Assembly: GCA_049968235.1 (NCBI GenBank) | Contig: JBMFRC010000012.1 | Location: 1-64,000, forward strand | Source of the DNA: Candidatus Hydrogenedens sp. | Lineage (GTDB): Bacteria; Hydrogenedentota; Hydrogenedentia; Hydrogenedentales; Hydrogenedentaceae | Direction: 5' to 3' | Length of the DNA stretch: 64,000 nucleotides | Part shown: piece after piece, positions 1-64,000 of the stretch | How the letters are laid out: the number at the start of each line of letters is the position of its first letter | How positions within the stretch are numbered: the stretch's first letter is position 1 | Position numbers and translations under genes: made by a program | The notes under the pieces: model-generated | Databases searched by the model: none | Told to the model about the DNA's origin: nothing | Seen by the model: the letters and a program-made list of their open reading frames with translations, nothing else

Positions 1-2396
1 CTGAGATAATACATGAAGAAGAATTTACTAGAAAAACATCTGGAGAAGAAGCAAAGAAAAAAAAGAAAGCAAAAGAACAAAATATTGGGATTAGTATTGG
101 AGCAGCTGTAGAAGAAGAACCTGTTGTAGAGATTGTACTTTCTGATGGCACAAGGGCTCGTATTGATGATATTGATTTAGAACAAAAGTTATCAGCAACA
201 CACCCCCCAGAAGATATAACAGCCGAAGAAACAGATGTTATTGATGAAGGGGACGAGTATGAACTCGATTGGTATAAGAAACGTAAGAAATTAATAAAAC
301 ATCCCCCTATACCTGACCCTGAGGTGGTAGCAAAAGTAAAGAAGGAGTCTGAGGAACGATTAAGGAAGAAAAAAGAGAAAAATAAAGGGAAAAGTGTTGT
401 TGTAATAGATAAAGAAACATTATTTGCTAGGAAAGATGAACGAAAAGGAAAATTCGATAAAAAAGATAAGAAGAAAGGAAAATTGGCAAAACATGAACTC
501 CTAATGGATGATGAAACAATGTTAAAAGAGGCGGCTGCAGCAGTAAAAGAATTCGAAACTTTTGGTTCATCTCTTCATTTGAAGAAGCGAAAAAAGAGAA
601 AGGAAAAAACATCATCTTTTGATGAAACTATGGAAAAAATTGAAGTTCCAGTTATAGAAGTCTCCGGTCCCATGACCGTTGAAAATGTTGCACAGTTGTT
701 AGAAGTATCATCGTCCGATATTATTATGGACCTGATGGACTTAAATATAATGGCAAATAAAAATCAATTAATTGACCTGGACACTATCCGATTTATTACT
801 AAAAAATACGGTGTGGAAGTGCAGTTAGTAATTCCGGAAGAAGAAGAAGTTTTATTAGAAGAACCGGACAATCCCGAAGATTTAGTCCCCAGAGCCCCTG
901 TTATAACAGTAATGGGACATGTTGACCATGGAAAAACATCATTGTTAGATAAAGTTCGTTCTTCCAATGTAGTTGCTACAGAATCTGGAGGAATTACGCA
1001 ACATATCGCCGCATATGAAGTTCAAACATCCAGCGGTAAAGTTGTTTTTCTTGATACTCCGGGGCATGAAGCCTTTACACAAATGCGGGCAAGAGGTGCA
1101 AAAATTACAGATATTGTAGTCCTTGTTGTTGCAGCAGATGACGGAGTTCAACCTCAAACAATAGAAGCCATTGACCATGCAAAGGCAGCCGAGGTACCAA
1201 TTATAGTGGCAATAAATAAATGTGATAAACCCGATGCCCAGCCCGACCGTGTGCGTCAGGAATTAATTGCTTATGACCTCGTGGATGAAGCATGGGGGGG
1301 GAAAACAATAATGAAAAATATTTCTGCCAAAACAGGGGAAGGAGTAAACGAACTTCTAGAACTTATTATATTGCAATCTCAAATGATGGAACTTAAAGCA
1401 AACCCCAAAAAAAGAGCGAGAGGTTCTATTATTGAAGCCGAAATAAGCCGTGGTTTCGGACCTGTAGCGTGGGTTTTGGTGCAAAATGGAACTTTACATG
1501 TCGGAGATGTATGTCTTGCCGGATGTACTTGGGGAAGAATCCGAGCCATGTTCAATTCACAACAGGAACCTATCCGTGAAGCCCCCCCATCAACCCCCGT
1601 TTTAATATCCGGATTAGAATCAGTTCCAGAAGCAGGAGATACTTTTGTCGTCATAGAAGATGATAGAAAAGCAAGATTAATTGCAGAAAAAAGACAAGAA
1701 ATTAAAAAATTCCAGACAGGTGAAACGGCAAAAATTATTACTCTTGAAGATTTCCATTCACTGGTCGAAGCAGGAGAACAAAAGAAACTAAATATTCTTA
1801 TTAAAGCGGATGTGCAGGGTTCTGCAGATGTCTTGAAATCAAGTTTATCAGGATTAGGTAATGAAGAAGTTGGAGTTGAAATAATCCGTTCCAGTGTAGG
1901 CGAAGTAAACGAGTCAGATATACTGTTAGCTCAAGTAAGCAAAGCCATTATAGTAACTTTCCATGTGGGAATAAATCCCCGTGCTCAGAAATTAGCCGAA
2001 GAAACAGGTGTAGAAATACGCAAATATGAAGTTATTTACGATATTATAGAAGATGTAAGAAAAGCTTTATCAGGGCTGTTAAAACCTATTGTTAATGAAG
2101 TAGTAATAGGGCATGCAGAAATTCGTAAAGTATTCCGTTCCTCTTCATTCGGCAATATTGCAGGTTGTTTCCAACTGGATGGAACAACCATTCGAGGTGC
2201 TTTGGCTCGTATTATTCGTGATGGAAATGTCTTATGTGAAGATAAGATTGGTTCTTTGAAACGAAATAAAGATGATGTTCGTGAAGTTTCTGCTGGTTTC
2301 GAATGTGGAATAAAATTAGAGAAATTTGAAGACATTAGGGAAGGGGATATTATTGAAGTTTACAGGTTAGAAGAAGTAAGACCTTCCTTAAACTGA
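1..2396 (+). CDS. infB: Translation initiation factor IF-2, 5'-truncated by the window edge. The frame is open from nt 3 upstream of the tracked GTG at 324.
   Basis: The frame-0 reading is unbroken from the window start. The GTP-binding region reads [17 protein letters not shown]...[10 protein letters not shown]...NKCD, and the C-terminal IF-2 domains follow. The synteny with DUF503 and rbfA fits. Confidence 0.93.
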
Positions 2397-2452
2397 TTAT
2401 AATGAATAAAAATTAAACAGAGGAGATTGGTTTTGGGGTAGCAATAGGTATA

Positions 2453-2719
2453 TTGCATTTAGATTTTTTTATACACGGTGCCAGGTCCTTAAAGGAAAAA
2501 CGGCGCGTTGTAAAAAGTTTGATTGGTCAGATACGAAATAAATTCAATTGCTCTATTGCAGAGACAGATTATCTCGATTTATGGCAAAGAGCCCATATTA
2601 CCGTTTGTGTAGTTTCAAATAAAAATAAATTTACAAATACCCAATTAAATGAAATTGCAAAATATGCATCAACACATGCAGATGCAGAAATACTGGATTA
2701 TAGGATTGAGATGTTATGA
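2453..2719 (+). CDS. DUF503-family small protein (YlxP-like) of the nusA-infB-rbfA cluster
   Basis: 88 aa, sitting between infB and rbfA as is typical for DUF503. Only the size and position support this call. Confidence 0.6.
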   Translation: MHLDFFIHGARSLKEKRRVVKSLIGQIRNKFNCSIAETDYLDLWQRAHITVCVVSNKNKFTNTQLNEIAKYASTHADAEILDYRIEML

Positions 2720-4059
2720 CACCCAAAGGAAGAACAGAAAGAGTAGCCGAATACATTCGAGAAGAAATTGCTAAACTTTTAATTGATGGAATAAAAGATC
2801 CCCGATTGGGTTTTGTTTCTGTAATGGGGGTAAAGATGTCAAAAGATTTACGATATGCGAATGTGTATGTAAGTCTTTACGGGGACGAAAAACAGCGGAA
2901 AAGTTCACTGATAGCCTTACAAAATTCAGCAGGTTGGGTAAAAGCCATGATTTCTCAGAATCTCCACATGAGATATATTCCCGACATACGCTTTTTCCCT
3001 GATGACAGTCTGGATAGAGTTTATGCGATGGAAGAAGTTTTTAGTATGATTCATCAAAAAAAGATAGAACAACCCTTTATAAAATTAGACCTATCTACAG
3101 TTATCGAAGAAATAAAATCTTCAGACCGTATTATGATAACAACACATGAAAGACCTGATGGAGACGCTCTGGGAAGCCTTATAGGTCTCTGGTATTGGTT
3201 AGAGTCGCAAGGGAAAAGTCAAATAATTCCATTAATAGAGAAACCTGTCCCTAAAATGTATTCATTTCTTCCGAGAGCCAATAAAATATATCATTTAGAA
3301 GATGAAAAACTTCCACGAATTGATGTGGATACTGTAATTATTGTAGATGTCGCATCATTAGAAAGAATTGGAGGAGTTTCCGAGAAGGTTCAAGCAAAAC
3401 ATAAGGTATTGGTTATTGACCATCATGAGACATTAGAAAATAATGGTTTAATGGGTTTTGCGGATCCCTCTTATGCTGCTTGTGGAGAAATTATCGCAGA
3501 ATTGTTTATTAACACAGAAACACCTTTTACCGAAGAATCAGCCACTTGTTTATATGTAGCACAGGCAACAGATACAGGAGGTTACCGATTTTCTAATACA
3601 AATGCGCGTTCCCATAGAATTGCCTCCTCCCTGATGGAAGCAAAATTTGACCTTGAAGAAATAAATGCAAAAATATTTGATACAATATCTATCCCTCAAT
3701 TTGAATTGCTAAAAAGAATGTTAAGTAGAACAAAATTAGAAGTTCAAGGAAAGGTATCTTATAGTTATTTAACGCAGAAAGATTTCCAACAAATTGGAGC
3801 AACAATAGAAGATTGTCATAATTTAGTAAATACTCTGAGAGATATAGAAGGTGTTTCAATAGGGATATTATTCACAGAGGTAAATTCCGAAAAAATAAAG
3901 ATTAGTATTCGTTCTCGAAAACATTTCCATGCAGGCGAATTTCTAACTAAATATGGAGGTGGTGGGCATCGTTGTGCAGCAGGTGGAACCTTAAATTTAC
4001 CATTGGAAAAAGCGATAGAAGAAATACTACAGGCAATTGAAAGAGAAATGAATGGATAG
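2716..4059 (+). CDS. rbfA: Fusion protein: N-terminal ribosome-binding factor A (RbfA) with a C-terminal DHH/DHHA1 phosphoesterase (NrnA-like nanoRNase / pAp phosphatase)
   Basis: The N-terminus, EYIREEIAKLL...DPRLGFVSVMGVKMSKDLRYANVYVS, is RbfA-like. From about residue 130 a DHH domain begins (HERPDGDALGS, VIDHHE) and is followed by a DHHA1 GGGGH motif (KYGGGGHRCAAGG). It is one uninterrupted 447-aa ORF. Its start overlaps the DUF503 stop (ATGA). Confidence 0.82.
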   Translation: MTPKGRTERVAEYIREEIAKLLIDGIKDPRLGFVSVMGVKMSKDLRYANVYVSLYGDEKQRKSSLIALQNSAGWVKAMISQNLHMRYIPDIRFFPDDSLDRVYAMEEVFSMIHQKKIEQPFIKLDLSTVIEEIKSSDRIMITTHERPDGDALGSLIGLWYWLESQGKSQIIPLIEKPVPKMYSFLPRANKIYHLEDEKLPRIDVDTVIIVDVASLERIGGVSEKVQAKHKVLVIDHHETLENNGLMGFADPSYAACGEIIAELFINTETPFTEESATCLYVAQATDTGGYRFSNTNARSHRIASSLMEAKFDLEEINAKIFDTISIPQFELLKRMLSRTKLEVQGKVSYSYLTQKDFQQIGATIEDCHNLVNTLRDIEGVSIGILFTEVNSEKIKISIRSRKHFHAGEFLTKYGGGGHRCAAGGTLNLPLEKAIEEILQAIEREMNG

Positions 4060-4963
4060 AGTTAATAAGGTATTTATGAATGGAATTCTATTAATAGATA
4101 AACCTTCAGGAATAACCTCTCACGATGTTGTAGATTATATAAGAAAAAAAACAGGAATAAAAAGAATCGGTCATACTGGAACATTAGACCCCAATGCTAC
4201 TGGACTGCTTATTCTATGCTTAGGTAAAGCAACAAAATTATCCGAGTATTTTGTAGATTTAGACAAGACTTATGAGGGGAAAATGCGATTGGGTCTGGTC
4301 TCAGACTCGCATGATATCGATGGAAATATCAAAGAAAAGAATACATGGGAAGATATATCCGAAAATAAAATAAAAAAATATATTTCCCAATTTGTGGGAG
4401 AGTTAGAACAAATTCCTCCGATGGTTAGTGCTATAAAAGTAGGAGGAAAAAGGTTATATAAAATGGCAAGAGAAGGTTTGACTGTAGAAAGGGAAGCAAG
4501 AAAAGTTATTGTCTATGAATTTTTAGTGCTTAAAATAGAATTGCCGGATATATGGTTTCGGGTATCCTGTTCTAGAGGTACTTATGTTCGAACTTTATGC
4601 CATGATTTCGGACAGAAGATAGGATGTGGAGCGATTCTTACAGAACTTAAAAGAACAAAAATTGGAAACTATAGTGTTGAAAATGCAATTCCTCTTGAAA
4701 CACTTGAAACAAAAGAAGAAATTCAAAAACAACTTATAAATATAGAACAATCTCTCGATTTACCGCGTGTTATTCTTTCATCTTTTGGGGAAAATTTATT
4801 TGTTCATGGAAACAAAGTTCAGTCTGACGAGATTTTAGAAATGAAGGATGGAACTAAAGAACTTGTTCAGGTGTTTAATAAACAAGGTATATTTTTAGGA
4901 GTTGCAAGTGTTACACGAACCGCTGTAGGTCCTTCCCTCATCCCCAAAAAAGTATTTATCTAA
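4052..4963 (+). CDS. truB: tRNA pseudouridine(55) synthase
   Basis: The protein contains GILLIDKPSGITSHDVV and HTGTLDPNATGLLILCLGKATK, with the catalytic Asp motif. It overlaps the upstream gene by 8 nt. Confidence 0.93.
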   Translation: MDRVNKVFMNGILLIDKPSGITSHDVVDYIRKKTGIKRIGHTGTLDPNATGLLILCLGKATKLSEYFVDLDKTYEGKMRLGLVSDSHDIDGNIKEKNTWEDISENKIKKYISQFVGELEQIPPMVSAIKVGGKRLYKMAREGLTVEREARKVIVYEFLVLKIELPDIWFRVSCSRGTYVRTLCHDFGQKIGCGAILTELKRTKIGNYSVENAIPLETLETKEEIQKQLINIEQSLDLPRVILSSFGENLFVHGNKVQSDEILEMKDGTKELVQVFNKQGIFLGVASVTRTAVGPSLIPKKVFI

Positions 4964-4974
4964 GTGAAGATAAT

Positions 4975-5922
4975 ATGATAATCATTGAAGATATACGCAA
5001 GACAAAAATAAAAGATAACAATGTTGTCCTAACAATAGGTAGTTTTGACGGTGTTCATTTGGGCCATCTCGAAATATTAAAAGAGGTAGTATCTTTAGCC
5101 CACATTAATAATGGAACTCCATGCGTTATGGTGCTTCGCCCTCATCCCCGAACTTATTTTTCTCCAACCATTCCCTTAAAAATACTTACAAGTGATGAAA
5201 AACAACAAAGTTTATTCAGTCAAAATGGAATTGAAATTACAACCATTCTTCCATTTAATCAAGAAACAGCTAATTTATCTGCCGAAGAGTTTATAACAAA
5301 AATCCTACTTAACTTTGAACATCTCTATGCAGTAGTAGTAGGGCATGATTTCCGATTTGGGAAGAATGCCGAAGGGGATTTCAATTTATTAAAAAGATAT
5401 GGGAAAAAATATGAATTTAAAGTAAAACAAATACCTCCCTTAATTATTCAAGGAGAAAGAGTCAGTAGTTCTCTTATAAGAGAATTGGTGTTAGATGGAG
5501 AAATGGGAAAAATAATTGATTTTTTAGGGAGAAGATATTCTCTTTCAGGAAGAGTAATAAAAGGGAGAGGGATAGGTCAACAATTAGGTTTCCCCACTGC
5601 TAACATTGTACCATTTCATAGTGCCATTCCTCCACATGGCGTTTATTCTGCTGAATGTGTATTAGAAGATGGAAGGATTTTCCCTTCTGCTGTAAATATC
5701 GGAATTGCCCCTACCATCCGACAAGAGGATTTCGCAATTGAAGCCCATATAATTGATTTTAATGAAGAAATATTAAACAAGAAGATAGAAATCGTTTTTC
5801 ATAAACACATAAGACCTGAAAAGAAATTTGCCAGTCGAGAAGAACTTATACAAGCCATCCGGGAAGATGTGGAAAATATTAGACAGTATTTTAGTGGAAA
5901 TATGAATTCTATAAAACCATAG
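4975..5922 (+). CDS. ribF: Bifunctional riboflavin kinase / FMN adenylyltransferase
   Basis: GSFDGVHLGHLEIL marks the nucleotidyltransferase domain. The C-terminal riboflavin kinase domain carries GRVIKGRGIGQQLGFPTANI. Confidence 0.9.
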   Translation: MIIIEDIRKTKIKDNNVVLTIGSFDGVHLGHLEILKEVVSLAHINNGTPCVMVLRPHPRTYFSPTIPLKILTSDEKQQSLFSQNGIEITTILPFNQETANLSAEEFITKILLNFEHLYAVVVGHDFRFGKNAEGDFNLLKRYGKKYEFKVKQIPPLIIQGERVSSSLIRELVLDGEMGKIIDFLGRRYSLSGRVIKGRGIGQQLGFPTANIVPFHSAIPPHGVYSAECVLEDGRIFPSAVNIGIAPTIRQEDFAIEAHIIDFNEEILNKKIEIVFHKHIRPEKKFASREELIQAIREDVENIRQYFSGNMNSIKP

Positions 5923-5967
5923 TAGGAATAAAACAGTCTTTATACAAAACATCAAATAGAAAAGACC

Positions 5968-7809
5968 ATGACAAAACAAAATCAAATTCTAAATATATCA
6001 AAGATATTGCTGGTTTTATCTATGTGTGTAATTATAGCACTGTCCCTTTCTTCCTGTTCTAAAGATAGATACAAAAAATCTGCTGATAAAGAAGCACTCC
6101 AAATAATTAAAGCAAAAAGTGAAGAAGTTCCGGGTATGTTAAAAGATTTTAGTATAGAAACAAAACAGGATTATAAACCATTAGAAAATCTGCCCATATA
6201 TATAGAAACTGATGAAGCCTTTGGATCGAGTAAAAATCAATCTCAGGAATATTACTTGCTTTCCCTTGAAAAAGCACTTGAAATAGCAATGAATTGTAGT
6301 AGGGAATATCTAACACGGAAAGAGACATTATATCTTTCTGCACTGAGTTTGACTTTAGAAAGATATAAATATACTCCAATATTTTCCAATAAAAATAAAG
6401 TTAGTGTTGCCCAGCAAACCTATGATAAAAATATTCCTTCGGATTATACCCGTGCATTAGATGCTTTAGAAACATCAATACCCAATATCCATGCTCTTAC
6501 AGGGACATCAGCACAATTATTAAGACAGTATCATCAAATATTAGAGCAAGCGGGAGATGTCGCAGGATGGACAAAACCGGATGTTGAAATAGTAGATAGA
6601 CAATCTGCAAAAGGTTCCTTGCAAACAGGGGTATCAATGCTGTTACTAGGGGGAGGAAGATTGGCTTTACAACTAACCAACAACTTCTTCCGATTTTTAA
6701 ACAGTAATGCTAATGAAGAAGCAGGAAGTATTTTATCTTCTTCGTTTACACAACCTTTATGGAGAGGAAGAGGCAGGCAGATTTCTGCAGAACGATTAAC
6801 ACAAGCAGAGAGAGATGTCTTATATGATTTGCGCGATTTTACCCGATATCGCCAGGAGTTTGTAGTTCGAATATGTAAAGCCTACTATTCAGTTTTGGAA
6901 CAGCGAGATATTGTAAAAAATAACTATCAAAGTTATTTGAATTTCAAAGCAAGTTATGAGCGTGAAAATGCTTTCGCACAGGAAGGGAGAAAAACTCTAA
7001 CAGAAATTGGTCGTATTCAACAAGCCTTATTGAGTTCAGAAGATACATGGATAAATTCGTTAAGAAGATATAAAGAGTCATTAGATGAATTTAAAATATC
7101 CATTGGTTTATCTACAGATAGTCCCGTAATGCTTGATTCTAATGAATTAGTAAAACTAAAAGAAGAAGGATTAAAACATCCTAAAATTACCGATGATGAA
7201 GCAGTAAAAGTTGCTTTGGTTACACGATTAGAAATATATACACAGAAAGATATTGTGGAAGATGCCGAAAGAAAGATAAAAATTGCAGAAAATGCCCTAA
7301 AACCAGGTGTAGATTTATTTTTAGAAGGAACTGTAACCAATCACGGAAAAACCAATTTTGAAGATTTAGATTTTAGAAGAGGAGTTTATAGTGGTGGAAT
7401 AAATCTCGATTTACCGCTAAACCAGAAAGAAGAAAGAAATGCATACCGAACTGCTTTAATAAATTACGAAAGAGTAAAACGAGAACTATCTTTGAAGGAA
7501 GACGAAGTGAAACTTGATGTTAGAACATCATGGAGAAATCTTGAACAAGCACGTAGAAATTACGAAATAGCCCAAAAAAGTGTCGAACTGAGCCAACGCC
7601 GTGTAGAGGAACAGAATCTACTTGCCGAATTAGGAAGAGCAACAGCATTAGATTTGGTAGATGCCCAGAACGATTTAACAAAAGCACAAAACAATTTAAC
7701 CTCTGCAATAATAGCCCACAATATAGCCCGTCTCGAATTCTGGAAAAATATAGGAATTTTATATATCAAACCAGACGGCAAGTGGGAGGAGATAAAAGAT
7801 GTTAAGTAA
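5968..7809 (+). CDS. TolC-like outer-membrane efflux factor (lipoprotein)
   Basis: It has a signal peptide with an LSSC lipobox. The body is long and alpha-helical, repeat-rich and TolC-like, and the gene heads a four-gene efflux operon. Confidence 0.72.
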   Translation: MTKQNQILNISKILLVLSMCVIIALSLSSCSKDRYKKSADKEALQIIKAKSEEVPGMLKDFSIETKQDYKPLENLPIYIETDEAFGSSKNQSQEYYLLSLEKALEIAMNCSREYLTRKETLYLSALSLTLERYKYTPIFSNKNKVSVAQQTYDKNIPSDYTRALDALETSIPNIHALTGTSAQLLRQYHQILEQAGDVAGWTKPDVEIVDRQSAKGSLQTGVSMLLLGGGRLALQLTNNFFRFLNSNANEEAGSILSSSFTQPLWRGRGRQISAERLTQAERDVLYDLRDFTRYRQEFVVRICKAYYSVLEQRDIVKNNYQSYLNFKASYERENAFAQEGRKTLTEIGRIQQALLSSEDTWINSLRRYKESLDEFKISIGLSTDSPVMLDSNELVKLKEEGLKHPKITDDEAVKVALVTRLEIYTQKDIVEDAERKIKIAENALKPGVDLFLEGTVTNHGKTNFEDLDFRRGVYSGGINLDLPLNQKEERNAYRTALINYERVKRELSLKEDEVKLDVRTSWRNLEQARRNYEIAQKSVELSQRRVEEQNLLAELGRATALDLVDAQNDLTKAQNNLTSAIIAHNIARLEFWKNIGILYIKPDGKWEEIKDVK

Positions 7810-9628
7810 TGTGAAAAATAAAAGAAAAAAATATTGGTGGTTTACAGTTCTATTAGTAATTATAATTGTAATCTTCTATCCTTTTCTTAAAAGAATCTCT
7901 AACAAACCTCAAATGGATGTTAATGTGGTTTTTCCTGTTACTAAAGGAAATTTTGAGGTAACCATTTTAGAAGGGGGAAGTATAGAAGCAAAAGAATCTT
8001 TACAGATTAAATCAGAAGTTCAAGGAGAAACCAAAATATTAAGTATTGTAGAAGAAGGGTATTATATTACTCCGGAAGATGTCCAGGCAGGAAAGGTATT
8101 GGTGGAATTAGATGCTAAAAAATTATTAGACCAGCAAACAGAAGAGGAATTGCGATTTCAGAATGCAAAAGCAAGTTTAGCCAACGCAGAAGAACAATAT
8201 GAAATCCAGAAAAATCAGAACGAAATTGATATTCGACAAAATGAACTGGCTATGAAATTTGCTCGAATGGATATAGAAAAATATTTAGGTATTGATACAA
8301 CAAACGAAATTACAAAAAAAATAGGAATAGATGAAGCAGGTATTCAAAAGTTAATTCTTTTAGAAAAAGAAAAGCATAATACCGGAAATGAAGAAAATGG
8401 ATTGAAAGAAAAGAAGAAAAAAAATGGGAAAGAGAATATCACAGAACCAAATCAAAATAACACTATAAAAAATTCTATTGAAAATAATGAGGGTATAAAT
8501 ATAACTTCTGAAGAAAGAGAAGAGGATAACTCTGCAACACTCCTTATTTCTTCAATAACTTCTGAAGGTATTGACTTTAAAAAATATGCTGATTCCGCAT
8601 TGTTGGGTGATGGTGTCGCCCAACAGACATTACAGAAATATACAACAGATGTGATATTGGCAGAGGAAGATGTAAAACTATCACAGAAAAAATTAGAAGG
8701 GACACGAAGATTATTCGAAAAAGCGTTCGTAACACAAACTGACCTTGAAACCGATGAGTTAACATTAAAAAGAAAGGAGGTCGCATTAGAACAGGCAAAT
8801 ACCAATAAATCCCTTTTTATCCAATATGAATTTCCAAAGCAAGCAGAAAGACTTGTCTCTGAATATATTGAAGCAGTTTGGAAATACATTCGAATACAAA
8901 AACTGGCAATATCGCGTTTAGCACAAGCGGAAGCAAATTTAAACTCAGCAAAAGCCCAATTTGCTCTTGAATCCCGTAAAAAAAGAGAACTTGAAGAACA
9001 AATACAGAAGTGTACTATACGTGCAACCAAACCGGGATTGGTTGTATATGGTGGAGAAGAAGACCGTTTTATGCAAGAACAAATAAAGGAAGGTACTACT
9101 GTGCGGGAAAGACAAATTATAATCACAATACCCGATACCTCTGTGATGCAGGTGCGTTCAAAAATACATGAATCGAACATAAAGAGAGTAAAACAAGGAC
9201 AAAAGGCTAAAATACGGGTAGACGCGTTCCCCGATGAATTATTAACAGGAAAAGTTGAAAAAGTAGCGGTTTTACCCAATGCCCAAAATAGGTGGCTCAA
9301 TCCGGATTTAAAGGTATACGATACATTTATCCTTATAGATGGAACACATTCCTGGTTAAAACCCGGTATGACTGCACAGGTAGAGATACAGATTGCAGAA
9401 CTAAAAGATGTCCTGTATGTGCCATTACAAAGTGTATTTAATATTGACAACCAGCAGGTATGCTATGTGCAAAAAGGAAATGAAATAGAAATGAGGGTTG
9501 TGAAAACAGGTGAATTCAATGACTCTTTTATTGAAATCAAAGAAGGGTTGAAAGAAGGTGAAAAAGTTCTTTTATATACACCGGGCAAATCAATTCCTAC
9601 AAGGACGAAAAAGAATCAGGAAATATAA
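7799..9628 (+). CDS. HlyD/MacA-family periplasmic adaptor (membrane fusion protein) with an unusually long, low-complexity coiled-coil hairpin insert
   Basis: There is an N-terminal TM segment. A lipoyl-like domain, an alpha-hairpin and a beta-barrel are present (KIRVDAFPDELLTGKVEKVAVLPN...LKPGMTAQVEI). At 609 aa it exceeds the usual ~370 aa. Confidence 0.78.
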   Translation: MLSNVKNKRKKYWWFTVLLVIIIVIFYPFLKRISNKPQMDVNVVFPVTKGNFEVTILEGGSIEAKESLQIKSEVQGETKILSIVEEGYYITPEDVQAGKVLVELDAKKLLDQQTEEELRFQNAKASLANAEEQYEIQKNQNEIDIRQNELAMKFARMDIEKYLGIDTTNEITKKIGIDEAGIQKLILLEKEKHNTGNEENGLKEKKKKNGKENITEPNQNNTIKNSIENNEGINITSEEREEDNSATLLISSITSEGIDFKKYADSALLGDGVAQQTLQKYTTDVILAEEDVKLSQKKLEGTRRLFEKAFVTQTDLETDELTLKRKEVALEQANTNKSLFIQYEFPKQAERLVSEYIEAVWKYIRIQKLAISRLAQAEANLNSAKAQFALESRKKRELEEQIQKCTIRATKPGLVVYGGEEDRFMQEQIKEGTTVRERQIIITIPDTSVMQVRSKIHESNIKRVKQGQKAKIRVDAFPDELLTGKVEKVAVLPNAQNRWLNPDLKVYDTFILIDGTHSWLKPGMTAQVEIQIAELKDVLYVPLQSVFNIDNQQVCYVQKGNEIEMRVVKTGEFNDSFIEIKEGLKEGEKVLLYTPGKSIPTRTKKNQEI

Positions 9629-9640
9629 GAAAGGACACCC

Positions 9641-10351
9641 TTGAATAACTGTGTAATAAAATTAGAAGAATTAAGGAAGAATTATAAAATGGGAAGTGTT
9701 GATATTTATGCATTAAGGGGGATAAATATGGAAATATCGGAAGGGGAATTTGTTTGTATTATGGGACCCTCCGGATGTGGAAAGTCCACATTGTTGAATA
9801 TGTTGGGTTGTCTGGACAAACCTACAGAGGGAAAATATTACTTGAATGGTTGCGATATTTCATTACTAGATGATGATACTTTATCCAATATGCGGTGTAA
9901 CTATCTTGGTTTTGTTTTTCAATCCTACAATCTCATTCCACAACTGTCTGTGGTGGAAAATATAGAAATACCCCTATACTATCAGGGTATTTCGCCTAAT
10001 GAAAGTAGAAAAAAAGCAATTGAAATGGCATCACGCGTTGGATTGGCAGAACGGTTATATCATAAACCCACAGAACTTTCCGGTGGTCAGCAACAAAGGG
10101 TAGGTATTGCCCGTGCTTTAGTGAATAATCCATTAGTCATTCTTGCTGATGAACCCACAGGAAATCTGGATTCAAAATCCGGAAAAGAAATTATGAATAT
10201 TTTTATAGAACTTCATACACAGGGGAAAACGGTTATTATGGTAACACACGATGAAAATATAGCTCGATATGGTGAAAGAATCATACGTTTAAAAGATGGC
10301 TTAATAGAAAAAGATGAAAAAGTACTATCAAGAATAGGTGTCTTAACATAA
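9641..10351 (+). CDS. ABC transporter ATP-binding protein (MacB/LolD-like)
   Basis: The Walker A motif is GPSGCGKST. The signature is LSGGQQQRVGIARAL, the Walker B motif is ILADEPTGNLD, and there is an H-loop. Confidence 0.9.
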   Translation: MNNCVIKLEELRKNYKMGSVDIYALRGINMEISEGEFVCIMGPSGCGKSTLLNMLGCLDKPTEGKYYLNGCDISLLDDDTLSNMRCNYLGFVFQSYNLIPQLSVVENIEIPLYYQGISPNESRKKAIEMASRVGLAERLYHKPTELSGGQQQRVGIARALVNNPLVILADEPTGNLDSKSGKEIMNIFIELHTQGKTVIMVTHDENIARYGERIIRLKDGLIEKDEKVLSRIGVLT

Positions 10352-10365
10352 AAAAATAAGAAAAA

Positions 10366-11757
10366 ATGTTTAGTTTCTTCTCCATATATCGCTGGATACG
10401 AATAGTTAAAATGGGCTTTAAAAGTCTATGGCTACACAGACTACGCTCGTTGTTAACTATGTTAGGAATTGTGTTTGGTGTGGCTTCTGTAATTGCTATG
10501 TTAGCAGTTGGAGAAGGAGCAAGTCAGGTAGCCCAGGAACAAATTCGCAGGTTAGGTAGTAAGAATATCATTGTGCGTAGTGTTAAACCTTCTTTAGAAC
10601 AAAAAGCCACTGGACAACGGAGCCGTGCAATTGAATATGGAATAACATGGGAAGATGCAACAAGAATACGCTCATCCATCCTGGATGTGGAAGTTTTGGT
10701 CCCAAATAGAATTATTCGAGATGTCGTCTGGAATACACAATGGAGGGTAGATGCACAAATTGTAGGAACAGTAAATTGGTATCCCGAGATGAGACAATTA
10801 AAAATTATTGAGGGACGATATTTTACAGAAACAGAAGTTACAAATGTAAAAAATGTGTGTGTTTTGTCAATAGATACTATAAAAACTTTGTTCCCCAATG
10901 GAAGTCCTGTGGGTAAAAGTGTTCGTATTGGTTCAGATTACTATAAAGTAATTGGAATTATTGAAGATGAAGGAGGAATTGGAATAACGCCTCAATCACA
11001 AAACTTCCTCATGCAAACTTCAGAAACTAAAAATACAAAAGAGACAAGAGATAATATCCCGTCTCCTAAAATAGAAATGGAGAAAAGTGACGGAAGAAAA
11101 GGACCCTTAGCCACGCCTCAATCTCGAATTTATATTCCTATTACTGCTGCACAAAAAAGATTCGGTGAAACATTAGTCCGAAGAACAACAGGAACATTTG
11201 AAGCAGAAAGAGTTGAATTACACGAATTAATTGTAATGGTAAATGAAGAAAATAGGGTGGAGGAAGTTGCAATGATTATCGATAATATACTCCAAAAGTA
11301 TCATAAACAGAGAGATTATGAATTAACAATACCGTTAGAACTTCTACGGCAGGCAGAACGAACCAAACAAATTTTTAATCTCGTTTTAGGAACCATTGCC
11401 GGTATATCATTGTTAGTTGGGGGAATAGGAATAATGAATATCATGCTTGCCACCGTTACAGAAAGGACTCGAGAAATAGGTATTCGAAGAGCATTAGGAG
11501 CAAAAAAAAGAGATATTATCCTTCAATTCCTTGTAGAAACAATCATTATGTCAGGAACAGGTGGACTTATGGGAATTGGTTTGGGTTTATTTATTCCTTA
11601 TCTCATAACCTATTTTGCTTCAATGCCGACTATTATCCGTTTATGGAGTCCTTTAATAGCATTTGGAATATCAGCAGGAATAGGAATTATTTTCGGAATA
11701 TATCCCGCACTTCGTGCTGCGAATATGGATCCTGTTGAAGCACTTCGACATGAATAA
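10366..11757 (+). CDS. ABC transporter permease, MacB/FtsX-like
   Basis: It has an N-terminal TM segment, a large periplasmic domain and a C-terminal FtsX-like four-TM bundle. It lies immediately downstream of the ATPase. Confidence 0.82.
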   Translation: MFSFFSIYRWIRIVKMGFKSLWLHRLRSLLTMLGIVFGVASVIAMLAVGEGASQVAQEQIRRLGSKNIIVRSVKPSLEQKATGQRSRAIEYGITWEDATRIRSSILDVEVLVPNRIIRDVVWNTQWRVDAQIVGTVNWYPEMRQLKIIEGRYFTETEVTNVKNVCVLSIDTIKTLFPNGSPVGKSVRIGSDYYKVIGIIEDEGGIGITPQSQNFLMQTSETKNTKETRDNIPSPKIEMEKSDGRKGPLATPQSRIYIPITAAQKRFGETLVRRTTGTFEAERVELHELIVMVNEENRVEEVAMIIDNILQKYHKQRDYELTIPLELLRQAERTKQIFNLVLGTIAGISLLVGGIGIMNIMLATVTERTREIGIRRALGAKKRDIILQFLVETIIMSGTGGLMGIGLGLFIPYLITYFASMPTIIRLWSPLIAFGISAGIGIIFGIYPALRAANMDPVEALRHE

Positions 11758-11835
11758 AATAAATTAGCACTTCATCCCTCCTTCTTATATAATTAGTAAG
11801 TAAAACAAATTATTAAATAAATAATAATAATACAT

Positions 11836-13056
11836 ATGTTGTCAGAAAATATTGAAATAAGAGGTGCCAAAACACAACAGGAAGTAAATGAAGCCATCCA
11901 ATTAATGGCAAGTATATCCCGACAGGACTTCTATGTCGCCAGTGATTGGTTGGCAAATATCGGGGCAAATTATCCGAACTTCCAGAATGAACATATCCGT
12001 ATCGCCTTATATAAAGGGAAGATTATATCTACACTAAGAATTACAACAGATATAATTCGTATCGGCGAAGCAAGATTAAAAATGGGGGGAGTGGGATGGG
12101 TGTCAACCGCAGGACATTTTAGAAATAAAGGTATTGCCAGCAAATTAATTCAAAATGCAGTGCAATACATGAGAGCCAATGCTTACCATGTTTCTATGCT
12201 TTTTGGCATCCCCAATTTTTATCATCGCTTTGGCTTCGCTACTACACTACCTGAATATTATGTAAACATAACAACAAAGGAGGTTCTAACAATTCAGCCT
12301 GTTCCACATAAAGTACGAAAAGTAAAGCCAGGGGATATTGTTCTATTGCGAAAGATTCACCATGAGAATGATGAAGATGTCGCATGTTCTTTAATAAGAA
12401 CACAGGCACATTTTGCTGTTAAATGGAGAGAATGGGAACATGGGAAAACAGTGATGGATATGAATGGAAAAATATTAGGATACTTTTTGCCAAGAACGCA
12501 GAATAGCGATACATTATTTATTCAAGAAATGGGTTCAACAGATATAGAATCATCAAAAGTGGTGTTATATGCTATTGGTAAATTAGCAGAAAAGGAAAAA
12601 GTAGGTAAAATACAACTTGCCACTCCTCCATGTCATCCTATAGCTCGACTCTTGATAAAACATTACTCGATTCAAGAGATTCACTATAAAAGAAATGAAG
12701 GAGGAATGATGGCTGTTGTAAACGAAGAAGAAACATTAGAATGTATGATTCCTGAATGGGAAAAACAAATACAGCAAAAAACATTTACCCAACAGGATGA
12801 CGAAGTAACGCTACTTATTTCAGGTGTCCCATATTGTATCCATTACCGAAAAGGTTCCATTAGCGTCATTAAAAAATCAGGGAAAAACAAGGTTTCTATG
12901 GATAAAGTAGATTTAGCACAACTTTTAGCAGGATATATCTATATCGCAGATATTTTAGACAAAAAACGATTTTCAATTTCCGCTGAAGCGAGAAATTTTT
13001 TATTCACAATATTTCCAAAAAGGTTTCCATATGTGTGGCAGATGGACCGATTTTAG
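11836..13056 (+). CDS. Eis-like GNAT N-acetyltransferase (GNAT plus sterol-carrier-like C-terminal domain)
   Basis: The acetyl-CoA motif is GGVGWVSTAGHFRNKGIASKL. The ~400 aa length and a C-terminus ending in Phe fit the Eis family. Confidence 0.7.
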   Translation: MLSENIEIRGAKTQQEVNEAIQLMASISRQDFYVASDWLANIGANYPNFQNEHIRIALYKGKIISTLRITTDIIRIGEARLKMGGVGWVSTAGHFRNKGIASKLIQNAVQYMRANAYHVSMLFGIPNFYHRFGFATTLPEYYVNITTKEVLTIQPVPHKVRKVKPGDIVLLRKIHHENDEDVACSLIRTQAHFAVKWREWEHGKTVMDMNGKILGYFLPRTQNSDTLFIQEMGSTDIESSKVVLYAIGKLAEKEKVGKIQLATPPCHPIARLLIKHYSIQEIHYKRNEGGMMAVVNEEETLECMIPEWEKQIQQKTFTQQDDEVTLLISGVPYCIHYRKGSISVIKKSGKNKVSMDKVDLAQLLAGYIYIADILDKKRFSISAEARNFLFTIFPKRFPYVWQMDRF

Positions 13057-13067
13057 TGAGGTAATAC

Positions 13068-14945
13068 ATGAAAATAAATAATAGTATCAAATTTAGATTT
13101 ATTGGTAATCTGATTATCGTTTTTATTTTCTTAACATTACTTATCTCTACTTTACAGGTTATTTTGATAAACAACCTTGTTATTAAGGCTTCCAATGAGA
13201 GAATAAAATTAAATATAAGGTCGGGTTGGTATTACTTTGAAGAAAAGAAACGAAAATTAGAGATGATTCTTGATTTTTTACAGAACAATATACTCTTAAT
13301 ACAGGGTAATGTGGAGACAATTCTTGAAAATATGCAGAATATATTGGTTAAATATGCGGAGAACAAGGATATGGATTATCTATGGATAATTCCAACCGAT
13401 ATGTGCGAATTAGATAAAAATATATTGCAGGAAATAAATGATTTCTTTAATAAAAAAAATCCAACGAGTTCATCAGGATACATAAAGAAAAATTTTAAAA
13501 AGTTAAGTGAAAAGGTTCCCTTTATTTTCCAATCCCATGCCAATATTCCAGAAGGAGAACTGATTTCTATTTTTTCAAGTAAAAGGTTCCCTTTAGAAAA
13601 CTCAAATAAAGGACATAACACAGAGATAATTTTAATTGCGGGTAGTTGGTTAGACGGGGCAAATTATTTCGTTGACCAGATACAAAATCTCGTATTTGAA
13701 GACCGCTTTTATAAAGGACGAAGAGTCGGTACCGTAACAATTTTTAATGGTTCTCAACGAGTTGCTACTACCGTATTATTACCTGATGGGCAGAGAGCTA
13801 TAGGAACACAGGTATCCGAAGAGGTAAAAGAACAAACTCTGATAAAAGGTATTCCATGGATAGGTAGAGCAAAAGTTCTGGATAATTGGTATTTAACCTG
13901 TTACCAGCCCATTCGCGATATTCACGAGAATATCATTGGTATGTTATACATGGGCGAATTAGAAGCGGTAACAAAAGATACCCGAACTTTTGTTGTTCTG
14001 ACAACCATAGTAATTATTCTATTTATTATGACTATTGCTCTTGTTGTGCGATTGGGACAAACTACCCGATTATTAAAACGAATTTATAAACTAAGAAACT
14101 CTGCTAATGAGTTCGCAAATGGCAATTATTCCATTAGAGTAGAAAATGATACTGTCGGAGATGAATTATCCGAATTGATTGCAGTTTTCAATTCTATGTT
14201 AGAGACTATTGAGAAAGATAGAGAACAACTCATTAAACAACAAGAACTAATTGAAGAAGCAAATGCCAACTATCTCGACATGTTAGGATTTGTAACTCAT
14301 GAACTACGAAATAGTTTAGGTTCAGCTCTATTCAACATAGCCTCCCTAAAGGAAGGGGCATTCGGAGAAGTTTCCCCGGAGGTAAAAGAAGGCATTGATA
14401 TTGTTGAAGATAGCCTGAAATACTTAAAGGAAATAACCAATAACTACCTACAACTATCTCGTTTAGAACAGGGAGATTTATACTTTGAGAAAAGCGAAGT
14501 AAATCTACTAAATGACATAATTCAGCCCGTTTTAAGTGAAGTTTCAAAACTACTGGAAACAAAAAAAATGAGTGTCATAAATGAGGTAACAGAAAAATTT
14601 ACTATGCCTGCCGATATAAATTTAATGAGGGTTGTTTATGAGAATCTATTGGGGAATGCTATTAAATATGGAAAAGAAGGCGGGAATATCAAAATTTCAG
14701 CAAAACGAATGGATGACAAAATTCAATTGATTATATGGAATGATGGAGTACCTATCGAACCTAAGATAATAACATCACTATTCCACCGTTTCAGAAGATA
14801 TGATACACAGACCACAGAAGGGAAAAAAGGAACGGGTTTAGGGTTATTCATTGTAAGACGGATAATAGAATTACACGGCGGAGAAATTACCATCCAATCA
14901 ACTCCGGAAAACGGGACCTATTTCATAATAACCATCCCATGTTGA
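13068..14945 (+). CDS. Sensor histidine kinase with a large periplasmic sensor domain; no response regulator gene adjacent
   Basis: Two TM segments flank a sensor domain of about 280 aa. These are followed by a HAMP-like segment, an H-box (THELRNSLGS), and N, G1 and G2 boxes (GTGLGLFIVRRIIELHGG). Confidence 0.85.
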   Translation: MKINNSIKFRFIGNLIIVFIFLTLLISTLQVILINNLVIKASNERIKLNIRSGWYYFEEKKRKLEMILDFLQNNILLIQGNVETILENMQNILVKYAENKDMDYLWIIPTDMCELDKNILQEINDFFNKKNPTSSSGYIKKNFKKLSEKVPFIFQSHANIPEGELISIFSSKRFPLENSNKGHNTEIILIAGSWLDGANYFVDQIQNLVFEDRFYKGRRVGTVTIFNGSQRVATTVLLPDGQRAIGTQVSEEVKEQTLIKGIPWIGRAKVLDNWYLTCYQPIRDIHENIIGMLYMGELEAVTKDTRTFVVLTTIVIILFIMTIALVVRLGQTTRLLKRIYKLRNSANEFANGNYSIRVENDTVGDELSELIAVFNSMLETIEKDREQLIKQQELIEEANANYLDMLGFVTHELRNSLGSALFNIASLKEGAFGEVSPEVKEGIDIVEDSLKYLKEITNNYLQLSRLEQGDLYFEKSEVNLLNDIIQPVLSEVSKLLETKKMSVINEVTEKFTMPADINLMRVVYENLLGNAIKYGKEGGNIKISAKRMDDKIQLIIWNDGVPIEPKIITSLFHRFRRYDTQTTEGKKGTGLGLFIVRRIIELHGGEITIQSTPENGTYFIITIPC

Positions 14946-15126
14946 TTTAAAATAATTCAAATCAAAATACAGACCAATTAAATTATTGCATAATATTCAA
15001 CAGGAAGAATTTTATTACAATTGTGCTCTAAATATAAGCATTTTCTGAATTAAAATTTACCCCATATAAACATTTGATATTCTGGGGATGGTAGGTAAAA
15101 GAATAGGTAATGGTTTGTTTTTGAAG

Positions 15127-17403
15127 TTATGTGTCTTTTTTAGAAAATAGATTCCTTATTATGTTTAGTGCACCACCTGCTTTGTACCATTCAATTTGTA
15201 TGGCATTGTAGGAGTGGTTTGCTAATATAACCTCGTTTGTGCCGTCTGTATGGTGAATAATGACGGTTAGCGGTTTTTGCGTAGAAAAAGTATCGAGACC
15301 TAATATGTCGATTTTATCATCTTCACAAATTTTATCGTAGTCATTAGGGTCTGCAAAGGTTAGAGCGAGTATTCCCTGTTTTTTTAGGTTTGTTTCATGA
15401 ATTCTGGCGAAACTACGAACAAGGATAACTTTTACGCCTAAATATCGCGGTTCCATTGCTGCGTGTTCGCGTGAAGAACCTTCTCCATAATTTTCATCAC
15501 CAATTACAATTGTTCCTATCCCTTTTTGTTTATAAAATCGTTGAACCTCCGATACAGTTCCGTACTTACCTGTTATTTGGTTTTTTACATAATTTGTTTT
15601 ATTGTTGAATGCATTAATAGCGCCCATGAAACAATTGTTGGAGATATTATCAAGATGTCCACGATATTTTAACCATGGTCCCGCGGGTGAGATATGGTCT
15701 GTGGTGCATTTTCCTTTGATTTTTAATAGTACATTCAAACCTATGAGGTCTCCATTATTTGGTGGGAATGGTTCCAGTAATTGTAATCGTTGTGAGTCTG
15801 GTCTAACATCTACTTTTAGGTCTTTTGATTGCTCAGCAGGGGGAACATAACCGGGATTGGAACATGTAAAACCATTTTTGGGGAATTCATCACCTACGGG
15901 AGGTTGCAACATTACTTCAACACCTTCTTCATTAAGTAATTTATCGGTTAATGGGTTGAAAGTAATATTTCCGGCTAAAACTAATGCAGTTACTATCTCC
16001 GGGGAAGCAACAAAAGCATGTGTTTTAGGATTACCATCATTTCTTTTTGCGAAGTTTCTGTTAAATGAGGTTACGATTGTATTCGGTTCATCTTCGGAAC
16101 CATAACGATGTCTTGCCCATTGACCAATGCAGGGACCACATGCATTAGCAAGAACAACGCCATGGATACTTTCGAAATCTTTAAGTATGCCATCTCTTTC
16201 AATTGTTTCGCGTATTTGTTCTGACCCGGGAGTGATTATAAATTCTGCTTTTGCCTTTAGCTTGTTGGAGATTGCTTGTCGTGCAATGGATGCTGACCTG
16301 CTTAAATCTTCATAGGAAGAATTTGTGCAGGAGCCTATTAATCCCACTTCCACTTTAATGGGCCAATTATTGGTTATAGCCTTCTCTTTAATTTGTGAGA
16401 TAGGAGTGGCTAAATCAGGTGTAAATGGACCATTTAGATATGGTTCCAGAGTGGATAAATCTATCTCTATTACCAAATCGTAATAACTTTCAGGATTTAG
16501 CACAACTTCTTTATCGGGACAGAGTTCATGGCTTAATACTTCACATAATTGTGCCACTTTTTCTCTGCCTGTATGAATTAAATAATCCTTCATTCGTTCG
16601 TCGTAAGGGAAAATGGAACATGTTGCCCCTACTTCTGCACCCATATTGCATATTGTTGCTTTTCCCGTGCATGAAATAGTTTCTGTGCCAGGTCCAAAAT
16701 ATTCAATAATAAATCCTGTTCCTCCTTTAACAGTAAGAATACCTGCTAATTTTAGTATTACATCCTTAGGGGATGTCCAGCCATTTAATTCTCCAGTGAG
16801 TTTAACACCCATAATTTTGGGGAATTTCAATTCCCATGGCAGACCTGCCATAACATCTACGGCATCAGCACCCCCTACACCTATGGCTATCATTCCTAAC
16901 CCGCCTGCATTAGGAGTATGGGAATCTGTTCCAATCATCATACCTCCGGGAAAAGCGTAGTTCTCTAAAATAACCTGATGAATGATTCCTGCCCCCGGCT
17001 TCCAGAAACCTATCCCATATTTTTGTGAAACGCTATATAGAAAATTATAGACCTCTTCATTATCTGTCAAGGCTTTTTGCAAATCAGATGTTGCCCCTTT
17101 TTCTGCTAAAATTAAATGGTCACAGTGAACCGTAGTAGGGACTGCAACTTTAGGTCTACCTGCTTGCATGAATTGTAATAATGCCATTTGTGCGGTAGCA
17201 TCTTGCATAGCAACACGGTCGGGATTAAATTCAATATATTCATTGCCTCTCTGAATTTCACGAATATCGGCTCTATTAGGTACATGGCTAAATAGAATTT
17301 TTTCTGTAAGGGTTAATGGACGATTTAATTTATATCGAATTTCTTTTAATGTGTTCTGATAGTTATTTAATGTGTTTGCAATTAATTCAAAATCAAATAA
17401 CAT
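15127..17403 (-). CDS. acn: Aconitate hydratase (mitochondrial-type / AcnA-family, ~758 aa)
   Basis: [14 protein letters not shown] is present. The Fe-S ligand region carries [12 protein letters not shown], and a C-terminal swivel domain follows. Confidence 0.88.
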
Positions 17404-17470
17404 AGGAGTATCTCCATTGAAAAAAGGGGAACATTTATAGGAAATAATGACAAAATTATAAATGATAAAA

Positions 17471-19270
17471 CTACTCTTTTTCTAATATATAAACGACTTC
17501 TTCTGCTGTAAGATTATTGAGATAATGAACAGTACCCTTAGAATTTAGAGAAATTTCTTTAAGTATTTTTATTTTCATATCTTTACAAAGAGCACGAAAA
17601 TCTTTCAATGTGAAGAAATGCCTATTAGGACTTTCATACCAGGAATAAGGAAGATTGGGTGTAACAGGAGAAGCACCTTTAAATAAGATATAAGAGCGTA
17701 CTTTCCAGTGTCCGAAATTAGGGAAACTTACTATTCCTCTTTTTCCTATACGGAGCATTTCCTTTAGTACAAGGTCAGGTCGTTTTATAACCTGCAAAGT
17801 CATGCTCAATATAACATAGTCGAAGCAATTATCAGGTAGTTCGGAAAGTCCTTCATCAATATCTGCCTGGATAACGGGTAGTCCACAAGAAATGGCACTT
17901 ATAACATTATGCTGATTGTTTTCAATCCCCAATCCATTAGTTTTCTTCTCACGGTCAAGGCGACACAAAAGTGTGCCTGCACCACAGCCAAGGTCTAATA
18001 TTCGAGCATTATATTCTATGAGTTTAACTATCAAATCCAGGTCAATTCGAGACCCCGAGTAGATACTATTTGATACAACTTGTTTAGGTTCGACTTTTTC
18101 TTGCCTGTCGTTGGCTAAACACTTGGGACAGGGTCGGTCAGGAAAATAGACATGTTTAAGGAAACCACTGATAAGTTCTGTCGTACTTTTGTAGTCAATA
18201 AGAAAAGAATCATGTCCATAGGGAGATTGAATATTGCAATAACTGACATTTTTTCTCTGTCGTGCAAGGGCGAAGACAATCTCTCTTGACTTTTCCGGAG
18301 GATATAACCAGTCCGAAGAAAATGAAATTACTAATGTTTTCCCTTGAACTCTATTCAAAGCATCATCTAAATTATTATATCCTCGAGAAATATCAAAGTA
18401 ATCAATGGCTTTTGTTATATAGAGATAAGAATTAGCATCAAAACGATTAACAAATTTTTCGCCTTGATAATCTAAATAACTTTCTATGGAAAATTCTTTA
18501 TTCACATCATAACGAAATTGTTCGCCGTTCTGGAGTTTCCTGCCAAATTTATTCTTCATCGAGTCGTCCGAAAGATAAGTAATGTGGGATAACATGCGTG
18601 CAACAGCCAATCCATTAGTTGGACCGGGTGATGGATAATATTTGCTGTTGGTAAATTTTGGGTCAGAAAGTATAGCATGCCTTCCTACTGCGTGAAAAGC
18701 AATCTGTTGGGTTTCACTAACAGGAGGTGCAGAAATTACAACAATCGACTTTGTTCTATCGGGATAACGGACACTCCATTCCAATGCCTGCATACCGCCC
18801 ATCGAACCACCGATAACACAAAGCCATTTAGAAATGTCTAAATATTTCATTAGTTCATATTGGGCTTTGACCATATCCCCAATAGTTACAAAAGGGAAAT
18901 CTGTGCCATAAGGTTGCCCTGTTTCGGGATTGATGGACATGGGTCCTGTAGAACCAGCACATCCTCCCAATGTATTGGAACAAACAACAAAGTATAGATT
19001 GGTGTCAAGTGCCTTTCCGGGACCTATCATAGGGTCCCACCAGCCGGGTTTAGTATCTTCCTTGCTATGATAACCCGCTGCATGAGCATCGCCGGATAAA
19101 GCGTGACATACAAGGATGGCGTTATCTTTTTTTTCGGATAAGACCCCGTAGGTTTCATATGCAATTGTAACTGGACTTAATTTTGCACCACTCTCCAGAG
19201 TAAGATACTCCGGAGGATGGGCAAATGTATAGTATTTTGTTTCAACAATTCCTACACTTCCTGTTTCCAT
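17471..19270 (-). CDS. metX: Homoserine O-acetyltransferase MetX fused to methionine-biosynthesis protein MetW
   Basis: The N-terminal ~370 aa form an alpha/beta-hydrolase MetX with a GGSMGG nucleophile elbow. The C-terminal ~200 aa match MetW ([11 protein letters not shown]...[12 protein letters not shown]...[17 protein letters not shown]). Confidence 0.85.
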
Positions 19271-19290
19271 AACTTAATAAAACCTGGAAT

Positions 19291-20598
<1,308 letters not shown>

Positions 20599-20623
20599 TC
20601 ATTTATTTTTTTATTTATTGTTT

Positions 20624-21556
20624 TTATTGTCCATTAAATAGAGATGTAGATAAATAGCGTTCACCGGAATCGGGAAGGATAACTACGAAAGTCTTATACT
20701 CAAATTCTTCTCTCTGTGCTAATCGAAGAGCAACAGCCATTGCAGCACCAGAACTTATTCCAGCAATAATCCCCTCTTCTTTTGCTAGTCGGCGAGCCGT
20801 TTCGAAGGCTTCTTCGTCTGTTACGGTTTCGATACGGTCTATCAAATTTAAATCCAATATATCGGGTTTAAATCCTGCTCCAATTCCTTGTATTTTGTGA
20901 GGACCTGGAGAACCACCGGATAAGACAGGCGAACCTGCAGGTTCAATACCCACACTTATAATTTTTTTCCCACATACTTCCTTTATATATCTGCTTACTC
21001 CTGTTATTGTTCCACCGGTACCTATACCTGCCACAAATACATCAACAGTCCCATCCGTATCATTCCAAATCTCCGGTCCTGTTGTTCTAAAATGTATAGC
21101 TGGATTTGCTGGATTTTTAAATTGTTGAGGCATAAAGTAGTTTGGATTTTCACGGGCAATTCTTTCTGCTTCTGCGATAGCACCTCGCATTCCTTTATCA
21201 CCGGGAGTAAGAATGATTTCCGCTCCAAACGCTTTTAACATAGCCCTGCGTTCTAAACTCATAGTTTCGGGCATGGTTAGAATTAAACGATATCCGCGTG
21301 CTGCAGAAACAAAAGCAAGGGCAATACCTGTGTTGCCCGATGTAGGTTCAATAATAGTACCCCCAGGTTTTAGTAGCCCTTTATTTTCAGCATCCCATAT
21401 CATTGCGGAACCAATACGGCATTTCACAGAATAACCCGGGTTTCTTCCTTCAATTTTTACAAAAATTTTATCTGTTTTTGCCCCCTGATTGAGTTTATTT
21501 ATTTTTATCATAGGTGTATTTCCAATGGATTGACTGTTGTCTGTAAATACTTTCAT
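20624..21556 (-). CDS. cysK: Cysteine synthase A (O-acetylserine sulfhydrylase)
   Basis: The N-terminus reads [16 protein letters not shown]-lysine is present, and the nucleotide-binding loop reads [10 protein letters not shown]. Confidence 0.9.
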
Positions 21557-21998
21557 TTTAAAATCCTCCTTAAATTTATAGATTTATAATTGATTGCAAA
21601 ATTAGTTAAAGAAGAAAAAATAGGAGAGAGGAAAACTAACACATGAAGGGGGTACATCGGCAGGAAAAAACGAAGACATCAAATTTTACAAAATATATGT
21701 GTTCCATTTTTTTGATTTTGATACCTGTGTTAGTTGTTTTAATAAAAATATTTTTTAGTTTAACATATTTTACTTTTATAAACAAATTTTAATAAATATA
21801 TATTTCCGAAGAATAAAAATTTGCAATTGCAACTGGTATGTGATATAGTATGACTTGTAATTGAATATGTCAAAGGGGTTTATTAGTTAGGGATGTACTA
21901 AAAATCCTGTGATTCATTGGTTCCCCGCCTGAATAAAGCAGAGTGCTATATGATAACAGGTTTTGAGGGTACAGGCTGGTAAACTTCTGTGACAGAAT

Positions 21999-22307
21999 GT
22001 GTATGTTTTAGGAGATGCACAAGTGAATATTTTTGTAGGAAATCTGCCGTATTCATCCACCGAACAGCAATTAGAAGAAATGTTCGGAAGATACGGCAAA
22101 GTAGACTCTGCGCGAATAATTTCAGACCGTAATACGCGTAGGTCTCGTGGCTTTGCGTTTGTAGAAATGCCTGATGACAATGAGGCAAAATCAGCAATCG
22201 AAGCACTCAACGGTACCAGTTTAGGTGGAAGAGAACTTAAAATTAACGAAGCTAGACCTAAGGAGGAATTTGCACCGCGCAGAAATCGTAATCGTTATAG
22301 ACAATAA
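21999..22307 (+). CDS. RRM-type RNA-binding protein (glycine/arginine-rich tail). The true start is probably the GTG at 22023, which is preceded by GGAG.
   Basis: RNP2 is NIFVGNLPY and RNP1 is RGFAFVEM. The C-terminus is rich in R/N. Confidence 0.85.
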   Translation: MYVLGDAQVNIFVGNLPYSSTEQQLEEMFGRYGKVDSARIISDRNTRRSRGFAFVEMPDDNEAKSAIEALNGTSLGGRELKINEARPKEEFAPRRNRNRYRQ

Positions 22308-22340
22308 CTCAAAAAGAGTTTATATAGAACGATTATAAAA

Positions 22341-22378
22341 ATATGCTCACTTCCAAAGAAGTGAGCATATTCATTTTT
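22341..22378. terminator. Bidirectional intrinsic terminator between the convergent RRM and acylase genes
   Basis: The stem ATATGCTCACTTC / GAAGTGAGCATAT is a perfect 13 bp with a CAAA loop. It is followed by TCATTTTT, and the opposite strand is A-rich upstream. Confidence 0.8.
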
Positions 22379-22391
22379 ATGATAACTAATC

Positions 22392-24566
22392 TTATTTTTC
22401 TTTTCCAGGTTTGTATTCTTTCGTGATATGTTCTTTTAAATCATCAAAGTCCCAATGAACCGGTCTCATCTTTCGTTGAGCAAAAAGATATGACTGGTCT
22501 GCGTAATGGGGAGAATTTTCATCCTGTGTAGCAGTTCCGAATTGATGTAATGCCTGAGAATGAACTTTACCATCTTTATCCCATATTACTAGAAGAATGT
22601 AAGAATCTCCTGCCCTTCCTTCCAGATATTTACCTGTCCATTCTCCATATACGCAATATAATAAATCGGGTCCTCCACCCAAACCGATATTTACTTTACC
22701 CCGAACGAGACGGTTAAGCTCTTTCCACGGAACATCAACTTTGCCGTGTATTGAGTGAATTAAACGAATCTTTTCTTTAAATGTGACAAATAAATCAGGG
22801 ATAGGACGATTGAACATTTCTGCACGAACTACAGGTTCTAATGTTAATATGGCAATACCTGCAGATAAATTATCGGGGTCTGCTTTTAAGTCCCAATTTT
22901 TCAGAAGTTCTAATGCTTGTTGTTCAATATCATTTTCGGGCTGAAATTCATTTAATAATTTCTGAATATATTTTTTGGCTATTGAATTTGTAGAGTATGT
23001 CCAATCAAATTTATATTCATAAAATTCTTCTTTTGTTATAGAATCATCTCCTCCCAGAAGTTCTAATAATCGTAAAGCACGGTTCGTCATATGGTCCACT
23101 GGTTCAATTCCAAATGTTGGGGAATAGTCATTAGGGTTAGGGTTATCGGCACCTATGGTTGTCTGAAAAGGTGTAGAGTTACAATTCTGTATAAAACCGG
23201 ATTGAGGATTTTTTACTTGAGGTAATTTCTCAAGGGGCAAATATTCCGTCCAGAGCGTTTCAGATGTATCTCCCGGTAAATAGCCTTTCCAATCATATTT
23301 TTCAGAACGGATAGGTAAAAGGGCATTATATATATACCAGATATTTCCTTGATAGTCTGCATAACCAATATTGAAAGAGGGTATACCACGTATTTTCAAT
23401 GCTTCTTCAAATTCTCGAATATTTGTTGCTCTATTCATTCGATACCATTGTTCTACCTGTTTTATATTTTTATATCCTGCATAACGAAGTGCATAGACCC
23501 CGTGAGAACGGCGTATAGCAGGTCCGTATTTACAAAAAAGTATTTCTCGTGGGATTTTAATTATATATTTTTCAAAAATTTTAACGGGAATATAAATTAC
23601 CTTCCTTTCAAAGTTTTCCCACTGTCCATCGAAACGATACTGGCCCGCGTTATCAGGGTTGATAGTTAGTTCATAAACATCTACAAGGTCTGGCATATTA
23701 ACGGTATGTGCCCAACCTAAATACGGATTATGTCCATGAAGAATAACAGGAGCCCCGGGAAAAACTCCTCCTGTAATGTTCCATCCTTCTTCACTTTTAA
23801 GGCGTGCTTCGTACCATGCTACAGGACCTGTCCATGGTTGGTGTGAGTTTATATCTAAAAAGGTAAAGCCATCTGCACTCCGTTTGGGACTTACTGCAAA
23901 TGTATTAGAACCTAATGGAAAATTTTCAAGAATCCCTTTAATAATCATTGTTTCATCGTTTCTCCCTAACATTTTAGGTCGTGCAATTTGGGGCTTTTGT
24001 CGGGATTTAAAAAGAGGTTCGATATAACGGTTTAGTCCAAAAAAGAGAGGTGCTTTTAATACAAACCCCGCAACAATATCTTTACCGGTGGCTGGAAATA
24101 CATTCCAACAGATAACTTTGTCCAGATGAAGTCCTGCATAATGATTAACTCCTTCCGCATAAGCCTCACAAATATCTCGTACTTCAGGAGATAAATCTGT
24201 TTCATATTGTTTGTTTACAATGTCCCACACATTTAAGAATTCCAGCATATAATCAAAAATAAATCCATTAAATCCATTTACTATTCCACTTTTCCCTCGA
24301 ATTAAAATCTGTCCTTCCTGTACTGTTTTAAAATCGTCTTCACATTGAGCATATGCTAATCCATAGGCAACATCTATATCCCTTTTCCCATATATATGAG
24401 GAACACCCCATTCATCGCGATATATCGTAACATCGTATTTACCTTCGGAAGGGATGAGTTGTTCAAGAGGTGGGGGGGATGCTTTTTCAATTTTTTCACA
24501 ACCTGTGAATAAAATAAATAGAGTAAGAAAAATTGAAGATAATAAAAGAAAAAAAGGTCTGTTCAT
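22392..24566 (-). CDS. Penicillin-acylase-family Ntn-hydrolase lipoprotein (penicillin amidase / AHL-acylase-like)
   Basis: It has a signal peptide with an FTGC lipobox. The SNTFAV beta-subunit N-terminal nucleophile motif is present. The ~724 aa size fits the family. Confidence 0.75.
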   Translation of the reverse strand: MNRPFFLLLSSIFLTLFILFTGCEKIEKASPPPLEQLIPSEGKYDVTIYRDEWGVPHIYGKRDIDVAYGLAYAQCEDDFKTVQEGQILIRGKSGIVNGFNGFIFDYMLEFLNVWDIVNKQYETDLSPEVRDICEAYAEGVNHYAGLHLDKVICWNVFPATGKDIVAGFVLKAPLFFGLNRYIEPLFKSRQKPQIARPKMLGRNDETMIIKGILENFPLGSNTFAVSPKRSADGFTFLDINSHQPWTGPVAWYEARLKSEEGWNITGGVFPGAPVILHGHNPYLGWAHTVNMPDLVDVYELTINPDNAGQYRFDGQWENFERKVIYIPVKIFEKYIIKIPREILFCKYGPAIRRSHGVYALRYAGYKNIKQVEQWYRMNRATNIREFEEALKIRGIPSFNIGYADYQGNIWYIYNALLPIRSEKYDWKGYLPGDTSETLWTEYLPLEKLPQVKNPQSGFIQNCNSTPFQTTIGADNPNPNDYSPTFGIEPVDHMTNRALRLLELLGGDDSITKEEFYEYKFDWTYSTNSIAKKYIQKLLNEFQPENDIEQQALELLKNWDLKADPDNLSAGIAILTLEPVVRAEMFNRPIPDLFVTFKEKIRLIHSIHGKVDVPWKELNRLVRGKVNIGLGGGPDLLYCVYGEWTGKYLEGRAGDSYILLVIWDKDGKVHSQALHQFGTATQDENSPHYADQSYLFAQRKMRPVHWDFDDLKEHITKEYKPGKEK

Positions 24567-24662
24567 ACGGTCTCCTTTGTTAGTAAAATCCTAAAAACTC
24601 TGGTTAGTATGACAAAGAAAATATGTAAATAGTTTCAGAAGGTAGGAAGGAAAAGAGAAAAT

Positions 24663-25316
24663 TTATTTAATAGGAAAAATAGGAAACCAGATAGATAGTT
24701 TTTGTCGGGGAGACAAAAACGCCCCATTAAAATTTGCGTTTGTTATAATGGCACCTTCAAGGAGAGCATCTTTAAGAAAAGCATTAGAAAAGTTAGCACC
24801 GCTTAGATTTGCACCTCTCAAATCTACCTGTGAAAGGTTTGCCATGAAGAAATCTGATTCACCTAAATAGGCTTGCCGGAAACTACTTCTTGTTAGGTCA
24901 CAGCTTTTAAATATTGCCCTGTATAAATTTGCCCCGGAAAAGTCGAATTGTTTCATTATGCGATTTGAAAAATCTACTTCATTAAGAACGGTATGGGAGA
25001 AAATACATCCATCTAAGATGGTATCTATAAACTTTACCATTGTTAAATCTGCTTGAGAAAAATTAGTGTCTCTTATATCAGACTTTATAAAAGATGCAGA
25101 GTGTAAATACGCCTTCTGAAAATTGGCTTGTCTTAAATCTGTTTCGTTAAAAATACACTGTCGCAAATCGCACATCCTAAAATTTATGCCTGAAAGATTT
25201 TTTTTTGTAAAATGTAATCCACTTAAATCTGGAGAAATAGCCGGGTCTGATGCTCTCCATTGATTCCAAACTTGAATACCCGCCTCTAATATTTTTATAT
25301 GTTCTTTATATGCCAT
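24663..25316 (-). CDS. Pentapeptide-repeat protein
   Basis: A(D/N)LxxA-type 5-residue repeats run through residues 30-190. Confidence 0.85.
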   Translation of the reverse strand: MAYKEHIKILEAGIQVWNQWRASDPAISPDLSGLHFTKKNLSGINFRMCDLRQCIFNETDLRQANFQKAYLHSASFIKSDIRDTNFSQADLTMVKFIDTILDGCIFSHTVLNEVDFSNRIMKQFDFSGANLYRAIFKSCDLTRSSFRQAYLGESDFFMANLSQVDLRGANLSGANFSNAFLKDALLEGAIITNANFNGAFLSPRQKLSIWFPIFPIK

Positions 25317-25451
25317 TTGTTATTTCCAAAAAAAGATAAATAATTAATATGTAATATTATTCTTATAATAATATATTTGAACAGTATTTTTAAAATGGTT
25401 TATAAAAATAAATAATGTTTAACATACAGAAAGGATATTTTTTATAACTTT

Positions 25452-26561
25452 TTATTGCTGTATGTAATTTAGATGTTCAAATGATAATAAATTAGGGCGG
25501 GAAATGGATGTTATTAATGAGATTATTTGCTGTTCTTCTATTGATTTATGTATTCCTTCCATAATCTCTACGATATGTAACGCCAATTCACCTGTGGCAC
25601 AATAAGAGGAATTTGTTTGTAAAGCATGAGCCATATCGCTAATACCCAATCCTCTCATATTTGTAAAATAATTAAAACAGGTCGGGAATTCGGACCATTC
25701 TTTCTTAAACTGATTATAGAAAAGTATCTTTCCCCCAAATTGATTTGGGTCAGGAAGGGATAAAGAACCTGTTTCGCCATGTATCTCTATATATGGTAGA
25801 TGATGTGACCATGTATCAAAACTCATAATAAGTGAACAAATAACACCAGATTCAAAAGATAATATTGCATGAATATCCGTTAAAACTTCTACATGTATTT
25901 TTTGTCCATATTTTGGTGGGCTTGTAATTGTTCGCGTATTGAAATTTATTTTTCCCTTTGCAAAAACTGATTTTACAGGTCCTAATAAAAATACAAGCGA
26001 TGTTAAATAATATGGACCCATATCAAATAAAGGACCACCACCTCTTTGATAGTAAAATTCGGGAGAAGGGTGCCACGATTCATGCCCTCTGCACAGCATA
26101 AAAGCGGTTGCAGAAAGGGGAGACCCTATCCAATTATCATCAATAATTTTTCTTGCTGTTTGCCAACTTCCTCCTAAAAAGGTATCTGGAGCACAACCTA
26201 TAAACAAATGGTTCTTTTGGGCTGTTTTCAAAAGTAGTTGGGCTTGTTCAAAAGTAAGAGCAAGAGGTTTCTCGCTATATATATGTTTGCCCTGTTCTAA
26301 TGATTTTAAAGAAACATCGAAATGGGATGATGGATTGGTTAAATTAATAATTAATGGAATATCATTTGATTGGAGAATATCATCAACAGTATATACTTTA
26401 ATATTATATTTTATTCCTTTTTCTTCGGCTTTTTCTCTAATAGCATCAGCACAAGCAATTAAATTTAAATTGTCAAATCGCAATATATTCTCAATATATA
26501 ATTCAGATATATTCCCACAACCGATAATAGCACAATTTATGGGTTTTAATTGCTGTCCCAT
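25452..26561 (-). CDS. Gfo/Idh/MocA-family NAD(P)-dependent oxidoreductase
   Basis: The N-terminal Rossmann motif is AIIGCGNISELY. A C-terminal alpha/beta dimerisation domain is present. Confidence 0.8.
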   Translation of the reverse strand: MGQQLKPINCAIIGCGNISELYIENILRFDNLNLIACADAIREKAEEKGIKYNIKVYTVDDILQSNDIPLIINLTNPSSHFDVSLKSLEQGKHIYSEKPLALTFEQAQLLLKTAQKNHLFIGCAPDTFLGGSWQTARKIIDDNWIGSPLSATAFMLCRGHESWHPSPEFYYQRGGGPLFDMGPYYLTSLVFLLGPVKSVFAKGKINFNTRTITSPPKYGQKIHVEVLTDIHAILSFESGVICSLIMSFDTWSHHLPYIEIHGETGSLSLPDPNQFGGKILFYNQFKKEWSEFPTCFNYFTNMRGLGISDMAHALQTNSSYCATGELALHIVEIMEGIHKSIEEQQIISLITSISRPNLLSFEHLNYIQQ

Positions 26562-26582
26562 ATCTTTTACTTTCTTTATTAG

Positions 26583-27164
26583 TTACTTTTCACAAATATA
26601 AACATGGCATGGAGGGAAGTTTTTGAATATAAGAGGGGAACATGAATACTTGTTATTGAATTTTTTAGGAAGTTTGTATTTCAAAAACTTTTTCCCCGAA
26701 GGAACCCATGGACTAAAAAAATAAGCAAAAGTTAAAAACTTTCCTTTATCGCGAAGACATTCGTAGGTAGCATTTAGTAGTTTGTCCTGCAATTCATCCT
26801 CAAATCTTGTCCATGGTAAACCAGAGATAATTACATCACAGGAATCATATCCTGCCTCTTTTAAGTATTTCAATGTGTTTTCAGCGGAATCCTGAACAAC
26901 ATTAACATCTGGGCATCGCTCTTTCGTAGCCTTAGCGAAAACGGGATTAATTTCCATTGCAAGAAAATAAGCATCAGGTCGTTTTTTCTTTTGAATGTAT
27001 TCAGTAAAAATTCCTGTTCCAGGACCGAATTCAACAATTACTTTTGCATCTTCTAAGAATGCTAAGTCTGTTATACAATCTGCCAGAGCAGGACCACTGG
27101 GTGCTAATGCCCCAGTTGTCTTATTGGCTCTAAAAATCTCTCCTACAAAAGTCCAAAATGACAT
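26583..27164 (-). CDS. Class I SAM-dependent methyltransferase (small; phospholipid / rRNA-adenine-MTase-like)
   Basis: Motif I reads VIVEFGPGTGIFT. The 193-aa length fits a small class I methyltransferase. Confidence 0.55.
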   Translation of the reverse strand: MSFWTFVGEIFRANKTTGALAPSGPALADCITDLAFLEDAKVIVEFGPGTGIFTEYIQKKKRPDAYFLAMEINPVFAKATKERCPDVNVVQDSAENTLKYLKEAGYDSCDVIISGLPWTRFEDELQDKLLNATYECLRDKGKFLTFAYFFSPWVPSGKKFLKYKLPKKFNNKYSCSPLIFKNFPPCHVYICEK

Positions 27165-27266
27165 GGGTCCACCTTTCTTGTAAGTTTAAATTGTTTGGAA
27201 AAGTAAGATATAAAATTATAATAATTTTGAATTCCGTTTTCATAATTTTTTTCACTCTAAAAAAAC

Positions 27267-27295
27267 TTGATTTTTTTAAAGAAATATGGTAATAT
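27267..27295 (+). promoter_or_regulatory. Candidate sigma70 promoter, TTGATT - 17 nt - TGnTAATAT, for the dockerin/EF-hand gene pair
   Basis: The -35 element is at 27267-27272 and the extended -10 at 27287-27295. These lie about 20 nt upstream of a GAGGAAAG Shine-Dalgarno sequence and the ATG at 27312. Confidence 0.45.
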
Positions 27296-27311
27296 CATCT
27301 AGAGGAAAGTT

Positions 27312-27818
27312 ATGAATAAGAACGCATTAAAAAAATATTTGACTTTATCATTGATTGTTGGGGTATGCGCAGGGAGTTTTTATCCTTTACATCAAAAAAA
27401 TATGGATATAAATAAAGATGGGATTATAGATGTTTGTGATGTTCAACAGTTAGTATCCGCTATTATTTCAAATGATATAAATGTTCTCCCGGATATAAAT
27501 AATGATGGAAAGATAGATGTAAAAGATTTGCAAATCCTTATGAAAAATATGGGTAAGAAGCAAACAACAGGAAAATTAAAACCTGAAATACTTAGCAACA
27601 TCCCAAGAACAAATTATAATAACCAGCAATTAAAAAAGACATGGACATATAATTCTTTTATTAATTCCAATTTAATATGTGAAAGTAAAAAATTTGATGT
27701 TCTATCAAAAAGATTTGCACAAAATAGAGAGGATAGAGAAAGTATTGTTTCTTCAAAATTATATGGGGAAAAGTACCTCGCCTACCATATCAGTGCAAAA
27801 TCCCCTCCCAACAATTAA
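27312..27818 (+). CDS. Small secreted protein with a dockerin-type double Ca-binding segment
   Basis: It has a signal peptide. Two loops follow (DINKDGIIDVCDVQQLVSAI and DINNDGKIDVKDLQILMKNM) in the DxNxDGxIDxxD-hydrophobic pattern of type-I dockerins. Confidence 0.55.
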   Translation: MNKNALKKYLTLSLIVGVCAGSFYPLHQKNMDINKDGIIDVCDVQQLVSAIISNDINVLPDINNDGKIDVKDLQILMKNMGKKQTTGKLKPEILSNIPRTNYNNQQLKKTWTYNSFINSNLICESKKFDVLSKRFAQNREDRESIVSSKLYGEKYLAYHISAKSPPNN

Positions 27819-27892
27819 TATACATTTTTTATTGTAATATTTAGTTCGAAATAATTTAAAATAATAAATATAAATCATAAGGAGAACAAGAT

Positions 27893-30715
27893 ATGATTAG
27901 AACAACGCATAAAAGTATTATGGGGGTTGTGCTGTTAACCGTAACAATAGTATTTACCCCATTTATAAGTAGAGCAGTAGAACCATGTCCTCTACCGTCT
28001 GATAATAGTGCCTTATTAGATTTACTATGGCCTATGTTTGACTCCAATAAAGATGGAGGATTATCAAAGGGAGAATTGTCTGCAATTTATTCAGTTCCGG
28101 ATCAGTATTTTAATATGTTAGATACAAATAAAGATGGAAAAATTGACCGTATGGAGTTTCAGCCTATCCTTGCTCTATTGCAAGTATATTTGCCCGGTGG
28201 ACTTTTATCCCTTGTGGACGCTAACAGGAACCAACTTATTGAATTCCAGGAAGTATCCAGTTATGTAAATCAACAGCAGTTTCAATTGTTGGATAGGAAT
28301 GGGAATGGTGTTATAGATTGTGGTGATATTGGTGAATTGCCACCCGTGGAGGGTGAACCCGGTGTAGAAGGTGAAATTATTATAGAGGGTGAACCTCCTG
28401 TTCCCGAAACAGACCCTTGTGATTGGGTAGAGATGGCATTAAACGAATTTGTAAACCTTGACCAGAACAATGATGGTGTAATTACCCGTGATGAGTTGAA
28501 TTTCCCTATTATTATGATTTACCCCCCTATTGTCGATTTCGATGTGTTATTCCAAGAATTTGACCTGGATAGCAATGGTGCTATTACAAAAGCCGAATTA
28601 GAAGCATGGGCGGATATGTGTGATATTGATACAGGAAATAATGGTGAATGTCCACTACCTACAATGACACTTCAGTCAATATTAGAATTAGTCTTTCCAT
28701 ATATTGACCAGAATGGTGATGGAAAGTTAAGTCCTGATGAGGTAAGAAACATATACCCGGATGTGGATAATGCGTTAAGTCAGTATAATTTTACATTGGA
28801 ACAAATTTATTTCATAGTAGATGGAAATCATGACGGAGGAGTAACAATTAATGAATTAATGCCGATTTTGAGCATGTTAGCACCTCAAATAGGACTTGAC
28901 CCCAATAATGTTCTCTCTATAATTGATAAGAATGGAGACTTAATGATTAGTTATGAAGAAGTCTCCGAATATGTAACAGCAGAACAGTTCGCTTATGTAG
29001 ATTCCAATGGTAATGGTTATATAGATTGTAATGATTTGGACCAAATTGTCATTCCTCCATGGGAAGGCGAACTTCCTCCATGGGAAGGCGAACTTCCTCC
29101 ATGGGAAGGCGAACTTCCTCCATGGGAAGGTGAACTTCCTCCATGGGAAGGCGAAATGCCACCTATAAACTGGAATACTTGTGAATTAGGAGCAATTGCT
29201 CTTCAATATTTTGATATTCTTGATGTAAATTCTGATGGTGCTATCACATTGGAAGAGTTATTGTCTACTCCTGTGATTACCGTAATTCCACTACCTATTG
29301 ACCCTGCTATTGTAGGAAAAGTATTTGACATTTTTGATGTGAATGCGGATGGGAAAATCATCAAAGATGAGATTAAATCCATTATAGATGCCTGTCCAGA
29401 ACTTCCTCCGATAGAGGGAGAACCTCCTATACCTATAGAAGGTGAGTTTGAAATTCCAACGGACCCATGTGTAATTGCACCTCTTGCTCTTAAATACTTT
29501 GATTGGATTGACCGAAATAAAGATGGTCGTATTACTATGGATGAACTTACAGGTCCTGTAATTATGACAGTTTCATTACCGATAGATATTTCTGTAATAT
29601 CGGAAGTGTTCAGGAAATTTGACCTGAATGGAGATGAAGCCATCATTAAGGATGAAATAAAATCTGTATTAGATACATGTAGCGGAGGTCCCGTCGAAGG
29701 TGAACCGACAGATGAGGGAGAAATTGTAATATTCCCTGACCTATGGAATCCGTGTTCTCTGGCTTTTTATGCAATCCAAATGTTTAATACTATAGACCAG
29801 AATAAAGACGGGGTAATAGATATGAACGAGATAATAACCGCTATTACATCCGTCTATATGATGCCTATAGACCAAACATGGCTAACACGTATTTTAAGTA
29901 TGCTTGACCTTGATAATAATGGTGCGATTACTTTAAATGAATTGCAATCTATCAGTGAAAGATGTCAGTCACAATCTTCCGAAACAGGTGGTCCAGGACC
30001 CGGTCCAGGTGGTAATGAACCACCTACATCTTTGATTTTAGAACGAGCAGTTTCAGGAAACCGCAGATATTGGTCTGGACAAACATTGACAGTGATCCTG
30101 ACCATTAGAAATCCTATTCACTTAAATGTTTCTGCTTTAGGTTTGAAAGAAACACTCCCGACAGGGTGGGTATTACAATCTGTCGTGGAAACCAGCAATG
30201 CAGTTGTTGTTCCTTCTAATGGTGCAACAGGCACATTAGAATTTGCATGGATGGATATACCCCCATTCCCTGTTAAAGTTGTATATAATGTATCTGTTCC
30301 TAATGATGCCGATGGACAGGCTGTAATTAGTGGATATGTTCTCTACAGAACTGTCGATAGTGAAGAATTATCTTCTCCTGTCGTTGATACAGTCCTGTTA
30401 AAAGGCTGGTCACCTGATAGAGCCCACTCTGCTGATTCCAATCGTGATTGGTCCATATCTCTGACAGAAATGTTACGAGTAATACAAATGTTCAATTTCG
30501 GTGGTTATAGCTGTGATGACACCTCTGAAGATGGATTTGGACCTGGTGAAGGCAAGAATAGAAATTGTGTTCCTCATTCGGGAGATTATCAACCTCAGGA
30601 TTGGAAGTTTAATTTGTCCGAATTATTACGGCAAATTCAATTGTATAATGCACCTGGTAAAGGATATATTCTTCAGGAAGGAACAGAAGATGGTTTCGCT
30701 CCACTTCTAAACTAA
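27893..30715 (+). CDS. Large secreted modular Ca-binding protein. It has six Cys-bracketed EF-hand modules, acidic GE/P-rich linkers and a C-terminal beta-rich domain, then ends in two DW..(L/F)..L(R)xIQ.(F/Y)N repeats.
   Basis: It has a signal peptide. There are about sixteen canonical 12-residue EF loops (DxNxDGxIxxxE), for example DSNKDGGLSKGE, DTNKDGKIDRME, DQNGDGKLSPDE and DRNKDGRITMDE. Each module starts and ends with a Cys. The linkers read VEGEPGVEGEIIIEGEPP, PPWEGEL x5 and IEGEPPIPIEGE. Confidence 0.7.
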   Translation: MIRTTHKSIMGVVLLTVTIVFTPFISRAVEPCPLPSDNSALLDLLWPMFDSNKDGGLSKGELSAIYSVPDQYFNMLDTNKDGKIDRMEFQPILALLQVYLPGGLLSLVDANRNQLIEFQEVSSYVNQQQFQLLDRNGNGVIDCGDIGELPPVEGEPGVEGEIIIEGEPPVPETDPCDWVEMALNEFVNLDQNNDGVITRDELNFPIIMIYPPIVDFDVLFQEFDLDSNGAITKAELEAWADMCDIDTGNNGECPLPTMTLQSILELVFPYIDQNGDGKLSPDEVRNIYPDVDNALSQYNFTLEQIYFIVDGNHDGGVTINELMPILSMLAPQIGLDPNNVLSIIDKNGDLMISYEEVSEYVTAEQFAYVDSNGNGYIDCNDLDQIVIPPWEGELPPWEGELPPWEGELPPWEGELPPWEGEMPPINWNTCELGAIALQYFDILDVNSDGAITLEELLSTPVITVIPLPIDPAIVGKVFDIFDVNADGKIIKDEIKSIIDACPELPPIEGEPPIPIEGEFEIPTDPCVIAPLALKYFDWIDRNKDGRITMDELTGPVIMTVSLPIDISVISEVFRKFDLNGDEAIIKDEIKSVLDTCSGGPVEGEPTDEGEIVIFPDLWNPCSLAFYAIQMFNTIDQNKDGVIDMNEIITAITSVYMMPIDQTWLTRILSMLDLDNNGAITLNELQSISERCQSQSSETGGPGPGPGGNEPPTSLILERAVSGNRRYWSGQTLTVILTIRNPIHLNVSALGLKETLPTGWVLQSVVETSNAVVVPSNGATGTLEFAWMDIPPFPVKVVYNVSVPNDADGQAVISGYVLYRTVDSEELSSPVVDTVLLKGWSPDRAHSADSNRDWSISLTEMLRVIQMFNFGGYSCDDTSEDGFGPGEGKNRNCVPHSGDYQPQDWKFNLSELLRQIQLYNAPGKGYILQEGTEDGFAPLLN
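29054..29158 (+). repeat. 5 x 21-bp near-perfect in-frame tandem repeat (CCTCCATGGGAAGGCGAACTT), encoding (PPWEGEL)5
   Basis: Units 1-3 are identical. Unit 4 has one synonymous change (GGT). Unit 5 ends GAAATG. The repeat lies inside CDS 27893..30715. Confidence 0.9.
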
Positions 30716-30736
30716 TATATTAAAAAGGATATATTT

Positions 30737-30771
30737 GGGAGATAAGATTCATTTCTTATCTCCCTTTTTTA
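30737..30771. terminator. Bidirectional intrinsic terminator
   Basis: The stem GGGAGATAAGA / TCTTATCTCCC is 11 bp with a TTCATT loop. It is followed by TTTTTT, and the flanking genes are convergent. Confidence 0.8.
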
Positions 30772-31686
30772 TTAGTAGTATTGAAAAATAGGAATACCTT
30801 CAGGGTATATCTCTTTGGAGATGTAAATACCACACGCTCCTCCTGTTGAAAAAATGTGCCCCGAAACTTCTTTTATAGTTAATTCCCCCGATAAAAAAAC
30901 GCCATCTTTCTTGATATATGTCCTCAATATTCTTTCAAGAATAAGTGGAGTAAAGCCCGAAGAATAACATGTAAAAAGAATAAATAAAGGAGAACCCTTA
31001 CAAAGAAGCATTAAATCTTCAAATAAATGTGAGATATGTTGTTCTAATTTCCATATTTCGTTTTTAACACCTCTTCCAAAAGAAGGTGGGTCGAGAATAA
31101 ATCCATTATAAAATTTGCCTCTTTTAATTTCTCTACCAACAAATTTTTTTACATCATCTACTATCCATCTCACAGAGTTTTCGTTCAAATGGTTGAGGGT
31201 TAAATTCATTTTCGCCAATTCAACCATCCCTTTTGAAGAATCTACATGGCATACTTGAAAGCCTTTTTTGACACTTGCTATCGTTGAAAGACCTGTATAT
31301 GCAAAAAGGTTTAAAACATTTATTGTATCAGTGTTTTTTATTTTGAGATTTAACAATAAATTCCATAAACGAAGATGTTCCGGGAAAAAGCCAATATGTC
31401 CAAAACCTGTTATTTTTGCATACATATTAAAATCATGAATACAGATGGGGAATTGCTGAGGTATAAGAGTCTGATATTCCCAATGTCCTCCACCTTCATC
31501 TGACCGAACATATATAGCGCCTATTCCTTTTTTCCATAAATCCGGGAAACTTTTAGGATAACATGCTTCTGGTGCTGGACGAATAATCTTATATGGTCCT
31601 ATTTGTTCCAACTTAAGTCGTTCACCCGAATCTATTAAACGATAACAATTATTATTTTTAAAATTTCTCTCTATATCTTTTAACAT
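30772..31686 (-). CDS. Class I SAM-dependent methyltransferase, RlmI/YccW-like (DPPSF motif)
   Basis: Motif I reads LNLFAYTGLSTIA and motif IV reads ILDPPSFGRG. Confidence 0.6.
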   Translation of the reverse strand: MLKDIERNFKNNNCYRLIDSGERLKLEQIGPYKIIRPAPEACYPKSFPDLWKKGIGAIYVRSDEGGGHWEYQTLIPQQFPICIHDFNMYAKITGFGHIGFFPEHLRLWNLLLNLKIKNTDTINVLNLFAYTGLSTIASVKKGFQVCHVDSSKGMVELAKMNLTLNHLNENSVRWIVDDVKKFVGREIKRGKFYNGFILDPPSFGRGVKNEIWKLEQHISHLFEDLMLLCKGSPLFILFTCYSSGFTPLILERILRTYIKKDGVFLSGELTIKEVSGHIFSTGGACGIYISKEIYPEGIPIFQYY

Positions 31687-31809
31687 GGTCTTTTTTTTGT
31701 TAAAGTTTCACTACAAAATAGTTGAAAAAATACATAAGATATATTATACTATTTTCAGGATTAGGGTTGGGGAGAAATGTGTAAACTATATAACTGTTAA
31801 AGAAGGAGT

Positions 31810-33198
31810 GTGTATATGAAGAAGTATGTAGTTATTCTGATTGTTGTTGGTATTCTTTTAGCATTAGCTTTTCCTATAATAAATCTTATTGTAGGTCCTC
31901 CTGTTGGAACAACGATTACAAACCAAAAAGTAAACGACCCTGCATTTGCAAAGGTATTACCCATATTAGAGAAAAAATGTGTGAATTGCCATACTCAGGA
32001 ATATAAACTTCCTTTCTATGCCAATTTTCCCATAGCCAAAGGAATTATAGAAGCAGATATTAAATTGGGTCTATTTTATATGAATATGGTAAAGGAACTA
32101 TTTCCGGGAGAGAACAAACCAACTACAGAAGTAGCATTAGCAAAAATAGAATATACAACATTAATGAACGAGATGCCTCCATTACGATATGTTGCTTTAC
32201 ATTGGGATAGTATGTTGTCGAAAGAAGAACAGAATTTAATTTTAACATGGGTGAAATCTACTCGTGCCAAATATTATGCTACGGAGGGTATTCCCGAAAA
32301 TCTAAAGGAGGAAGTTGTCCAACCTTTACCCCAAAAAGTAAGTGTTGAAGAGAAGAAAGTAGCACTGGGAAATAAACTGTATCATGATAAAAGATTGTCT
32401 AAGGACAATAGTCTTGCTTGTGCAGGTTGTCATGATTTAGGAACGGGAGGCGTTGACCGCAAGAAAACATCAGAAGGCGTTGGAGGAGCCATTGGTCCAA
32501 TAAATGCTCCCACAGTTTACAATGCACTATTTAACTTTGTCCAGTTCTGGGATGGCAGAGCAAAAGATTTGCAAGACCAGGCTGATGGTCCCGTTAATAA
32601 TCCTATCGAAATGGCTTCCAATTGGGAAGAAGTAACATCGAAACTTAATCAGGATGCGGAATTTACTCAGGCATTTTTGGAAGTCTATCCATCAGGGTAT
32701 AACAAAGATAATTTTACAAACGCTATTGCAGAATTTGAAAAGACATTAATAACTCCTAATTCCCGATTCGACCAATTCTTATTAGGTAAAACAGATGCTT
32801 TAGATGCCGATGAAAAAGAAGGATATGCTCTTTTTAAGAAATATAGATGTGCTACCTGTCATGTTGGCAAAGCCATGGGTGGACAATCCTTTGAGAAAAT
32901 GGGTTTGAAAGCAGATTACTTTAAGGACCGTGGTGGAGAAATAAAAGAAGCCGATTTGGGAAGATATAATGTAACGAAAAGAGAAGAAGATAAACATAAG
33001 TTCAAAGTGCCATTACTTCGCAATATTGCAGTTACACAACCATATCTTCATGATGGTTCTACCGATGACTTACAAAAAGTTGTAAATATCATGCTGAAAT
33101 ATCAGGTAGGTAAACAAGTTCCCAAAGTAGAAGAGGAAAAAATCACAAGGTTCTTAAAAACCCTGACAGGAGAATATCAAGGAAAATTATTACAATAA
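31810..33198 (+). CDS. Tri-haem cytochrome c peroxidase (CCP/MauG family with an extra N-terminal haem c domain)
   Basis: It has an N-terminal TM segment or signal. Three CxxCH motifs are present (CVNCH, CAGCHD, CATCHV), and the CCP core includes PLLRNIAVTQPYLHDGS. Confidence 0.82.
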   Translation: MYMKKYVVILIVVGILLALAFPIINLIVGPPVGTTITNQKVNDPAFAKVLPILEKKCVNCHTQEYKLPFYANFPIAKGIIEADIKLGLFYMNMVKELFPGENKPTTEVALAKIEYTTLMNEMPPLRYVALHWDSMLSKEEQNLILTWVKSTRAKYYATEGIPENLKEEVVQPLPQKVSVEEKKVALGNKLYHDKRLSKDNSLACAGCHDLGTGGVDRKKTSEGVGGAIGPINAPTVYNALFNFVQFWDGRAKDLQDQADGPVNNPIEMASNWEEVTSKLNQDAEFTQAFLEVYPSGYNKDNFTNAIAEFEKTLITPNSRFDQFLLGKTDALDADEKEGYALFKKYRCATCHVGKAMGGQSFEKMGLKADYFKDRGGEIKEADLGRYNVTKREEDKHKFKVPLLRNIAVTQPYLHDGSTDDLQKVVNIMLKYQVGKQVPKVEEEKITRFLKTLTGEYQGKLLQ

Positions 33199-33313
33199 AA
33201 ACGCTTTTTATATCGCACCTTGTCAGTATATGAAGGATATATCAGTATATTTGATGACAGAATCAAGTATAGTGGTATTGTATTACAATATAAGTTTATT
33301 CCGATAAGTAGTT

Positions 33314-33349
33314 AGAGGGGCAGATTATATATCGCCCCTCTAATTTTTC
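33314..33349. terminator. Bidirectional intrinsic terminator
   Basis: The stem AGAGGGGC / GCCCCTCT is 8 bp with a 12-nt loop. It is followed by AATTTTTCT, and the flanking genes are convergent. Confidence 0.65.
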
Positions 33350-33400
33350 TGTTATCAATGATATATGAGATATTTAACTTATTAAGTAGCATTGTAATTA

Positions 33401-34381
33401 TTAAATAAACATACCTATGACTTCAGCCATGCCTGCATTTACAGGAGGAGTTCCGGCACCAGTTGGGTTTAATGGGTCTTCCGCAACATAACGGATAAAT
33501 TCCACATGCCCATCCATATATAGAACATTGGAACCTCCGGGGATATGATTAAATCCTTCAGGTTTGGTAGAAACATGGTCAAGCATAATCCATACAGAAC
33601 TCTGCGCCTGTGCGGAAGATGCTGGATTATTAATATCTGTAATTAAGAATCTTTCAATACCTTCTCTTAGGCGATATACAGTACTACCACCACCATTACC
33701 ATTACCTGCCGTTACAGTTACATCCTTGTCAACAAGATTAGGCCATTGTGCAGGATTCGCAAAAACAGGAACGAGGGTATTTAGTGCAAGTTCAATAAAT
33801 TGACCGGGTCCGGTTACAGGCTGATTAATTAATGGAGGAACTGCAGGTAGTGTCATCGGATTGTCTGTAGTTTTAGCACGGTCTAAAACCCAGCCGATAT
33901 ATACATAACTTTCGTCTATTGCAGCAGCACCATAGTGTTCGTTAGTGCATAGCCAGCCTGCGGTGTTTTCTCCTGTTGCATCATTAGTAATATCTTTGAT
34001 TGTGCTTTGTGCATCGGATGGACAAAAAATTATTGCCGGATCAGTTAAATATTCCGGATACAAAGTCGTTAAATCGGGACCCATAGCAAGGAATACAGAC
34101 CTTTGAAAAGTGGTGTATGCTGGATTGGCAACATCACAATCTCTATAAATAGGTTGTGAGCCTTCCCTTACGAGAATTCTTGGGAATCTTTCACCTTTTG
34201 ATTCCCCACAATACATTTTGAACACTAATCCCCATTGCTTCAAGTTATTTTGACAACTTGACCTTCTTGCCGCTTCGCGAGCCCTTGCTAACGCAGGCAG
34301 TAAAATAGCAGCAAGAATTCCGATAATAGCAATGACGACTAACAATTCGATTAAAGTAAAACCTTTTTTACTTTTCTTCAT
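33401..34381 (-). CDS. Prepilin-type N-terminal cleavage/methylation domain protein of the DUF1559 / H-X9-DG-like family
   Basis: The N-terminus [45 protein letters not shown] is a class III signal (G|FTLIE). The C-terminus reads [17 protein letters not shown]. Confidence 0.8.
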
Positions 34382-34653
34382 ATAGGACCTCCTATCGTTA
34401 GTTTGTTAATTTTTTAATGAAACTATTTAAGATTAAAAATAGAATTATTATAAGAAGAAAAATATGAAAAGTCAAATTTAAATTTTCTTTTCTTTTATAG
34501 TTGTATTGTAGATATTATTATTTGTAAAAGTGAAAATAAGTATCTTTTTTGTTGAAGATTCTTATTTGTTGTATTTTAATAATATTATTATAAATTGATA
34601 AGAATAATGTGTTTTTTGATTATTTTTAATTTAATTAATAGGAAAATTTATTA

Positions 34654-35571
34654 ATGCAAAGAAGAGAACCTATATATTTAAATATTAATAAAGATAAAGA
34701 AGAAGAGTACCTTGAATGGGCAAGAAAATCTCTTCAAAATTGTTATGCATGTCCAAGACACTGTGGTGTTAATAGATATAAAAATCAATCGGGTCATTGT
34801 AAGATAGGTCAGTATGCACGAGTTTCAAGTGCTTTTCCTCACTTTGGGGAGGAATCGTGTTTAGTCGGTTGGCATGGTTCCGGTACAATTTTTTTTAGCG
34901 GATGTAATTTGAATTGTGTTTTTTGTCAAAATTATGAGATTAGCCAGTATCCATCAGGAGCGGAGTGTTCAGCAGAAATTATTGCAGAGATGATGTTAAA
35001 CTTACAGTCTTTAGGTTGCCATAATATCAATCTTGTTACTCCTTCTCATGTAATTCCTCAAATTATCGAAGTGCTGATTATTGCCAAACGAAGTGGATTA
35101 CAAATCCCTATTGTTTATAACACAAATGCTTATGATAATATTGAATCATTAAAAATCCTTGAAAACTGGATTGATATCTATATGCCTGATATAAAATATT
35201 GGGAAGAAGAAACAGCATGTAAATATTCGAATGCTAAAAATTATCCGGATATAGCAAAAGAGTCTATAAAAGAGATGCATCGTCAGGTAGGAGATTTAAT
35301 TATAAATTCTGATGGAATTGCTCAACGGGGATTATTGGTGAGGCATCTTGTGATGCCCGGATTAATTCATGAAACGAAAGAGATTCTGAAATGGATAGCA
35401 TCCGATATTTCTAAAAATACATATATTAATATCATGGGACAATACCGTCCCACATATAAAGTTCCTCATAATCCCTGTTATCTTAAAATTTCTCGAAGAC
35501 CAATGCGTGAGGAAATTGAAGAAGTTATTCATTTTTCCAAATTATGTGGATTAACGAGAATTGCAGAATAA
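34654..35571 (+). CDS. Radical SAM protein (PflX / activating-enzyme-like)
   Basis: The radical-SAM cluster motif is CNLNCVFCQN (CxxxCxxC). An additional N-terminal Cys cluster is present (CYACPRHC...HC). Confidence 0.72.
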   Translation: MQRREPIYLNINKDKEEEYLEWARKSLQNCYACPRHCGVNRYKNQSGHCKIGQYARVSSAFPHFGEESCLVGWHGSGTIFFSGCNLNCVFCQNYEISQYPSGAECSAEIIAEMMLNLQSLGCHNINLVTPSHVIPQIIEVLIIAKRSGLQIPIVYNTNAYDNIESLKILENWIDIYMPDIKYWEEETACKYSNAKNYPDIAKESIKEMHRQVGDLIINSDGIAQRGLLVRHLVMPGLIHETKEILKWIASDISKNTYINIMGQYRPTYKVPHNPCYLKISRRPMREEIEEVIHFSKLCGLTRIAE

Positions 35572-35572
35572 A

Positions 35573-35613
35573 AACCCCTTAAACACAAAGTATATTTAAG
35601 GGGTTTTTTTTTC
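35573..35613. terminator. Bidirectional intrinsic terminator
   Basis: The stem AACCCCTTAAA / TTTAAGGGGTT is a perfect 11 bp with an 11-nt loop. An A-tract precedes it and T9 follows. Confidence 0.85.
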
Positions 35614-35620
35614 TGATTTT

Positions 35621-37843
35621 TTATCTTACATATTGTTTTCTGATATGTAATGCAGAACAGAAAGTCATTACACATACAATTAATACAATTGTTAATGTTG
35701 AACTAACAGGAACTTCATCTGAAATGATAACATGAAATTCATAAGTAGCATTGGTTTTCTGTCCATCATCATATTCACAAATGTATATTCCTGTATCCTC
35801 AATTTGTGCGTTGGGAATCCAGAGGGAACGGCAATGAGTATTTAATCCTCTTTCTTCTAAACTACCATTTAGTTTGGACCAATTAAATGAAGAATTCATA
35901 GATACAGGTTCCGGAACACGCAAGCATATATCAGACCCTGCTTTGAAAATTCCGCCCAATGTTGAAGAAGAATGGCATTCTTCACAATCCGAACCGGGAT
36001 ATACAACAGGATTTAATGCAGAATTAATATATGCCTGTTTTTTCTCTTCATAACTCATATGTGAACGGACAAAATATTCATATTCCTGTTTATTTGTCCA
36101 GCCATCCCCATCCGCATCACCATCAGGACCGAAAAATTGAGGTAGAAGTTGATAGAAGGTAGGAACAATGATATTTACATGTATATTGAAACTGGGGTCT
36201 ATAGCCTGTGCTGCTATAGAAATTACAGTCGGTATCATCGTGGATTCTTGATTACCTAAGGTCATGTATCCTGCTAACATTTGTGGCAAACCATAAAATA
36301 TGGTATTTACGATACTTCCTTCACCACCACAGTCTGTAATCATTCGTTGCATGTTTTGGTTGAAAGCATTCACAGCAATTTGATGACTTATACCGCCATT
36401 GGCAGTAAAATCAATAGATGTATTGTTATAACATTCCGTGATAAGTGAAAATTCTAACGAATCTAACATGCCATTTCCGGAAATAACAATAGGGTCTATA
36501 GATATTTGTCCACCATTCAAATCACATTCTTCAGGACTAAACGAAAGTCCTTCTGCTCCCTGGTCTCCTAATAAAACATAATATGCACTTAAATTTTCAT
36601 GTAAATATTGCATACCTGCTACAATTTCATGGTCAGGTTGCCTTATAAAATCATGATACTCCCAAACGCCGTTATAACAAAAATCTCCATTGCCTTCTGT
36701 ATTTCCCGTGCCGGGTCCTCCTAATGGTTTTGAAGTGCTATCTACAATAGTATCATCATCAATTACACAAAGTGTAACATTTCCTACTGCCCCTGCAGTA
36801 TCTACAACCACATTGTAAACTTGATTACCCTGAACATTATTGACAGATAAGATAGAAAGGGGAGAGGATAAACTATCCTTTGCATTAAAATCAGATGTAT
36901 CAACATTAGAAACAGGTTCACTAAAAGTTACAGAAAAAGTCATTGTATTTCCGTTAGAAGAAATACTATTAATTAAATAAACTTTTGGATAATCCAACCA
37001 TTGACTAATGAATTCCGACATGCATCTCTGGGCTAATATTTTATAACCTGCTTGAGATAAATGTATATCCCCATCAAACAGTCCATCAGGATGAACTAAT
37101 GAACATGGGTCTCCTCCGGGAAAAGGTGTATAGGTGGGATAATTACCTGGATAAGGGACAGAATGAGGGGGCAAATTTGTGGGAGTTGATGTCCCAAAAT
37201 GATATTGCATTAACCCAAGATTATGAACATAATAAACTCGTGGCTTGCTATCTGCCAGAGCCTTTTTGGCTTGTTCAAATCTTACAAAAGCATTTTGCTG
37301 GTCACATATTGAACAACCACCACGGTCTCTGCCTGCAAAAGTATATCCACAAAGAGCAACGCGAATATCGGGACGAACTGAAAGAATTTCATCAATAATA
37401 CCACTCATATAATTTACAATCGTATTAATAATGTATTCTTCCTGGGATGGATTAGAAAGCATATCACAATTCCAACGAGATGTTTGTGGAGTTCCTCGAA
37501 GGAAATCATTTCCTCCTAATGTTATCAATACAATATCAATTGTAGGATATTTTGCTAATTCTTCCTTTACATTTTGAATATAATTATATTCTTCAGGGTA
37601 AAATTCAAATGCTCGTGCTCCCATAATAGCAGTACGACTACCTATCTCTCTTAAATGTTCCATTCCAGGTGTTTCGTTAAAAATTTCTTTAAAGGTTCTA
37701 AATGCCCACATAAAACCAGTCCAACTATCACCGACTAATAGAACCCGTGGAATTTCCTCTTGAGAAAATGCAACAGAACTATCTATGAGAATAAGTAAAG
37801 ATAAGAAACAAATCAAGAATAAACTTAAAATACTATGTTTCAT
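35621..37843 (-). CDS. Secreted SGNH/GDSL-family hydrolase with Ig-like C-terminal domains and a C-terminal TM anchor
   Basis: It has a signal peptide. The SGNH blocks are block I LLVGDSWT, block II ITLGGNDF and block V DGDIHLS. An acidic Ca-type loop (DGDADGDGWTNKQE) and a C-terminal hydrophobic helix are present. Confidence 0.7.
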   Translation of the reverse strand: MKHSILSLFLICFLSLLILIDSSVAFSQEEIPRVLLVGDSWTGFMWAFRTFKEIFNETPGMEHLREIGSRTAIMGARAFEFYPEEYNYIQNVKEELAKYPTIDIVLITLGGNDFLRGTPQTSRWNCDMLSNPSQEEYIINTIVNYMSGIIDEILSVRPDIRVALCGYTFAGRDRGGCSICDQQNAFVRFEQAKKALADSKPRVYYVHNLGLMQYHFGTSTPTNLPPHSVPYPGNYPTYTPFPGGDPCSLVHPDGLFDGDIHLSQAGYKILAQRCMSEFISQWLDYPKVYLINSISSNGNTMTFSVTFSEPVSNVDTSDFNAKDSLSSPLSILSVNNVQGNQVYNVVVDTAGAVGNVTLCVIDDDTIVDSTSKPLGGPGTGNTEGNGDFCYNGVWEYHDFIRQPDHEIVAGMQYLHENLSAYYVLLGDQGAEGLSFSPEECDLNGGQISIDPIVISGNGMLDSLEFSLITECYNNTSIDFTANGGISHQIAVNAFNQNMQRMITDCGGEGSIVNTIFYGLPQMLAGYMTLGNQESTMIPTVISIAAQAIDPSFNIHVNIIVPTFYQLLPQFFGPDGDADGDGWTNKQEYEYFVRSHMSYEEKKQAYINSALNPVVYPGSDCEECHSSSTLGGIFKAGSDICLRVPEPVSMNSSFNWSKLNGSLEERGLNTHCRSLWIPNAQIEDTGIYICEYDDGQKTNATYEFHVIISDEVPVSSTLTIVLIVCVMTFCSALHIRKQYVR

Positions 37844-37993
37844 TTTTGTCTCCTTTTTATTTATGTTATGTAATAAAAAACAATAATTAAACTAAATAAA
37901 TTATAGCAATAAAAAAAGAAAAAAATCAATAAAATATACTTAAGAGATATTTTTTTAATAAAAGAAAAAATTTTAATGAAAAGTATTTTAAAT

Positions 37994-38022
37994 TTGACAA
38001 GGAGTAAACAGTGTGCTATAAT
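37994..38022 (+). promoter_or_regulatory. Consensus sigma70 promoter, TTGACA - 17 nt - (TGc)TATAAT, upstream of rex
   Basis: TTGACA lies at 37994-37999 and TATAAT at 38017-38022. The TG of the extended -10 is at 38014-38015. Confidence 0.65.
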
Positions 38023-38084
38023 TTGTTCATAAATTCACAATTATACTTACAGGTAAGTATATAAATTTGTTTGTAAATTCACAA
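38023..38084 (+). promoter_or_regulatory. Two direct-repeat Rex-box-like operators (TTGTTCATAAATTCACAA and TTGTTTGTAAATTCACAA) flanking a perfect 7-2-7 palindrome TACTTACAGGTAAGTA
   Basis: The boxes are at 38023-38040 and 38067-38084. Each has a perfect TTCACAA right half-site and a degenerate left half-site, compared with the Rex consensus TTGTGAAnnnnTTCACAA. Box 1 abuts the -10 element. Confidence 0.55.
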
Positions 38085-38101
38085 TTAAAAGTATAAAGTA
38101 T

Positions 38102-38797
38102 ATGGTATCTGAGAAAACAGTAGAAAGATTAAGTTTATACCGCCGAATACTTCAACAATTGAGGGTCGAGAGTAAAGAAACTATAATGTCCCATGAACTT
38201 GCGAATATGTTACACATAAAGCCAGCACAGGTACGCAGGGATATTATGCAATTAGGTTATTCAGGAATACCTAATAGTGGTTATAGAATTCGACCTCTTT
38301 TAGAGAGTATTGCAAATTTTTTAGATTCCCCGTTGCCTCAGAGTGCTGTTTTAGTAGGTGTTGGACATTTAGGACTTGCGTTATTGGCTAACTTTGCAGG
38401 ACGATGGAGGCAATTAGCTATTCGTGCCTCTTTTGATAAAGACCCTGCAAAAGTAGGACAGACTTTTCATGGTTGTCGTTGTTATGCTATGTGTGATTTG
38501 CAAAAAGTAATTGCGGAGACAAAAAGTGTAGTAGGCATCCTGGCAATACCGGGTGAAAGTGCCCAATCTGTTTGTGACCTTCTTGTTCAGTCAGGTATTA
38601 GTGGCGTATTAAATTTTTCCCCATTGCGAATTAAAGTGCCTGATAATGTCTTTATAGAACATGTTGACCTTTCCGCTACGTTTGAAAAAGTTTCGTTCTT
38701 TGCAAGAAGAATGAAACATTATGCAGAAGAAGAAAAACGGAAAGTAGAAAATGAAATTACTGAGGGTGAATACGAAACATTAACAACCAATCAATAA
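38102..38797 (+). CDS. rex: Redox-sensing transcriptional repressor Rex
   Basis: The N-terminal winged helix reads TVERLSLYRRIL. The Rossmann fold reads AVLVGVGHLGLALL, and a C-terminal swap helix is present. Confidence 0.85.
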   Translation: MVSEKTVERLSLYRRILQQLRVESKETIMSHELANMLHIKPAQVRRDIMQLGYSGIPNSGYRIRPLLESIANFLDSPLPQSAVLVGVGHLGLALLANFAGRWRQLAIRASFDKDPAKVGQTFHGCRCYAMCDLQKVIAETKSVVGILAIPGESAQSVCDLLVQSGISGVLNFSPLRIKVPDNVFIEHVDLSATFEKVSFFARRMKHYAEEEKRKVENEITEGEYETLTTNQ

Positions 38798-38823
38798 ATA
38801 AAAAATTTTGTAGGAGATAGAAT

Positions 38824-39348
38824 ATGAATGAAGAATCAAAGCATGCGTGTATGGAAGAAGCAAGTGAAGAAGAACTGCTTGCTCGGCTTGATGAAGTAAT
38901 TGCAGAATATAAGGACAAGCCCGGTGCTCTTATTCCTGTTCTGCAGATTGCTCAGGCTATGTTTGGTTATCTACCCGAAAGTGCATTAAAAAAGATTAGT
39001 TTGGGACTGAACAAACCGTATAGTGAAGTTGCAGGTGTGGTAACATTTTACTCATTCTTTTCAACCCAGCCTCGTGGAAAACATATGATTCGTGTCTGTT
39101 TAGGAACTGCTTGTTATGTCCGTGGTGGCAAACAGGTTCTTTCTGCAATTAAGGATAAACTCCATATTGATGTTGGAGAGACCACGAAAGACCGTATGTT
39201 CTCTTTAGAGGTGGCTCGTTGTTTTGGTGCTTGTGGGCTTGCTCCTGCCATTATGGTGGATAACGATGTGCATCAACGGGTAAAACCTGCCCGAATTCAG
39301 GCTATTTTAGACCAGTATTTAGACAAAAACACAGAAAAAAATAAATAA
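38824..39348 (+). CDS. hndA: NuoE-like [2Fe-2S] subunit of an NAD(P)-linked [FeFe]-hydrogenase (HndA / HydC-like)
   Basis: It has a thioredoxin-like fold with 2Fe-2S Cys ligands (CLGTACYVRG...CFGACGLAP). It is ~174 aa, and its RBS is AGGAGA. Confidence 0.82.
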   Translation: MNEESKHACMEEASEEELLARLDEVIAEYKDKPGALIPVLQIAQAMFGYLPESALKKISLGLNKPYSEVAGVVTFYSFFSTQPRGKHMIRVCLGTACYVRGGKQVLSAIKDKLHIDVGETTKDRMFSLEVARCFGACGLAPAIMVDNDVHQRVKPARIQAILDQYLDKNTEKNK

Positions 39349-39370
39349 GAAATAAATAAGGAGAAAAGCC

Positions 39371-39742
39371 ATGTCAAATATTATTCATTCTCCAGAAGAC
39401 CTTAATGCTTTACGAGAAAAGGCAATTAAGGACATTGAGATTCGTAATTCACATAAAGATTTGGTGATTACTGTTCACATGGGAACATGTGGTATTGCTG
39501 CGGGTGCCAGAGAAGTATTAAAAAATATCATCTCTGAAATTTCTGCTATAGGTATAACCAATGTTACAGTCCGTCAATCTGGATGTGCAGGTCTCTGCGA
39601 CCGTGAACCCATGATTACGGTTACTCATAAATCCTCCGGTTCTGAATATCGTTATGGAAAATTAAACACGGAAAAGATACGAGAAATTGTGAAACAGCAT
39701 ATTGCAGAAGGTAAACCTGTGATGGAATATTTAATTTCCTGA
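39371..39742 (+). CDS. hndB: Small thioredoxin-like [2Fe-2S] ferredoxin subunit (HndB-like)
   Basis: The 2Fe-2S ligand motifs are HMGTCGIAAGA and SGCAGLCDREPM. It is 123 aa, and its RBS is AAGGAGA. Confidence 0.72.
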   Translation: MSNIIHSPEDLNALREKAIKDIEIRNSHKDLVITVHMGTCGIAAGAREVLKNIISEISAIGITNVTVRQSGCAGLCDREPMITVTHKSSGSEYRYGKLNTEKIREIVKQHIAEGKPVMEYLIS

Positions 39743-39825
39743 TGAAGAAATACAGGGTAAATTCGGATTCCCATAAAGTGGTTGAGATGAACATGTATAG
39801 CAAAATAAGAAAGAATGATATAGAA

Positions 39826-41271
39826 ATGAAAATGAACATATTACATCTATTTCTTATTTTATTTTTATGTTCATCCGCAACCTTTACTGAAATATCTGAT
39901 TGGGAAACCATCTCACTTTCGGATACAGGAGAAGCATTACAAAATCCCGGCATGGGATGGGTATTACATTTTTACGATAATGTTCCTGAAAATTATGGTT
40001 CTAAATTAGCCCCTTCAGATACTGTTGATGAATTCCCTGCCCTTTCAGTTATTTATTTGCGAATAGCATGGTCGTTTTTAGAACCTGAAGAAGGAAAGTA
40101 TAACTGGTCTATATTGGATACTCCTTCTCAACGATGGATTTCTAAAGGGAAACAAATTGCTTTGCGCATTACCTGTAGTGAAACTCCTATTCCATGGGCG
40201 ACACCAAAATGGGTTTATGAAGCAGGAGCCAAAGGTAATTTCTTCATTCCTACCCAGGGGATAAAAGAAAATGGGACACATTGGGAACCCGAATTTGATG
40301 ACCCTGTTTTCTTGGATAAGTTGGATAATTTTTTAGCAGTGTTAGCAAAGAGATATGATGAAAATCCGGAAATAGCCTTCATAGATATGGGTTCATTAGG
40401 AGTGTGGGGAGAAGGTCATGTATGGCATTCCACACAAAAACATATTTCGACGGAAACCATAAAAAAACACATTGATTTGCACATAAAGCACTTTAAAAAC
40501 ACAATAATTGCTCTAAATGATGACCTTATCACAAATGGGCAAAAATTGGATGTAATTCCCGAAGAGAAAAAAGAACTCCTCAATTATGCTATCAAAAATG
40601 GGTTAACACTTCGCGATGATAGTATTCTTGTTCAGGGTGGAGATAATGTATATTTTAGTGCAAGCCTTGCGGAATACTTCTGGCGAAATAGACCTATCAT
40701 TTTAGAATCTGAACATTATGGACCATCAAAGGCTGAAAGGCATTGGGGGGACGGAAGTAAATATTTACAGGCTGTAGAAGATTACCATGCAAGTTATACT
40801 TCTATTCATTGGTGGCCAAGGGAGTTTTTACAAGAAAACAAAGATTTGATAGATAAAATCAATCTTCGTTTGGGGTATCGTATTGTCCCTACCGAAGTTA
40901 AATGGCAAAAGACAGTAAAAATATCCGAGAAAAAATGGGATATATCCTACCGTTGGGCAAATAAAGGAGTGGCACCTTGTTATCGGGATGTATATCCCAT
41001 TATTACATGGAAAGATGAGAAAGGAGGAATTGTTGCTGTTTTTACAGATGAGACATTTAATCTCAAACAATTACCAATAGGGAAGCAGGATGAATTAAAA
41101 GAAATTGAGGTAAAAAAATCTTTTTTTATTCCTTTTTTATTGAAAGAAGGAAATTATACAGTATTCATTTCAGCGGGTTCTATTACGGGCACGCCTGAAA
41201 TTCAATTACCGTTAAACAACACAGACCATGAAAAAAGATATGTTATAGGTAAAGTTAATGTTGTTTTGTGA
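39826..41271 (+). CDS. Secreted clan GH-A TIM-barrel glycoside-hydrolase-like protein (GH42/GH35-like N-terminal signature). The tracked ORF begins at 39742; the start at 39826 gives a clean signal peptide.
   Basis: The signal peptide is MKMNILHLFLILFLCSSATF. NPGMGW is present. IAWSFLEPEEGKYNW resembles the GH42 signature AWSxxEPxEGxY. MGSLGVWGEGHVWHS is also present. Confidence 0.55.
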   Translation: MKMNILHLFLILFLCSSATFTEISDWETISLSDTGEALQNPGMGWVLHFYDNVPENYGSKLAPSDTVDEFPALSVIYLRIAWSFLEPEEGKYNWSILDTPSQRWISKGKQIALRITCSETPIPWATPKWVYEAGAKGNFFIPTQGIKENGTHWEPEFDDPVFLDKLDNFLAVLAKRYDENPEIAFIDMGSLGVWGEGHVWHSTQKHISTETIKKHIDLHIKHFKNTIIALNDDLITNGQKLDVIPEEKKELLNYAIKNGLTLRDDSILVQGGDNVYFSASLAEYFWRNRPIILESEHYGPSKAERHWGDGSKYLQAVEDYHASYTSIHWWPREFLQENKDLIDKINLRLGYRIVPTEVKWQKTVKISEKKWDISYRWANKGVAPCYRDVYPIITWKDEKGGIVAVFTDETFNLKQLPIGKQDELKEIEVKKSFFIPFLLKEGNYTVFISAGSITGTPEIQLPLNNTDHEKRYVIGKVNVVL

Positions 41272-41342
41272 AAAAAAATATAAAGATATAAATAAAAACT
41301 TCAGAAATGAAGCATACACAAGTTATGGAAAGGAGAAAAAAA

Positions 41343-44300
41343 ATGAGTCCATTTCGAAGTCATGTATTAATCTGTGCAGGTGCAGGATGCGTGGCATCAG
41401 GTTCGATGGAAGTAAGTTCCGCCTTTTCGGAGGCACTTGCCAAACATGGGCTAAATGAAGAAATTCAAGTAGTCCATACAGGATGTTTAGGACCCTGTGC
41501 TATTGGTCCCGTGGTCGTGATTTATCCAGATGCTATTTTTTATCAAGGTGTTAAAACAACAGATGTTGAAGATATTGTTGTTGAGCATCTGTTAAAAGGT
41601 CGGCCTGTTAGTCGCTTGAATTTCAAATCTACTACCACATCACAAATTATTCCTGCACTGCAGGAGATTGGTTTTTTCAAGCAACAGACAAAGATAGTTT
41701 TAAGGAACTGTGGTATTATAGACCCTACAAAAATTGAGGAGTATATTGCGAGAGATGGGTATCAGGCTTTAGCAAAAGTACTGACAAAAATGACTCCACA
41801 GCAGGTAGTAGAAGAAGTGAAAAAATCTGGACTTCGGGGAAGAGGTGGTGCAGGATTCCCAACAGGTATAAAGTGGGAGTTAACTCAAAAAGCCCACGGA
41901 GATAAGAAATATGTTCTTTGTAATGCTGATGAAGGTGACCCGGGCGCATTTATGGACAGAAGTGTTTTGGAAGGTGACCCCCATAGTGTTATTGAAGCTA
42001 TGATTATAGCAGGATATGCCATTGGTTCTGACCAGGGATATATTTATGTTCGAGCAGAATATCCTTTAGCGGTAGAGAGATTAAATATAGCGATAAAGCA
42101 AGCCAGAGAATATGGTTTGTTAGGTAAGAATATTATGGGAACGAATTTTAATTTCGACCTTGAAATACGAATGGGTTCAGGTGCTTTTGTGTGTGGAGAA
42201 GAAACCGCATTGATGCGTTCTATCGAAGGGAAACGCGGAGAACCCAGACCCCGTCCACCGTTCCCTGCATATAAAGGTTTATGGGAAAAACCCAGTTTAT
42301 TAAATAATGTAGAAACCTATGCAAACATCCCTGTAATTATATTAAAAGGTGCTGATTGGTTTGCTTCCATAGGAACAGGTAAAAGTAAAGGAACAAAAGT
42401 GTTTGCCTTAGCAGGTGCTGTAAACAACACAGGATTGGTCGAAATTCCGATTGGTACACCATTAGGTGAAATTATTTATGATATTGGCGGTGGAATTCCG
42501 CGAGGCAAACAATTTAAGGCAGCGCAAATTGGAGGTCCTTCCGGCGGTTGTATTCCAAAACAACATCTGAATGTGCCGGTAGATTACGAGTCATTACAGG
42601 AATTAGGAGCGATTATGGGTTCCGGTGGATTAATTGTTATGGATGAAGACACATGTATGGTCGATATGGCTCGTTTCTTCCTTGACTTTGTTCAGGATGA
42701 GTCATGTGGAAAATGTGTCCCATGCCGGGTCGGAACGAAAAGAATGTTGGAAATTGTGACAAGGATTTGTGAGGGTCGGGGAGAAGAAGGCGATATTGAA
42801 AAACTTATTGAATTAGGACAACAGATTAAAGATGCATCGTTATGTGGATTAGGGCAGACAGCTCCAAACCCTGTTCTTTCTGCAATACGGCACTTCCGTG
42901 ATGAATTTGAAATTCATATTCGTGAACATAAATGTCCGGCGGGTGTCTGTCCATCTCTTGTTCGTGCTCCTTGTATGAGTGCTTGCCCGGCAAATGTTTA
43001 CATTCCGGGTTTTGTCTCATTAATATCTGAAAAACGATATGCGGAAGCACTTCGTGTGCATCGTGACCAGAACCCCTTTGCATCTGTATGTGCCCGTGTG
43101 TGTTTCCATACTTGTGAGGACAAATGTAGAAGAGCTACTCTGGATGAAGCGGTATCCATACGCGGATTGAAGCGATTTATGGTAGAGCAAGAAGTTACAA
43201 TACAACTACCTGAAATTCGTGAAAATGAACAAAATCTTCGCAAAAAGGTGGCTATTATAGGAGCAGGTCCTGCAGGTCTAACCTGTGCTTATTTCCTTGC
43301 ACGATTAGGCTATCAACCCCGTGTTTTTGAATCTGCACCCAGGCCCGGCGGTATGTTAGTTCAAACAATTCCCGCTTATCGGTTACCCCGAGAAGAATTG
43401 GCTCGAGAAATTCGTATGATAGAAAGAATGGGCGTTGTCATAGAAACTGAAAAAGCCTTAGGTCGTGATTTTACATTACAAAGCCTTCGTGATGATGGAT
43501 ATGAGGCTATTTTTCTCGGAATAGGTGCTCCATCAGGTCAAAAATTGAGAATTCCAGGCGAAGATGCGGATGGCGTTGTCGAAGCCATAGACTTCCTTCG
43601 TGAATACAATCTCCGTGGTTCTGTTCCTGTAGGGAAAAATGTTGTTATTATAGGAGGTGGTAATGCAGCTATTGATGCGGCAAGAACTGCCATTCGTTTA
43701 GGAGCAAAAAAAGCAACGATTCTTTACCGCAGAACAAGAGAAGAGATGCCTGCGTATAAAGAAGAGATCGAAGAAGCAGTTAATGAAGGTGTTATTTTAA
43801 AAATGTTAGTAACTCCACTGGAGATTTTGACAGAAAACGGAAAAGTTGTTGGTGTAAAATGTCAACACATGTGGTTAGGAGAATATGACCGTTCCGGTAG
43901 AAGAAGACCTGAAGCCAAAAAGGGTGAAGAACCCTTTGTTGAAGAAGCAGACCAGGTTATTGCAGCAATAGGGCAAACTGTTGATTTAAAACGTTACCTG
44001 GATGGATTAAATGTTAAGTTAACACCTTCTGGTTTCTTGTGGGTAGACCAATTATATGGTCAGACCTCTATTGAATGGTTATTTGCAGGTGGTGATATTA
44101 GTTCAGGTCCTTCTTCCGTAGCAGAAGCAATCGGTGCTGGTGAAAGAGCTGCAGTTGGAATTGATAAGTATCTTACTGGAGAAGAACATGCTTTCTGGCG
44201 CGAACCCTATATGGTAGATACAGAATTTGACCCAGATTCCGACCCGGTAGATTTCCCAAGAGCAAAAATGAAACTTTTACCTGTTGAAAAGAGGGTACAC

Positions 44301-44414
44301 AACTTTAATGAAGTTGAAATCCCGTTTACGGAAACATTAGCGGTAAGAGAGGCACGCCGTTGCTTACGTTGTGATTATCGTGAAACAAAAATAAGTTTAA
44401 ATACACAACAATAA
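41343..44414 (+). CDS. hndC: NuoF-like flavoprotein subunit (HndC-like) fused to a C-terminal GltD/NfnB-like NAD(P)H oxidoreductase. The tracked ORF starts at 41307; the RBS-supported start is 41343.
   Basis: The N-terminal thioredoxin-like 2Fe-2S domain reads LICAGAGCVASG...CLGPCAIGP. The NuoF core carries GRGGAGFPTGIKW and ESCGKCVPCRVGT. A 2x[4Fe-4S] region follows, then the GltD-like part: CARVCFHTCEDKCRR, FAD GxGxxG (AIIGAGPAGLTCAYFLA) and NAD(P) GxGxxA (VVIIGGGNAAIDAAR). AAGGAG lies 7 nt before the 41343 ATG. Confidence 0.85.
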   Translation: MSPFRSHVLICAGAGCVASGSMEVSSAFSEALAKHGLNEEIQVVHTGCLGPCAIGPVVVIYPDAIFYQGVKTTDVEDIVVEHLLKGRPVSRLNFKSTTTSQIIPALQEIGFFKQQTKIVLRNCGIIDPTKIEEYIARDGYQALAKVLTKMTPQQVVEEVKKSGLRGRGGAGFPTGIKWELTQKAHGDKKYVLCNADEGDPGAFMDRSVLEGDPHSVIEAMIIAGYAIGSDQGYIYVRAEYPLAVERLNIAIKQAREYGLLGKNIMGTNFNFDLEIRMGSGAFVCGEETALMRSIEGKRGEPRPRPPFPAYKGLWEKPSLLNNVETYANIPVIILKGADWFASIGTGKSKGTKVFALAGAVNNTGLVEIPIGTPLGEIIYDIGGGIPRGKQFKAAQIGGPSGGCIPKQHLNVPVDYESLQELGAIMGSGGLIVMDEDTCMVDMARFFLDFVQDESCGKCVPCRVGTKRMLEIVTRICEGRGEEGDIEKLIELGQQIKDASLCGLGQTAPNPVLSAIRHFRDEFEIHIREHKCPAGVCPSLVRAPCMSACPANVYIPGFVSLISEKRYAEALRVHRDQNPFASVCARVCFHTCEDKCRRATLDEAVSIRGLKRFMVEQEVTIQLPEIRENEQNLRKKVAIIGAGPAGLTCAYFLARLGYQPRVFESAPRPGGMLVQTIPAYRLPREELAREIRMIERMGVVIETEKALGRDFTLQSLRDDGYEAIFLGIGAPSGQKLRIPGEDADGVVEAIDFLREYNLRGSVPVGKNVVIIGGGNAAIDAARTAIRLGAKKATILYRRTREEMPAYKEEIEEAVNEGVILKMLVTPLEILTENGKVVGVKCQHMWLGEYDRSGRRRPEAKKGEEPFVEEADQVIAAIGQTVDLKRYLDGLNVKLTPSGFLWVDQLYGQTSIEWLFAGGDISSGPSSVAEAIGAGERAAVGIDKYLTGEEHAFWREPYMVDTEFDPDSDPVDFPRAKMKLLPVEKRVHNFNEVEIPFTETLAVREARRCLRCDYRETKISLNTQQ

Positions 44415-44431
44415 TAAAAGGAGAATAAGCC

Positions 44432-46204
44432 ATGCCAAAATTAACTATAGATGGAATTCCCGTAGAAGTTCCGGAAGGAACAACAATACTTCAAGCGGCA
44501 AAGCAAATAGGATTAAAAATACCGACACTTTGTTATCTTGAAGAAGTTCAAGCCATCGGTGCCTGTCGTGTTTGCGTTGTTGAAGTTGAAGGAGCACGAA
44601 CTTTGGTCGCTTCTTGTGTTGCTCCTGTTGCGGAAGGAATGAAAGTCCATACAAATTCAAAAAGAGCCCGTGAGGCACGAAAAACAGTTGTAGAATTGTT
44701 ACTATCCGACCATGATGGCGATTGCCAGATTTGTGTTCGAAATGAAGATTGTGAACTTCAGGAATTGGCACGAACACTTGGGATAAAGGAAATTCGCTAT
44801 CAAGGTGAGAAGAGAAAACGGATTGTGGATGAAAGCACTCCCGCTGTTGTTCGTGATACATCGAAATGTGTCTTATGTAGAAGATGTATAACGGTTTGCA
44901 ATGAGGTTCAGGGTGTTGGCGGACTGTTCCCACAAAATCGTGGCTTTGAAACGGTAATAGGTCCCGCATTTTGTAGTGATTTGGATGATGTCGTATGTGT
45001 TCAGTGTGGTCAATGTAGTGCGGTTTGTCCTGTGGGTGCTATTGTAGAAAGAGACCAGATTGCGGATGTCTTTTCTGCATTAGATGACCCGACAAAAACA
45101 GTCGTTGTCCAGACAGCCCCTGCAATTCGTGCCGCATTGGGAGAATGTTTTGGTTTACCACCCGGAACTTTAGTAACAGGGAAGATGGTTACCGCACTTC
45201 GTAGACTGGGTTTCCATGCCGTTTTTGATACTAACTTTGCCGCTGACCTTTGTATTATGGAAGAAGGTACAGAACTGCTAACTCGATTGAAGAAAAAACT
45301 GGTAGATGGGGAGAATATTGCTCTTCCTATGTTTACCAGTTGTTCTCCGGGGTGGATTAAGTTTTTAGAACATTTCTACCCGGATATGATTCCAAATGTA
45401 TCTACATGCAAATCCCCACAGCAAATGTTTGGTGCTATAGCAAAGACCTATTATTCCAAGAAAATTGGTAAGAAACCCGAAGATATTGTTGTTGTTTCTA
45501 TTATGCCCTGTACAGCGAAGAAATATGAACATCAGCGTCCCGAGATGAACAGTTCCGGTGTTCGTGATGTGGACTATGTGCTTACAACGCGTGAATTGGG
45601 TCGGATGATAAAACAGGCAGGCATTGATTTTGTAAATCTACCCGATGACAAGCAAGACTCACCATTAGGACTATCCTCTGGTGCTGCGGATATTTTTGCG
45701 AATACCGGGGGTGTTATGGAAGCGGCAATTCGAACTGTTTATGAAATAGTAACAGGACGCGAATTACCATTCGATGGACTTCATGTTGCTCCTATCGAAG
45801 GATTAGAAGGAATCAAGGAAGCCTCCTTGAAGATAGAAAAATGTGTGCCTGAATGGTCTTTCTTAGAAGGGGCTACCGTAAATGTTGCTGTGGCTCATGG
45901 ATTGGGTAATGCCAGAGCATTAATAGAGCGAGTTCGCTCAGGTGAAAAGGCGTATCACTTTATAGAAATTATGACCTGTCCCGGTGGATGTATTGGTGGA
46001 GGAGGACAACCTCGCTTTACAGATAATTCAGTTCGTCTTGCTCGTATTCAGGCCATATACAAAGAGGATGAAGGGAAACAACTTCGTAAGTCCCATGTAA
46101 ATCCTGACATACAAAAATTGTATAAGGAATTTTTAGGACATCCGAATAGTGAAGTTTCACATCATCTATTACATACGCATTACAATCCGAGAACAAAAGT
46201 ATAA
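44432..46204 (+). CDS. hndD: [FeFe]-hydrogenase catalytic subunit, M3 architecture (HndD/HydA-like), with non-canonical L1 motif TSCSPGW
   Basis: It has an N-terminal 2Fe-2S domain, a His-ligated 4Fe-4S (HDGDCQICVRNEDC) and two ferredoxin-like 4Fe-4S clusters. The H-cluster motifs are L2 MPCTAKKYE and L3 EIMTCPGGCIGG. The L1 motif reads FTSCSPGW. Confidence 0.88.
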   Translation: MPKLTIDGIPVEVPEGTTILQAAKQIGLKIPTLCYLEEVQAIGACRVCVVEVEGARTLVASCVAPVAEGMKVHTNSKRAREARKTVVELLLSDHDGDCQICVRNEDCELQELARTLGIKEIRYQGEKRKRIVDESTPAVVRDTSKCVLCRRCITVCNEVQGVGGLFPQNRGFETVIGPAFCSDLDDVVCVQCGQCSAVCPVGAIVERDQIADVFSALDDPTKTVVVQTAPAIRAALGECFGLPPGTLVTGKMVTALRRLGFHAVFDTNFAADLCIMEEGTELLTRLKKKLVDGENIALPMFTSCSPGWIKFLEHFYPDMIPNVSTCKSPQQMFGAIAKTYYSKKIGKKPEDIVVVSIMPCTAKKYEHQRPEMNSSGVRDVDYVLTTRELGRMIKQAGIDFVNLPDDKQDSPLGLSSGAADIFANTGGVMEAAIRTVYEIVTGRELPFDGLHVAPIEGLEGIKEASLKIEKCVPEWSFLEGATVNVAVAHGLGNARALIERVRSGEKAYHFIEIMTCPGGCIGGGGQPRFTDNSVRLARIQAIYKEDEGKQLRKSHVNPDIQKLYKEFLGHPNSEVSHHLLHTHYNPRTKV

Positions 46205-46223
46205 GATAAGATTTAATAATAAA

Positions 46224-46247
46224 GGGGAGTGTGAGTGAGCACTCCCC
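46224..46247 (+). terminator. Stable hairpin after hndD: 8-bp GC-rich stem GGGGAGTG / CACTCCCC with an 8-nt loop and no U-tract
   Basis: It lies 20 nt downstream of the hndD stop. It may be a partial terminator or an RNA-stability element. Confidence 0.4.
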
Positions 46248-46329
46248 ATACAATCCTATGAAGTTGTATAATAGGAATATAGGTAGGAGTAAGTAGGTTT
46301 ATGAGTGTCTAATATTTAGGAAAGAAAAA

Positions 46330-46725
46330 ATGGAAAATAAAATTATAATGGTCGTTGATGATGATATTGATGTTCAGGATTTCTGTAAAATTGTATTAGG
46401 AAGAGAGGATTATCAGGTTATAACATTTTCCAACTCAGAGAGTGCACTCGAATATTTATCGTCGAACACTCCCTCTGTAATTATTACCGATTTAATGATG
46501 GGTGGAATTGATGAGGGTGTCCAATTTGTTAATAAGATTAGAGGATTCGATAATGAGAAGGCAAAAATTCCAATTATAATGATTACAGGCATAAATTCAA
46601 AATTAGGATATGACATCACTCCCCGTTCCGATGAAGAAAAAAAACAAATGAAAATCGATGAATTTATATCAAAACCTTTAAATCCAAAACAGTTAATAAC
46701 AGCACTAAAAAAAGTAATCAAATAG
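46330..46725 (+). CDS. Stand-alone response-regulator receiver (REC) domain protein
   Basis: The acidic pocket reads VVDDD. The phospho-acceptor Asp lies in VIITDLMM, and a conserved Lys is present. It is 131 aa with no output domain. Confidence 0.8.
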   Translation: MENKIIMVVDDDIDVQDFCKIVLGREDYQVITFSNSESALEYLSSNTPSVIITDLMMGGIDEGVQFVNKIRGFDNEKAKIPIIMITGINSKLGYDITPRSDEEKKQMKIDEFISKPLNPKQLITALKKVIK

Positions 46726-46777
46726 AAATTTGTTTCGTATAGATACTGTTTAATTTATAAATATAAGGAAATGAGTT

Positions 46778-48175
46778 ATGAGTTCAAATGTAGAAACTGT
46801 TCCTATTAATGAGGAATTTATTTTTGATACTTTAAAAAATAGTGTCAAGAAAGATGCGGTTTACATCAAAGAAATTCTTGCAAAAGCCCTTGAATTAAAG
46901 GGATTAGATGCGACAGAAGTAGCCACGCTTGCAACAATAAGTGACCCTGACCTGTTAAAAGAACTTTTCGATACAGCCCGAAAAGTCAAAGAGGAGATTT
47001 ACGGTAAACGATTAGTTCTTTTTGCCCCACTTTATGTATCAAATCTTTGCAAGAATGAATGCTTATATTGTGCTTTCCGTAAAAGTAACAAGATGGTTCG
47101 TAGAAAAGCATTGACACAAGAAGAAGTCCGTAGAGAGGTTGAAACATTGGTTGACCAGGGGCATAAACGCATTCTATTAGTGGCAGGCGAGTCCTATCCT
47201 TCCGAAGGATTTGATTATGTTATTCATTGTATCGAAACAATATATAGTGTAAAGCGGGATAGGGGAGAGATACGACGCGTAAATGTGAATATAGCACCCT
47301 TATCGTTAGAGGAATTTAAAAGGCTGAAATCAGCAAAAATTGGGACATATCAGTTATTTCAAGAAACATACCACAGAGAAACATACCAAAAAGTCCATGT
47401 AGGTGGACTTAAAAAGGATTTTGACTGGAGAATTACCGCTATGGACCGTGCTATGAAAGCTGGCATTGATGATGTGGGTGTTGGCGTTCTTTTTGGCTTA
47501 TTTGATTGGAGATTTGAAATACTTGCTTTAATGCAACATATTAAACATTTAGAAGATACCTTCGGTGTAGGATGTCACACGATAAGTGTACCTCGCCTTG
47601 AACCTGCTATAGGTTCAGACCTGGCTTCACATCCCCCTTATCCGGTATCAGACCTTGATTTCAGAAAAATTGTAGCTATACTAAGACTTGCTGTGCCCTA
47701 TACAGGAATAATAATGTCCACTCGTGAAACTCCCAATATACGAAGAGAAACCTTTGCACTGGGTGTATCACAAATATCAGCAGGCAGTAGAACGAATCCA
47801 GGTGGGTATACAGGCAGTGAAGAAGAGGATATGAGCCAATTCTCATTAGGTGACCATCGCAGTCTGGATGAGGTTATTCGTGATGTTACAAAATTAGGTT
47901 ATATCCCATCCTTCTGCACGGCTTGTTATCGTTTAGGCAGAACAGGTGCTGACTTTATGGACCTTGCCAAGCCGGGTCTTATCAAGAACCATTGTGAAGT
48001 TAATGCTTTAAGCACTTTTGCTGAATATCTGGAAGATTATGCATCCTCCGAAACAAAACAAATAGGTTGGGCAAAGATTGAGGAAATTTTAAATACAATG
48101 CCTGAAGTTCGGAAAAAACGTACCGAAGGGATGTTGGCTCGTGTAAAAGCCGGTGAACGGGATGTATATGTGTAA
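46778..48175 (+). CDS. hydG: [FeFe]-hydrogenase maturase HydG (radical SAM tyrosine lyase, ThiH-like)
   Basis: The radical SAM motif is CKNECLYC. The ~465 aa length and a C-terminal auxiliary-cluster Cys motif (FCTACYRLGRTG) fit HydG. It sits in the hyd cluster. Confidence 0.85.
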   Translation: MSSNVETVPINEEFIFDTLKNSVKKDAVYIKEILAKALELKGLDATEVATLATISDPDLLKELFDTARKVKEEIYGKRLVLFAPLYVSNLCKNECLYCAFRKSNKMVRRKALTQEEVRREVETLVDQGHKRILLVAGESYPSEGFDYVIHCIETIYSVKRDRGEIRRVNVNIAPLSLEEFKRLKSAKIGTYQLFQETYHRETYQKVHVGGLKKDFDWRITAMDRAMKAGIDDVGVGVLFGLFDWRFEILALMQHIKHLEDTFGVGCHTISVPRLEPAIGSDLASHPPYPVSDLDFRKIVAILRLAVPYTGIIMSTRETPNIRRETFALGVSQISAGSRTNPGGYTGSEEEDMSQFSLGDHRSLDEVIRDVTKLGYIPSFCTACYRLGRTGADFMDLAKPGLIKNHCEVNALSTFAEYLEDYASSETKQIGWAKIEEILNTMPEVRKKRTEGMLARVKAGERDVYV

Positions 48176-48180
48176 ATCTT

Positions 48181-49602
48181 ATGTCAGACTACCGAATTGA
48201 AACCGACTTATTGGGTGAAAAAAAGATACCTGCGGATGTCTATTGGGGTATACATACTGCTCGTGCAGTAGAAAATTTTCCTGTTTCCCGACTCTCGGTT
48301 CATTCAGAATTAATCCAATCTTATGGAATTGTAAAACTTGCATGTGCAAAAATAAATTATTCGTTAGGATACTTATTACATCCTCCTGATAAATCATCTG
48401 CCATATTTAACGCTTGCGAAGAAGTAGCAATTGGTAAATGGAATGACCATATTATCGTGGATGCTCTACAGGGTGGAGCAGGAACCAGCACAAATATGAA
48501 TATTAATGAGGTTATTGCCAACCGTGCCCTAGAAATATTGGGCTTACCACGGGCAAAATATGACATTATTTCCCCATTAGATGATATAAATCTTCACCAA
48601 TCGACTAACGATACTTATCCTACCGCCCTGAAACTTGCTACGATAAGGATGTTAAGAAAATTAGAATCAGAAATTATTCTTCTTTTAGAGACATTTCAAA
48701 CACTTGAAAAACAATTTTCGGACATAGTAAAAATTGGAAGGACAGAACTTCAAGATGCAACGCCTATTACATTAGGTAGGGAGATGGGTGCTTATGCAGA
48801 TGCCCTAGTAAGAGACCGTTGGCGTATCTATAAGTGTGAAGAAAGATTGCGAGTAGTTAATTTAGGAGGCACCGCAATAGGAACAGGTTTAGGAGCACCA
48901 AGGGATTATATTTTCCGTGTTGTAGATAATCTGCGAGAGTTATCAAATATCGGTTTTTCGCGAGCAGAAAATTTAGTAGATGCAACTCAAAATCTCGATG
49001 TATTTGGGGAAGTATCAGGTATCATTCGTTCCTATGCCATAACGCTTAATAAAATAGCCAATGATTTGAGACTAATGTCATCCGGACCCGAAGCAGGTCT
49101 CCGTGAAATTCAACTTCCACAATTACAAGCGGGTTCATCTATTATGCCAGGGAAAGTGAACCCTGTTTTGCCTGAAGCGGTATGCCAGGTTGCAATGCTA
49201 ACATTTGGATTCGACCAGATTATCACATATGGCTGTTCTTCCGGAAACCTTGAACTAAATCCTTTTGTCCCTTTGATTGCTCATTGTTTGTTAAATATGA
49301 TTGAAATGTTAACAAATGTAACAAAATTATTTACGGAAAAATGTATTAAAGGAATTTCGCCGAACCGAGAGGTTTGTGTTTCCTATGTGAATAATTCTAC
49401 AGCAACTCTAACCGCACTTATACAGAAGATAGGATATGAAAAAGCATGTATGATTGCTAAAAAAACAAGTAATTTGAAAAAGAGTATTCGAGAAATTGTA
49501 TTGGAAGAAGGAGTTTTGACTCCTGAAGAATTTGATACTCTTTTAAGTCCTGAGTCCGTTTGTAAATTAGGATTTGTTGACACCAGTAATGAGATAGATT
49601 AG
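48181..49602 (+). CDS. aspA: Aspartate ammonia-lyase-like protein (fumarase/aspartase superfamily)
   Basis: The N-terminus IETDLLGEKKIPADVYWGIHTARAVENF is aspartase-like. The superfamily signature GSSIMPGKVNP is present. Confidence 0.78.
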   Translation: MSDYRIETDLLGEKKIPADVYWGIHTARAVENFPVSRLSVHSELIQSYGIVKLACAKINYSLGYLLHPPDKSSAIFNACEEVAIGKWNDHIIVDALQGGAGTSTNMNINEVIANRALEILGLPRAKYDIISPLDDINLHQSTNDTYPTALKLATIRMLRKLESEIILLLETFQTLEKQFSDIVKIGRTELQDATPITLGREMGAYADALVRDRWRIYKCEERLRVVNLGGTAIGTGLGAPRDYIFRVVDNLRELSNIGFSRAENLVDATQNLDVFGEVSGIIRSYAITLNKIANDLRLMSSGPEAGLREIQLPQLQAGSSIMPGKVNPVLPEAVCQVAMLTFGFDQIITYGCSSGNLELNPFVPLIAHCLLNMIEMLTNVTKLFTEKCIKGISPNREVCVSYVNNSTATLTALIQKIGYEKACMIAKKTSNLKKSIREIVLEEGVLTPEEFDTLLSPESVCKLGFVDTSNEID

Positions 49603-49611
49603 GAAGGAAAT

Positions 49612-50865
49612 ATGCTTAGAGCATCACCAAAATCATTTCGACTGCATATTGGTTTTTTTGGTAGAAGGAATGTTGGAAAATCCAGTTTACTTAATGCAAT
49701 TACACGACAAAATGTCTCAATTGTTTCTGAATCCGCAGGAACCACAACAGACCCCGTGGAAAAACCTATGGAACTACTACCTTTAGGTCCTGTTCTATTC
49801 ATTGATACTGCGGGCATTGATGATATAGGTGCTTTAGGAGAATTACGGATACAAAAAACAAGACAAATTTTTGACCGAACCGATGTTGCGGTTGTTGTTA
49901 CAGAAGCCGGTATATGGGGAGAATTTGAGGAAGGCTTGTGTAATGAGTTTAAGTCAAGAAATGTTCCTATCGTAGTTGTGTTTAACAAAGTGGACCTGCA
50001 TGAACCTGATGAAACATTGTGTAATAGGTTGAAAAATGAGAAAATTCTATATGTAAAGACTATTGCATCAAAGCAGGATGGTATTAGTGAACTCAAAAAT
50101 GCACTTATTTCTTCAGCCCCCGATGATTTTATAAATAGTCCAACGATTTTAGGAGATTTGGTAGCTCCTGGTGAATTGGCTGTGCTTGTCGTGCCTATAG
50201 ATAAAGAAGCACCTAAAGGAAGACTTATTATGCCTCAGGTTCAATCCATCCGTGATTTGTTAGATAACGATGCTATGTGTGTTGTCGTAAAAGAAAGAGA
50301 ACTCCGGCGAATTTTAGAACAATTAAAAATTCTTCCAAAGATTGTTGTTACTGATTCCCAGGCATTCTTAAAAGTCGTCGCAGATACTCCTTCCAATGTA
50401 TGGGTTACAAGTTTTTCAATATTATTTTCAAGATTCCGCGGAGATTTAATTACACAGGTGGAAGGAACACTTGCTATCGAATCATTGAAACCCGGAGATA
50501 AAATACTTATTGCAGAATCATGCTCGCATCACCCTATTGCCGATGATATAGGAAGGGTTAAAATACCAAGATGGTTAATGCAATATATCGGTGGAAAATT
50601 AGAATTTGATACTGTTCAGGGAAATGATTTTTTTTCAGATTTAACAAAATATAAAATGGTTATACACTGTGGAGCATGCACACTCAATCGCCGTGCTATG
50701 TTAAATCGTATTATGCATTGCAAAAAACAAGGGATACCAATAAGTAATTACGGGTTAACTATAGCCTATTCTTTAGGTATCCTCGAAAGGGCATTAGAAC
50801 CATTCCCATCCGCATTGGAAATATATAAACAGAAAACAACAAAAAAGTTGCAAAACATTAAATAA
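49612..50865 (+). CDS. hydF: [FeFe]-hydrogenase maturation GTPase/scaffold HydF
   Basis: The P-loop is GRRNVGKSSLLN with NKVD alongside. The C-terminal Fe-S motif is CSHHP...HCGACT (CxHx~50HCxxC). Confidence 0.85.
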   Translation: MLRASPKSFRLHIGFFGRRNVGKSSLLNAITRQNVSIVSESAGTTTDPVEKPMELLPLGPVLFIDTAGIDDIGALGELRIQKTRQIFDRTDVAVVVTEAGIWGEFEEGLCNEFKSRNVPIVVVFNKVDLHEPDETLCNRLKNEKILYVKTIASKQDGISELKNALISSAPDDFINSPTILGDLVAPGELAVLVVPIDKEAPKGRLIMPQVQSIRDLLDNDAMCVVVKERELRRILEQLKILPKIVVTDSQAFLKVVADTPSNVWVTSFSILFSRFRGDLITQVEGTLAIESLKPGDKILIAESCSHHPIADDIGRVKIPRWLMQYIGGKLEFDTVQGNDFFSDLTKYKMVIHCGACTLNRRAMLNRIMHCKKQGIPISNYGLTIAYSLGILERALEPFPSALEIYKQKTTKKLQNIK

Positions 50866-50873
50866 AATAAAAC

Positions 50874-51926
50874 ATGGATAAAAAAAATATTATTAATTGG
50901 CTTCGTGAAAAAAACGAAGATAAATTAAACGAACTATGGGAATTGGCGGATTCTATCCGCAGTAAATATGTAGGAGAAGAGGTGCATCTTCGAGGTTTGA
51001 TAGAAATATCAAACTATTGCAAAAAAAACTGTCTATACTGTGGAATACGAATTTCTAATAGAAAATTAACCCGATATAGAATGGAAGACAGCGAGATTTT
51101 GGAATGTGTGGAATTTGCCAAAAGAAATGGCTATGGAACAATAGTCCTTCAATCCGGCGAAGACCCCGATTTTACAAAAGAAAAAATCGCCGAATTAATT
51201 AGAAAAATAAAAGAAAATGCAAATGTGGCTATTACATTAAGTTTAGGAGAGCAGGAAAAACACACATTAGAATTATGGAAATCTGCCGGAGCCAATCGTT
51301 ATCTTCTTCGTTTTGAAACCTCAGATGAAATCCTATTTAAAAGAATCCATTCGTCAGAACAAGCAAAAAGTTTAGAGAATAGAATTAAACAACTAAAAAT
51401 ACTTAAACAATTAGGCTACGAAGCAGGAAGTGGGATAATGATTGGAATACCCTATCAAACTTATGAAAGCATCGCTAATGATATCCTACTTTTCAAACAA
51501 TTAGACCTTGATATGATAGGAATAGGACCATACATTCCTCATCCCGATACACCTTTAGGACAGGAATATCTTAATAAATATAAAAAAGATGATGAAAAAT
51601 TTGTCCCAAACACAGAATTAATGACATATAAAGTCCTTGCATTAACCCGAATTATATGTCCAACCGTAAACATTCCTGCCACCACTGCCCTTGCAACTGT
51701 GAATACACGAGAAGGTCGCATTTTAGCCCTGAAGAGGGGAGCCAATGTTATCATGCCGAATCTCACTCCACCAAAATATAAAAAATTGTATGAAATTTAT
51801 CCAGGTAAATCGTCTGCTGATGAACCTCCAGAAATTATTCATCAAAGTATAATGAAGATTATAGAAAAGGCAGGAAGAAAAGTAGGAACAGGGATGGGAA
51901 ATCGCAAAAAAATCATAGATATTTAA
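50874..51926 (+). CDS. hydE: [FeFe]-hydrogenase maturase HydE (radical SAM, BioB-like)
   Basis: The radical SAM motif is CKKNCLYC. It is ~350 aa, and the TIM-barrel radical SAM core resembles BioB/HydE. Confidence 0.85.
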   Translation: MDKKNIINWLREKNEDKLNELWELADSIRSKYVGEEVHLRGLIEISNYCKKNCLYCGIRISNRKLTRYRMEDSEILECVEFAKRNGYGTIVLQSGEDPDFTKEKIAELIRKIKENANVAITLSLGEQEKHTLELWKSAGANRYLLRFETSDEILFKRIHSSEQAKSLENRIKQLKILKQLGYEAGSGIMIGIPYQTYESIANDILLFKQLDLDMIGIGPYIPHPDTPLGQEYLNKYKKDDEKFVPNTELMTYKVLALTRIICPTVNIPATTALATVNTREGRILALKRGANVIMPNLTPPKYKKLYEIYPGKSSADEPPEIIHQSIMKIIEKAGRKVGTGMGNRKKIIDI

Positions 51927-52553
51927 TATAAACATATATTGATTAATCAGCAAAAAATAATTGCTAACATTCAATAGAATATCTTTCTACGTAACACAAA
52001 CGCCCTACCTGTTTTTTTTAATGTTCAATTCTTTCCTCCATATCCTCTGTGATTCATTTATTTTCCAAATGTAAGTGTAGTGGGAGCATCCCTGCTCCCT
52101 TAAAAAAATAAACATTGATATGCAATCTATCCATTTGGTAGCAAGGATAAGTCTGTTACATACATTCACTCTTCAGGGCAGACGCATGGGTCTGCTACTA
52201 CAAATAATTCCTCACGGGCAGGAGTGCCTATGGTAATTTATAAGACATAATTTTTTTTAAGTTGTTAGGAATATCTGTGTTCTTTTTAAGATTAAATTGT
52301 CTCAAAACTTTATTCTTCATCTTTTATACATCTACATCCTCCACATAAAGAATTATGCCAAGAAATACGCAAATTGTAATATATGAATTACAGAAGAGCT
52401 TTGGACATAAAGGATAAAGAGAATTTATGGATAGATAACAAGGTAATTTATAAAAGGAAAGATATGATTAAAGTTTGTTATAATATTACCCCTTCTTGAT
52501 GAAATAAAATTGTAAAGAGTAAGATTATATTTATAAATAAGAAAGGAAATGCA

Positions 52554-53966
52554 ATGCCAAAAAACATTTATGAAAAGATATGGGATGCACATTTGGTTCA
52601 TACACCTGATGACCAGGACCCTATTATCTATATCGACAGGCACTATATCCATGAAGTAACATCACCGCAAGCATTTGAAGGACTAAGAATTACTGGTAGA
52701 AAAGTGCGTCGTCCTGATTTGACTTTTGCTACGATGGACCATAATATACCGACAACGAATCGTGATAAACCGATTGCAGACCCGATGTCTGCGTTACAGG
52801 TAGAGACATTAAAAAATAATTGCAAGGAATTTGGTATCCAGTGTTTTGATATGTATGACCCACGAAATGGGATAGTTCATGTTGTGGGTCCGGAGTTAGG
52901 ATTAACACAACCAGGGATGACGATTGTTTGTGGAGATTCTCATACTTCAACACACGGTGCTTTTGGTGCACTTGCGTTTGGTATTGGAACAAGTGAAGTG
53001 GAGCATGTCCTTGCTACGCAAACATTATTGCAAAGAAAATCTAAGACAATGGAAATTCGTATCACAGGCAAACTACCTATAGGTGTTACTGCAAAAGACC
53101 TTATTATGCATATTATCGGGAAAATAGGAACAGATGGTGGCACGGGTTATGTAATTGAATACACAGGAGAAGTTGTTAGAAACCTTTCTATGGAAGGTCG
53201 TATGACTTTGTGCAATATGACCATAGAGGCAGGTGCACGAGCAGGGCTAATTTCTCCTGATGAGACGACTGTGAAATATTTATTAGGAAGACCTTATATT
53301 CCAAAACATATCCCCGAAGAAGAACTGATAAAACTCTGGTTGTCATGGGCATCTGACTCTGGCTGTTCTTATGATAAAACAATAATTATTAATGCTAAGG
53401 ATGTAGAACCGCAAGTAACATGGGGAACATCTCCCGAAATGGTTGCTCCTATTTCAGGCAGAGTTCCTGTGTTAAATGAGATACAGGATACAAACCGCAG
53501 AAATGCGGTTAACAAAGCCCTCCAATATATGGGTCTTGAAGAAGGAACTCCTATCGAAGCCATCGAAGTCGATAAGATATTTATTGGTTCCTGTACAAAT
53601 GGAAGAATTGAAGATTTACGAGAAGTGGCAAAAGTTGTGAAGGGTTATAAAGTTAACCAAAGAATAAAGCAGGCAATAATTGTTCCAGGTTCGATGTTAG
53701 TAAAGGGACAAGCAGAACAGGAAGGATTACACAATATTTTTATAGAAGCAGGTTTTGAATGGAGAGAACCAGGTTGCTCCATGTGCCTCGCAATGAACGA
53801 TGACCGATTAAATCCGGGGGAACGTTGTGCCTCCACTTCAAATCGTAACTTTGAAGGTCGTCAAGGTAAAGGAGGACGCACACACCTTGTTAGTCCAGCC
53901 ATGGCTGGAGCCTGTGCTATTACTGGACATTTCGTTGATATTCGCAAATGGAAATTTAATGAATAA
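52554..53966 (+). CDS. leuC: 3-isopropylmalate dehydratase large subunit
   Basis: The aconitase-family Fe-S ligand motifs GSCTNGR and CSMCLAMN are present. The 470-aa size and adjacency to leuD fit. Confidence 0.88.
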
Positions 53967-53980
53967 AAGGAGATAGAACA

Positions 53981-54580
53981 GTGGAGAAATTTACTGTATT
54001 AAAAGGAATTGTCGCACCTTTAGATGCGAGAAATGTGGATACAGACCAGATAGTTCCGAAACAATTTTTGAAACGAATACAGAGAACAGGTTATGAAGAT
54101 GTCCTTTTTTATGATTGGCGTTATCTCAATGATGGGAAAACACTCAATCCGCAATTTGAGATGAACGCACTACGTTATAAAGGTGCTACTATTTTATTGA
54201 CACGTGACAATTTCGGTTGTGGTTCATCACGCGAGCATGCACCATGGGCATTAAAAGATTATGGTTTCCGTTGTATTCTGGCTATTTCATTTGCTGATAT
54301 TTTTTACAATAATTGTTTTAACAATGGAATTTTACCCATTACTCTTTCTCTGGAAGTTATTGAACAACTTTTTATAGAAGTTCGTTCGCAAGAAAATTAT
54401 ATGTTAGAAATAGATTTAGTAAATCAATTAATTACAAAACCGGATGGAAAACAGATTCATTTTGACATCCATTCGTTTCTTAAAGAGCGTTTATTAAATG
54501 GATGGGACCAGATAGGTCTTACATTACGATATGAACAATTAATAAGCGAATTTGAACAAAAGCATCCACTGAAATTGTGA
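53981..54580 (+). CDS. leuD: 3-isopropylmalate dehydratase small subunit
   Basis: The sequence has [16 protein letters not shown]...[13 protein letters not shown]. Confidence 0.88.
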
Positions 54581-54610
54581 AAAACATGATTTAAGAAAGG
54601 AGAAAGGAAC

Positions 54611-54910
54611 ATGCCTTTATACACATATCAGGTAATTCACAAAGATGGTAGCGAAGGTGAGATTATCGAGGTGTTTCAAAAGGCAGGTGAGCCTCCTTTA
54701 CAATTTCATCCACAAACAGGCGAAAAAGTAATTCGGATATTTAAGCCTGCACATATTGCAGGTTGGGCTAATGAACGGATGGCAAAACAAATGTTAAGTG
54801 ACAAAAACCTTGCTGAAAAAGGTTTTGCAAAGTATGTTCGCTCAGGTAAAGGTTATTATGAAAAGACAACAGGAAAAGAAGGACCCCCAACAATCAATAT
54901 AAATGACTGA
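54611..54910 (+). CDS. Hypothetical protein with an FmdB-like N-terminal pattern but lacking the zinc-ribbon cysteines
   Basis: MPLYTYQVIHKDG...HPQTGE follows the MPxYxYxCxxCG...CPxCG pattern with all four Cys replaced. Confidence 0.4.
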   Translation: MPLYTYQVIHKDGSEGEIIEVFQKAGEPPLQFHPQTGEKVIRIFKPAHIAGWANERMAKQMLSDKNLAEKGFAKYVRSGKGYYEKTTGKEGPPTININD

Positions 54911-54989
54911 TACTGAGTTTGATTATACACATATTACTTTTATATGCTTTATTAAAATCTACATGAATACCAATTTAGGAGGATAAAGA

Positions 54990-55493
54990 ATGAAAAGTAT
55001 AAAAAGATATTTTTCAACAGTAGTAATTATAATGTTGCTTTCTACTTTACTAATGTCTTTGGGATGTGGTTCTATGCCATGGAAAAAGAAAAATGAGCAA
55101 CCTCCTCCTGTCGAATTATTAGATGAAACAAAAACGGAAAACACAAACACATTACCGGGAGAAGGTACTACTCTTGTTCCGGGACCACAACGATTTAAAG
55201 ATGTTCCATTACCGGATAAAGTAAAAGAAGATTTTGACCGCTCTTATGTCTATGAATCAAGCACATTACAGGTAGGCAGGATGGTGTATTCTATTCGTGC
55301 CGATGCCAATGATGTAGCACAATTTTATGTAAAAGAATGTCCCAAATATGGTTGGAAATTAGATAATGTAATACAAGGTGATGGAGTGCAGTTAAATTAT
55401 TCTAAAGAAGGTAAAAAATTACAGGTAAATGTTCGACCTCAGGGAATTGGAAGACCCAAACAGTTAGTTTTAATTTTAACACCGTCAGAATAA
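54990..55493 (+). CDS. Hypothetical lipoprotein
   Basis: It has a signal peptide with an LGCGS lipobox. No recognised catalytic motif is present. Confidence 0.45.
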   Translation: MKSIKRYFSTVVIIMLLSTLLMSLGCGSMPWKKKNEQPPPVELLDETKTENTNTLPGEGTTLVPGPQRFKDVPLPDKVKEDFDRSYVYESSTLQVGRMVYSIRADANDVAQFYVKECPKYGWKLDNVIQGDGVQLNYSKEGKKLQVNVRPQGIGRPKQLVLILTPSE

Positions 55494-55503
55494 AATTACT
55501 TCG

Positions 55504-56013
55504 ATGAAAATAATAAGAAATAGAAAATTAAGAGAATCATATTTTAAAGGTGTTCTATTTGTTTTTTCTTTACAATTATCTCTTTTTCTTTTCTCCTGTG
55601 GAACCATAAAAAAAATAGATATTCCTCTTATAAATAGAAATTCTTCTACGGAGCAGGAAAAAATCGCTACCATTTTAGATACAGTAGAAAAACTAATAGA
55701 GCGGAAACAGGTAAAAAAAATAATGGTTTATGTTTCTCTTGAATATCGAGATGAACAAAATCGAAAATATAATGATATTAGAGAATATCTTCAAAGTATA
55801 GTTAGAGATTACAGAGTAATTCGAATTACAAGAGCAACTCCGGATATAAAAATAGACGGGAACACTGCAACGGTTATAGATACCTTTGGAACAGTTGCAG
55901 AACCTTATGACCCGGTTCAAGGCGTTCCTGTGAATGTGCAGGGTAAAGTTATTATTTCCCTGCAAAAAGAGCCTGATGGCTGGAAAATTAAATCGTGGAG
56001 TCCACTTTTGTAA
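55504..56013 (+). CDS. Hypothetical lipoprotein (SnoaL/NTF2-like fold suspected)
   Basis: It has a signal peptide with an FSCGT lipobox. The C-terminal segment is beta-rich. Confidence 0.4.
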   Translation: MKIIRNRKLRESYFKGVLFVFSLQLSLFLFSCGTIKKIDIPLINRNSSTEQEKIATILDTVEKLIERKQVKKIMVYVSLEYRDEQNRKYNDIREYLQSIVRDYRVIRITRATPDIKIDGNTATVIDTFGTVAEPYDPVQGVPVNVQGKVIISLQKEPDGWKIKSWSPLL

Positions 56014-56084
56014 TTTTATTCTGACCACTCTTAATTATTATAATCCATAACCTTAGAAACAATAAAAGAAGGGAATTTGTATCT

Positions 56085-56906
56085 ATGCCTATTCGCAGAC
56101 AGAAAAAAAGAAAAACGGAAGTAAAAGACATTATACCCAACATTGATGAACCCAAGAATCAACTACTTCTTTGGTGGTCACACATTAGAGAAAACTTATA
56201 TTTATATATCTTTTCAACATTGTTTATCCTTTTATGTGTTGTAATAGGGCTAATTTATGGTTCATACAATAATTGGAAAAGTAAGGACATTATGACCCGC
56301 TATGCCAGTGCTGTCCTTAAAGAAGATTTACAGGAAAAATTAGATGCTCTAAAACCTCTTGTGGATACAAATTCATCGTTAACCCCAGAAATTCTTTATG
56401 TTTACGCAGAGACTGCTTTTACATTGGGAAAAATTGATGAAGCGGAGACTATATGGAAAAAACTTTGTGATAAATACCCTCAGTCCGAATGGGTTCCCAA
56501 TGCAAAAGAAGGACTGGGCTATTTAGAAGAATTAAGAAAGAATTATGATAATGCTATAAATATTTACAGAGAAATAAAAGAAAAATGGGGTAATTCGTTT
56601 ATAGCAAAAAGACAATCTTTTAATATTGGACGGGTGTTAGAAGCAAAACAAGATTTACAAGGTGCTATAGAAGCATATAAAAAACAAGAAGAGGAATTCC
56701 CTGAATCATCAATTGGAAACAAGGCAAAATCGGCTCTTGAAAAAATAAAAAGTGAACACCCGGAACTATTTCCTGAGGAAAAGAAAGAAGAAACCCCACA
56801 AGATACAACAAAGAAAGAGTTAAAAGAAAATACTGCCAGTTTACCAGCAGATACTACTACAAAAGAACAAGAAAATACTCCACCTCCACAACAAAATCAG
56901 CAATAA
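56085..56906 (+). CDS. Membrane-anchored TPR-repeat protein (YbgF/CpoB-like) with a low-complexity C-terminal tail
   Basis: It has one TM segment. Repeated ...YPQSEW / ...FPESS TPR-type motifs are present. The tail is rich in T/E/K/Q/P. Confidence 0.55.
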   Translation: MPIRRQKKRKTEVKDIIPNIDEPKNQLLLWWSHIRENLYLYIFSTLFILLCVVIGLIYGSYNNWKSKDIMTRYASAVLKEDLQEKLDALKPLVDTNSSLTPEILYVYAETAFTLGKIDEAETIWKKLCDKYPQSEWVPNAKEGLGYLEELRKNYDNAINIYREIKEKWGNSFIAKRQSFNIGRVLEAKQDLQGAIEAYKKQEEEFPESSIGNKAKSALEKIKSEHPELFPEEKKEETPQDTTKKELKENTASLPADTTTKEQENTPPPQQNQQ

Positions 56907-56967
56907 AATTAATTTTTCAATATAATCTACATTAAATAAAAACATATCATCAGGGGTCTTTACGATT

Positions 56968-59769
56968 ATGAATCAAGAGAAAAAAACTATTCATGTAGTT
57001 GTCAACACACATTGGGATAGAGAATGGGTTTATCCATTTGAAGAAACGCGATTATTATTGGTTGAGTTTATGGACCAATTAATCCAAATTTTAAAAAATG
57101 ACTCGGATTTCCATTCTTTTACATTGGATTCACAAACGGTGTGTCTTGAAGATTATCTCGAATTGAGACCTGAGAAAAGAGAAGATATTGTAACCTTGGT
57201 TAAATCTGGAAAACTTATAATCGGTCCGTGGTATTCTCTGCCAGAAGAATTTATTGTTAATGGCGAATCATTAGTTCGTAATCTATTAATTGGGCATCGT
57301 GTCGCTCAATCTTTCGGAAAAGTTTCAAAAATTGGATATACTCCTTTCAGTTATGGGCAAACTTCTCAAATGCCACAAATTTATAACGGGTTTGGTATAG
57401 ATACCATTATTTTTTATCGCGGGATTAATACCCCTAAAAGCGAATTTATTTTTGAAGGAGCCGATGGTTCAAGATTATTAGGGATGCGCTTTGGGTGTTT
57501 GAGTCGTTTTAGTTATTACATTTATGTTTATAGAGTGTTGCGATACGGTTCAGACGATGTTTATGCTTTTTATAATTGGGATAGGGGGGCTGGTCCTTTC
57601 CGTCTTGCCTCATCTAACAGACCTCGGGCTCATTATTATATTACAGACCCTTCCAACAAAATGTGGAATGTAGAACCCATTCGGGAACAACTACAGAAAT
57701 TAATTAAAGATGAGTCCCAACATTTCACTACGCCTCATATATGTTGTATGGAAGGGTTTGATAGTTCAGCACCGGATGAAAAAGAGTCCGAAATTATTAA
57801 ATTATGTCAAAAACTTCTAACAGACCATGAAATTCGTCTATCAAATTTAGAAGAATTTATGAACGCAATGCGTAAATATGTAAAAAATCCCCCAGTAATT
57901 TATGGGGAAAGTAGAGACCCGGGAGCAACAGGGAAATGGACACACCTTATGGGAGATGTTATTAGTGCCCGATTCCGTGTTAAAAAGGCAAACCACCAAT
58001 CGGAGATGATTTTACAAAGGGGAGCGGAACCTTGGTGTGCCATATCAAATATATTAGGTAAAGAATATTTTAGAAGTGCATTGACAAGAGCATGGAAACT
58101 TTTACTACAAAATCATCCCCACGACACAATCACAGGTGGTGGTATAGACCAGATGGAAAAAGATGCTATATCAAGAGCAGAGCAAGTGTCTATTATAAGT
58201 GATGGACTAATGCGTCGAGCACTTCAGCATGTTTATTCCCGTATTAATTTATCTGATATATCACCTAAAGAAAGTGTTCTGGTTGTTTTTAACTCAAGTC
58301 CTTTTGAGCGACAACAAGTCATATCCACATATATTGATATACCAGATAATATGGGTTATGAATCATTCCAGATTATAAATCCAGATACTAACACACCATG
58401 TAAGTTACAAATACAACAACAATTTGAAACAGGGACACTTGTAAGAAATCTTCAGGATATTTCTATTGAATTGAGGTCAAAACGATTCTTAACTTATATA
58501 GATGTGGGAAATATACCAGCATTAGGTTATAAAACTTTCTATATTAAGCCTGCTGAAGATACGCCCGTTACGGAGGACAACAATATCTATAAATCTCCAT
58601 TTATACTTGAAAATGAATACCTTTTAGTTTCTTTTAATAATGATGGAACTTTTGACCTTCTAAACAAAGAAACAAATGATAAGTTTTATAATTTGCATTA
58701 TTTTGAGGATACCGGAGAAACAGGACATTCTTGGATACACATGGAACCTGATGAAAATGAAACGATATATTCTCATGGAAGCCCTGCTAAATTTGTTGTA
58801 GAAGTTACGGGTCCCTTATTATCTCGTGTTAGAGTTGATTATGTGTTAATGATACCATCCGGTCTTGAAAGAGATATAACCGAATTGGACAGAGAAGCAG
58901 AGAAAAATCATACGCAAAGAAAAAAAGAAAAAGTAGCATTAGAAATTTCAAGTTATTTTACTTTAAGAAAAGGTAGTCGTCAATTAGAAATTATCACAAA
59001 AGTAAAAAATAATGCTAAAAACCACCGATTAAGAGTTATATTCCCTACAGGTATAAAAAAAGCGACACATAGTTTTGCAGAAGTTGCGTATGATGTCGTT
59101 AAAAGACCTATTCATATTTCTCCGGAGAATCCCTATTACGGTAAGCCAAATCCCCAATACCCGATGCATCGTTTTGTAGATGTATCAGACGAAAGGATGG
59201 GGCTTGCAATATTAAATAACTCGGGGTTAAGAGAATATGAAGTTATGGATGAACCTATACATCCAGTTGCCATAACACTTTTCCGTGCATTTACATTCAG
59301 AAATGCACCTATTTTCGGAAGGTGGGATGTCTATCCGGAAATGGAATTATCTCAGTGTTTAGGAGAACTTGAGTTTTCTTACGCTGTTTACCCACACAAA
59401 GGAAACTGGGAAAATGGTGTTATTAAGGAAGCGGAAAAACTAAATGTAAACTTAGAACCTGTTCAGGCAGGTCCAATAAAAGGAGGTTCATTGCCTCTAT
59501 CCTATAGTTTTATAGAGATAGAAGGAAGTAATTTACAGGTTAATGCCATAAAAATAGCAGAAGATAAAGAGAAAACTTTGATTGTAAGATTCTTTAATCC
59601 TTCGGATAAAGAAGTGATAAGCACTATAAAATTCGGTTTTCCTGTGCAAAGTATATGGATGACAAATTTGAATGAAGAAGCAATCAAAAAAATCTCAGAA
59701 AAGGAACAAACAGTAGAAATAAAAATTAAAGCGAAAAAGATAATTACTTTAGCGATTGAATTTATTTAA
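56968..59769 (+). CDS. Glycoside hydrolase family 38 alpha-mannosidase-like protein
   Basis: The N-terminus VVNTHWDREWVYPFEE is the GH38 HxHxDxxW-type metal site. The protein is ~930 aa. Confidence 0.82.
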   Translation: MNQEKKTIHVVVNTHWDREWVYPFEETRLLLVEFMDQLIQILKNDSDFHSFTLDSQTVCLEDYLELRPEKREDIVTLVKSGKLIIGPWYSLPEEFIVNGESLVRNLLIGHRVAQSFGKVSKIGYTPFSYGQTSQMPQIYNGFGIDTIIFYRGINTPKSEFIFEGADGSRLLGMRFGCLSRFSYYIYVYRVLRYGSDDVYAFYNWDRGAGPFRLASSNRPRAHYYITDPSNKMWNVEPIREQLQKLIKDESQHFTTPHICCMEGFDSSAPDEKESEIIKLCQKLLTDHEIRLSNLEEFMNAMRKYVKNPPVIYGESRDPGATGKWTHLMGDVISARFRVKKANHQSEMILQRGAEPWCAISNILGKEYFRSALTRAWKLLLQNHPHDTITGGGIDQMEKDAISRAEQVSIISDGLMRRALQHVYSRINLSDISPKESVLVVFNSSPFERQQVISTYIDIPDNMGYESFQIINPDTNTPCKLQIQQQFETGTLVRNLQDISIELRSKRFLTYIDVGNIPALGYKTFYIKPAEDTPVTEDNNIYKSPFILENEYLLVSFNNDGTFDLLNKETNDKFYNLHYFEDTGETGHSWIHMEPDENETIYSHGSPAKFVVEVTGPLLSRVRVDYVLMIPSGLERDITELDREAEKNHTQRKKEKVALEISSYFTLRKGSRQLEIITKVKNNAKNHRLRVIFPTGIKKATHSFAEVAYDVVKRPIHISPENPYYGKPNPQYPMHRFVDVSDERMGLAILNNSGLREYEVMDEPIHPVAITLFRAFTFRNAPIFGRWDVYPEMELSQCLGELEFSYAVYPHKGNWENGVIKEAEKLNVNLEPVQAGPIKGGSLPLSYSFIEIEGSNLQVNAIKIAEDKEKTLIVRFFNPSDKEVISTIKFGFPVQSIWMTNLNEEAIKKISEKEQTVEIKIKAKKIITLAIEFI

Positions 59770-59780
59770 TAAAGATATTA

Positions 59781-60881
59781 TTATCCAACTTCTACCTTTT
59801 CGGTGATATTCAAACAGTTTAATATTTCCTTTTCATTCGGTTCTACGGTAATGGGCTGTTCAGCCACAGCAACGGCATTATCTGGGTCTTTCAACCCATG
59901 TCCAGTTAATATACAAACAATTTGCAGTTTCTCGGAGGCAAAAGGTTTCTGATTATCAAAATATCCATTTTCTGCAAGTTTAATAACTCCTGCAATACTT
60001 GCAGCACTTGCAGGTTCTACAAAAACGCCCTCAGTTCGCGCTAATAATTTATAAGCATTGCGAATTTGCTGGTCGGTAACCATTCCAATAACGCCACCCG
60101 ACTCATCCCTTGCGTTTTCTGCACCTTTCCAACTTGCGGGATTCCCTATACGAATAGCCGTTGCAAATGTTTGAGGATTTTCAACAGGATGTCCGAGGAC
60201 AATGGGTGCAGAACCTGAAGCTTGAAATCCTAACATTTTAGGTAAGTTTTTTGACCTTCCTGCTTGATAATATTCTTTATATCCTTTCCAATATGCCGTT
60301 ATATTCCCTGCATTACCTACGGGCATACATTGAAAATCAGGAGCAAAACCATTAAAAGAGTCAACTATTTCAAAAGCACCTGTTTTTTGTCCTTCAATAC
60401 GGTAGGGATTTACAGAATTTACAAGTGCTATGGGGTGGTCATTACATATTTTACGTACCAATCGTAACGCATCATCAAAGTTCCCTTTTATCTGTATAAC
60501 TTTTGCTCCATGTATCATGGCTTGTGATAATTTACCCAGAGCAATTTTCCCTTCAGGTATTAGAACTGCACATTGAAGTCCTGCCCGTGCTGAATATGCT
60601 GCTGCAGAAGCAGATGTATTTCCGGTGGACGCACACATAACTACTTTGTACCCCTCCTCTCTGGCTTTTGTAACTGCAACCGTCATACCTCTATCTTTAA
60701 ATGAGCCTGTTGGGTTCATGCCTTCATATTTTAACCAGATATTTATATGAGGGTGTATCGCAGAACTTAATGCAGGAGCCTGGATTAAAGGAGTTCCACC
60801 TTCATTTAAGGTAACAATGGGTGTGTTAATTCCTACGGGTAGAAATTCACGATAGCGTTCAATGATACCGATGTTTTGCAT
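59781..60881 (-). CDS. thrC: Threonine synthase
   Basis: The PLP site reads [15 protein letters not shown]. Confidence 0.88.
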
Positions 60882-60901
60882 AAAATTACTCCATTATATA
60901 T

Positions 60902-62203
60902 TTATTGTAATACTCTTATTACATGTGTCGGTTCAACAATACAATCTAATTGGTCTATATCTGTTACAGCACTTTGAAGACTTGATTCAATCGATTCATG
61001 AGTCATAATAATCACATGAACAGGAAGTTCTTTATGGTATGATAAAGTCTCTTTTTGGTGACATGAAGAAATACTGACTTGATGTTTTCCAAGAATCGTG
61101 CATATTTGCCCTAATACACCGGGATAGTCCTTAGTTGTGAAACGGAGATAATAGCGACTCCGAAGCAATCCCATATCACGAACATTGAGATTATGATAAT
61201 AAATAAAAGGCGGAAGGGAAGGGGATTCTTTACGATAAGCAAGGTCTAACAAATTGCTAATTACCGCCGTTGCTGTAGGGAATCTTCCTGCTCCTTTGCC
61301 ATAATATAATGTGGGTCCAGCAGAATCACTTTCAACATAAACTGCGTTAAACTCATTTCGAACCGATGCTAATAAATGGTTTTGTGGAACAAGAGTGGGA
61401 TGGACACGTGCTTCAATTTCCCCATTTACTTTACGGATAATTGCAAGTAGTTTAATGACATATCCCATTTCGTTGGCATAATCAACATCATTATGGGTAA
61501 TCTTTGTAATTCCTTCTACATAAATTTTATCAAAGGGTACAGGAGTACCAAAGCATAAACTTGCAAGAATCTGGCATTTGTGTGCGGTATCAAATCCTTC
61601 TATATCCAAATCAGGTGGTGTTTCTGCATACCCATTTGCTTGTGCTTCTTTTAACACAGGTTCAAAATCCAATCCCTCGTAGGTCATTCGGCTGAGGATA
61701 TAATTACATGTCCCGTTAACGATTCCATATATAGATTCTATATGAGTAGTGGATAAAACTTCTTTTAGTGTTTTAATAATTGGAATAACACCGGCTACTG
61801 CCGCTTCATATTTCAACTCTTTTCCTGATTCCTGTGCTATTTTACATAATTCATCACCATATTTAGCCAGAAGCATCTTATTGGCGGTTACTACATGTTT
61901 TCCTGATTTTAATGCTTTGATAATAAAAGTTTTTGCAGGTTCCAATCCTCCTATAAGTTCACAAACGACATCAATATCCGGGTTGTTTATAAGTGTATCA
62001 ATATCGGAGGAGACAGTAACATTGCTTAAATCAAAAGGCTTTAACAAATTGGGTTTTATTTCAACGATATGTTTTAATTCTAATTCTACCCCTGTTTGAT
62101 TTTTTATATGTTCATAATGATTCAAAAGAAGGTGGATTACCCCACCTCCTACAGTACCTGCACCAATAACACCAATTTTCAGTTTCATTAAACAACTCCT
62201 CAT
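60902..62203 (-). CDS. hom: Homoserine dehydrogenase with C-terminal ACT domain
   Basis: The N-terminal Rossmann motif is IGVIGAGTVGGGV. The catalytic region and the ACT domain (LGQICTILGKHQVSI) are present. Confidence 0.88.
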   Translation of the reverse strand: MRSCLMKLKIGVIGAGTVGGGVIHLLLNHYEHIKNQTGVELELKHIVEIKPNLLKPFDLSNVTVSSDIDTLINNPDIDVVCELIGGLEPAKTFIIKALKSGKHVVTANKMLLAKYGDELCKIAQESGKELKYEAAVAGVIPIIKTLKEVLSTTHIESIYGIVNGTCNYILSRMTYEGLDFEPVLKEAQANGYAETPPDLDIEGFDTAHKCQILASLCFGTPVPFDKIYVEGITKITHNDVDYANEMGYVIKLLAIIRKVNGEIEARVHPTLVPQNHLLASVRNEFNAVYVESDSAGPTLYYGKGAGRFPTATAVISNLLDLAYRKESPSLPPFIYYHNLNVRDMGLLRSRYYLRFTTKDYPGVLGQICTILGKHQVSISSCHQKETLSYHKELPVHVIIMTHESIESSLQSAVTDIDQLDCIVEPTHVIRVLQ

Positions 62204-62229
62204 TCATAAAGCAATTATTAAAGGCAAAG

Positions 62230-62484
62230 TTATTCTTCTTTAATATTTATTATACATATAGGATTATCAGGACTAAAAAACTGCCCCTCCTCAATAAAAA
62301 CCTTTTTCAGTATTCCGGATACCGGTGCTGTGATAACATATACTGCTTTATCCGTGCATATTTCTACAAGTTCCATACCTTTTTCCACAGATTCTCCTAC
62401 TTTGAACAACCATTGGGATATTTGAACTTGTAAATCATTTTCTTCAGGTTTGGCTTCTTCTGGAATATAAACCTTATAATCCAT
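62230..62484 (-). CDS. Stand-alone lipoyl-attachment-domain protein (84 aa)
   Basis: The lipoyl-lysine motif reads VEICTDKAVYVITAP (E-x-x-TDKA). It has a lipoyl/biotinyl hammerhead fold. It lies immediately downstream of lipA. Confidence 0.55.
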   Translation of the reverse strand: MDYKVYIPEEAKPEENDLQVQISQWLFKVGESVEKGMELVEICTDKAVYVITAPVSGILKKVFIEEGQFFSPDNPICIINIKEE

Positions 62485-62489
62485 GATTG

Positions 62490-63371
62490 CTATTCCTCTT
62501 GTTCTTTACACCAAAAATCGGCATGATACGAACTTCTAACTTCGGGACCTGCAATAACTTTTAATGATAGATTCTTTCCTGCCCACTCTTCATAAAAACG
62601 AAATTCATCAGGGGATATAAAATTAGATACAGGCAATTGTCGGGGTGTAGGTTGTAGATATTGTCCAATAGTAACTATTGAACAACCAACACTGTCAAGG
62701 TCTTTTAATGTTTGTAAAACTTCATCCTGAGTTTCAGATAAACCTACCATAATACCGGATTTTGTCTTTGTTACCCGCGATATTTCTTTAACTTTATTCA
62801 GGACAGATAAAGAAACCTGATAGGAACATTTTTTATCTCTTACAATAGGGTGTAATCGTTCAACAGTTTCGAGATTATGAGAAAAAACATCGGGATTTGC
62901 TTTAAGAATCGTTTCTAATGAAGACATATTCCCTTGAAAATCAGATACAAGAACTTCAACTTTTCTTTTGGGGAATACTTTTTTGAGAGATGAGACAATC
63001 TCAAAAATATGATTAGCTCCACCATCTAACAAGTCATCTCGAGTTACCATTGTTAAAATAATATATTGTAACCCCATTACCTCGACAGCCTTTAATATTT
63101 TATCTTTTTCAAAAGGGTCCGGTGATAACGGTTGTCCTTTTTTCACTGCACAAAATGAACATCTGCGAGAACATATATCACCAAGAAGTAGAAAAGTGGC
63201 TGTTTTACGCGACCAGCATTCTGCTCGATTAGGACATAAAGCACTTTTACAAACGGTAGATATTCCTAACTCTTCTAATAAAGAAGAAACCTGCTTTATT
63301 CCATTTGTATCAGGAACTCTAAAACGTATCCATTTAGGAAATGATTTCTTTGTATATGTTTTGCAGTCCAT
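62490..63371 (-). CDS. lipA: Lipoyl synthase
   Basis: The auxiliary cluster reads CPNRAECW and the radical SAM motif reads CSRRCSFC. Confidence 0.93.
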   Translation of the reverse strand: MDCKTYTKKSFPKWIRFRVPDTNGIKQVSSLLEELGISTVCKSALCPNRAECWSRKTATFLLLGDICSRRCSFCAVKKGQPLSPDPFEKDKILKAVEVMGLQYIILTMVTRDDLLDGGANHIFEIVSSLKKVFPKRKVEVLVSDFQGNMSSLETILKANPDVFSHNLETVERLHPIVRDKKCSYQVSLSVLNKVKEISRVTKTKSGIMVGLSETQDEVLQTLKDLDSVGCSIVTIGQYLQPTPRQLPVSNFISPDEFRFYEEWAGKNLSLKVIAGPEVRSSYHADFWCKEQEE

Positions 63372-63503
63372 AGGTATGTCTCGTGAGTTGAATTGAAAAG
63401 GAATTATATCATGAATATGTAAAGATGATAAAATGTTTCATATTTGATATAATTAATATCCATAATACAAAATAAATTTAAACTCGTCTAAAAGGATTTG
63501 ATA

Positions 63504-64000
63504 ATGAGCAAGGACGAGGAAAAAAAAGAATCAAAAAGTTTATTTGGGAAACTACGGTTTGGGAATTTAAATGAGGTCTGGTCTGCAAATCGCAAACCTC
63601 AAGAAGAGATTGTAAAACCACAGGAAAAAGTAGAAGAGAAAAAGACCGTAGTTCCACAAGAGCCTACTCGTCAGATAGTTAAAGAAAATGAATCTATAAC
63701 AATCTCAAAACCCCAAAAAACAGGACTTAAAATTATGGTTATTCCCGAGAATGTTTATATTGAAGGTTCCATTAGAGGTGAATGTGATTCGGAAATATAT
63801 GGAAAAATAAATGGAAATATCCAAATAAAAGGAAATCTCGTGTTGGGGAAAACAGCAGAGGTAAAGGGAAGTATTAAATCGATGTCCGCTTCTATTGATG
63901 GTATTGTCGAAGGAAAAATTGAAACTACCAACGATGTAGAAATTGGTCCTAATAGTAAAATTCAAGCAGAATTAATATCAGGACAGAAGATAATTGTATC
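63504..64000 (+). CDS. Bactofilin-like cytoskeletal protein, 3'-truncated by the window edge; this ORF is not in the supplied track
   Basis: The frame is open from the ATG at 63504 to the window end. The N-terminal tail is K/E-rich. Beta-helix repeats follow (IPENVYIEGSIRGECDSEIYGKINGNIQIKGNLVLGKTAEVKGSI). Confidence 0.65.
   Translation, partial: MSKDEEKKESKSLFGKLRFGNLNEVWSANRKPQEEIVKPQEKVEEKKTVVPQEPTRQIVKENESITISKPQKTGLKIMVIPENVYIEGSIRGECDSEIYGKINGNIQIKGNLVLGKTAEVKGSIKSMSASIDGIVEGKIETTNDVEIGPNSKIQAELISGQKIIV

Follow-up and report, generated by a model that had tools for sequence, protein, structure and literature searches.

A probable in-frame variable-number tandem repeat in an inter-module linker of a large EF-hand protein from Hydrogenedentota

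The locus and its gene product

The window analysed here is the whole stretch of 64,000 nucleotides from Candidatus Hydrogenedens sp., and the locus of interest comprises a small dockerin gene followed by a large gene for a multi-EF-hand protein, which carries a tandem repeat in one of its linkers. The features to which the text refers are the following.

27312..27818, + strand: gene for a 168-aa protein with a dockerin type I domain, upstream of the EF-hand gene (open reading frame, Pfam, synteny)
27893..30715, + strand: gene for a 940-aa multi-EF-hand protein, putatively secreted (open reading frame, profiles, Cys parsing, AF2)
28322..28417, + strand: linker 1, Cys143-Cys176, GDIGELPPVEGEPGVEGEIIIEGEPPVPETDP (Cys parsing)
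29030..29179, + strand: linker 2, which holds the array, from Cys379 (end of module A2) to Cys430 (start of module B2), 50 aa (Cys parsing, AF2)
29054..29158, + strand: PPWEGEL array, five tandem 21-bp units, residues 388-422 (direct reading, TRF, repeat search)
29396..29467, + strand: linker 3, Cys501-Cys526, two EGE motifs (Cys parsing)
29681..29752, + strand: linker 4, Cys596-Cys621, two EGE motifs (Cys parsing)
30023..30412, + strand: beta-sandwich domain, residues ~711-840, with a predicted fold resembling adhesins, pilins and cohesins (structure comparison)
30413..30712, + strand: C-terminal module of ~100 aa with two EF-like loop-helix repeats (profile and structure comparison)

Judged by its profile matches, the host of the array is an EF-hand calcium-binding protein of the Pfam clan EF_hand, as the first-pass annotation had proposed: EF-hand_7 matches at 2.1e-60 over nine stretches and EF-hand_6 at 3.2e-59, and SPARC_Ca_bdg reaches 4.5e-16; the modules contain Cys pairs. 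The AF2 model contains helix-loop-helix pairs in the EF modules, and a Foldseek search with this model returned calmodulins. The N-terminus consists of a predicted hydrophobic helix (residues 2-24 in AF2) followed by SRA|VEP, a candidate export signal, and the mature protein has a pI of ~4.05. From N- to C-terminus, the putative signal peptide is followed by A1(4 EF)-L1-B1(2 EF)-A2(4 EF)-L2(array)-B2-L3-B3-L4-B4, a Gly/Pro linker, the beta-sandwich and the C-terminal double-repeat module. About 16 EF loops, 13 of which match the strict pattern, are thus distributed over six modules that are bracketed by Cys and joined by linkers made of hydrophobic-EGE motifs, as parsing of the Cys pairs reveals. 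The same parsing (A1, B1, A2, then the linker, then B2, B3, B4) places the array in the acidic linker that separates module 3 from module 4, precisely where it had been assigned from the letters alone.

Among the linkers, variation in length between orthologues is confined to linkers 1 and 2. Linker 1 has three EGE motifs in the window's gene and 2-5 in orthologues, which show tandem duplications at the DNA level in this region, making it the second length-variable linker; linkers 3 and 4, in contrast, keep conserved lengths of 20-24 and 23-26 aa, respectively. Linker 2 is modelled by AF2 with pLDDT <50 for residues 385-426 and with no secondary structure.

As for the C-terminal part, adhesin and pilin folds score equal to cohesins for the beta-sandwich. 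The module that follows it, with the motif HSADxNRDWxISLxEMLRxIQ...EDGF, is unannotated and common at the C-termini of many proteins according to an exhaustive profile search, which was used in place of a word-index homology search with the 101-aa module that had given 6 matches; a PDB sequence search with the module returned no meaningful match. It is presumed to serve in anchoring or assembly. Although it shows the duplicated loop-helix layout of a dockerin type I domain (PF00404), a cohesin-binding domain with two Ca2+-loop/helix duplications of ~22 residues, this assignment was rejected, since Dockerin_1 does not match residues 841-940 and its sole weak match in the protein (E 0.018) falls within an EF-hand, at residues 72-89.

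Two further family assignments were likewise rejected among the NCBIfam matches, which are limited to XopAW, a deiodinase-related model, lanmodulin and a transaldolase model. The type III effector XopAW (NF041410) scores 139 bits, above its cutoff of 120, yet this value is summed over four stretches, the best of which covers only positions 31-160 of 235, and the protein is 940 aa long with a Sec-type N-terminus; the conserved neighbourhood of the gene contains no T3SS genes. The match reflects generic EF-hand similarity. Lanmodulin (NF053806) reaches 46 bits against a cutoff of 135, and whereas lanmodulin loops typically have Pro at loop position 2, the EF loops here read DSNKDG or DTNKDG, without it.

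The order of genes around the locus, namely methyltransferase, small dockerin protein, EF-hand protein, Methyltrans_SAM and CCP_MauG, is conserved, and the small dockerin protein keeps its place in all orthologous loci, being a possible partner of the EF-hand protein.

The repeat array

The 21-bp unit CCTCCATGGGAAGGCGAACTT begins at 29054, 29075 and 29096, and these first three copies are identical on direct reading. Copy 4 (29117-29137) departs from them at one synonymous base, a T at 29131 that turns GGC into GGT, and copy 5 (29138-29158) differs solely in its final codon, where CTT is replaced by ATG and Leu by Met. This agrees with the earlier description of five head-to-tail units with one synonymous change and an altered last copy, as does the TRF call (29052-29155, period 21, 5.0 copies, 97% matches, 0 indels), whose score of 201 compares with 66 for the runner-up tandem repeat in the window; a separate repeat search gave the same register as direct reading. 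A five-copy array of this kind lies far beyond chance. No further copy of the unit occurs elsewhere in the 64-kb window on either strand, and no relevant inverted repeat turned up in a search around the locus.

Within the open reading frame 27893..30715(+), codon 388 is the first of the array, since (29054-27893)/3 = 387; the array is therefore in frame, its translation being PPWEGEL four times followed by PPWEGEM. A +2-frame ORF at 29031-29168 (45 aa, with FLHGKAN repeats) was rejected as coding, as it is an out-of-frame reading of the array within a strongly supported gene.

Copy number across orthologues and assemblies

Copy numbers were read from assemblies at the linker orthologous to linker 2 in syntenic orthologues. 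Five units are present in the window and in P0001, P0044 (identical in sequence to the window's protein) and P0045, four in P0002 and P0050, six in P0048 and P0049, two in P0003 and P0004, and one in P0005, P0007 and P0009-11, so that distant orthologues have only 1-2 units. All of these alleles, from one unit to six, are in frame and give full-length proteins.

Comparing copy number between strains and MAGs, as had been suggested in the first-pass annotation, gave different pictures for the window's own species and for its sister species. In the former, all three MAG records have five units with the GGT marker in copy 4, and no variation was found among them; one of these records, L001, is an independent assembly that matches the window at 99.93% identity, with 5 SNPs over 7086 bp and no gaps, and has the same five-unit array. 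In the sister species, a four-unit array of 87 bp (L002) and a six-unit array of 129 bp (L011) lie on flanks that differ at 0/1578 and 1/6557 bases, that is, by one SNP in 8135 flanking bases, and the six-unit array exists as two alleles, 6a and 6b, with different internal unit order. The expectation that length would change in whole units and in frame is supported by these assemblies on near-identical backgrounds, and a population-level length polymorphism, likewise anticipated, is suggested by the sister-species assemblies (four units versus six) but not seen in the window's species, where three of three records have 5. A degenerate DNA scan for WEGELPPWEGE gave only the P0004 contig among genome contigs and only one sister-species contig among metagenome contigs; evidently, the scanned collections hold no genome of the window's species that carries this locus.

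With regard to age, the window's gene and an 83%-identical orthologue differ at 135 of 314 fourfold sites (43%). Copies 1-3 are nevertheless identical and copy 4 is one base off, so that the units are far more alike than the divergence between the species would lead one to expect. The expansion is therefore recent, as claimed at first inspection, and the 1-2 units of more distant orthologues support this further.

Interpretation of the array

The most probable reading, to which we assign a probability of about 0.8, is that the array is an in-frame VNTR in an unstructured linker, in which gain and loss of units by slippage or unequal exchange set both the length of a tether and the number of motifs on it. 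The array would, on this account, be a real and fairly ordinary VNTR. The ancestral linker would have contained one or two Pro-Pro-Trp-Glu-Gly-Glu-hydrophobic units, which were presumably amplified to 4-6 copies in the lineage leading to the window's species and its sister species, and whole units may have continued to be gained and lost through replication slippage or unequal exchange between copies, a mechanism suggested by the pattern of variation. The reading frame would never be lost, because 21 is a multiple of three. The linker joins the N-terminal half (A1-B1-A2) to the C-terminal half (B2-B3-B4, beta-sandwich and C-terminal module). Each unit adds seven residues to it, which would be up to ~2.2 nm by standard geometry if extended as polyproline II, and each adds one Trp and two Glu; copy number would therefore set the reach and flexibility of the tether and the number of PWEGE motifs displayed. 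The repeat, its frame and place, the predicted disorder, the copy-number differences and the conserved peptide are observations, whereas the mutational mechanism and any functional effect of length are inferred.

The unit is probably more than an inert spacer, as comparison of the encoded peptides suggests. Six distinct 21-nt unit variants in two species all encode PPWEGE(L/M), the differences between internal units in both being exclusively synonymous (CCA/CCG, GGC/GGT, CTT/TTA), and the Trp at linker 2 is retained in orthologues down to ~50% identity. In addition, the PWEGE peptide motif itself appears to be under selection, because in distant homologues of 28-30% identity several linkers hold independently arisen (L/V)PWEGE hexad arrays; at one such linker, P0027 has four copies and P0028 three. 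The tunable spacer of the first-pass annotation is consistent with a disordered linker of variable unit number, with the nuance that the conserved PPWEGE peptide makes a purely inert spacer less probable.

These same observations (synonymous differences, the retained Trp and the independent hexad arrays) speak for a reading that we hold only tentatively and that is compatible with the array as a VNTR, namely that the PPWEGEL units form a multivalent short linear motif, each unit being a binding site, such that copy number would tune avidity and not distance. Candidate partners would be Ca2+, a Ca2+-loaded EF-hand module bound through its hydrophobic cleft (in cis or in trans) or another matrix partner, although we know of no partner or Ca2+ site for a PPWEGEL-type motif. 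Against it, AF2 gave no confident structure or docking of the array linker, the recency of the duplications alone accounts for part of the identity between units, and in P0010 and P0011 the linker lacks the WEGE tetrapeptide, reading PP[VI]EGEFPPEW with Val or Ile replacing Trp before EGE.

A more specific and rather improbable extension takes its model from calmodulin, whose targets are anchored by Trp: PWEGE would be a Trp-anchored ligand of the hydrophobic clefts of Ca2+-loaded EF-hand modules in the same protein family, and the protein would self-assemble into a multivalent matrix or tether that Ca2+ can switch, held at the cell surface by its dockerin-like C-terminal module together with the adjacent small dockerin protein. 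It is compatible with the data insofar as the motif has been conserved, turns up independently in distant homologues and contains the only Trp-rich stretch. Were it true, array slippage would adjust valency between strains, and with it the threshold for gelation or adhesion.

Returning to the VNTR reading, it presupposes that copy numbers are real, and the suspicion that they stem from collapse or expansion of the array in short-read assemblies, either in the window or in the 4-versus-6 difference of the sister species, was a legitimate one. One SPAdes contig (ERZ795381, coverage ~5x) ends within the array, and the NCBI MAG derived from it spans the gap with 100 N; moreover, the two four-unit arrays of the sister species are found solely in MEGAHIT k141 assemblies, whose ENA accessions are neighbouring, and the six-unit arrays solely in JGI assemblies, so that an effect of the pipeline is conceivable. 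However, five units and the GGT of copy 4 recur in all three MAG records from the window's species, L001 being a demonstrably separate assembly, and since the longest exact internal repeat of the array is 58 nt, it can be resolved with k >= 59 or by a read of ~125 nt. In the sister species, each allele occurs in two independent samples, and alleles 6a and 6b differ in unit order; the copy-number differences between species (1, 2, 4-6 and 5) are set in otherwise diverged sequence. An artefact of this kind is accordingly unlikely, and for the window it is unsupported.

Finally, although a perfect tandem repeat within the gene for a secreted, probably surface-associated protein is reminiscent of a contingency locus, on/off phase variation by frameshift is hardly credible and was rejected on unit length, the 21-bp unit being divisible by three and lying inside an open reading frame that stays intact from one unit to six.

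Comparison with known systems

Pathogens provide well-known examples of in-frame VNTRs in bacterial surface proteins, where they lie in stalks and linkers. In Staphylococcus aureus, the Xr region of protein A (24-bp units, the basis of spa typing) and the Ser-Asp R region of ClfA/Sdr resemble the PPWEGEL array in being short, in-frame, near-identical repeats; they lie in that part of the protein which spans the wall or forms the stalk, and their number varies between strains in whole units, which is attributed to slippage. Unlike the window's protein, protein A and ClfA/Sdr are Gram-positive, LPXTG-anchored and well studied experimentally, and their peptide units are others.

[quoted passage not shown] It, too, is a short in-frame tandem repeat, placed in the stalk of its surface protein, and the number of units is specific to the strain; a 2003 paper is cited for repeat polymorphism as the cause of varied filament length. 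However, the GXY triplets of BclA form a collagen triple helix, whereas the PPWEGEL heptad, predicted to be unstructured, lies between globular EF-hand modules, without homology between the two. The collagen-like adhesin Lcl of Legionella pneumophila, a VNTR-typing locus, is a secreted or surface-exposed protein as well, and isolates differ in its repeat number, with which binding, aggregation and biofilm formation are correlated (PMC6460258). Lcl is thus a precedent for repeat number acting on avidity and not on length alone; it has, however, collagen GXY repeats of 11-18 or more units in a triple helix with measured functional effects, whereas the PPWEGEL array is known from sequence.

In comparison with calsymin of Rhizobium etli and other secreted bacterial multi-EF-hand proteins, the window's protein is much larger, has six Cys-bracketed modules and adds the hydrophobic-EGE linkers, the beta-sandwich and the C-terminal double-repeat module; no family model in Pfam or NCBIfam specific to it or to calsymin gave a match. 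The C-terminal module differs from cellulosome dockerin modules in its length of ~100 aa rather than ~60-70 and in lacking a Pfam Dockerin_1 match, and the Pro/Thr-rich inter-module linkers of cellulosome type are a point of comparison for its inter-module linkers. A literature search for Hydrogenedentes with EF-hand found no papers, and with dockerin only surveys of digester MAGs.

Significance

The PPWEGEL array would extend the same VNTR process to an uncultured phylum, Hydrogenedentota, and to a family of very large, putatively secreted EF-hand proteins that awaits characterisation. The repeat itself makes no long-standing question testable. Concrete starting points for approaching the role of these abundant calcium-binding surface proteins are the conserved PWEGE motif and the C-terminal module, which is widespread and unannotated. 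The locus could also be used as a strain marker, and it is a trouble spot for assembly, because in one public MAG the gene is split by Ns exactly at the array and annotated as two partial proteins.

The array and its host protein

The tandem array sits within a gene for a 940-aa multi-EF-hand protein, and the features of the window that bear on it are as follows.

27312-27818 (+): directly upstream of the EF-hand gene, a small protein of 168 aa whose N-terminus is hydrophobic and in which Pfam finds a dockerin type I domain (6.8e-9)
27893-30715 (+): 940-codon ORF of the EF-hand protein
29054-29158: array of five 21-bp units, starting at codon 388
30413-30712: C-terminal module of about 100 aa, residues 841-940

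When read directly, the array opens with three head-to-tail copies of CCTCCATGGGAAGGCGAACTT, followed by a fourth copy with a synonymous GGC to GGT change (T at 29131) and a fifth whose final codon is ATG instead of CTT; the translation is PPWEGEL four times and then PPWEGEM. Tandem Repeats Finder (period 21, 5.0 copies, 97% matches, 0 indels, score 201) and the ORF frame agree with this reading, confirming the five in-frame, near-identical units, the single synonymous change and the altered 3' end reported by the first-pass annotation. A second repeat search of the window returned the same register, and no further occurrence of the unit was found in the 64 kb outside the array. The runner-up tandem array in the window scored only 66; it is a 20-bp unit present twice (26217-26256, 90% match) within a GFO_IDH_MocA-type oxidoreductase ORF (25452-26561, -). 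The G+C content of the window is 35.9%.

The host is indeed an EF-hand protein, matching Pfam EF-hand_7 (2e-60) over many stretches and SPARC_Ca_bdg (4.5e-16), and the proteins nearest to it in the databases carry the label Candidatus Hydrogenedens sp. or come from Hydrogenedentes MAGs. Parsing by conserved cysteines yields six modules, each bracketed by its first and last Cys, and shows that the array fills the A2-B2 linker, between EF modules 3 and 4 as had been proposed.

Cysteine-bracketed EF-hand modules of the 940-aa protein
A1: C32-C143, 4 EF loops
B1: C176-C243, 2 loops
A2: C253-C379, 4 loops
B2: C430-C501
B3: C526-C596
B4: C621-C691

Downstream of B4 follow a GPGPGP linker, a beta-sandwich and the C-terminal module. 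Four inter-module linkers are made up of hydrophobic-Glu-Gly-Glu motifs preceded by prolines (for example PPVEGEPGVEGEIIIEGEPPVPETDP), and the mature protein is strongly acidic (pI about 4.05, 152 D+E versus 46 K+R). AlphaFold2, run with 28 homologues, gave a model of mean pLDDT 73 in which confidence is high for the EF modules and the C-terminal region, whereas all linkers, including residues 385-426 with the array, have pLDDT below 50 and no secondary structure.

The protein scores 139 bits against XopAW (NCBIfam NF041410; curated cutoff 120), but this is the sum of four partial EF-hand stretches and membership was rejected; automatic annotation could thus mislabel the family as a XopAW type III effector. 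Assignment to lanmodulin or to Dockerin_1 was rejected as well.

Copy number within and between species

Copy numbers were read from assemblies, of the window's own species as well as of a sister species, the source of an orthologue with 83% identity (P0002).

Array copy number in proteins and contigs
P0044 (own species): five units, identical to the window protein
P0001 (own species): five units, partial
P0045 (own species): five units, partial
L002 (sister species, ERZ27257418): four units, [I-CTT][TTA][TTA][CCG-GGC-CTT]
L013 (sister species, ERZ27247220; strain 1.2% diverged): four units, [I-CTT][TTA][TTA][CCG-GGC-CTT]
L011, L012 (sister species, JGI 3300009761, 3300010327): two additional [CTT] units relative to L002 and L013
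L007 (sister species, Ga0123519): six units, order differs

A length polymorphism of the kind suggested is seen among assemblies of the sister species, with four versus six units; in the window's species, all three NCBI MAG proteins have five. Over 7086 bp, the contig encoding P0001 (GCA_049971155.1) aligns to the window with 5 SNPs and without gaps, its array being identical down to the GGT marker. In the sister species, the 90% cluster includes members 938 and 952 aa long, and P0002 and P0048 are identical apart from a 14-residue gap in the array. At the DNA level, the flanks of L002 and L011 differ at 0/1578 and 1/6557 bases, and the array by 42 bp.

A pipeline effect is an unlikely but conceivable source of this difference, since both four-unit arrays were assembled with MEGAHIT, under neighbouring ENA accessions, and all six-unit arrays are from JGI assemblies; the existence of two distinct six-unit alleles and the differences between species are independent of that split. 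Exact repeats inside the window's array reach 58 nt at most, and the array is therefore resolved by assemblers at k >= 59. A sister-species SPAdes contig at 5x coverage stops within the array, and in the MAG derived from it (GCA_035378955.1) the array is bridged by 100 N (L009:1642-1741, DAOSUS010000088.1), and the annotation splits the orthologue into two partial proteins, HOQ33391.1 and HOQ33390.1.

Separately, sister-species contigs from four assemblies (MEGAHIT, SPAdes/NCBI MAG and two JGI) stop at one identical base (L002:1, L011:1, L012:1 and L009:1, equal to L013:4596). This base corresponds to about 27490-27500 of the window, where the second dockerin repeat (ATATAAATAGTGATGGG...) of the small upstream gene begins, and a fifth assembly, L013, continues through it; it is possibly a strain-variable junction or rearrangement point.

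Orthologous linkers and age of the expansion

Five close orthologues (83, 75, 72, 68 and 58% identity) share the gene neighbourhood of the window, in the order methyltransferase, small dockerin-domain protein, EF-hand protein, Methyltrans_SAM (opposite strand) and CCP_MauG cytochrome c peroxidase.

Array-position linker in orthologues
P0002: 4 units, PPIWEGEL + 3 x PPWEGEL
P0003: 2 units, FPVEGEL + PPWEGEI
P0004: 2 units
P0005 and P0007: 1 unit each
More distant relatives: 1 to 2-3 units

Linker 1 (window 28322-28417 equivalent) varies too, with 2-5 EGE motifs and with DNA-level tandem duplications at L004:3457-3531 (33-bp unit x2.3, 80% match) and L002:880-927 (18-bp unit x2.7, 73% match), while linkers 3 and 4 are nearly constant in length.

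At fourfold-degenerate sites, the window gene and its 83% orthologue differ at 135 of 314 shared positions (43%), whereas within the array a single site in copy 4 separates it from copies 1-3, which do not differ from one another, in keeping with the recent expansion first proposed. The units of the sister species mostly use GGT and TTA and those of the window GGC and CTT; units are thus closer to their array neighbours than to their counterparts in the other species. Such a pattern indicates that expansion or homogenisation postdates the split of the two species.

Spacer or selected motif

All six distinct 21-nt unit variants of the two species encode PPWEGE(L/M), differences between internal units are synonymous without exception, and the Trp of this linker is kept in most orthologues. 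Independent tandem arrays occupy several linkers of distant homologues (P0026, P0027, P0028 and P0035), built either of a six-residue (L/V)PWEGE unit, in homologues at 28-30% identity (one linker has the unit four times in P0027 and three times in P0028), or of a 13-residue unit (WPPLEGEFPWEGE in P0035). Tandem amplification of PWEGE-type units is therefore a recurrent habit of the family. From these sequence comparisons, the PWEGE peptide motif appears to be under selection, which leaves room for a putative role as a binding element.

The array has the structure of an in-frame variable-number tandem repeat (VNTR), a well-known kind of feature, and the earlier interpretation is supported; a frameshift phase-variation locus was rejected on the length of the unit, a multiple of three. 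Among the best analogies are the surface-protein stalks with repeat-number polymorphism of BclA in Bacillus anthracis and Lcl in Legionella. The Xr region of spa and the R region of ClfA in Staphylococcus aureus are further analogies. More unusual than the array are the EF-hand protein family and its C-terminal module.

The C-terminal module and the upstream dockerin protein

The C-terminal module consists of two EF-like loop-helix repeats (HSADxNRDWxISLxELLRxIQxxN...EDGF), and its 100 residues had no match in sequence searches of Pfam, NCBIfam or PDB. A seven-sequence profile retrieved 3032 cluster representatives at E <= 1e-3 (2649 at E <= 1e-10) among 1.84 billion proteins, nearly all placed at the very C-terminal end of carriers of 108-3565 aa; those sampled contain Big_3_5, PKD, fn3, CARDB, cohesin, GDSL-lipase and surface Ig-like domains. 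Given this position and these surface-type carrier domains, the module looks like a widespread, so far unannotated domain of surface proteins, dockerin-like and serving in anchoring, assembly or sorting. This supports display of the EF-hand protein outside the cell, where the length of the tether would matter.

In each of the orthologous loci examined, the gene for the 168-aa dockerin protein keeps its place directly upstream of that for the EF-hand protein; the small protein is a possible partner of the large one.

What the first reader, a model, noticed from the sequence alone, without database searches (positions are those of the whole stretch)
37994..51926. Rex-associated Hnd-type [FeFe]-hydrogenase locus co-clustered with a full HydG/HydF/HydE maturase set
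The gene order is rex, hndA (NuoE-like), hndB (small 2Fe-2S), [GH-like gene], hndC (NuoF-like::GltD-like), hndD (M3 [FeFe] catalytic subunit), a REC-only regulator, hydG, an aspA-like gene, hydF and hydE. Structural, regulatory and maturation genes are rarely all contiguous like this. Several members are atypical and are listed as separate findings. The locus forms a coherent module of about 14 kb.
Basis: partly seen in the sequence, partly recalled or inferred. Interest (0 to 1): 0.6.

Follow-up and report, generated by a model that had tools for sequence, protein, structure and literature searches.

The report
Rex-controlled [FeFe]-hydrogenase locus with its maturases
This is a real, compact gene cluster from a Candidatus Hydrogenedens bacterium that carries an already-described but biochemically untested hydrogen-making enzyme, its redox sensor and all the helpers that build its metal centre, so it is an ordinary kind of locus that would make a convenient package for testing that enzyme.

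Summary
All eleven gene calls hold at the stated coordinates. HydA, HydG, HydF, HydE and Rex score above curated HMM cut-offs, and every diagnostic cofactor motif is present. The window comes from Candidatus Hydrogenedens. The hydrogenase is not a canonical Hnd/HydABC. Its NuoF-like subunit lacks the C-terminal 2x[4Fe-4S] ferredoxin-docking domain. A GltD/NfnB-like FAD-NADP(H) module sits exactly there instead. This is the "sub-type I BfuABCD" enzyme that Zheng & Huang described from genomes in 2024; it is uncharacterised.

A perfect sigma-70 promoter with two conserved Rex boxes precedes rex. A conserved stable hairpin follows hydA. The locus is therefore probably two units: rex-hndAB-GH-hndC-hydA, and REC-hydG-aspA-hydF-hydE.

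- **aspA beside hydF:** a known association (it supplies ammonia for the H-cluster bridge).
- **GH-like gene:** a secreted DUF4832 protein, inserted only in this clade.
- **REC-only gene:** has clear orthologues directly after hydA in Phycisphaerae and Thermoleophilia, where an H2-sensor histidine kinase follows it.
- **Co-clustering with maturases:** rare, 3 of 61 species-level loci, but conserved in five Hydrogenedens lineages.

Verdict: a new member of a known kind, of moderate-to-low interest. It is useful as a self-contained cassette.

The parts
37994..38022 (+). Sigma-70 promoter, TTGACA-17 nt-TATAAT with TG upstream of the -10 box
   Evidence: The only 12/12 match in the region. The equivalent promoter is present in relatives (alignment A2).
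38023..38040 (+). Rex box 1, TTGTTCATAAATTCACAA, directly abutting the -10 box
   Evidence: Exact match to TTGT-N7-TTCACAA, and 2 mismatches to the consensus TTGTGAANNNNTTCACAA. Conserved in L001, L039, L087 and L089.
38043..38060 (+). Perfect 8-2-8 palindrome ATACTTAC-AG-GTAAGTAT between the two Rex boxes; function unknown
   Evidence: The aligned block is nearly invariant in five genomes: only the central dinucleotide and, in L089, the last base of the 3' arm differ. Unique in the window. Not a significant RNA hairpin (z -0.9).
38067..38084 (+). Rex box 2, TTGTTTGTAAATTCACAA, 35 bp upstream of the rex start
   Evidence: Its position is conserved at -27 to -35 in relatives.
38102..38797 (+). 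rex, the NADH/NAD+-sensing repressor (231 aa)
   Evidence: NF003995 scores 192 bits against a cut-off of 126; Put_DNA-bind_N and CoA_binding domains; GxGxxG at residue 86.
38824..39348 (+). hndA / bfuC / hydC, the NuoE-like [2Fe-2S] subunit (174 aa)
   Evidence: PF01257 scores 174 bits. Ligand motifs C92x4C97 and C133x3C137.
39371..39742 (+). hndB / bfuD / hydD, a small thioredoxin-like subunit (123 aa) with only 3 Cys
   Evidence: PF01257 scores 24.4 bits against a cut-off of 24.8. The sequence has three Cys. The best PDB matches are the N-terminal thioredoxin-like domains of NfnB and StnB.
39742..41271 (+). GH-like DUF4832 protein with an N-terminal signal-like hydrophobic segment (the ORF starts at 39742; the likely start is 39826). 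A passenger gene.
   Evidence: DUF4832 plus weak GH42. Sequence. The 100% identical NCBI protein has 481 aa. Found inside the operon only in the Hydrogenedens clade.
41307..44414 (+). hndC / bfuB, a NuoF-like subunit fused to a GltD/NfnB-like FAD-NADP(H) module (the ORF starts at 41307; the likely start is 41343)
   Evidence: Pfam and NCBIfam domains. Residues 14-553 match the A. woodii and A. mobile HydB subunits. Residues 553-1023 match residues 101-567 of C. saccharolyticus NfnABC subunit A and StnC. The junction comes right after the HIRxxKCPAGxC hinge. Motifs.
44432..46204 (+). hndD / hydA / bfuA, the M3-type [FeFe]-hydrogenase catalytic subunit (590 aa)
   Evidence: NF040763 scores 907 bits against a cut-off of 765. 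H-cluster motifs TSCSPGW, MPCTAK and EIMTCPGGC. Best structural relative is A. woodii HydA1, 650 bits.
46224..46247 (+). Stable stem-loop GGGGAGTG-N8-CACTCCCC just after the hydA stop; a likely transcript end, attenuator or mRNA stabiliser
   Evidence: Free energy -22 kcal/mol, z -5.0. An equivalent hairpin is present in L087, L089 and L001 (z -4.8 to -7.2). No U-tract follows it.
46330..46725 (+). Single-domain response regulator (REC only, 131 aa) that is linked to hydA
   Evidence: PF00072 scores 69 bits. D10/D11, D54 and K115 are intact. Orthologues with the same insertion lie directly after hydA in Phycisphaerae and Thermoleophilia.
46778..48175 (+). hydG, a radical-SAM maturase
   Evidence: TIGR03955 scores 540 bits against a cut-off of 312. 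CX3CX2C and C-terminal CX2CX22C motifs.
48181..49602 (+). aspA-like aspartate ammonia-lyase (473 aa)
   Evidence: NF008909 scores 629 bits against a cut-off of 510, but TIGR00839 scores 516 against 681. SS loop GSSIMPGKVN. It travels with the maturases in L009 and L035.
49612..50865 (+). hydF, the GTPase scaffold maturase
   Evidence: TIGR03918 scores 557 bits against a cut-off of 326; HydF_dimer and HydF_tetramer domains. P-loop and CxH...HCxxC motifs.
50874..51926 (+). hydE, a radical-SAM maturase
   Evidence: TIGR03956 scores 331 bits against a cut-off of 255. CX3CX2C motif.

Best explanation
**What it is.** The locus is the hydrogen-metabolism island of a Candidatus Hydrogenedens genome. 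It consists of two adjacent units.

**Unit 1 (37994-46247).** This is a Rex-autoregulated operon, rex-hndA-hndB-(GH passenger)-hndC-hydA. It encodes a cytoplasmic multimeric [FeFe]-hydrogenase of the 'sub-type I BfuABCD' kind. Rex sits on two operators that overlap the promoter and early transcript. When NADH/NAD+ rises, Rex should leave and the enzyme should be made (inferred from the established behaviour of Rex). The enzyme would therefore act as a redox valve that turns excess NAD(P)H into H2.

**The altered subunit.** The NuoF-like subunit keeps the following: the FMN/NADH site, the N3-like [4Fe-4S] cluster, the N-terminal [2Fe-2S] cluster and the hinge motif. The C-terminal ferredoxin-docking 2x[4Fe-4S] domain has been replaced by the NADP(H)-FAD-2x[4Fe-4S] module that Stn/NfnABC transhydrogenases use as their NADPH port.

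**Most likely mechanism (inferred, about 0.45).** The low-potential arm ends in bound FAD/NADP(H) rather than free ferredoxin. The enzyme would then confurcate NADH plus NADPH to 2 H2, and could run the reverse reaction.

**Unit 2 (46330-51926).** REC-hydG-aspA-hydF-hydE builds the H-cluster. HydG makes the Fe(CO)2CN synthon, HydE processes it, HydF scaffolds it, and AspA supplies the NH4+ for the azadithiolate bridge. The REC protein is a phosphorylatable single-domain regulator. It probably receives input from an H2-sensing hydrogenase-kinase encoded elsewhere in the genome (inferred).
For: **Identity.** All structural and maturase genes pass specific curated HMM cut-offs, and all cofactor motifs are present. 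Taxon: a GH protein 100% identical to a 'Candidatus Hydrogenedens sp.' protein, and HndC relatives named Hydrogenedens or Hydrogenedentota.

**Published class.** Zheng & Huang 2024 describe sub-type I BfuB with B3/B4 replaced by DPD_II plus an FAD/NAD(P) domain.

**Domain swap.**
- HndC residues 14-553 align to residues 4-542 of the 599-residue A. woodii HydB.
- Residues 553-1023 align to residues 101-567 of 9bov_A (407 bits) and to StnC.
- The hinge HIRxxKCPAGxC is shared with A. woodii HydB (HIRDKKCPAGVC); only the two x positions differ.
- The NADP-type GGGNAA motif and YRR are present, as in the NADPH-specific StnC and NfnA.

**Rex.**
- A perfect promoter abuts box 1.
- The two boxes are conserved in position in five genomes.
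- Rex-like boxes lie upstream of rex or hndA in about 22 of 86 loci, against a background of 0.078 per kb.
- EMSAs show that Rex represses [FeFe]-hydrogenase genes, hydG and itself in C. bescii.

**Two units.**
- A conserved hairpin follows hydA in four genomes, including L001, where a different gene comes next.
- The REC-maturase block is absent in L001/L002. REC alone is absent in L089. aspA alone is absent in L090.

**aspA role.**

**REC.** Orthologues follow hydA in three phyla. In all four Thermoleophilia loci a Fer4-Fe_hyd_lg_C-HisKA-HATPase_c protein follows the REC gene directly.
Against: - No enzyme of this architecture has been assayed, so the substrates and the direction of the reaction are inferred.
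- The two [4Fe-4S] clusters of the GltD module could still dock ferredoxin, as they do in NfnSL.
- The post-hydA hairpin has no U-tract, and no convincing -35 element precedes REC, so read-through as a single transcript is possible.
- No Rex box lies upstream of REC or hydG.
- No histidine kinase is linked to the REC gene in this window. The only kinase is a Cache-type protein 31 kb away.
- The aspA-like protein falls below the aspA equivalog cut-off.
- Hydrogenedentota genomes often carry several hydrogenases, so the maturases need not serve this one alone.
Confidence: 0.75

Rival explanations
1. It is a canonical Hnd/HydABC-type hydrogenase that bifurcates between NADH and ferredoxin. The GltD-like module merely adds a third, NADPH-linked port, giving a hybrid of hydrogenase and Nfn-like transhydrogenase that still uses free ferredoxin.
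For: The gene order hndA-B-C-D matches, and HydA is about 60% like the bifurcating A. woodii HydA1. The flavobicluster elements are all retained: FMN, B1, C1, the hinge and the N-terminal [2Fe-2S] cluster. In NfnSL the homologous 2x[4Fe-4S] pair is the ferredoxin exit (established knowledge; homology). Zheng & Huang raise the possibility of two bifurcation centres.
Against: The B3/B4 domain is missing and replaced. Cryo-EM work on Bfu enzymes assigns ferredoxin binding to that domain, and Schut et al. treat it as invariably conserved in bifurcating members. Hydrogenases whose B subunit lacks B3/B4 are non-bifurcating and ferredoxin-independent.
Confidence: 0.25
2. It is a simple non-bifurcating NAD(P)H-dependent hydrogenase, like S. 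wolfei Hyd1ABC. NADH at the FMN site and NADPH at the FAD site act as independent, alternative donors with no energetic coupling.
For: Loss of B3/B4 correlates with non-bifurcating behaviour. The enzyme has two separate nucleotide sites.
Against: The hinge site, C1 and the N-terminal [2Fe-2S] cluster are all kept. The precise splice at the hinge places the GltD clusters exactly on the former low-potential path. The fusion is strongly conserved at 65-76% identity across a dozen or more phyla, which suggests a tuned electron path.
Confidence: 0.2
3. The whole 14-kb stretch is one operon, transcribed from the Rex promoter through hydE. Rex would then control structural and maturase genes together.
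For: All genes are on the same strand and the largest gap is 125 bp. The hairpin lacks a U-tract. No Rex box or strong promoter precedes REC. In C. bescii Rex also controls hydG.
Against: A stable hairpin is conserved after hydA even where the downstream gene differs. The REC-maturase block is gained and lost independently of the structural operon.
Confidence: 0.3

Closest known systems
Sub-type I BfuABC(D) group A3 [FeFe]-hydrogenase of Hydrogenedentota (Zheng & Huang, mSystems 2024, PMC11406978)
   Same: Same phylum. Same C-D-B-A gene order. Same BfuB architecture, with the B3/B4 domain replaced by DPD_II (2x[4Fe-4S]) plus an FAD/NAD(P) domain. HydA is of the M3a type with Ser at position 5 of the P1 motif.
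   Different: That paper mentions none of the following: Rex, the operators, the hydA-linked REC gene, the GH insertion, or adjacent hydG-aspA-hydF-hydE genes (0 occurrences). It reads the FAD as a possible second bifurcation centre, whereas here the module is read as a replacement for the ferredoxin port.
A. woodii HydABCD, T. maritima HydABC and S. fructosivorans HndABCD, the electron-bifurcating [FeFe]-hydrogenases
   Same: The subunit set is NuoE-like, small thioredoxin-like, NuoF-like and M3 HydA. HydA scores 650 bits to A. woodii HydA1, with the same TSCSPGW motif. HndC residues 16-552 score 835 bits to A. woodii HydB, and the hinge motif is shared.
   Different: The C-terminal 2x[4Fe-4S] ferredoxin-like domain of the B subunit is absent. 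A module of about 480 residues carrying FAD and NADP(H) sites is present in its place.
Stn (Sporomusa-type Nfn) and NfnABC, the Nfn-Bfu transhydrogenases (PDB 8oh5, 9bov, 9n5u)
   Same: The GltD-like module matches at 363-407 bits, about 55-60% identical by eye in the printed alignments (not computed), including the GxGxxA and YRR NADPH signature and the trailing RCLRC motif. HndB resembles the Cys-poor N-terminal domain of StnB and NfnB.
   Different: In Stn and Nfn-Bfu the module is inserted in the NuoG-like A subunit, there is no H-cluster, and the B subunit keeps B3/B4 for ferredoxin. Here the module sits on the B subunit and the A subunit is a true hydrogenase.
S. wolfei Hyd1ABC and S. 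aciditrophicus HydAB, the non-bifurcating NADH-dependent [FeFe]-hydrogenases
   Same: The B subunit lacks the B3/B4 clusters, and the enzymes are expected not to depend on free ferredoxin.
   Different: Those enzymes simply lack the domain. Here it is replaced by a second nucleotide-binding flavin module.
Rex regulon of Caldicellulosiruptor bescii and other anaerobes
   Same: An 18-bp palindromic operator of the TTGTGAA-N4-TTCACAA type lies upstream of [FeFe]-hydrogenase genes, and rex is autoregulated.
   Different: Here rex is the first gene of the hydrogenase operon itself. There are two tandem boxes, with an extra conserved palindrome between them.
hyd maturase operons with aspA next to hydF (Pagnier et al., JBC 2024, PMC11736057)
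   Same: aspA lies immediately upstream of hydF within hydG-aspA-hydF-hydE.
   Different: The protein scores below the aspA equivalog cut-off. A sister lineage, L090, has lost the gene.

Membership tests
[FeFe]-hydrogenase, group A catalytic subunit | H-cluster motifs P1 (TSCxPxW), P2 (MPCxxK) and P3 (ExMxCxxGCxxG) | tested here: met
   TSCSPGW at 302, MPCTAK at 358 and EIMTCPGGCIGG at 512. The Ser variant of P1 also occurs in the active A. woodii HydA1.
[FeFe]-hydrogenase, group A catalytic subunit | Scores above the curated family HMM cut-off; M3 accessory-cluster architecture | tested here: met
   NF040763 scores 907 bits against 765, and TIGR02512 scores 533 against 406. Domains are Fer2_4, NADH-G_4Fe-4S_3, 2x CxxCxxCxxxC, Fe_hyd_lg_C and Fe_hyd_SSU.
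Hnd / HydABC / Bfu electron-bifurcating hydrogenase | NuoE-like C subunit with a [2Fe-2S] cluster (C1) | tested here: met
   PF01257 scores 174 bits; ligand motifs Cx4C and Cx3C.
Hnd / HydABC / Bfu electron-bifurcating hydrogenase | B subunit with an FMN/NADH site, the B1 [4Fe-4S] cluster, the N-terminal [2Fe-2S] cluster and the hinge (B2/Zn) ligands | tested here: met
   GRGGAGF at 178, CGKCVPC at 467, C23x4C28 and C60x3C64, and HIREHKCPAGVC at 537.
Hnd / HydABC / Bfu electron-bifurcating hydrogenase | B subunit with the C-terminal 2x[4Fe-4S] ferredoxin-like domain (B3/B4), the ferredoxin port | tested here: not met
   Alignment to HydB chains stops at residues 541-542 of 597-599. The sequence beyond that point aligns to GltD-like modules instead.
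Hnd / HydABC / Bfu electron-bifurcating hydrogenase | Coupled reduction of NAD+ and ferredoxin by H2 (bifurcation) | not testable with these tools
   This needs the purified enzyme.
Sub-type I BfuABCD (Zheng & Huang 2024) | BfuB with DPD_II (Fer4_20) plus an FAD/NAD(P) domain in place of B3/B4; gene order C-D-B-A; Hydrogenedentota and allied phyla | tested here: met
   Fer4_20 at 547-629 and Pyr_redox_2 at 646-945. Gene order. Taxon. Paper text.
Stn / Nfn-Bfu transhydrogenase | GltD-like NADPH-FAD module inserted in the NuoG-like A subunit, with no H-cluster | tested here: not met
   The module is on the NuoF-like subunit, and the A subunit carries a complete H-cluster domain.
Rex-regulated operon | Rex protein above the family cut-off, with a winged-helix domain and a GxGxxG Rossmann fold | tested here: met
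   NF003995 scores 192 bits against 126. Domains. GVGHLG at 86.
Rex-regulated operon | Operator of the TTGTGAA-N4-TTCACAA type in the promoter region, conserved in relatives | tested here: met
   Two boxes at 38023 and 38067. They are the only exact TTGT-N7-TTCACAA matches in 64 kb, and they are conserved in five genomes.
Rex-regulated operon | NADH-sensitive binding of Rex to the operator | not testable with these tools
   This needs an EMSA or footprinting.
HydG / HydF / HydE H-cluster maturases | Equivalog-level HMM scores above trusted cut-offs, plus the signature cluster motifs | tested here: met
   TIGR03955 scores 540 against 312, TIGR03918 scores 557 against 326, and TIGR03956 scores 331 against 255. 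Motifs: HydG CX3CX2C and CX2CX22C; HydF P-loop, CxH and HCxxC; HydE CX3CX2C.
hyd-associated aspartate ammonia-lyase | Member of the fumarase/aspartase superfamily with an SS loop, encoded next to hydF | tested here: met
   Lyase_1 and FumaraseC_C domains; NF008909 scores 629 against 510; GSSIMPGKVN; the gene is adjacent to hydF. It travels with the maturases in L009 and L035.
hyd-associated aspartate ammonia-lyase | Aspartate-specific activity (aspA equivalog) | tested here: inconclusive
   TIGR00839 scores 516 bits, below its cut-off of 681.
Response regulator (single-domain, CheY-like) | Receiver domain with an acidic pocket, a phospho-acceptor Asp and a conserved Lys, and no output domain | tested here: met
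   PF00072 scores 69 bits and covers residues 6-126 of 131. D10/D11, D54 in the TDLMM motif and K115-P are present.

The most novel reading that the evidence does not exclude
This widespread hydrogenase class, found in a dozen or more phyla, may be a ferredoxin-independent [FeFe]-hydrogenase in which the ferredoxin arm of a Bfu enzyme has been replaced by a tethered NADP(H)-flavin module. It would then confurcate NADH plus NADPH into H2. By my own Nernst estimate, this raises the permissible H2 pressure from about 3 Pa to about 150 Pa, using the E' values listed in PMC9304861. Its expression or activity may also be tied to H2 sensing through a dedicated single-domain response regulator that has co-migrated with hydA across phyla.
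Probability: 0.35. Interest if true: 0.7.

Novelty: new member of a known kind. Interest (0 to 1): 0.35.

Why it matters
The enzyme class is abundant in uncultured anaerobes: Hydrogenedentota, Planctomycetota, Verrucomicrobiota, Actinomycetota, Spirochaetota and others. It has never been purified, and its 2024 describers flagged it as possibly using a new coupling mechanism.

This locus carries everything needed to make the holoenzyme in one 14-kb stretch: four structural genes, HydG/E/F and the ammonia-supplying lyase. That makes it a practical cassette for heterologous expression.

Showing whether NADPH replaces ferredoxin would refine how H2 thresholds and NAD(P)H balance are modelled in anaerobic digesters and sediments. 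The conserved Rex boxes, the extra palindrome and the hydA-linked REC gene give concrete handles on how such hydrogenases are regulated outside the Firmicutes.

Tried and rejected
1. **Ser in the P1 motif.** I considered the TSCSPGW variant (Ser in place of the proton-relay Cys) as a sign of a sensory or inactive HydA. Rejected: the active bifurcating A. woodii HydA1 has the same motif.
2. **Recent horizontal transfer.** Third-position GC is uniform at 0.25-0.30 across the locus and in leuC. The higher overall GC of hndC and hydA reflects protein conservation.
3. **Rex boxes ahead of REC or hydG.** None found with up to 3 mismatches.
4. **The 8-2-8 palindrome as an RNA hairpin or leader.** It is not significantly stable (z -0.9).
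5. **Rfam.** No family reached the gathering threshold anywhere in the window, and only chance-level hits fell in the hydE-leuC spacer.
6. **The 470-bp extra spacer as a repeat or mobile element.** No second copy exists in the window or in any locus, and it holds no ORF longer than 54 aa.
7. **A functional link between the GH-like gene and hydrogenases.** The gene lies inside the operon only in the Hydrogenedens clade. The family is otherwise a common secreted DUF4832 protein of several phyla. No PDB relative scores better than E = 0.01.
8. **A cognate kinase for REC in the window.** There is only an unlinked Cache-HAMP kinase 31 kb away.
9. **Literature on an assayed NuoF::GltD hydrogenase.** None was found in the searchable library.
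10. **Searching REC in the large protein database.** It returned only close relatives because of the word index. Orthologues in other phyla came from the locus comparison instead.

Full report
**Observation.**
Intergenic distances run from -1 to 125 bp. The stated start, 37994, is the first base of the only perfect sigma-70 promoter in the region, TTGACA-17-TATAAT with TG ahead of the -10 box. The stated end is the hydE stop.

- HydA reaches 907 bits on NF040763 (cut-off 765) and 533 bits on TIGR02512.
- HydG reaches 540 bits on TIGR03955 (cut-off 312).
- HydF reaches 557 bits on TIGR03918 (cut-off 326).
- HydE reaches 331 bits on TIGR03956 (cut-off 255).
- Rex reaches 192 bits on NF003995 (cut-off 126).

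Sequence motifs agree.
- HydA: H-cluster motifs TSCSPGW, MPCTAK and EIMTCPGGC.
- HydG: CX3CX2C and CX2CX22C.
- HydF: P-loop, CxH and HCxxC.
- HydE: CX3CX2C.
- HndA: NuoE-type Cx4C and Cx3C.
- AspA-like protein: SS loop.
- Rex: GxGxxG.

**Source and surroundings.**
The GH-like protein is 100% identical to an NCBI protein from a 'Candidatus Hydrogenedens sp.' MAG. The closest named HndC relatives are also Hydrogenedens or Hydrogenedentota. The rest of the window is ordinary chromosome: infB, truB, ribF, a MacAB-type efflux system, aconitase, met and cys genes, leuCD, GH38 and hom. Third-position GC is even across the locus and its flanks, so nothing points to recent transfer.

**What the hydrogenase is.**
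HydA is an M3-type catalytic subunit, closest to the bifurcating A. woodii HydA1 (650 bits). That enzyme shares the Ser-containing P1 motif, so the Ser is not an anomaly.

HndA is a NuoE-like [2Fe-2S] protein.

HndB is a small thioredoxin-like protein with three rather than four Cys. It most resembles the Cys-poor N-terminal domains of StnB and NfnB, so whether it binds a cluster is uncertain.

The key deviation lies in HndC.
- Residues 14-553 match A. mobile and A. woodii HydB, but only up to residues 541-542 of 597-599.
- Residues 553-1023 match residues 101-567 of the A subunit of C. saccharolyticus NfnABC (407 bits) and of StnC (366 bits).
- The splice falls directly after the hinge motif HIRxxKCPAGxC, which A. 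woodii HydB shares; only the two x positions differ.
- The appended module carries an FAD-type GAGPAG motif, an NADP-type GGGNAA motif and YRR, as in the NADPH-oxidising StnC.

The ferredoxin-like 2x[4Fe-4S] domain (B3/B4) has therefore been swapped for an NADP(H)-FAD-2x[4Fe-4S] module. Zheng & Huang (2024) catalogued this architecture in Hydrogenedentota as 'sub-type I BfuABC(D)' and flagged it as possibly mechanistically new. No biochemical work exists. My further literature searches found none either.

The fusion is widespread. A scan of species-representative genomes gave 61 loci with the intact junction across a dozen or more phyla, including the cultured Pelotomaculum terephthalicicum. 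About a third of them, mostly at 50-55% identity, have no hydA beside them. The fused subunit therefore also serves other complexes.

**Regulation.**
Two Rex boxes lie at 38023-38040 and 38067-38084. They are the only exact TTGT-N7-TTCACAA matches in 64 kb. The first starts one base after the -10 hexamer. Both boxes keep their positions relative to rex in L001, L039, L087 and L089.

Rex-like boxes (up to 3 mismatches) also precede rex or hndA in about 22 of 86 fetched loci, against a background of 0.078 per kb. Rex repression of [FeFe]-hydrogenase genes, of hydG and of rex itself has been shown by EMSA in C. bescii. The inference is that the operon is derepressed when NADH/NAD+ rises. That fits an enzyme whose job is to vent reducing power as H2.

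Between the two boxes lies a perfect palindrome, ATACTTAC-NN-GTAAGTAT. Its arms are nearly invariant in all five genomes; L089 has one substitution in the last base. It is unique in the window and does not behave as an RNA hairpin. It remains unexplained; a second dimeric regulator is the simplest guess.

**One unit or two.**
A stable stem-loop sits 20 bp after the hydA stop (-22 kcal/mol, z -5.0). It has counterparts in L087, L089 and L001 (z -4.8 to -7.2), even though L001 has a different downstream gene.

The downstream block behaves as a separate module within the clade.
- L087/L088 and L092 carry REC-hydG-aspA-hydF-hydE, as the window does.
- L089 lacks REC.
- L090 lacks aspA.
- L001/L002 lack the whole block.

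I therefore favour two adjacent units, with possible read-through. The hairpin has no U-tract, and I found no convincing promoter or Rex box before REC, so a single transcript is not excluded.

**Maturase block.**
The aspA-like gene between hydG and hydF is expected rather than odd. Pagnier et al. (2024) showed that AspA can supply the ammonium for the azadithiolate bridgehead nitrogen, and that aspA is typically right next to hydF. In my comparison it also travels with the maturases in a TA06 locus and an Armatimonadota locus (L009 and L035). It passes the aspartate ammonia-lyase subfamily model but not the stricter equivalog.

**REC gene.**
The 131-aa protein is a complete, phosphorylatable receiver domain with no output domain. 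It has clear orthologues directly downstream of hydA in Phycisphaerae (L005, L032, L063) and Thermoleophilia (L019, L021, L022, L028). These are 131-135 aa long. They carry the same insertion of about 12 residues before the conserved Lys, plus the VITDLMM and DAxFxKP signatures.

In all four Thermoleophilia loci the next gene encodes Fer4 + Fe_hyd_lg_C + HisKA + HATPase_c, which is a sensory hydrogenase fused to a histidine kinase. A REC-kinase hybrid follows it. This suggests, but does not prove, that the REC protein receives an H2-dependent phosphoryl signal. No partner kinase is linked to it in this window.

**GH-like gene.**
This gene encodes a DUF4832 / weak-GH42 protein with a hydrophobic, signal-like N-terminus. 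Its family is common in Hydrogenedentota, Armatimonadota and Planctomycetota. It sits inside the hydrogenase operon only in the Hydrogenedens clade, and is absent from the 79%-identical relative L003 and from all other phyla. I read it as a passenger insertion that has come under Rex control.

**Rarity of the arrangement.**
- Among the 61 species-level loci with the fused subunit, three have two or more maturase genes within 10 kb (L009, L035, L054).
- Among the 23 loci with at least 8 kb on both sides, one does.

**Mechanism.**
- Shown: the domain composition, the motifs, the splice point, and the conservation of the operators.
- From established knowledge: how Rex responds to NADH, what HydG/E/F and AspA do, that B3/B4-less HydB enzymes do not use ferredoxin, and that the GltD-like module is the NADPH port of Stn and NfnABC.
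- Inferred: the low-potential arm now ends at FAD/NADP(H), so that NADH plus NADPH are confurcated to H2.

With the E' values listed by Schut et al. (NADH -280 mV, NADPH -380 mV, H2 -414 mV), my own Nernst estimate gives a ceiling of about 3 Pa of H2 for NADH alone. For the NADH/NADPH pair it gives about 150 Pa. The rivals are continued ferredoxin use, or two independent uncoupled donor sites. Only enzyme assays can separate them.

**Verdict.**
The locus is real, coherent and well conserved. Each of its main features already has a published precedent: sub-type I BfuABCD, Rex control of hydrogenases, and aspA with hydF. It is a new member of a known kind.

Three modest additions come from this work.
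- The exact splice point of the domain swap.
- The conserved tandem Rex boxes with an unexplained palindrome between them.
- A hydA-linked single-domain response regulator shared by three phyla.

Noticed in passing
window 38043-38060: A perfect palindrome, ATACTTAC-AG-GTAAGTAT, lies between the two Rex boxes. Its arms are nearly invariant in five Hydrogenedens-clade genomes, while the promoter around it drifts. It is unique in the window and not a significant RNA hairpin. It may be the site of a second regulator.
   Followed up: partly
window 51930-52400: About 470 bp of non-coding DNA lies between hydE and leuC. It is missing from the otherwise syntenic relatives L087, L089 and L092, whose spacers are about 95-170 bp. 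It has no ORF longer than 54 aa, no Rfam match and no second copy. It contains several GC-rich hairpins.
   Followed up: partly
window 13068-14945: An orphan sensor histidine kinase (sCache-HAMP-HisKA-HATPase_c) has no adjacent response regulator. It lies 31 kb from the REC-only gene. No evidence links the two.
   Followed up: no
L019 5852-7417 and 15438-18722 (also L021, L022, L028): Thermoleophilia sub-type I hydrogenase loci are flanked by several regulatory genes: an HATPase::HydS-like protein and a PHP protein upstream, then REC, a sensory-hydrogenase::histidine-kinase fusion, and a REC-kinase hybrid downstream. A second NuoE/NuoF/HydA cluster follows.
   Followed up: partly
L090 4835-8602: A sister Hydrogenedens lineage (REC 52% identical) has the same locus, but hydG is followed directly by hydF with no aspA gene. 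L089 has the maturases but lacks REC.
   Followed up: partly
L038, L042, L045, L060, L061 (10001-13100 in each): Fused NuoF::GltD genes at about 50-55% identity have hndA and hndB neighbours but no hydA within 10 kb. The fused subunit therefore also serves complexes that are not hydrogenases and remain unidentified.
   Followed up: no
window 35621-37843 (- strand): A 740-aa GDSL-like lipase/acylhydrolase gene is transcribed divergently from the rex promoter. It keeps this position in every close relative (L001, L039, L087, L089, L092).
   Followed up: no
window 27312-30715: Two adjacent genes encode a small dockerin/EF-hand protein and a 940-aa protein built almost entirely of EF-hand repeats. 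A similar EF-hand giant lies upstream of the hydrogenase locus in L001 and L089.
   Followed up: no

What the first reader, a model, noticed from the sequence alone, without database searches (positions are those of the whole stretch)
37994..38101. Sigma70 consensus promoter overlapped by tandem Rex-box-like direct repeats and a 7-2-7 palindrome upstream of rex
A near-textbook promoter lies directly upstream of rex. It has TTGACA at 37994, a 17-nt spacer and an extended -10 TGcTATAAT at 38014-38022. Two 18-bp elements sit at 38023-38040 (TTGTTCATAAATTCACAA) and 38067-38084 (TTGTTTGTAAATTCACAA). Each has a perfect TTCACAA Rex half-site and a degenerate left half. They are embedded in a 24-nt direct repeat (AATTTGTTyrTAAATTCACAATTA). 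Between them lies the perfect palindrome TACTTAC-AG-GTAAGTA. This layout suggests Rex autoregulation, with NADH/NAD+ control of the whole hnd operon from one promoter. The palindrome may be a site for a second regulator.
Basis: seen in the sequence. Interest (0 to 1): 0.52.

Follow-up and report, generated by a model that had tools for sequence, protein, structure and literature searches.

The report
Rex-controlled promoter of a hydrogenase operon
This is the promoter of a hydrogen-producing enzyme operon in an uncultured Hydrogenedens bacterium. It carries two probable binding sites for the operon's own NADH-sensing repressor Rex, which is an ordinary design, plus a small conserved palindrome whose binding partner is unknown.

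Summary
Within this one A+T-rich sequence, only the consensus promoter and the 24-nt direct repeat exceed chance. The Rex-box matches and the palindrome do not. The real evidence is comparative.

I compared 28 distinct loci from Hydrogenedentota genomes and metagenomes in which rex is the first gene of the operon.
- Box 1, just after the -10 element, is conserved in all of them, down to 49% Rex identity.
- Box 2 is conserved, 40-45 bp (mostly 44) after box 1, in all 13 Hydrogenedens-like loci.
- The palindrome TAYYKA-N4-TARGTA is present in all 28.
- The surrounding leader sequence has diverged.

The gene at 38102-38797 encodes a genuine Rex protein. Downstream lies the "sub-type I BfuABCD" electron-bifurcating [FeFe]-hydrogenase operon.

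The best reading is NADH-responsive Rex repression, including autorepression, of rex through bfuA from one promoter. This is a known design in a phylum where it had not been described.

The palindrome behaves like a DNA dyad operator rather than an RNA stem. It is absent from five rex-less clusters and four outgroup loci. Its binding factor is unidentified.

The parts
37994..37999 (+). -35 hexamer TTGACA
   Evidence: It is invariant across the 10 Hydrogenedens-like loci. Distant relatives have TTGCAT at the same position.
38014..38022 (+). Extended -10 element TGcTATAAT, 17 nt after the -35. The transcription start is predicted (inferred only) at about 38029-38031.
   Evidence: 12/12 match with TG. 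Mean identity is 0.86. Distant relatives have TGnTATAGT.
38023..38040 (+). Rex box 1, TTGTTCATAAATTCACAA. It abuts the -10 element and covers the predicted transcription start.
   Evidence: It has 2 mismatches to TTGTGAANNNNTTCACAA and 1 mismatch to the hybrid consensus. T-Y-G-T-T and TTCAC-R-A are invariant in 26 distinct loci. It scores 26.4 bits.
38042..38061 (.). Dyad element TATACTTAC-AG-GTAAGTATA, with core TACTTACAGGTAAGTA at 38044-38059. Probably an operator for an unidentified factor.
   Evidence: It is unique in the window. It is present upstream of rex in every Hydrogenedentota rex-first locus and nowhere else in 48 loci. Mean identity is 0.93. As an RNA hairpin it is weak and its pairing register is inconsistent between loci.
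38067..38084 (+). Rex box 2, TTGTTTGTAAATTCACAA, 44 bp after box 1 and 18-35 nt before the rex ATG.
   Evidence: It scores 21.2 bits with a matrix built from box 1 sequences only. It is conserved, 40-45 bp (mostly 44) after box 1, in the 12 Hydrogenedens-like loci scanned and is visible in L045.
38020..38043 (+). First copy of the 24-nt direct repeat AATTTGTTCATAAATTCACAATTA
   Evidence: A repeat of at least 22/24 arose in 1 of 3000 shuffles.
38064..38087 (+). Second copy of the 24-nt direct repeat AATTTGTTTGTAAATTCACAATTA
38102..38797 (+). rex, the redox-sensing repressor (231 aa) and first gene of the operon. No Shine-Dalgarno sequence precedes it.
   Evidence: Pfam PF06971 plus PF02629. Matches to solved Rex structures run from E = 3e-33 down to E = 4e-26. 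Homologues were found in 12 genome loci and 24 metagenome loci.
38824..46204 (+). Structural genes of the hydrogenase: bfuC/nuoE-like 38824-39348, bfuD/hndB-like 39371-39742, a DUF4832/GH42-like ORF 39742-41271, bfuB (NuoF plus DPD_II plus FAD/NAD(P) domains) 41307-44414, and bfuA, the [FeFe]-hydrogenase, 44432-46204.
   Evidence: Pfam results. Gene order is conserved in all loci. The cluster matches sub-type I BfuABCD of PMC11406978. Gaps between genes are 26 nt or less up to the DUF4832 ORF, and bfuD and the DUF4832 ORF overlap by one base.
46224..46247 (+). GC-rich hairpin just after the bfuA stop codon. It is the likely 3' end of the rex-bfu transcript and is followed by a TATAAT at 46266-46271.
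   Evidence: The hairpin and GTATAAT are conserved in L037 and L041.

Best explanation
The window comes from a Candidatus Hydrogenedens genome. Positions 37994-38101 hold the sigma-70-type promoter and short leader of an operon. That operon encodes Rex followed by a sub-type I electron-bifurcating [FeFe]-hydrogenase (rex-bfuC-bfuD-DUF4832-bfuB-bfuA).

Two 18-bp Rex operators lie on the same DNA face, 44 bp apart. Box 1 abuts the -10 element and covers the predicted transcription start. Box 2 lies between the start and the rex ATG.

Proposed mechanism (inferred). When the NADH/NAD+ ratio is low, Rex dimers occupy the boxes. The dimer at box 1 occludes RNA polymerase and the dimer at box 2 blocks elongation. 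When NADH rises, Rex leaves the DNA. The cell then makes the NADH-consuming, H2-evolving hydrogenase together with more Rex, which closes a negative feedback loop.

The 16-20 bp dyad between the boxes (TAYYKA-N4-TARGTA) is most likely the operator of a second dimeric DNA-binding protein, still unidentified, that adds another input.

Shown here: the sequence elements, their conservation, the identity of Rex and the operon structure. Inferred: the transcription start, Rex occupancy, the NADH response, and the existence and nature of the factor binding the dyad.
For: Promoter: it is the only perfect one in the window.

Rex protein: identity established by Pfam and by matches to solved structures.

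Box 1: conserved in 26 distinct loci down to 49% Rex identity, always 0-10 nt after the -10 element.

Box 2: scores 15-26 bits with a matrix built from box 1 only, against a background maximum of 14.3 bits in those 26 loci (212 kb, both strands). The box 1 to box 2 distance is 44 bp in 9 of 12 loci, 45 bp in two and 40 bp in one.

Footprint: identity is 0.81-1.0 in the elements and 0.39 in the intervening sequence.

Independent Rex-type boxes: a rex-less cluster (L042) still has a 17-bit Rex box abutting its TGcTATAGT. Outgroup rex-first loci have two Rex-type boxes upstream of rex.

Literature: the Rex consensus TTGTGAANNNNTTCACAA, Rex autoregulation and repression of [FeFe]-hydrogenase genes are shown by EMSA in Caldicellulosiruptor (PMC6391272). 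Rex sites are predicted at hnd and at the Ruminococcus albus bifurcating hydrogenase (PMC10084766).

Dyad: present in all Hydrogenedentota rex-first loci (27 by the IUPAC pattern, plus L026 whose variant TAACTA falls just outside it), with symmetric T-A to C-G changes in both arms, and nowhere else in 48 loci or in the window.
Against: - In this single window, Rex-consensus matches are no more frequent than chance.
- Both boxes have an imperfect left half. The asymmetry (T at position 5, against C at position 14) is conserved, which is odd for a symmetric dimer.
- No other strong box lies in the 64-kb window. I could not test for a wider Rex regulon in this genome.
- No transcription start or binding data exist.
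- For the dyad, no candidate DNA-binding gene is nearby. A palindrome of this size arises in 7.5% of shuffles. Its distance from box 1 changes from 20 bp to 41-49 bp between clades. An RNA-level role cannot be excluded.
Confidence: 0.7

Rival explanations
1. The palindrome acts as an RNA hairpin in the rex 5' untranslated region, affecting mRNA stability, processing or translation, rather than as a DNA operator.
For: - It always lies on the transcribed side of the promoter, at about +15 to +60.
- RNAalifold predicts the 6-bp stem in both clades.
- One stem pair switches between U-A and C-G, with two U-G intermediates.
- It occurs only where rex is the first gene.
Against: - The stem is weak, at -2.6 to -6.3 kcal/mol. 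The pairing register differs in L008, L026, L030 and L032.
- It is not part of the minimum-energy fold of the window's leader, which is no more structured than shuffles (z = +0.56).
- Only one pair covaries, probably from a single event. There are uncompensated C-A, G-A and A-G cells in four or more lineages.
- The stem is never extended by flanking complementarity.
- C7/G10 complementarity is kept in 12 of the 26 loci in the A4 alignment, which makes no sense for a 2-nt loop.
- There is no Rfam match.
Confidence: 0.2
2. The TTGTT...TTCACAA boxes are bound by a different regulator with a similar motif, for example a CRP/FNR-family protein (TGTGA-N6-TCACA type), and not by Rex.
For: The CRP/FNR-type consensus overlaps the Rex consensus (established knowledge). 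Within the window, Rex-type matches are not enriched. The conserved half-site asymmetry is unusual for Rex.
Against: - The boxes sit in front of rex itself in 28 loci.
- TT before CAC (positions 12-13) is invariant, as in TTCACAA.
- The Rex recognition helix is conserved.
- Outgroup rex genes also carry Rex-type boxes.
- No CRP/FNR gene is evident in the window.
Confidence: 0.07
3. Box 2 and the direct repeat are a neutral leftover of a 44-bp tandem duplication of the '-10 plus box 1' segment, so only box 1 is functional.
For: The repeat extends beyond the 18-bp box into AATT...TTA flanks. The sequence before box 2 (TATAAA) resembles the -10 element. Distant relatives have no canonical box 2.
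Against: Box 2 keeps 15-26 bits and a 40-45 bp (mostly 44) spacing across loci whose Rex is only 69% identical, while the adjacent leader has fallen to 0.39 identity. Seven distant loci keep a related TTGTT-N10-AAC block at the same position.
Confidence: 0.1
4. The palindrome's TATACT acts as a -10-like element causing sigma-70-dependent promoter-proximal pausing, or as an antisense promoter together with the reverse complement of box 2.
For: TATACT matches TATAAT at 5 of 6 positions on both strands. The scan lists a 9/12 minus-strand match, TTGTGA-17-TATACT, at 38084-38056.
Against: Distant relatives have TATACC, which lacks the essential final T, and the element lies 45-60 nt downstream of the start. 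The antisense -35 (box 2) is absent there.
Confidence: 0.04

Closest known systems
Rex operators (ROP sites) with Rex autoregulation and Rex control of [FeFe]-hydrogenase genes. Examples: Caldicellulosiruptor bescii/saccharolyticus, Thermoanaerobacterium, Streptomyces rex-hemACD, and the predicted sites at Solidesulfovibrio hnd.
   Same: - An 18-bp inverted-repeat motif of the TTGTGAANNNNTTCACAA / TTGTTA-N6-TAAC type overlapping a promoter.
- The repressor's own gene is under its control.
- The target is an NADH-linked hydrogenase, so NADH excess derepresses an NADH-oxidising enzyme (PMC6391272, PMC5886521, PMC10084766).
   Different: - The host is a candidate phylum (Hydrogenedentota) in which no Rex regulation has been described. 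PMC11406978 does not mention Rex.
- rex is the first cistron of the hydrogenase operon.
- The operators are a conserved asymmetric hybrid, with a TTGTT left half and a TTCAC right half.
- Two boxes 44 bp apart flank an extra conserved dyad.
Sub-type I BfuABCD group A3 [FeFe]-hydrogenase clusters of Hydrogenedentota (PMC11406978)
   Same: The gene order is C-D-B-A. BfuB carries DPD_II and a C-terminal FAD/NAD(P) domain. L008 comes from the very genome used as the example in that paper.
   Different: That paper describes neither the upstream rex gene, nor the promoter, nor the DUF4832/GH42-like gene inserted between bfuD and bfuB in the Hydrogenedens-like clade.
CsoR/RcnR-family operators: TAC-X9-GTA dyads around G/C tracts, for example ATATACCCCTNAGGGGTATAT
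   Same: The outer ATAC...GTAT / TAC...GTA dyad and the overall length of about 20 bp (PMC3902906).
   Different: The spacing here is TAC-X10-GTA and there is no G/C tract. No DUF156-family gene was seen in the window. This is a resemblance only.

Membership tests
Rex operator (ROP) site | 18-bp inverted repeat matching TTGTGAANNNNTTCACAA or a taxon variant such as TTGTTAA...TTAACAA | tested here: met
   Box 1 has 2 mismatches and box 2 has 3 mismatches to the canonical consensus. Against the hybrid TTGTKAANNNNTTMACAA they have 1 and 2. The right half TTCACAA is perfect in both.
Rex operator (ROP) site | Conserved in the promoter regions of orthologous genes across related genomes | tested here: met
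   Box 1 is present in all 28 rex-first Hydrogenedentota loci (26 scored by matrix, L045 and L047 read directly). Box 2 is present in the 12 Hydrogenedens-like loci scanned plus L045. The flanks have diverged.
Rex operator (ROP) site | A cognate Rex protein (winged helix plus NAD(H)-binding Rossmann domain) is encoded in the genome | tested here: met
   Pfam PF06971 plus PF02629. E = 3e-33 to 2vt2. AQVRRD, GVGHLG and FD motifs are aligned.
Rex operator (ROP) site | Bound by Rex in vitro or in vivo and released by NADH | not testable with these tools
   Requires EMSA, DAP-seq or ChIP.
Rex operator (ROP) site | The motif recurs at other redox or fermentation genes of the same genome (a regulon) | tested here: inconclusive
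   Only 64 kb were available. The best other hit is 13.1 bits at 34403, in an intergenic region. The whole genome could not be scanned.
Sigma-70-type promoter | -35 and -10 hexamers with 16-18 nt spacing, on the correct strand and upstream of the gene | tested here: met
   12/12 match with TG and a 17-nt spacer, 80 nt before the rex ATG. Conserved in relatives.
Sigma-70-type promoter | A mapped transcription start site | not testable with these tools
   No transcript data are available.
Structured cis-regulatory RNA (hairpin or riboswitch) | A thermodynamically stable fold supported by compensatory changes, or a match to a curated family | tested here: not met
   No Rfam match at E of 1 or below; the only two listed hits (E 2.8 and 6.6) score far under their gathering thresholds and neither overlaps the palindrome. 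The leader's z-score is +0.56. The stem is -2.6 to -6.3 kcal/mol with shifting registers. One covarying pair out of 8, and shuffles reach the observed scores.
Intrinsic terminator or attenuator | A GC-rich stem followed directly by a U-run | tested here: not met
   The stem is A+U-rich. It is not listed by the terminator scan. Distant relatives have no U-run after it.
CsoR/RcnR-type operator | A TAC-X9-GTA dyad enclosing one or two G/C tracts | tested here: not met
   The spacing is X10 and there are no G/C tracts (compared with PMC3902906).
Sub-type I BfuABCD [FeFe]-hydrogenase operon | bfuC-bfuD-bfuB-bfuA order, with BfuB carrying DPD_II and an extra FAD/NAD(P) domain | tested here: met
   Pfam domain content, synteny and the description in PMC11406978.

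The most novel reading that the evidence does not exclude
The dyad TAYYKA-N4-TARGTA is the operator of a regulator that has not yet been described. This regulator would be specific to Hydrogenedentota and would add a second signal to Rex control of the bifurcating hydrogenase. One possibility is H2 partial pressure relayed from the HydS-type sensory hydrogenase-histidine kinases and receiver-only proteins encoded next to some of these operons. The result would be a two-input switch (NADH and H2) at a single promoter.
Probability: 0.3. Interest if true: 0.5.

Novelty: new member of a known kind. Interest (0 to 1): 0.33.

Why it matters
Hydrogenedentota are uncultured, and their unusual bifurcating hydrogenases were catalogued only recently, without any regulatory information. 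This locus gives a concrete and testable regulatory model: NADH-responsive Rex repression with built-in autoregulation.

It also provides three practical things:
- a phylum-specific Rex motif, TYGTT-N6-TTCACRA, that could be used to map the Rex regulon in these metagenome-assembled genomes;
- a short conserved dyad that can serve as bait to find a second regulator of H2 metabolism;
- a natural consensus promoter with operators, which could be useful as a redox-responsive expression part.

The Rex part itself is an expected design rather than a surprise.

Tried and rejected
- Rfam scan of 37800-38300: nothing relevant.
- RNA structure for the leader or the palindrome: weak, with an inconsistent register and a single covarying pair.
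- Other copies of the palindrome: none in the 64-kb window or in 48 loci outside the rex leader.
- A pair of palindrome half-sites upstream of the receiver gene (46283-46300) looked promising. It is not conserved in L037, L039 or L041, so it is chance.
- Alternative pairing of the palindrome's left arm with two AAGTATA copies at the rex start codon: these are not conserved in relatives, so rejected.
- Search for a nearby DNA-binding gene that could bind the dyad: none in the window. The neighbours of distant loci are sensory hydrogenase-kinases and REC-kinase hybrids without DNA-binding domains.
- Literature and motif-memory leads for the dyad (CsoR/RcnR, CopY TACAnnTGTA, B. subtilis GntR, TetR/AcrR-type half-sites, LexA variants, LacI-type central CG): none fits. 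Only CsoR/RcnR was checked against a paper, and it fails on spacing and on the G-tracts.
- Sigma-dependent pause or antisense-promoter reading of TATACT: rejected because distant relatives have TATACC.
- Covariation between the Rex recognition helix and the box type (TTCAC against TTAAC) in the outgroup: the helix is the same, so this was uninformative.

Full report

Reading 37700-38500 confirms every coordinate.
- TTGACA lies at 37994-37999, followed by a 17-nt spacer and TGcTATAAT at 38014-38022.
- TTGTTCATAAATTCACAA lies at 38023-38040 and TTGTTTGTAAATTCACAA at 38067-38084.
- The 24-nt direct repeat is at 38020-38043 and 38064-38087, 22/24 identical.
- The palindrome is TACTTAC-AG-GTAAGTA at 38044-38059. 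It extends to 9-2-9 at 38042-38061.

The promoter is the only perfect TTGACA-N16-18-TATAAT in 64 kb, against 0.13 expected. It is also the only 12/12 hit in 35-48 kb.

I shuffled the 258-nt, 83% A+T intergenic region. The direct repeat was matched in 1 of 3000 shuffles. A palindrome with arms of at least 9 nt appeared in 225 of 3000.

Rex-consensus matches in the window are at chance level: 6 against 8.2 expected with up to 3 mismatches, and 4 against 3.7 expected for a hybrid consensus.

So in this single sequence only the promoter and the repeat are clearly non-random. The case for the boxes and the palindrome has to come from comparison with other genomes.

**2. Context**

The ORF at 38102-38797 is a Rex protein.
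- It has Pfam Put_DNA-bind_N plus CoA_binding.
- It matches B. subtilis Rex 2vt2 at E = 3e-33 and seven other solved Rex proteins. The AQVRRD recognition helix, GVGHLG and FD motifs all align.

The downstream genes are:
- a NuoE-like gene (38824-39348);
- an HndB-like gene (39371-39742);
- a secreted DUF4832/GH42-like ORF (39742-41271);
- a 1035-aa NuoF plus DPD_II plus FAD/NAD(P) fusion (41307-44414);
- an [FeFe]-hydrogenase (44432-46204);
- then a receiver-only response regulator, hydG, an aspartase-like gene, hydF and a radical-SAM gene.

The rex-bfuC gap is 26 nt and carries an AGGAG ribosome-binding site.

Relatives identify the organism as Candidatus Hydrogenedens, phylum Hydrogenedentota.

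The cluster is the 'sub-type I BfuABCD' group A3 hydrogenase described in PMC11406978. That paper does not mention Rex, promoters or regulators of this cluster.

**3. Comparative evidence**

Sources of loci:
- Genome and metagenome scans with Rex gave 36 loci.
- Look-ups via BfuC and the receiver protein gave 12 more.
- After removing duplicates there are 28 distinct Hydrogenedentota loci with rex as the first gene.

Gene order rex-bfuC-bfuD-(DUF4832)-bfuB-bfuA is conserved throughout. The DUF4832 gene is present only in the Hydrogenedens-like clade, which I call group A (Rex 69-94% identical).

Group A: promoter, box 1, palindrome and box 2 are all present. Mean identity to the window is 1.0 for -35, 0.39 for the spacer, 0.86 for -10, 0.89 for box 1, 0.93 for the palindrome, 0.81 for box 2, 0.39 for box 2 to the ATG, and 0.87 for the first 60 nt of rex.

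Group B (Rex 49-55% identical): the 100-200-nt leader cannot be aligned except at four places:
- TTGCAT-N17-TGnTATAGT;
- box 1, AATCGTTwT..A.TTCACRA, 7-10 nt after the -10 element;
- the palindrome TACCTAACGGTAGGTA, 41-49 bp after box 1;
- in seven loci, a TTGTT-N10-AAC block that looks like an expanded box 2.

A weight matrix built from the 26 box 1 sequences gives these results over the 26 loci (212 kb, both strands):
- box 1 scores 19-26 bits;
- box 2, which was not used to build the matrix, scores 15-26 bits in 11 of the 12 group A loci scanned (12.2 bits in L004);
- the background never exceeds 14.3 bits in this scan; a later scan of ten further loci gave one coding-region hit of 14.5 bits in L043.

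The box 1 to box 2 distance is 44 bp in 9 of 12 loci, 45 bp in two and 40 bp in one. That is about four helical turns.

The consensus is T-Y-G-T-T-N6-T-T-C-A-C-R-A, with those positions invariant or two-state.

**4. What the boxes are**

The right half is the canonical Rex half-site. The left half is the TTGTT type reported for Thermoanaerobacterium (TTGTTA-N6-TAAC; PMC5886521).

The same hybrid operator appears in reverse orientation upstream of rex in outgroup loci L033-L036 (for example TTGTTACAAAAATCACGA, 16.2 bits), next to a symmetric GTTATTAAATTAAC box.

A rex-less sub-type I cluster (L042) has TCGTGATAGATTTCACGA (17 bits) abutting its TGcTATAGT.

[quoted passage not shown] Rex sites have been predicted at hnd of Solidesulfovibrio and at the R. 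albus bifurcating hydrogenase, alongside a proposed HydS H2-sensing input (PMC10084766).

Taken together, the Rex-operator reading is well supported in silico. Binding and the NADH response are inferred.

**5. Likely mechanism**

A start at the usual ~7 nt after the -10 element would fall at about 38029-38031, inside box 1 (inference).
- Rex at box 1 would occlude RNA polymerase.
- Rex at box 2 (about +38 to +55) would act as a roadblock or cooperate with box 1 on the same DNA face.
- High NADH releases Rex. This induces the NADH-oxidising, H2-evolving enzyme together with rex itself, giving negative feedback.

rex has no Shine-Dalgarno sequence in group A, whereas bfuC has AGGAG. That would keep Rex levels low relative to the enzyme (inference).

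A conserved GC hairpin (46224-46247) and a GTATAAT follow bfuA. The promoter therefore probably controls rex through bfuA, and the maturase genes have their own promoter.

**6. The palindrome**

The pattern TAYYKAMNNKTARRTA occurs once in the window. It is found only in the rex leader among 48 loci.

It is absent from five rex-less sub-type I clusters (L042, L043, L044, L046, L048) and from four outgroup rex-first loci.

Its sequence, not only its symmetry, is conserved. T1, A2, A6, T11, A12, G14, T15 and A16 are invariant in 26 loci. Position 4/13 is T-A in group A and C-G in group B, with U-G in two loci and C-A in one.

As RNA it is unconvincing:
- the stem energy is -2.6 to -6.3 kcal/mol, and the register differs in L008, L026, L030 and L032;
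- it is absent from the minimum-energy fold of the window's leader, which has z = +0.56;
- one pair of eight covaries, and shuffles reach the observed scores;
- the left-arm variants TACCGA, TATCTA and TAACTA are not compensated, while the right arm GTARGTA never changes;
- the stem is never extended by flanking complementarity, and there is no Rfam match.

C7-G10 complementarity is frequent. It matters for a DNA dyad but is impossible in a hairpin with a 2-nt loop.

I therefore favour a dimeric DNA-binding protein using it as an operator or roadblock (about 0.45 of the probability), with an RNA hairpin as the main rival (about 0.2).

The factor is unidentified. No candidate gene lies in the window. 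Neighbours in some distant loci are sensory hydrogenase-histidine kinases and REC-kinase hybrids without DNA-binding outputs.

CsoR/RcnR operators share the TAC...GTA frame, but they need X9 spacing and G/C tracts, which are not present here (PMC3902906).

**7. Novelty and verdict**

Rex autoregulation and Rex control of bifurcating hydrogenases are established designs. Finding them in Hydrogenedentota, with rex as the leading cistron and a conserved asymmetric operator pair, adds a new member of a known kind.

The conserved, phylum-specific dyad is the one unexplained element, and it is experimentally tractable.

Interest is modest at 0.33.

Noticed in passing
window 39742-41271: A 509-aa secreted DUF4832/GH42-like protein is encoded inside the cytoplasmic hydrogenase operon, between bfuD and bfuB. 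Its start overlaps the bfuD stop by one base. It is conserved at this position in all Hydrogenedens-like loci at 65-82% identity, which is lower than the flanking genes. It is absent from distant Hydrogenedentota. There is no obvious functional link to a hydrogenase.
   Followed up: partly
window 37900-37929 (minus strand): A conserved divergent promoter candidate, TTGATT-18-TGnTATAAT (10/12 match), for the 740-aa GDSL-like lipase gene (35621-37843). The surrounding AAATCAATAAAATATA block is about 0.8-0.9 identical across the Hydrogenedens-like loci.
   Followed up: partly
window 38085-38101, compared with 38798-38823: rex has no Shine-Dalgarno sequence in any Hydrogenedens-like locus, while bfuC, 26 nt downstream of rex, has AGGAG. 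Distant relatives have TCAGGA about 10 nt before the rex ATG. This may keep repressor translation low.
   Followed up: no
window 46224-46271: A GC-rich 8-bp hairpin lies directly after bfuA, without a T-run on the plus strand, followed by GTATAAT. Both are conserved in L037 and L041. It is probably a transcript end or processing site plus an internal promoter for the receiver-hydG-aspA-hydF-hydE genes.
   Followed up: partly
L010, L012, L021, L022, L023, L030, L032: 10-45 nt after the palindrome: A third conserved block..ATAAC-TTTT-GTT-N10-AAC.., lies in the long leaders of distant Hydrogenedentota. It aligns with box 2 of the window but its half-sites are 2 bp further apart (TGT-N12-ACA instead of TGT-N10-ACA). 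A similar TAACAnTGTTA element occurs in outgroup loci L033-L036.
   Followed up: partly
L025 413-1558, L026 3-908, L030 611-2695 (minus strand); window 46330-46725: Some rex-bfu loci have a sensory [FeFe]-hydrogenase fused to a histidine kinase and a REC-HisKA-HATPase hybrid directly upstream of rex. The window encodes a receiver-only response regulator after bfuA. No DNA-binding output domain is evident for this presumptive H2-sensing relay.
   Followed up: partly
L046 about 640-690: A rex-less sub-type I cluster has a sigma-54-like promoter, TGGCATGGCGCTTGCT, followed 13 nt later by a Rex-type box, TTGTGAAAATTTTAACAG.
   Followed up: no
window 34403-34420: A weak Rex-like box, TTGTTAATTTTTTAATGA (13.1 bits), lies in the intergenic region between a DUF1559/prepilin-type gene (33401-34381, minus strand) and a radical-SAM gene (34654-35571). 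It is at background level and conservation was not checked.
   Followed up: no
L012 3905-3922: Between box 1 and the palindrome, L012 carries TTTACTTAAGGAATGAGC. This looks like a decayed second copy of the group A form of the palindrome (TACTTAAAGGTAAGTA), at the position the palindrome occupies in group A.
   Followed up: no

What the first reader, a model, noticed from the sequence alone, without database searches (positions are those of the whole stretch)
39742..41271. Secreted GH-A-clan glycosidase-like gene inserted between hndB and hndC inside the hydrogenase operon
An ORF encoding a signal peptide plus a TIM-barrel glycoside-hydrolase-like protein sits with almost no spacing between the ferredoxin-like and NuoF-like hydrogenase subunits. 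Its motifs are NPGMGW and AWSFLEPEEGKYNW. Its start overlaps the hndB stop, and hndC follows about 70 nt downstream. A periplasmic or extracellular carbohydrate-active protein has no obvious role in a cytoplasmic NAD(P)-linked hydrogenase. It could be a recent insertion that split the operon, with an internal promoter before hndC. Alternatively it could be a co-regulated fermentative glycosidase.
Basis: seen in the sequence. Interest (0 to 1): 0.58.

Follow-up and report, generated by a model that had tools for sequence, protein, structure and literature searches.

The report
Secreted glycosidase gene inside hydrogenase operon
A gene for an exported sugar-cleaving enzyme of an almost unstudied family really does sit between two subunit genes of a cytoplasmic hydrogen-producing enzyme, but it is an old, conserved passenger of that operon in one group of uncultured bacteria (Candidatus Hydrogenedens), not a recent insertion and not a hydrogenase part.

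Summary
The ORF at 39742-41271 (+) is real and both quoted motifs are present. It encodes an exported two-domain protein: a TIM-barrel glycosidase fold plus a C-terminal DUF4832 beta-sandwich. The barrel has invariant Glu residues after beta4 and on beta7. The protein belongs to a large, highly conserved, biochemically uncharacterised family.

The true start is probably 39787 or 39826, so the overlap with the hndB stop codon is likely an artefact of taking the longest ORF.

The flanking genes form a Rex-controlled "sub-type I BfuABCD" [FeFe]-hydrogenase operon: rex, hydC, hndB, GH, hydB(NuoF-GltD), hydA.

The "recent insertion" reading is refuted. Seven distinct low-GC Hydrogenedens-type lineages carry the gene at the same spot, with hydB at least 90% identical and the GH only 64-80% identical. 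Its GC and codon usage are native, and dN/dS is about 0.07-0.17. All 155 assessable related operons lack it, including the nearest relatives with hydB at 85% and 79% identity.

I found no conserved internal promoter, terminator or RNA element, and no repeat scars. The gene is most likely co-transcribed from the Rex-gated promoter and acts outside the cell. The substrate is unknown. The only tested analogue is Streptococcus intermedius SIR_1591, which degrades the Pel exopolysaccharide.

This is a modest curiosity.

The parts
37994..38022 (+). Sigma-70-type promoter (TTGACA, 17 nt, TATAAT, with an extended TG) upstream of rex. It is the only strong promoter-like site found for the operon.
   Evidence: It matches the consensus 12 of 12. 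The same -35/-10 pair is conserved in L002, L004, L007, L010, L011 and L046.
38023..38040 (+). Rex-like operator 1 (TTGTTCATAAATTCACAA), immediately downstream of the -10 box.
   Evidence: It is conserved in the orthologous leaders. Actual Rex binding is inferred from the known Rex consensus TTGTGAA-N4-TTCACAA (my own knowledge).
38042..38061 (+). Conserved 20-nt palindrome TATACTTACAGGTAAGTATA between the two Rex-like boxes. Its function is unknown.
   Evidence: Related palindromes occur in the leaders of the insert-free relatives L094 and L179. As RNA it is not unusually stable (z = -0.9).
38067..38084 (+). Rex-like operator 2 (TTGTTTGTAAATTCACAA).
38102..38797 (+). rex, the redox-sensing repressor. 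It is the first gene of the transcription unit.
   Evidence: Pfam Put_DNA-bind_N + CoA_binding. It holds the same position in all orthologous loci.
38824..39348 (+). hydC/bfuC, the NuoE-like 2Fe-2S subunit.
   Evidence: Pfam 2Fe-2S_thioredx, E 2e-51. NCBIfam NuoE/HoxE models also match.
39371..39742 (+). hndB/bfuD, a small 2Fe-2S thioredoxin-like ferredoxin subunit.
   Evidence: Pfam 2Fe-2S_thioredx, E 3e-5. NCBIfam 2Fe-2S ferredoxin models match below their cut-offs.
39742..41271 (+). The exported DUF4832-family glycoside-hydrolase-like gene. This is the longest ORF; the probable start is 39787 (Met16) or 39826 (Met29, NCBI's call). Numbering from Met29: signal-like N-terminus, residues 1-22; TIM barrel, about 40-350; beta-sandwich, 353-480. 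The candidate catalytic residues are Glu196 (WGEGH) and Glu294 (ILESEHYG).
41272..41342 (+). A-rich GH-hydB spacer. Only the AAGGAG Shine-Dalgarno sequence and the ATG are conserved. No promoter-like or terminator-like site was found.
41343..44414 (+). hydB/bfuB: NuoF-like FMN/NADH module fused to a GltD-like DPD_II + FAD/NAD(P)-binding module. The ORF extends up to 41307.
   Evidence: This is the 'sub-type I BfuB' architecture described in PMC11406978.
44432..46204 (+). hydA/bfuA, the [FeFe]-hydrogenase catalytic subunit.
   Evidence: Pfam Fe_hyd_lg_C, E 1e-98. NCBIfam FeFe_hydrog_A6 scores 907 bits against a cut-off of 765.

Best explanation
The ORF is a functional gene for an exported two-domain enzyme. 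It has a (beta/alpha)8 glycosidase barrel with a Glu after strand 4 and a Glu on strand 7, followed by a C-terminal DUF4832 beta-sandwich. It belongs to a widespread, usually free-standing family.

In an ancestor of a low-GC Candidatus Hydrogenedens clade, one copy landed in the roughly 45-nt spacer between hndB (bfuD) and hydB (bfuB). That spacer lies within a Rex-controlled, sub-type I BfuABCD electron-bifurcating [FeFe]-hydrogenase operon. The copy has been inherited vertically under purifying selection ever since.

The spacers on both sides are short and unstructured, with no detectable promoter or terminator. The gene is therefore most probably transcribed as part of the rex-hydC-hndB-GH-hydB-hydA message. 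That message starts at a promoter gated by two Rex-like operators, so expression should rise with the NADH/NAD+ ratio during fermentative growth.

The product is exported and cleaves an extracellular or periplasmic glycan. It is not a hydrogenase subunit or maturation factor. Its link to the hydrogenase is regulatory and historical, not physical.

Shown: gene, fold, conservation, insertion polarity, age, and absence elsewhere. Inferred: co-transcription, Rex control, export, and hydrolytic activity. Unknown: the substrate.
For: Gene and fold:
- Pfam Glyco_hydro_42 and DUF4832 both match above their cut-offs.
- The AF2 model has pLDDT 90.6 and shows an eight-stranded barrel plus a beta-sandwich.
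- 52 family members share more than 100 invariant columns, including Glu196 and Glu294. All have a hydrophobic N-terminus.

Age and polarity of the insertion:
- The same rex-hydC-hndB-GH-hydB-hydA order occurs in L001-L012 and L046, with the GH 64-80% identical and hydB 90-96% identical.
- The operon-borne copies are monophyletic in a neighbour-joining tree.
- GC is 0.356, GC3 is 0.282, and the codon-usage distance is the lowest of 34 genes in the window.
- dN/dS is 0.07-0.17, against 0.013-0.035 for hydB.
- The gene is absent from 74 of 75 assessable genome loci and from 79 of 79 assessable metagenome loci.
- The nearest relatives also lack it: L178 (hydB 85%) and L179 (79%). There hndB and hydB are 44-48 nt apart.

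Transcription:
- There is a perfect TTGACA-17-TATAAT promoter with two Rex-like boxes, conserved across the orthologues.
- No promoter-like or terminator-like site lies in 39743-39825 or 41272-41342.
- Only the Shine-Dalgarno sequence and the ATG are conserved in the downstream spacer.
- There is no Rfam match and no stable RNA fold.

Activity by analogy:
- S. intermedius SIR_1591 has the same architecture and the same beta-amylase/beta-galactosidase fold neighbours. It is an active extracellular glycoside hydrolase that dissolves Pel aggregates (PMC12345266).
Against: - There are no transcript data. A weak, non-conserved TTGTGA-16-TATAAA can be read by eye at 41265-41292, so an internal start in this particular strain cannot be excluded.
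- The promoter scan covers only sigma-70-type consensus sites.
- Export rests on the look of the N-terminus and on family-wide conservation. No signal-peptide predictor was available, and the start codon is ambiguous (39742, 39787 or 39826).
- No enzyme of this exact subfamily has been assayed.
- The usual clan GH-A Asn-Glu acid/base motif is Gly-Glu here.
- In other phyla the family has no conserved neighbourhood that would point to a substrate.
- No Pel-type biosynthesis genes were seen in the window.
- Retention over this evolutionary depth, inside an operon, could reflect a functional tie that I cannot see.
Confidence: 0.72

Rival explanations
1. A recent insertion split the operon, and hydB-hydA are now expressed from a new internal promoter in the 71-nt spacer.
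For: The gene is absent from all related operons outside this clade. The spacer is AT-rich. A weak -35/-10-like pair (TTGTGA, 16 nt, TATAAA) can be read at 41265-41292.
Against: Recency is refuted. Seven divergent lineages share the insert, dS is saturated, and composition and codon usage are native. There are no flanking repeats or mobile-element remnants. The scan found no promoter-like site in the spacer. Nothing upstream of the Shine-Dalgarno sequence is conserved among seven orthologous spacers. No terminator follows the GH.
Confidence: 0.07
2. This reading proposes genuine functional coupling. The hydrolase is kept in the operon because releasing sugars, or remodelling or dispersing an extracellular matrix, must be timed with H2-producing, NADH-disposing metabolism. 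One example would be in syntrophic flocs.
For: The position has been retained under purifying selection across deep divergence. The operon carries conserved Rex-like operators. The only assayed DUF4832-type enzyme dissolves an aggregate-forming exopolysaccharide.
Against: The association arose once. None of the 155 other assessable related operons has it. Family members in other phyla sit in unrelated, variable neighbourhoods. Conservation of position is also expected for any useful gene trapped between essential co-transcribed genes. No matrix-synthesis genes lie nearby.
Confidence: 0.15
3. In this reading the protein is not a glycosidase. It would be a TIM-barrel accessory, cofactor or maturation protein of the hydrogenase, or an extra subunit.
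For: The only support is its position between subunit genes. TIM barrels do occur among maturation enzymes.
Against: The hydrophobic signal-like N-terminus is conserved family-wide. No Fe-S, flavin or radical-SAM family matches the protein. All of the best structural neighbours listed, at least the top 50, are glycosidases or closely related carbohydrate-active proteins. Invariant Glu residues sit at the canonical positions. The operon copies retain every family-invariant residue of the free-standing homologues. The gene is absent from 155 related operons, which presumably mature normally. The dedicated maturases HydG, HydF and HydE are encoded downstream.
Confidence: 0.03
4. In this reading the gene is a neutral or decaying hitchhiker. 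It would persist only because deleting it would disturb expression of the downstream hydrogenase genes.
For: It evolves several times faster than its neighbours: 64-80% identity against 90-96% for hydB, and dN/dS up to 0.165. It has weak or no Shine-Dalgarno sequences.
Against: The reading frame is intact in every lineage. dN/dS of 0.07-0.17 indicates clear purifying selection, similar to hndB and rex. All the family-invariant columns, more than 100 of them, are retained, including both candidate catalytic Glu residues.
Confidence: 0.03

Closest known systems
Streptococcus intermedius SIR_1591, the DUF4832-containing glycoside hydrolase of Gram-positive pel loci (PMC12345266; PMC7112168)
   Same: The architecture is the same: an N-terminal hydrophobic export or anchor segment, a short N-terminal strand that joins the C-terminal sandwich, a TIM barrel of about 300 residues, and a C-terminal DUF4832 beta-sandwich. 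The barrel's nearest solved folds are beta-amylases and beta-galactosidases in both cases. Both proteins are predicted to act outside the cytoplasm.
   Different: SIR_1591 lies in or next to a pel exopolysaccharide operon and was shown to dissolve Pel aggregates. The window protein lies in a hydrogenase operon, with no pel genes seen in the 64 kb. The shared substrate is therefore only a lead.
GH42 and GH35 beta-galactosidases (clan GH-A) and GH14 beta-amylases
   Different: Sequence identity is only 8-16%. Only about a quarter of the GH42 profile is matched (positions 32-131 of 376). There is no GH42 trimerisation or C-terminal domain. The acid/base context is Gly-Glu-Gly-His rather than Asn-Glu. 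The protein is not a member of any of these families on the evidence here.
Sub-type I BfuABC(D) electron-bifurcating [FeFe]-hydrogenase gene clusters of Hydrogenedentota (Zheng & Huang 2024, PMC11406978)
   Same: The flanking genes are this system: BfuC (NuoE-like), BfuD (HndB-like), BfuB with DPD_II + FAD/NAD(P) domains, and BfuA. The organism is Candidatus Hydrogenedens.
   Different: The published description gives the order as C-(D)-B-A. It marks other genes only as 'X' in a figure legend. Neither the text nor the searchable supplements mention a glycosidase or DUF4832 gene. Here a secreted glycosidase gene sits between D and B.

Membership tests
Pfam DUF4832 (PF16116) family | A match to the DUF4832 profile above the gathering score, forming a C-terminal beta-sandwich after a TIM barrel. 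| tested here: met
   The score is 39.3 bits against a cut-off of 29.2, over residues 356-477 of the 509-aa ORF. The beta-sandwich spans residues 353-480 in the AF2 model. NCBI names the identical protein 'DUF4832 domain-containing protein'.
CAZy/Pfam GH42 beta-galactosidase | A full-length match of the catalytic barrel to the GH42 profile. | tested here: not met
   Only profile positions 32-131 of 376 are matched (33.1 bits). PDB GH42 chains match at E about 0.01, over roughly 100 residues only.
CAZy/Pfam GH42 beta-galactosidase | The GH42 middle (trimerisation) domain and the C-terminal domain. | tested here: not met
   There is no Glyco_hydro_42M or 42C hit. The C-terminal domain is DUF4832 instead.
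CAZy/Pfam GH42 beta-galactosidase | An Asn-Glu acid/base motif after strand 4 (from my knowledge of clan GH-A). | tested here: not met
   The invariant motif is W-G-E-G-H.
Clan GH-A-type (beta/alpha)8 retaining glycosidase | An eight-stranded barrel with a catalytic Glu after strand 4 and a Glu at the end of strand 7. | tested here: inconclusive
SIR_1591-type Pel-degrading hydrolase | Domain architecture: an export or anchor segment, a beta-amylase/beta-galactosidase-like barrel, and a DUF4832 sandwich. | tested here: met
   compared with the description in PMC12345266.
SIR_1591-type Pel-degrading hydrolase | Significant direct sequence similarity to SIR_1591. | not testable with these tools
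   The SIR_1591 sequence is not obtainable here, and no solved structure exists.
SIR_1591-type Pel-degrading hydrolase | Location in or next to a pel (pelDEADAFG-type) locus. | tested here: not met
   No pel-type genes were found among the 34 large ORFs of the window. The neighbours are hydrogenase genes.
SIR_1591-type Pel-degrading hydrolase | Hydrolysis or dispersal of Pel polysaccharide. | not testable with these tools
   This needs purified enzyme and substrate.
HydABC/BfuABC(D) hydrogenase subunit or maturase | Fe-S, flavin or radical-SAM binding domains and a cytoplasmic location. | tested here: not met
   There are no such Pfam or NCBIfam hits. The hydrophobic signal-like N-terminus is conserved across the family.
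HydABC/BfuABC(D) hydrogenase subunit or maturase | Presence in orthologous hydrogenase operons of other lineages. | tested here: not met
   It is absent from 74 of 75 assessable genome loci and 79 of 79 assessable metagenome loci, and from L178 and L179.
Rex regulon (operon-level membership) | A Rex operator (TTGTGAA-N4-TTCACAA-like) at the promoter of the transcription unit, with a rex gene present. | tested here: met
   Two 18-nt boxes lie at 38023-38040 and 38067-38084, next to a 12-of-12 promoter. They are conserved in the orthologues, and rex is the first gene. Binding and co-transcription of the GH were not tested.

The most novel reading that the evidence does not exclude
The clade may have wired an extracellular matrix-glycan hydrolase to its redox sensor. 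When NADH accumulates, for example because H2 builds up in a syntrophic floc, Rex releases the promoter. The cell then makes the NAD(P)H/ferredoxin-linked hydrogenase and secretes an enzyme that loosens or digests a Pel-like exopolysaccharide. This would couple H2 metabolism to aggregate remodelling, dispersal or substrate release.
Probability: 0.1. Interest if true: 0.6.

Novelty: new variant of a known kind. Interest (0 to 1): 0.3.

Why it matters
The finding shows that a tightly packed operon for a multisubunit cytoplasmic redox enzyme can tolerate an unrelated exported-enzyme gene between two subunit genes. It has then fixed that gene across at least seven divergent lineages (dS saturated between most). 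This is a clean, datable case of a gene being captured by an operon.

It also offers a natural handle on the large DUF4832-type glycosidase family, which is highly conserved and essentially uncharacterised. The search here returned 2776 hits at E ≤ 0.001 from the 8000 candidates scored, and identity across phyla is 53-63%. In Candidatus Hydrogenedens, expression of this gene should track a predictable signal: Rex, responding to the NADH/NAD+ ratio.

If the coupling is adaptive, it would link H2 metabolism with glycan or matrix turnover in anaerobic digesters. If it is not, the arrangement is an annotation curiosity. It should still be flagged so that the gene is not mistaken for a hydrogenase component.

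Tried and rejected
- Recent horizontal insertion is rejected. GC, GC3 and codon usage are native, seven lineages share the insert, and there are no flanking direct or inverted repeats beyond AT-rich chance matches.
- An internal promoter or terminator: the consensus scan found nothing in either spacer, and the alignment of seven GH-hydB spacers conserves only the Shine-Dalgarno sequence and the ATG.
- An RNA element in the spacers or leader: no Rfam match at E ≤ 1 over 37800-46800, and fold z-scores lie between -0.9 and +0.4.
- Rex boxes inside the operon: none lie next to the GH or hydB. A loose genome-wide pattern search was at chance level, with 50 matches against 48.7 expected. Only the two promoter-proximal boxes are meaningful, because they are conserved.
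- Inferring a substrate from gene neighbourhoods of family members in Armatimonadota and Planctomycetota: the contexts are variable and uninformative.
- A lipoprotein signal: the Cys in LFLC is not conserved in the orthologues and the lipobox is atypical.
- P0026 as a paralogue in the same genome: rejected. Its contig has GC 0.59 against 0.39, so assembly GCA_017880035.1 is mixed.
- Literature searches for PF16116, PF16173 and IPR032267 found nothing; a search for DUF4874 found one paper, which was not followed up.
- The afdb50 fold library was unavailable.
- The Hydrogenedentota hydrogenase paper does not discuss the gene.
Full report
**Observation**

An open reading frame runs from 39742 to 41271 on the + strand and encodes 509 aa. 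Both quoted motifs are present: NPGMGW and AWSFLEPEEGKYNW.

The flanking genes, in order, are as follows:
- rex, 38102-38797
- a NuoE-like hydC, 38824-39348
- a 123-aa HndB-like 2Fe-2S gene, 39371-39742
- the ORF in question
- a NuoF-like gene fused to a GltD-like DPD_II + FAD/NAD(P) module, with its likely start at 41343 and its end at 44414
- the [FeFe]-hydrogenase catalytic subunit hydA, 44432-46204

Further downstream lie a response regulator, hydG, an aspartase/fumarase-like gene, hydF and hydE.

The ATG at 39742 overlaps the hndB TGA, but it is probably not the start that is used. NCBI annotates the identical protein as 481 aa, starting at 39826 (P0001). The starts of the closest orthologues align with Met16 at 39787. 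That leaves a 44-nt gap, like the 43 nt in L002.

**What the protein is**

Pfam matches a partial Glyco_hydro_42 region and a C-terminal DUF4832 domain, both above their gathering scores. NCBIfam has no model for it. PDB sequences match only weakly, over about 100 residues of GH42 enzymes.

A search of the 5.8-billion-protein collection returned 2776 proteins at E ≤ 0.001 among the 8000 candidates scored. The identical sequence is labelled Candidatus Hydrogenedens sp. Members from Armatimonadota, Planctomycetota, Poribacteria and Sumerlaeia are 53-63% identical.

An alignment of 52 members has more than 100 invariant columns, and every sequence has a hydrophobic N-terminus.

AlphaFold2 on this alignment gave a confident model with pLDDT 90.6. 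It shows an N-terminal helix of low confidence, a (beta/alpha)8 barrel, and a C-terminal beta-sandwich. Invariant Glu196 (WGEGH) follows barrel strand 4. Invariant Glu294 (ILESEHYG) lies on strand 7.

The literature held here contains no biochemical study of this subfamily. There is one clear analogue, Streptococcus intermedius SIR_1591. It has an N-terminal membrane or export segment, a TIM barrel whose fold neighbours are beta-amylases and beta-galactosidases, and a DUF4832 sandwich. The purified protein dissolves Pel-dependent aggregates (PMC12345266). DUF4832 genes are recurrent accessory genes of Gram-positive pel loci (PMC7112168).

**Is it an insertion, and how old is it?**

The same rex-hydC-hndB-GH-hydB-hydA order occurs in every contig that carries a close GH homologue and that I could examine:
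- L001, identical to the window
- L002 and L003, with the GH 80% identical
- L004 to L006, 71%
- L007 to L009, 71%
- L010, 65%
- L011 and L012, 64%
- L046, a Hydrogenedentota MAG, 64%

In these loci hydB is 90-96% identical and hydA 84-96%. All have GC of 0.36-0.40. The operon-borne copies form one clade in a neighbour-joining tree. The sister group is a set of high-GC copies that are not linked to hydrogenases.

Relatives of hydB from other lineages lack the gene:
- 74 of 75 assessable loci from one-genome-per-species contigs. The largest gap between the upstream subunit gene and hydB is 642 nt.
- 79 of 79 assessable metagenome loci. The largest gap is 334 nt.
- The two nearest relatives I could find, L178 (hydB 85% identical, GC 0.60) and L179 (79%, GC 0.50). 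Both have rex-hydC-hndB, then 44-48 nt, then hydB-hydA. Their leaders contain a Rex-like box and a palindrome related to the window's.

The gene therefore entered the hndB-hydB spacer of about 45 nt once. This happened after the split from the lineages with 79-85% hydB identity and before the radiation of those with at least 90%.

Other evidence also argues against a recent event:
- GC is 0.356, GC3 is 0.282, and the codon-usage distance of 0.045 is the lowest of 34 genes in the window.
- Synonymous sites are saturated between most lineages.
- dN/dS is 0.07-0.17. That is higher than hydB (0.013-0.035) but similar to hndB and rex.
- No repeats or mobile-element remnants flank the gene.

**How it is probably expressed**

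A 12-of-12 sigma-70-type promoter lies at 37994-38022. It is followed by two 18-nt Rex-like boxes at 38023-38040 and 38067-38084, which flank a 20-nt palindrome. This whole leader is conserved in the orthologous loci.

Neither spacer around the GH gene contains a promoter-like or terminator-like site, a stable RNA fold or an Rfam match. Among seven orthologous GH-hydB spacers, only AAGGAG and the ATG are invariant. The hndB-GH gap varies from 13 to 83 nt between called starts.

The simplest reading is one Rex-gated transcript that includes the GH gene. This is an inference, since no transcript data were available. A weak, non-conserved -35/-10-like pair at 41265-41292 prevents complete exclusion of an internal start.

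**Mechanism proposed**

The product is exported and hydrolyses a glycan outside the cytoplasm. It is made whenever the hydrogenase operon is derepressed, that is, when the NADH/NAD+ ratio is high. It is not a hydrogenase component, for four reasons:
- It has no cofactor-binding motifs.
- It carries a signal-like N-terminus.
- It keeps every invariant residue of its free-standing relatives.
- It is absent from 155 related operons.

I cannot tell whether the co-expression is adaptive or just an accident of where a useful gene landed. Adaptive possibilities include sugar release for fermentation and matrix remodelling in flocs. The association arose only once, and family members elsewhere have no consistent neighbours. 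Both facts favour historical accident plus ordinary selection on the enzyme.

**Comparison with what is known**

The hydrogenase is the 'sub-type I BfuABC(D)' cluster catalogued for Hydrogenedentota by Zheng and Huang (PMC11406978). That paper mentions non-Bfu genes only as 'X' in a figure legend. Neither its text nor its searchable supplements name a glycosidase or DUF4832 gene.

The enzyme is an ordinary member of the DUF4832-type family. It is not a GH42 member: the profile match is partial, the GH42 accessory domains are missing, and the motif is Gly-Glu rather than Asn-Glu.

**Verdict**

The protein-level interpretation is right. The 'recent insertion that split the operon' interpretation is wrong. 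The gene is an old, clade-specific passenger in a known hydrogenase operon, probably co-transcribed with it.

The interest is modest at 0.3. The finding is useful as an example of operon capture and as an entry point to an unstudied glycosidase family. The most novel reading not excluded is redox-gated secretion of a matrix hydrolase, to which I give about 10%.

Noticed in passing
window 38042-38061; also L002, L004, L007, L010, L011, L046, L094, L179 leaders: A 20-nt perfect palindrome, TATACTTACAGGTAAGTATA, sits between the two Rex-like operators in the operon leader. Related palindromes occur in the leaders of the insert-free, high-GC relatives (L094: TATACCTAACGGTAGGTAA; L179: GACTTACTTACCGGTAAGTC). 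It could be a second regulator's binding site. As RNA it is not unusually stable (z = -0.9).
   Followed up: partly
window 48181-49602 (+), between hydG (46778-48175) and hydF (49612-50865); hydE is at 50874-51926: An aspartate ammonia-lyase/fumarase-class gene (Lyase_1 + FumaraseC_C) is embedded among the [FeFe]-hydrogenase maturase genes. It is also present after hydG in L002, L003 and L004. In L010 and L011, hydF follows hydG directly. This is a second 'non-hydrogenase' gene in the cluster. It may be relevant to supplying nitrogen for the H-cluster bridging ligand, but that idea is my speculation.
   Followed up: no
window 46330-46725 (+): A stand-alone response-regulator receiver protein of 131 aa, with no output domain, lies between hydA and hydG. 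It is conserved at this position in L002-L006, L010 and L011. L007-L009 have a GFO/IDH/MocA oxidoreductase there instead.
   Followed up: no
window 46224-46247: A G+C-rich hairpin (GGGGAGTGTGAGTGAGCACTCCCC) lies 20 nt after the hydA stop. The T-run is on the minus-strand side only, so the scan calls it a minus-strand terminator. It may still end or stabilise the plus-strand hydrogenase transcript.
   Followed up: no
window 41343-44414 (+): The NuoF-like subunit is fused to a GltD-like DPD_II 4Fe-4S domain and an FAD/NAD(P)-binding domain. It also carries an N-terminal 2Fe-2S thioredoxin-like domain. This is the 'sub-type I BfuB' that PMC11406978 proposes may hold a second, FAD-based bifurcation centre.
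   Followed up: partly
window 35621-37843 (-), transcribed divergently from the operon promoter: A 740-aa protein has a signal-like N-terminus and a weak SGNH/GDSL-hydrolase match. Its C-terminal half has no family assignment. It is conserved at this position next to rex in L002, L004, L007 and L011. It may share the AT-rich intergenic control region with the hydrogenase operon.
   Followed up: no
window 27893-30715 (+): A 940-aa protein is built from many EF-hand calcium-binding repeats (EF-hand_7, E 2e-60). This is unusual for bacteria. It is conserved in synteny in L004 and L007.
   Followed up: no
L011 versus L013 (both from assembly GCA_017880035.1): Two long contigs of the same deposited assembly have GC of 0.39 and 0.59 and carry different DUF4832 homologues. 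The assembly is evidently a mixture of organisms, so it should not be used to infer paralogy.
   Followed up: partly
window 56968-59769 (+) and 33401-34381 (-): Other glycan- or envelope-related genes lie nearby. One is a GH38 alpha-mannosidase-like protein of 933 aa. The other is a DUF1559/prepilin-type N-terminal methylation protein, typical of PVC-like and candidate phyla.
   Followed up: no
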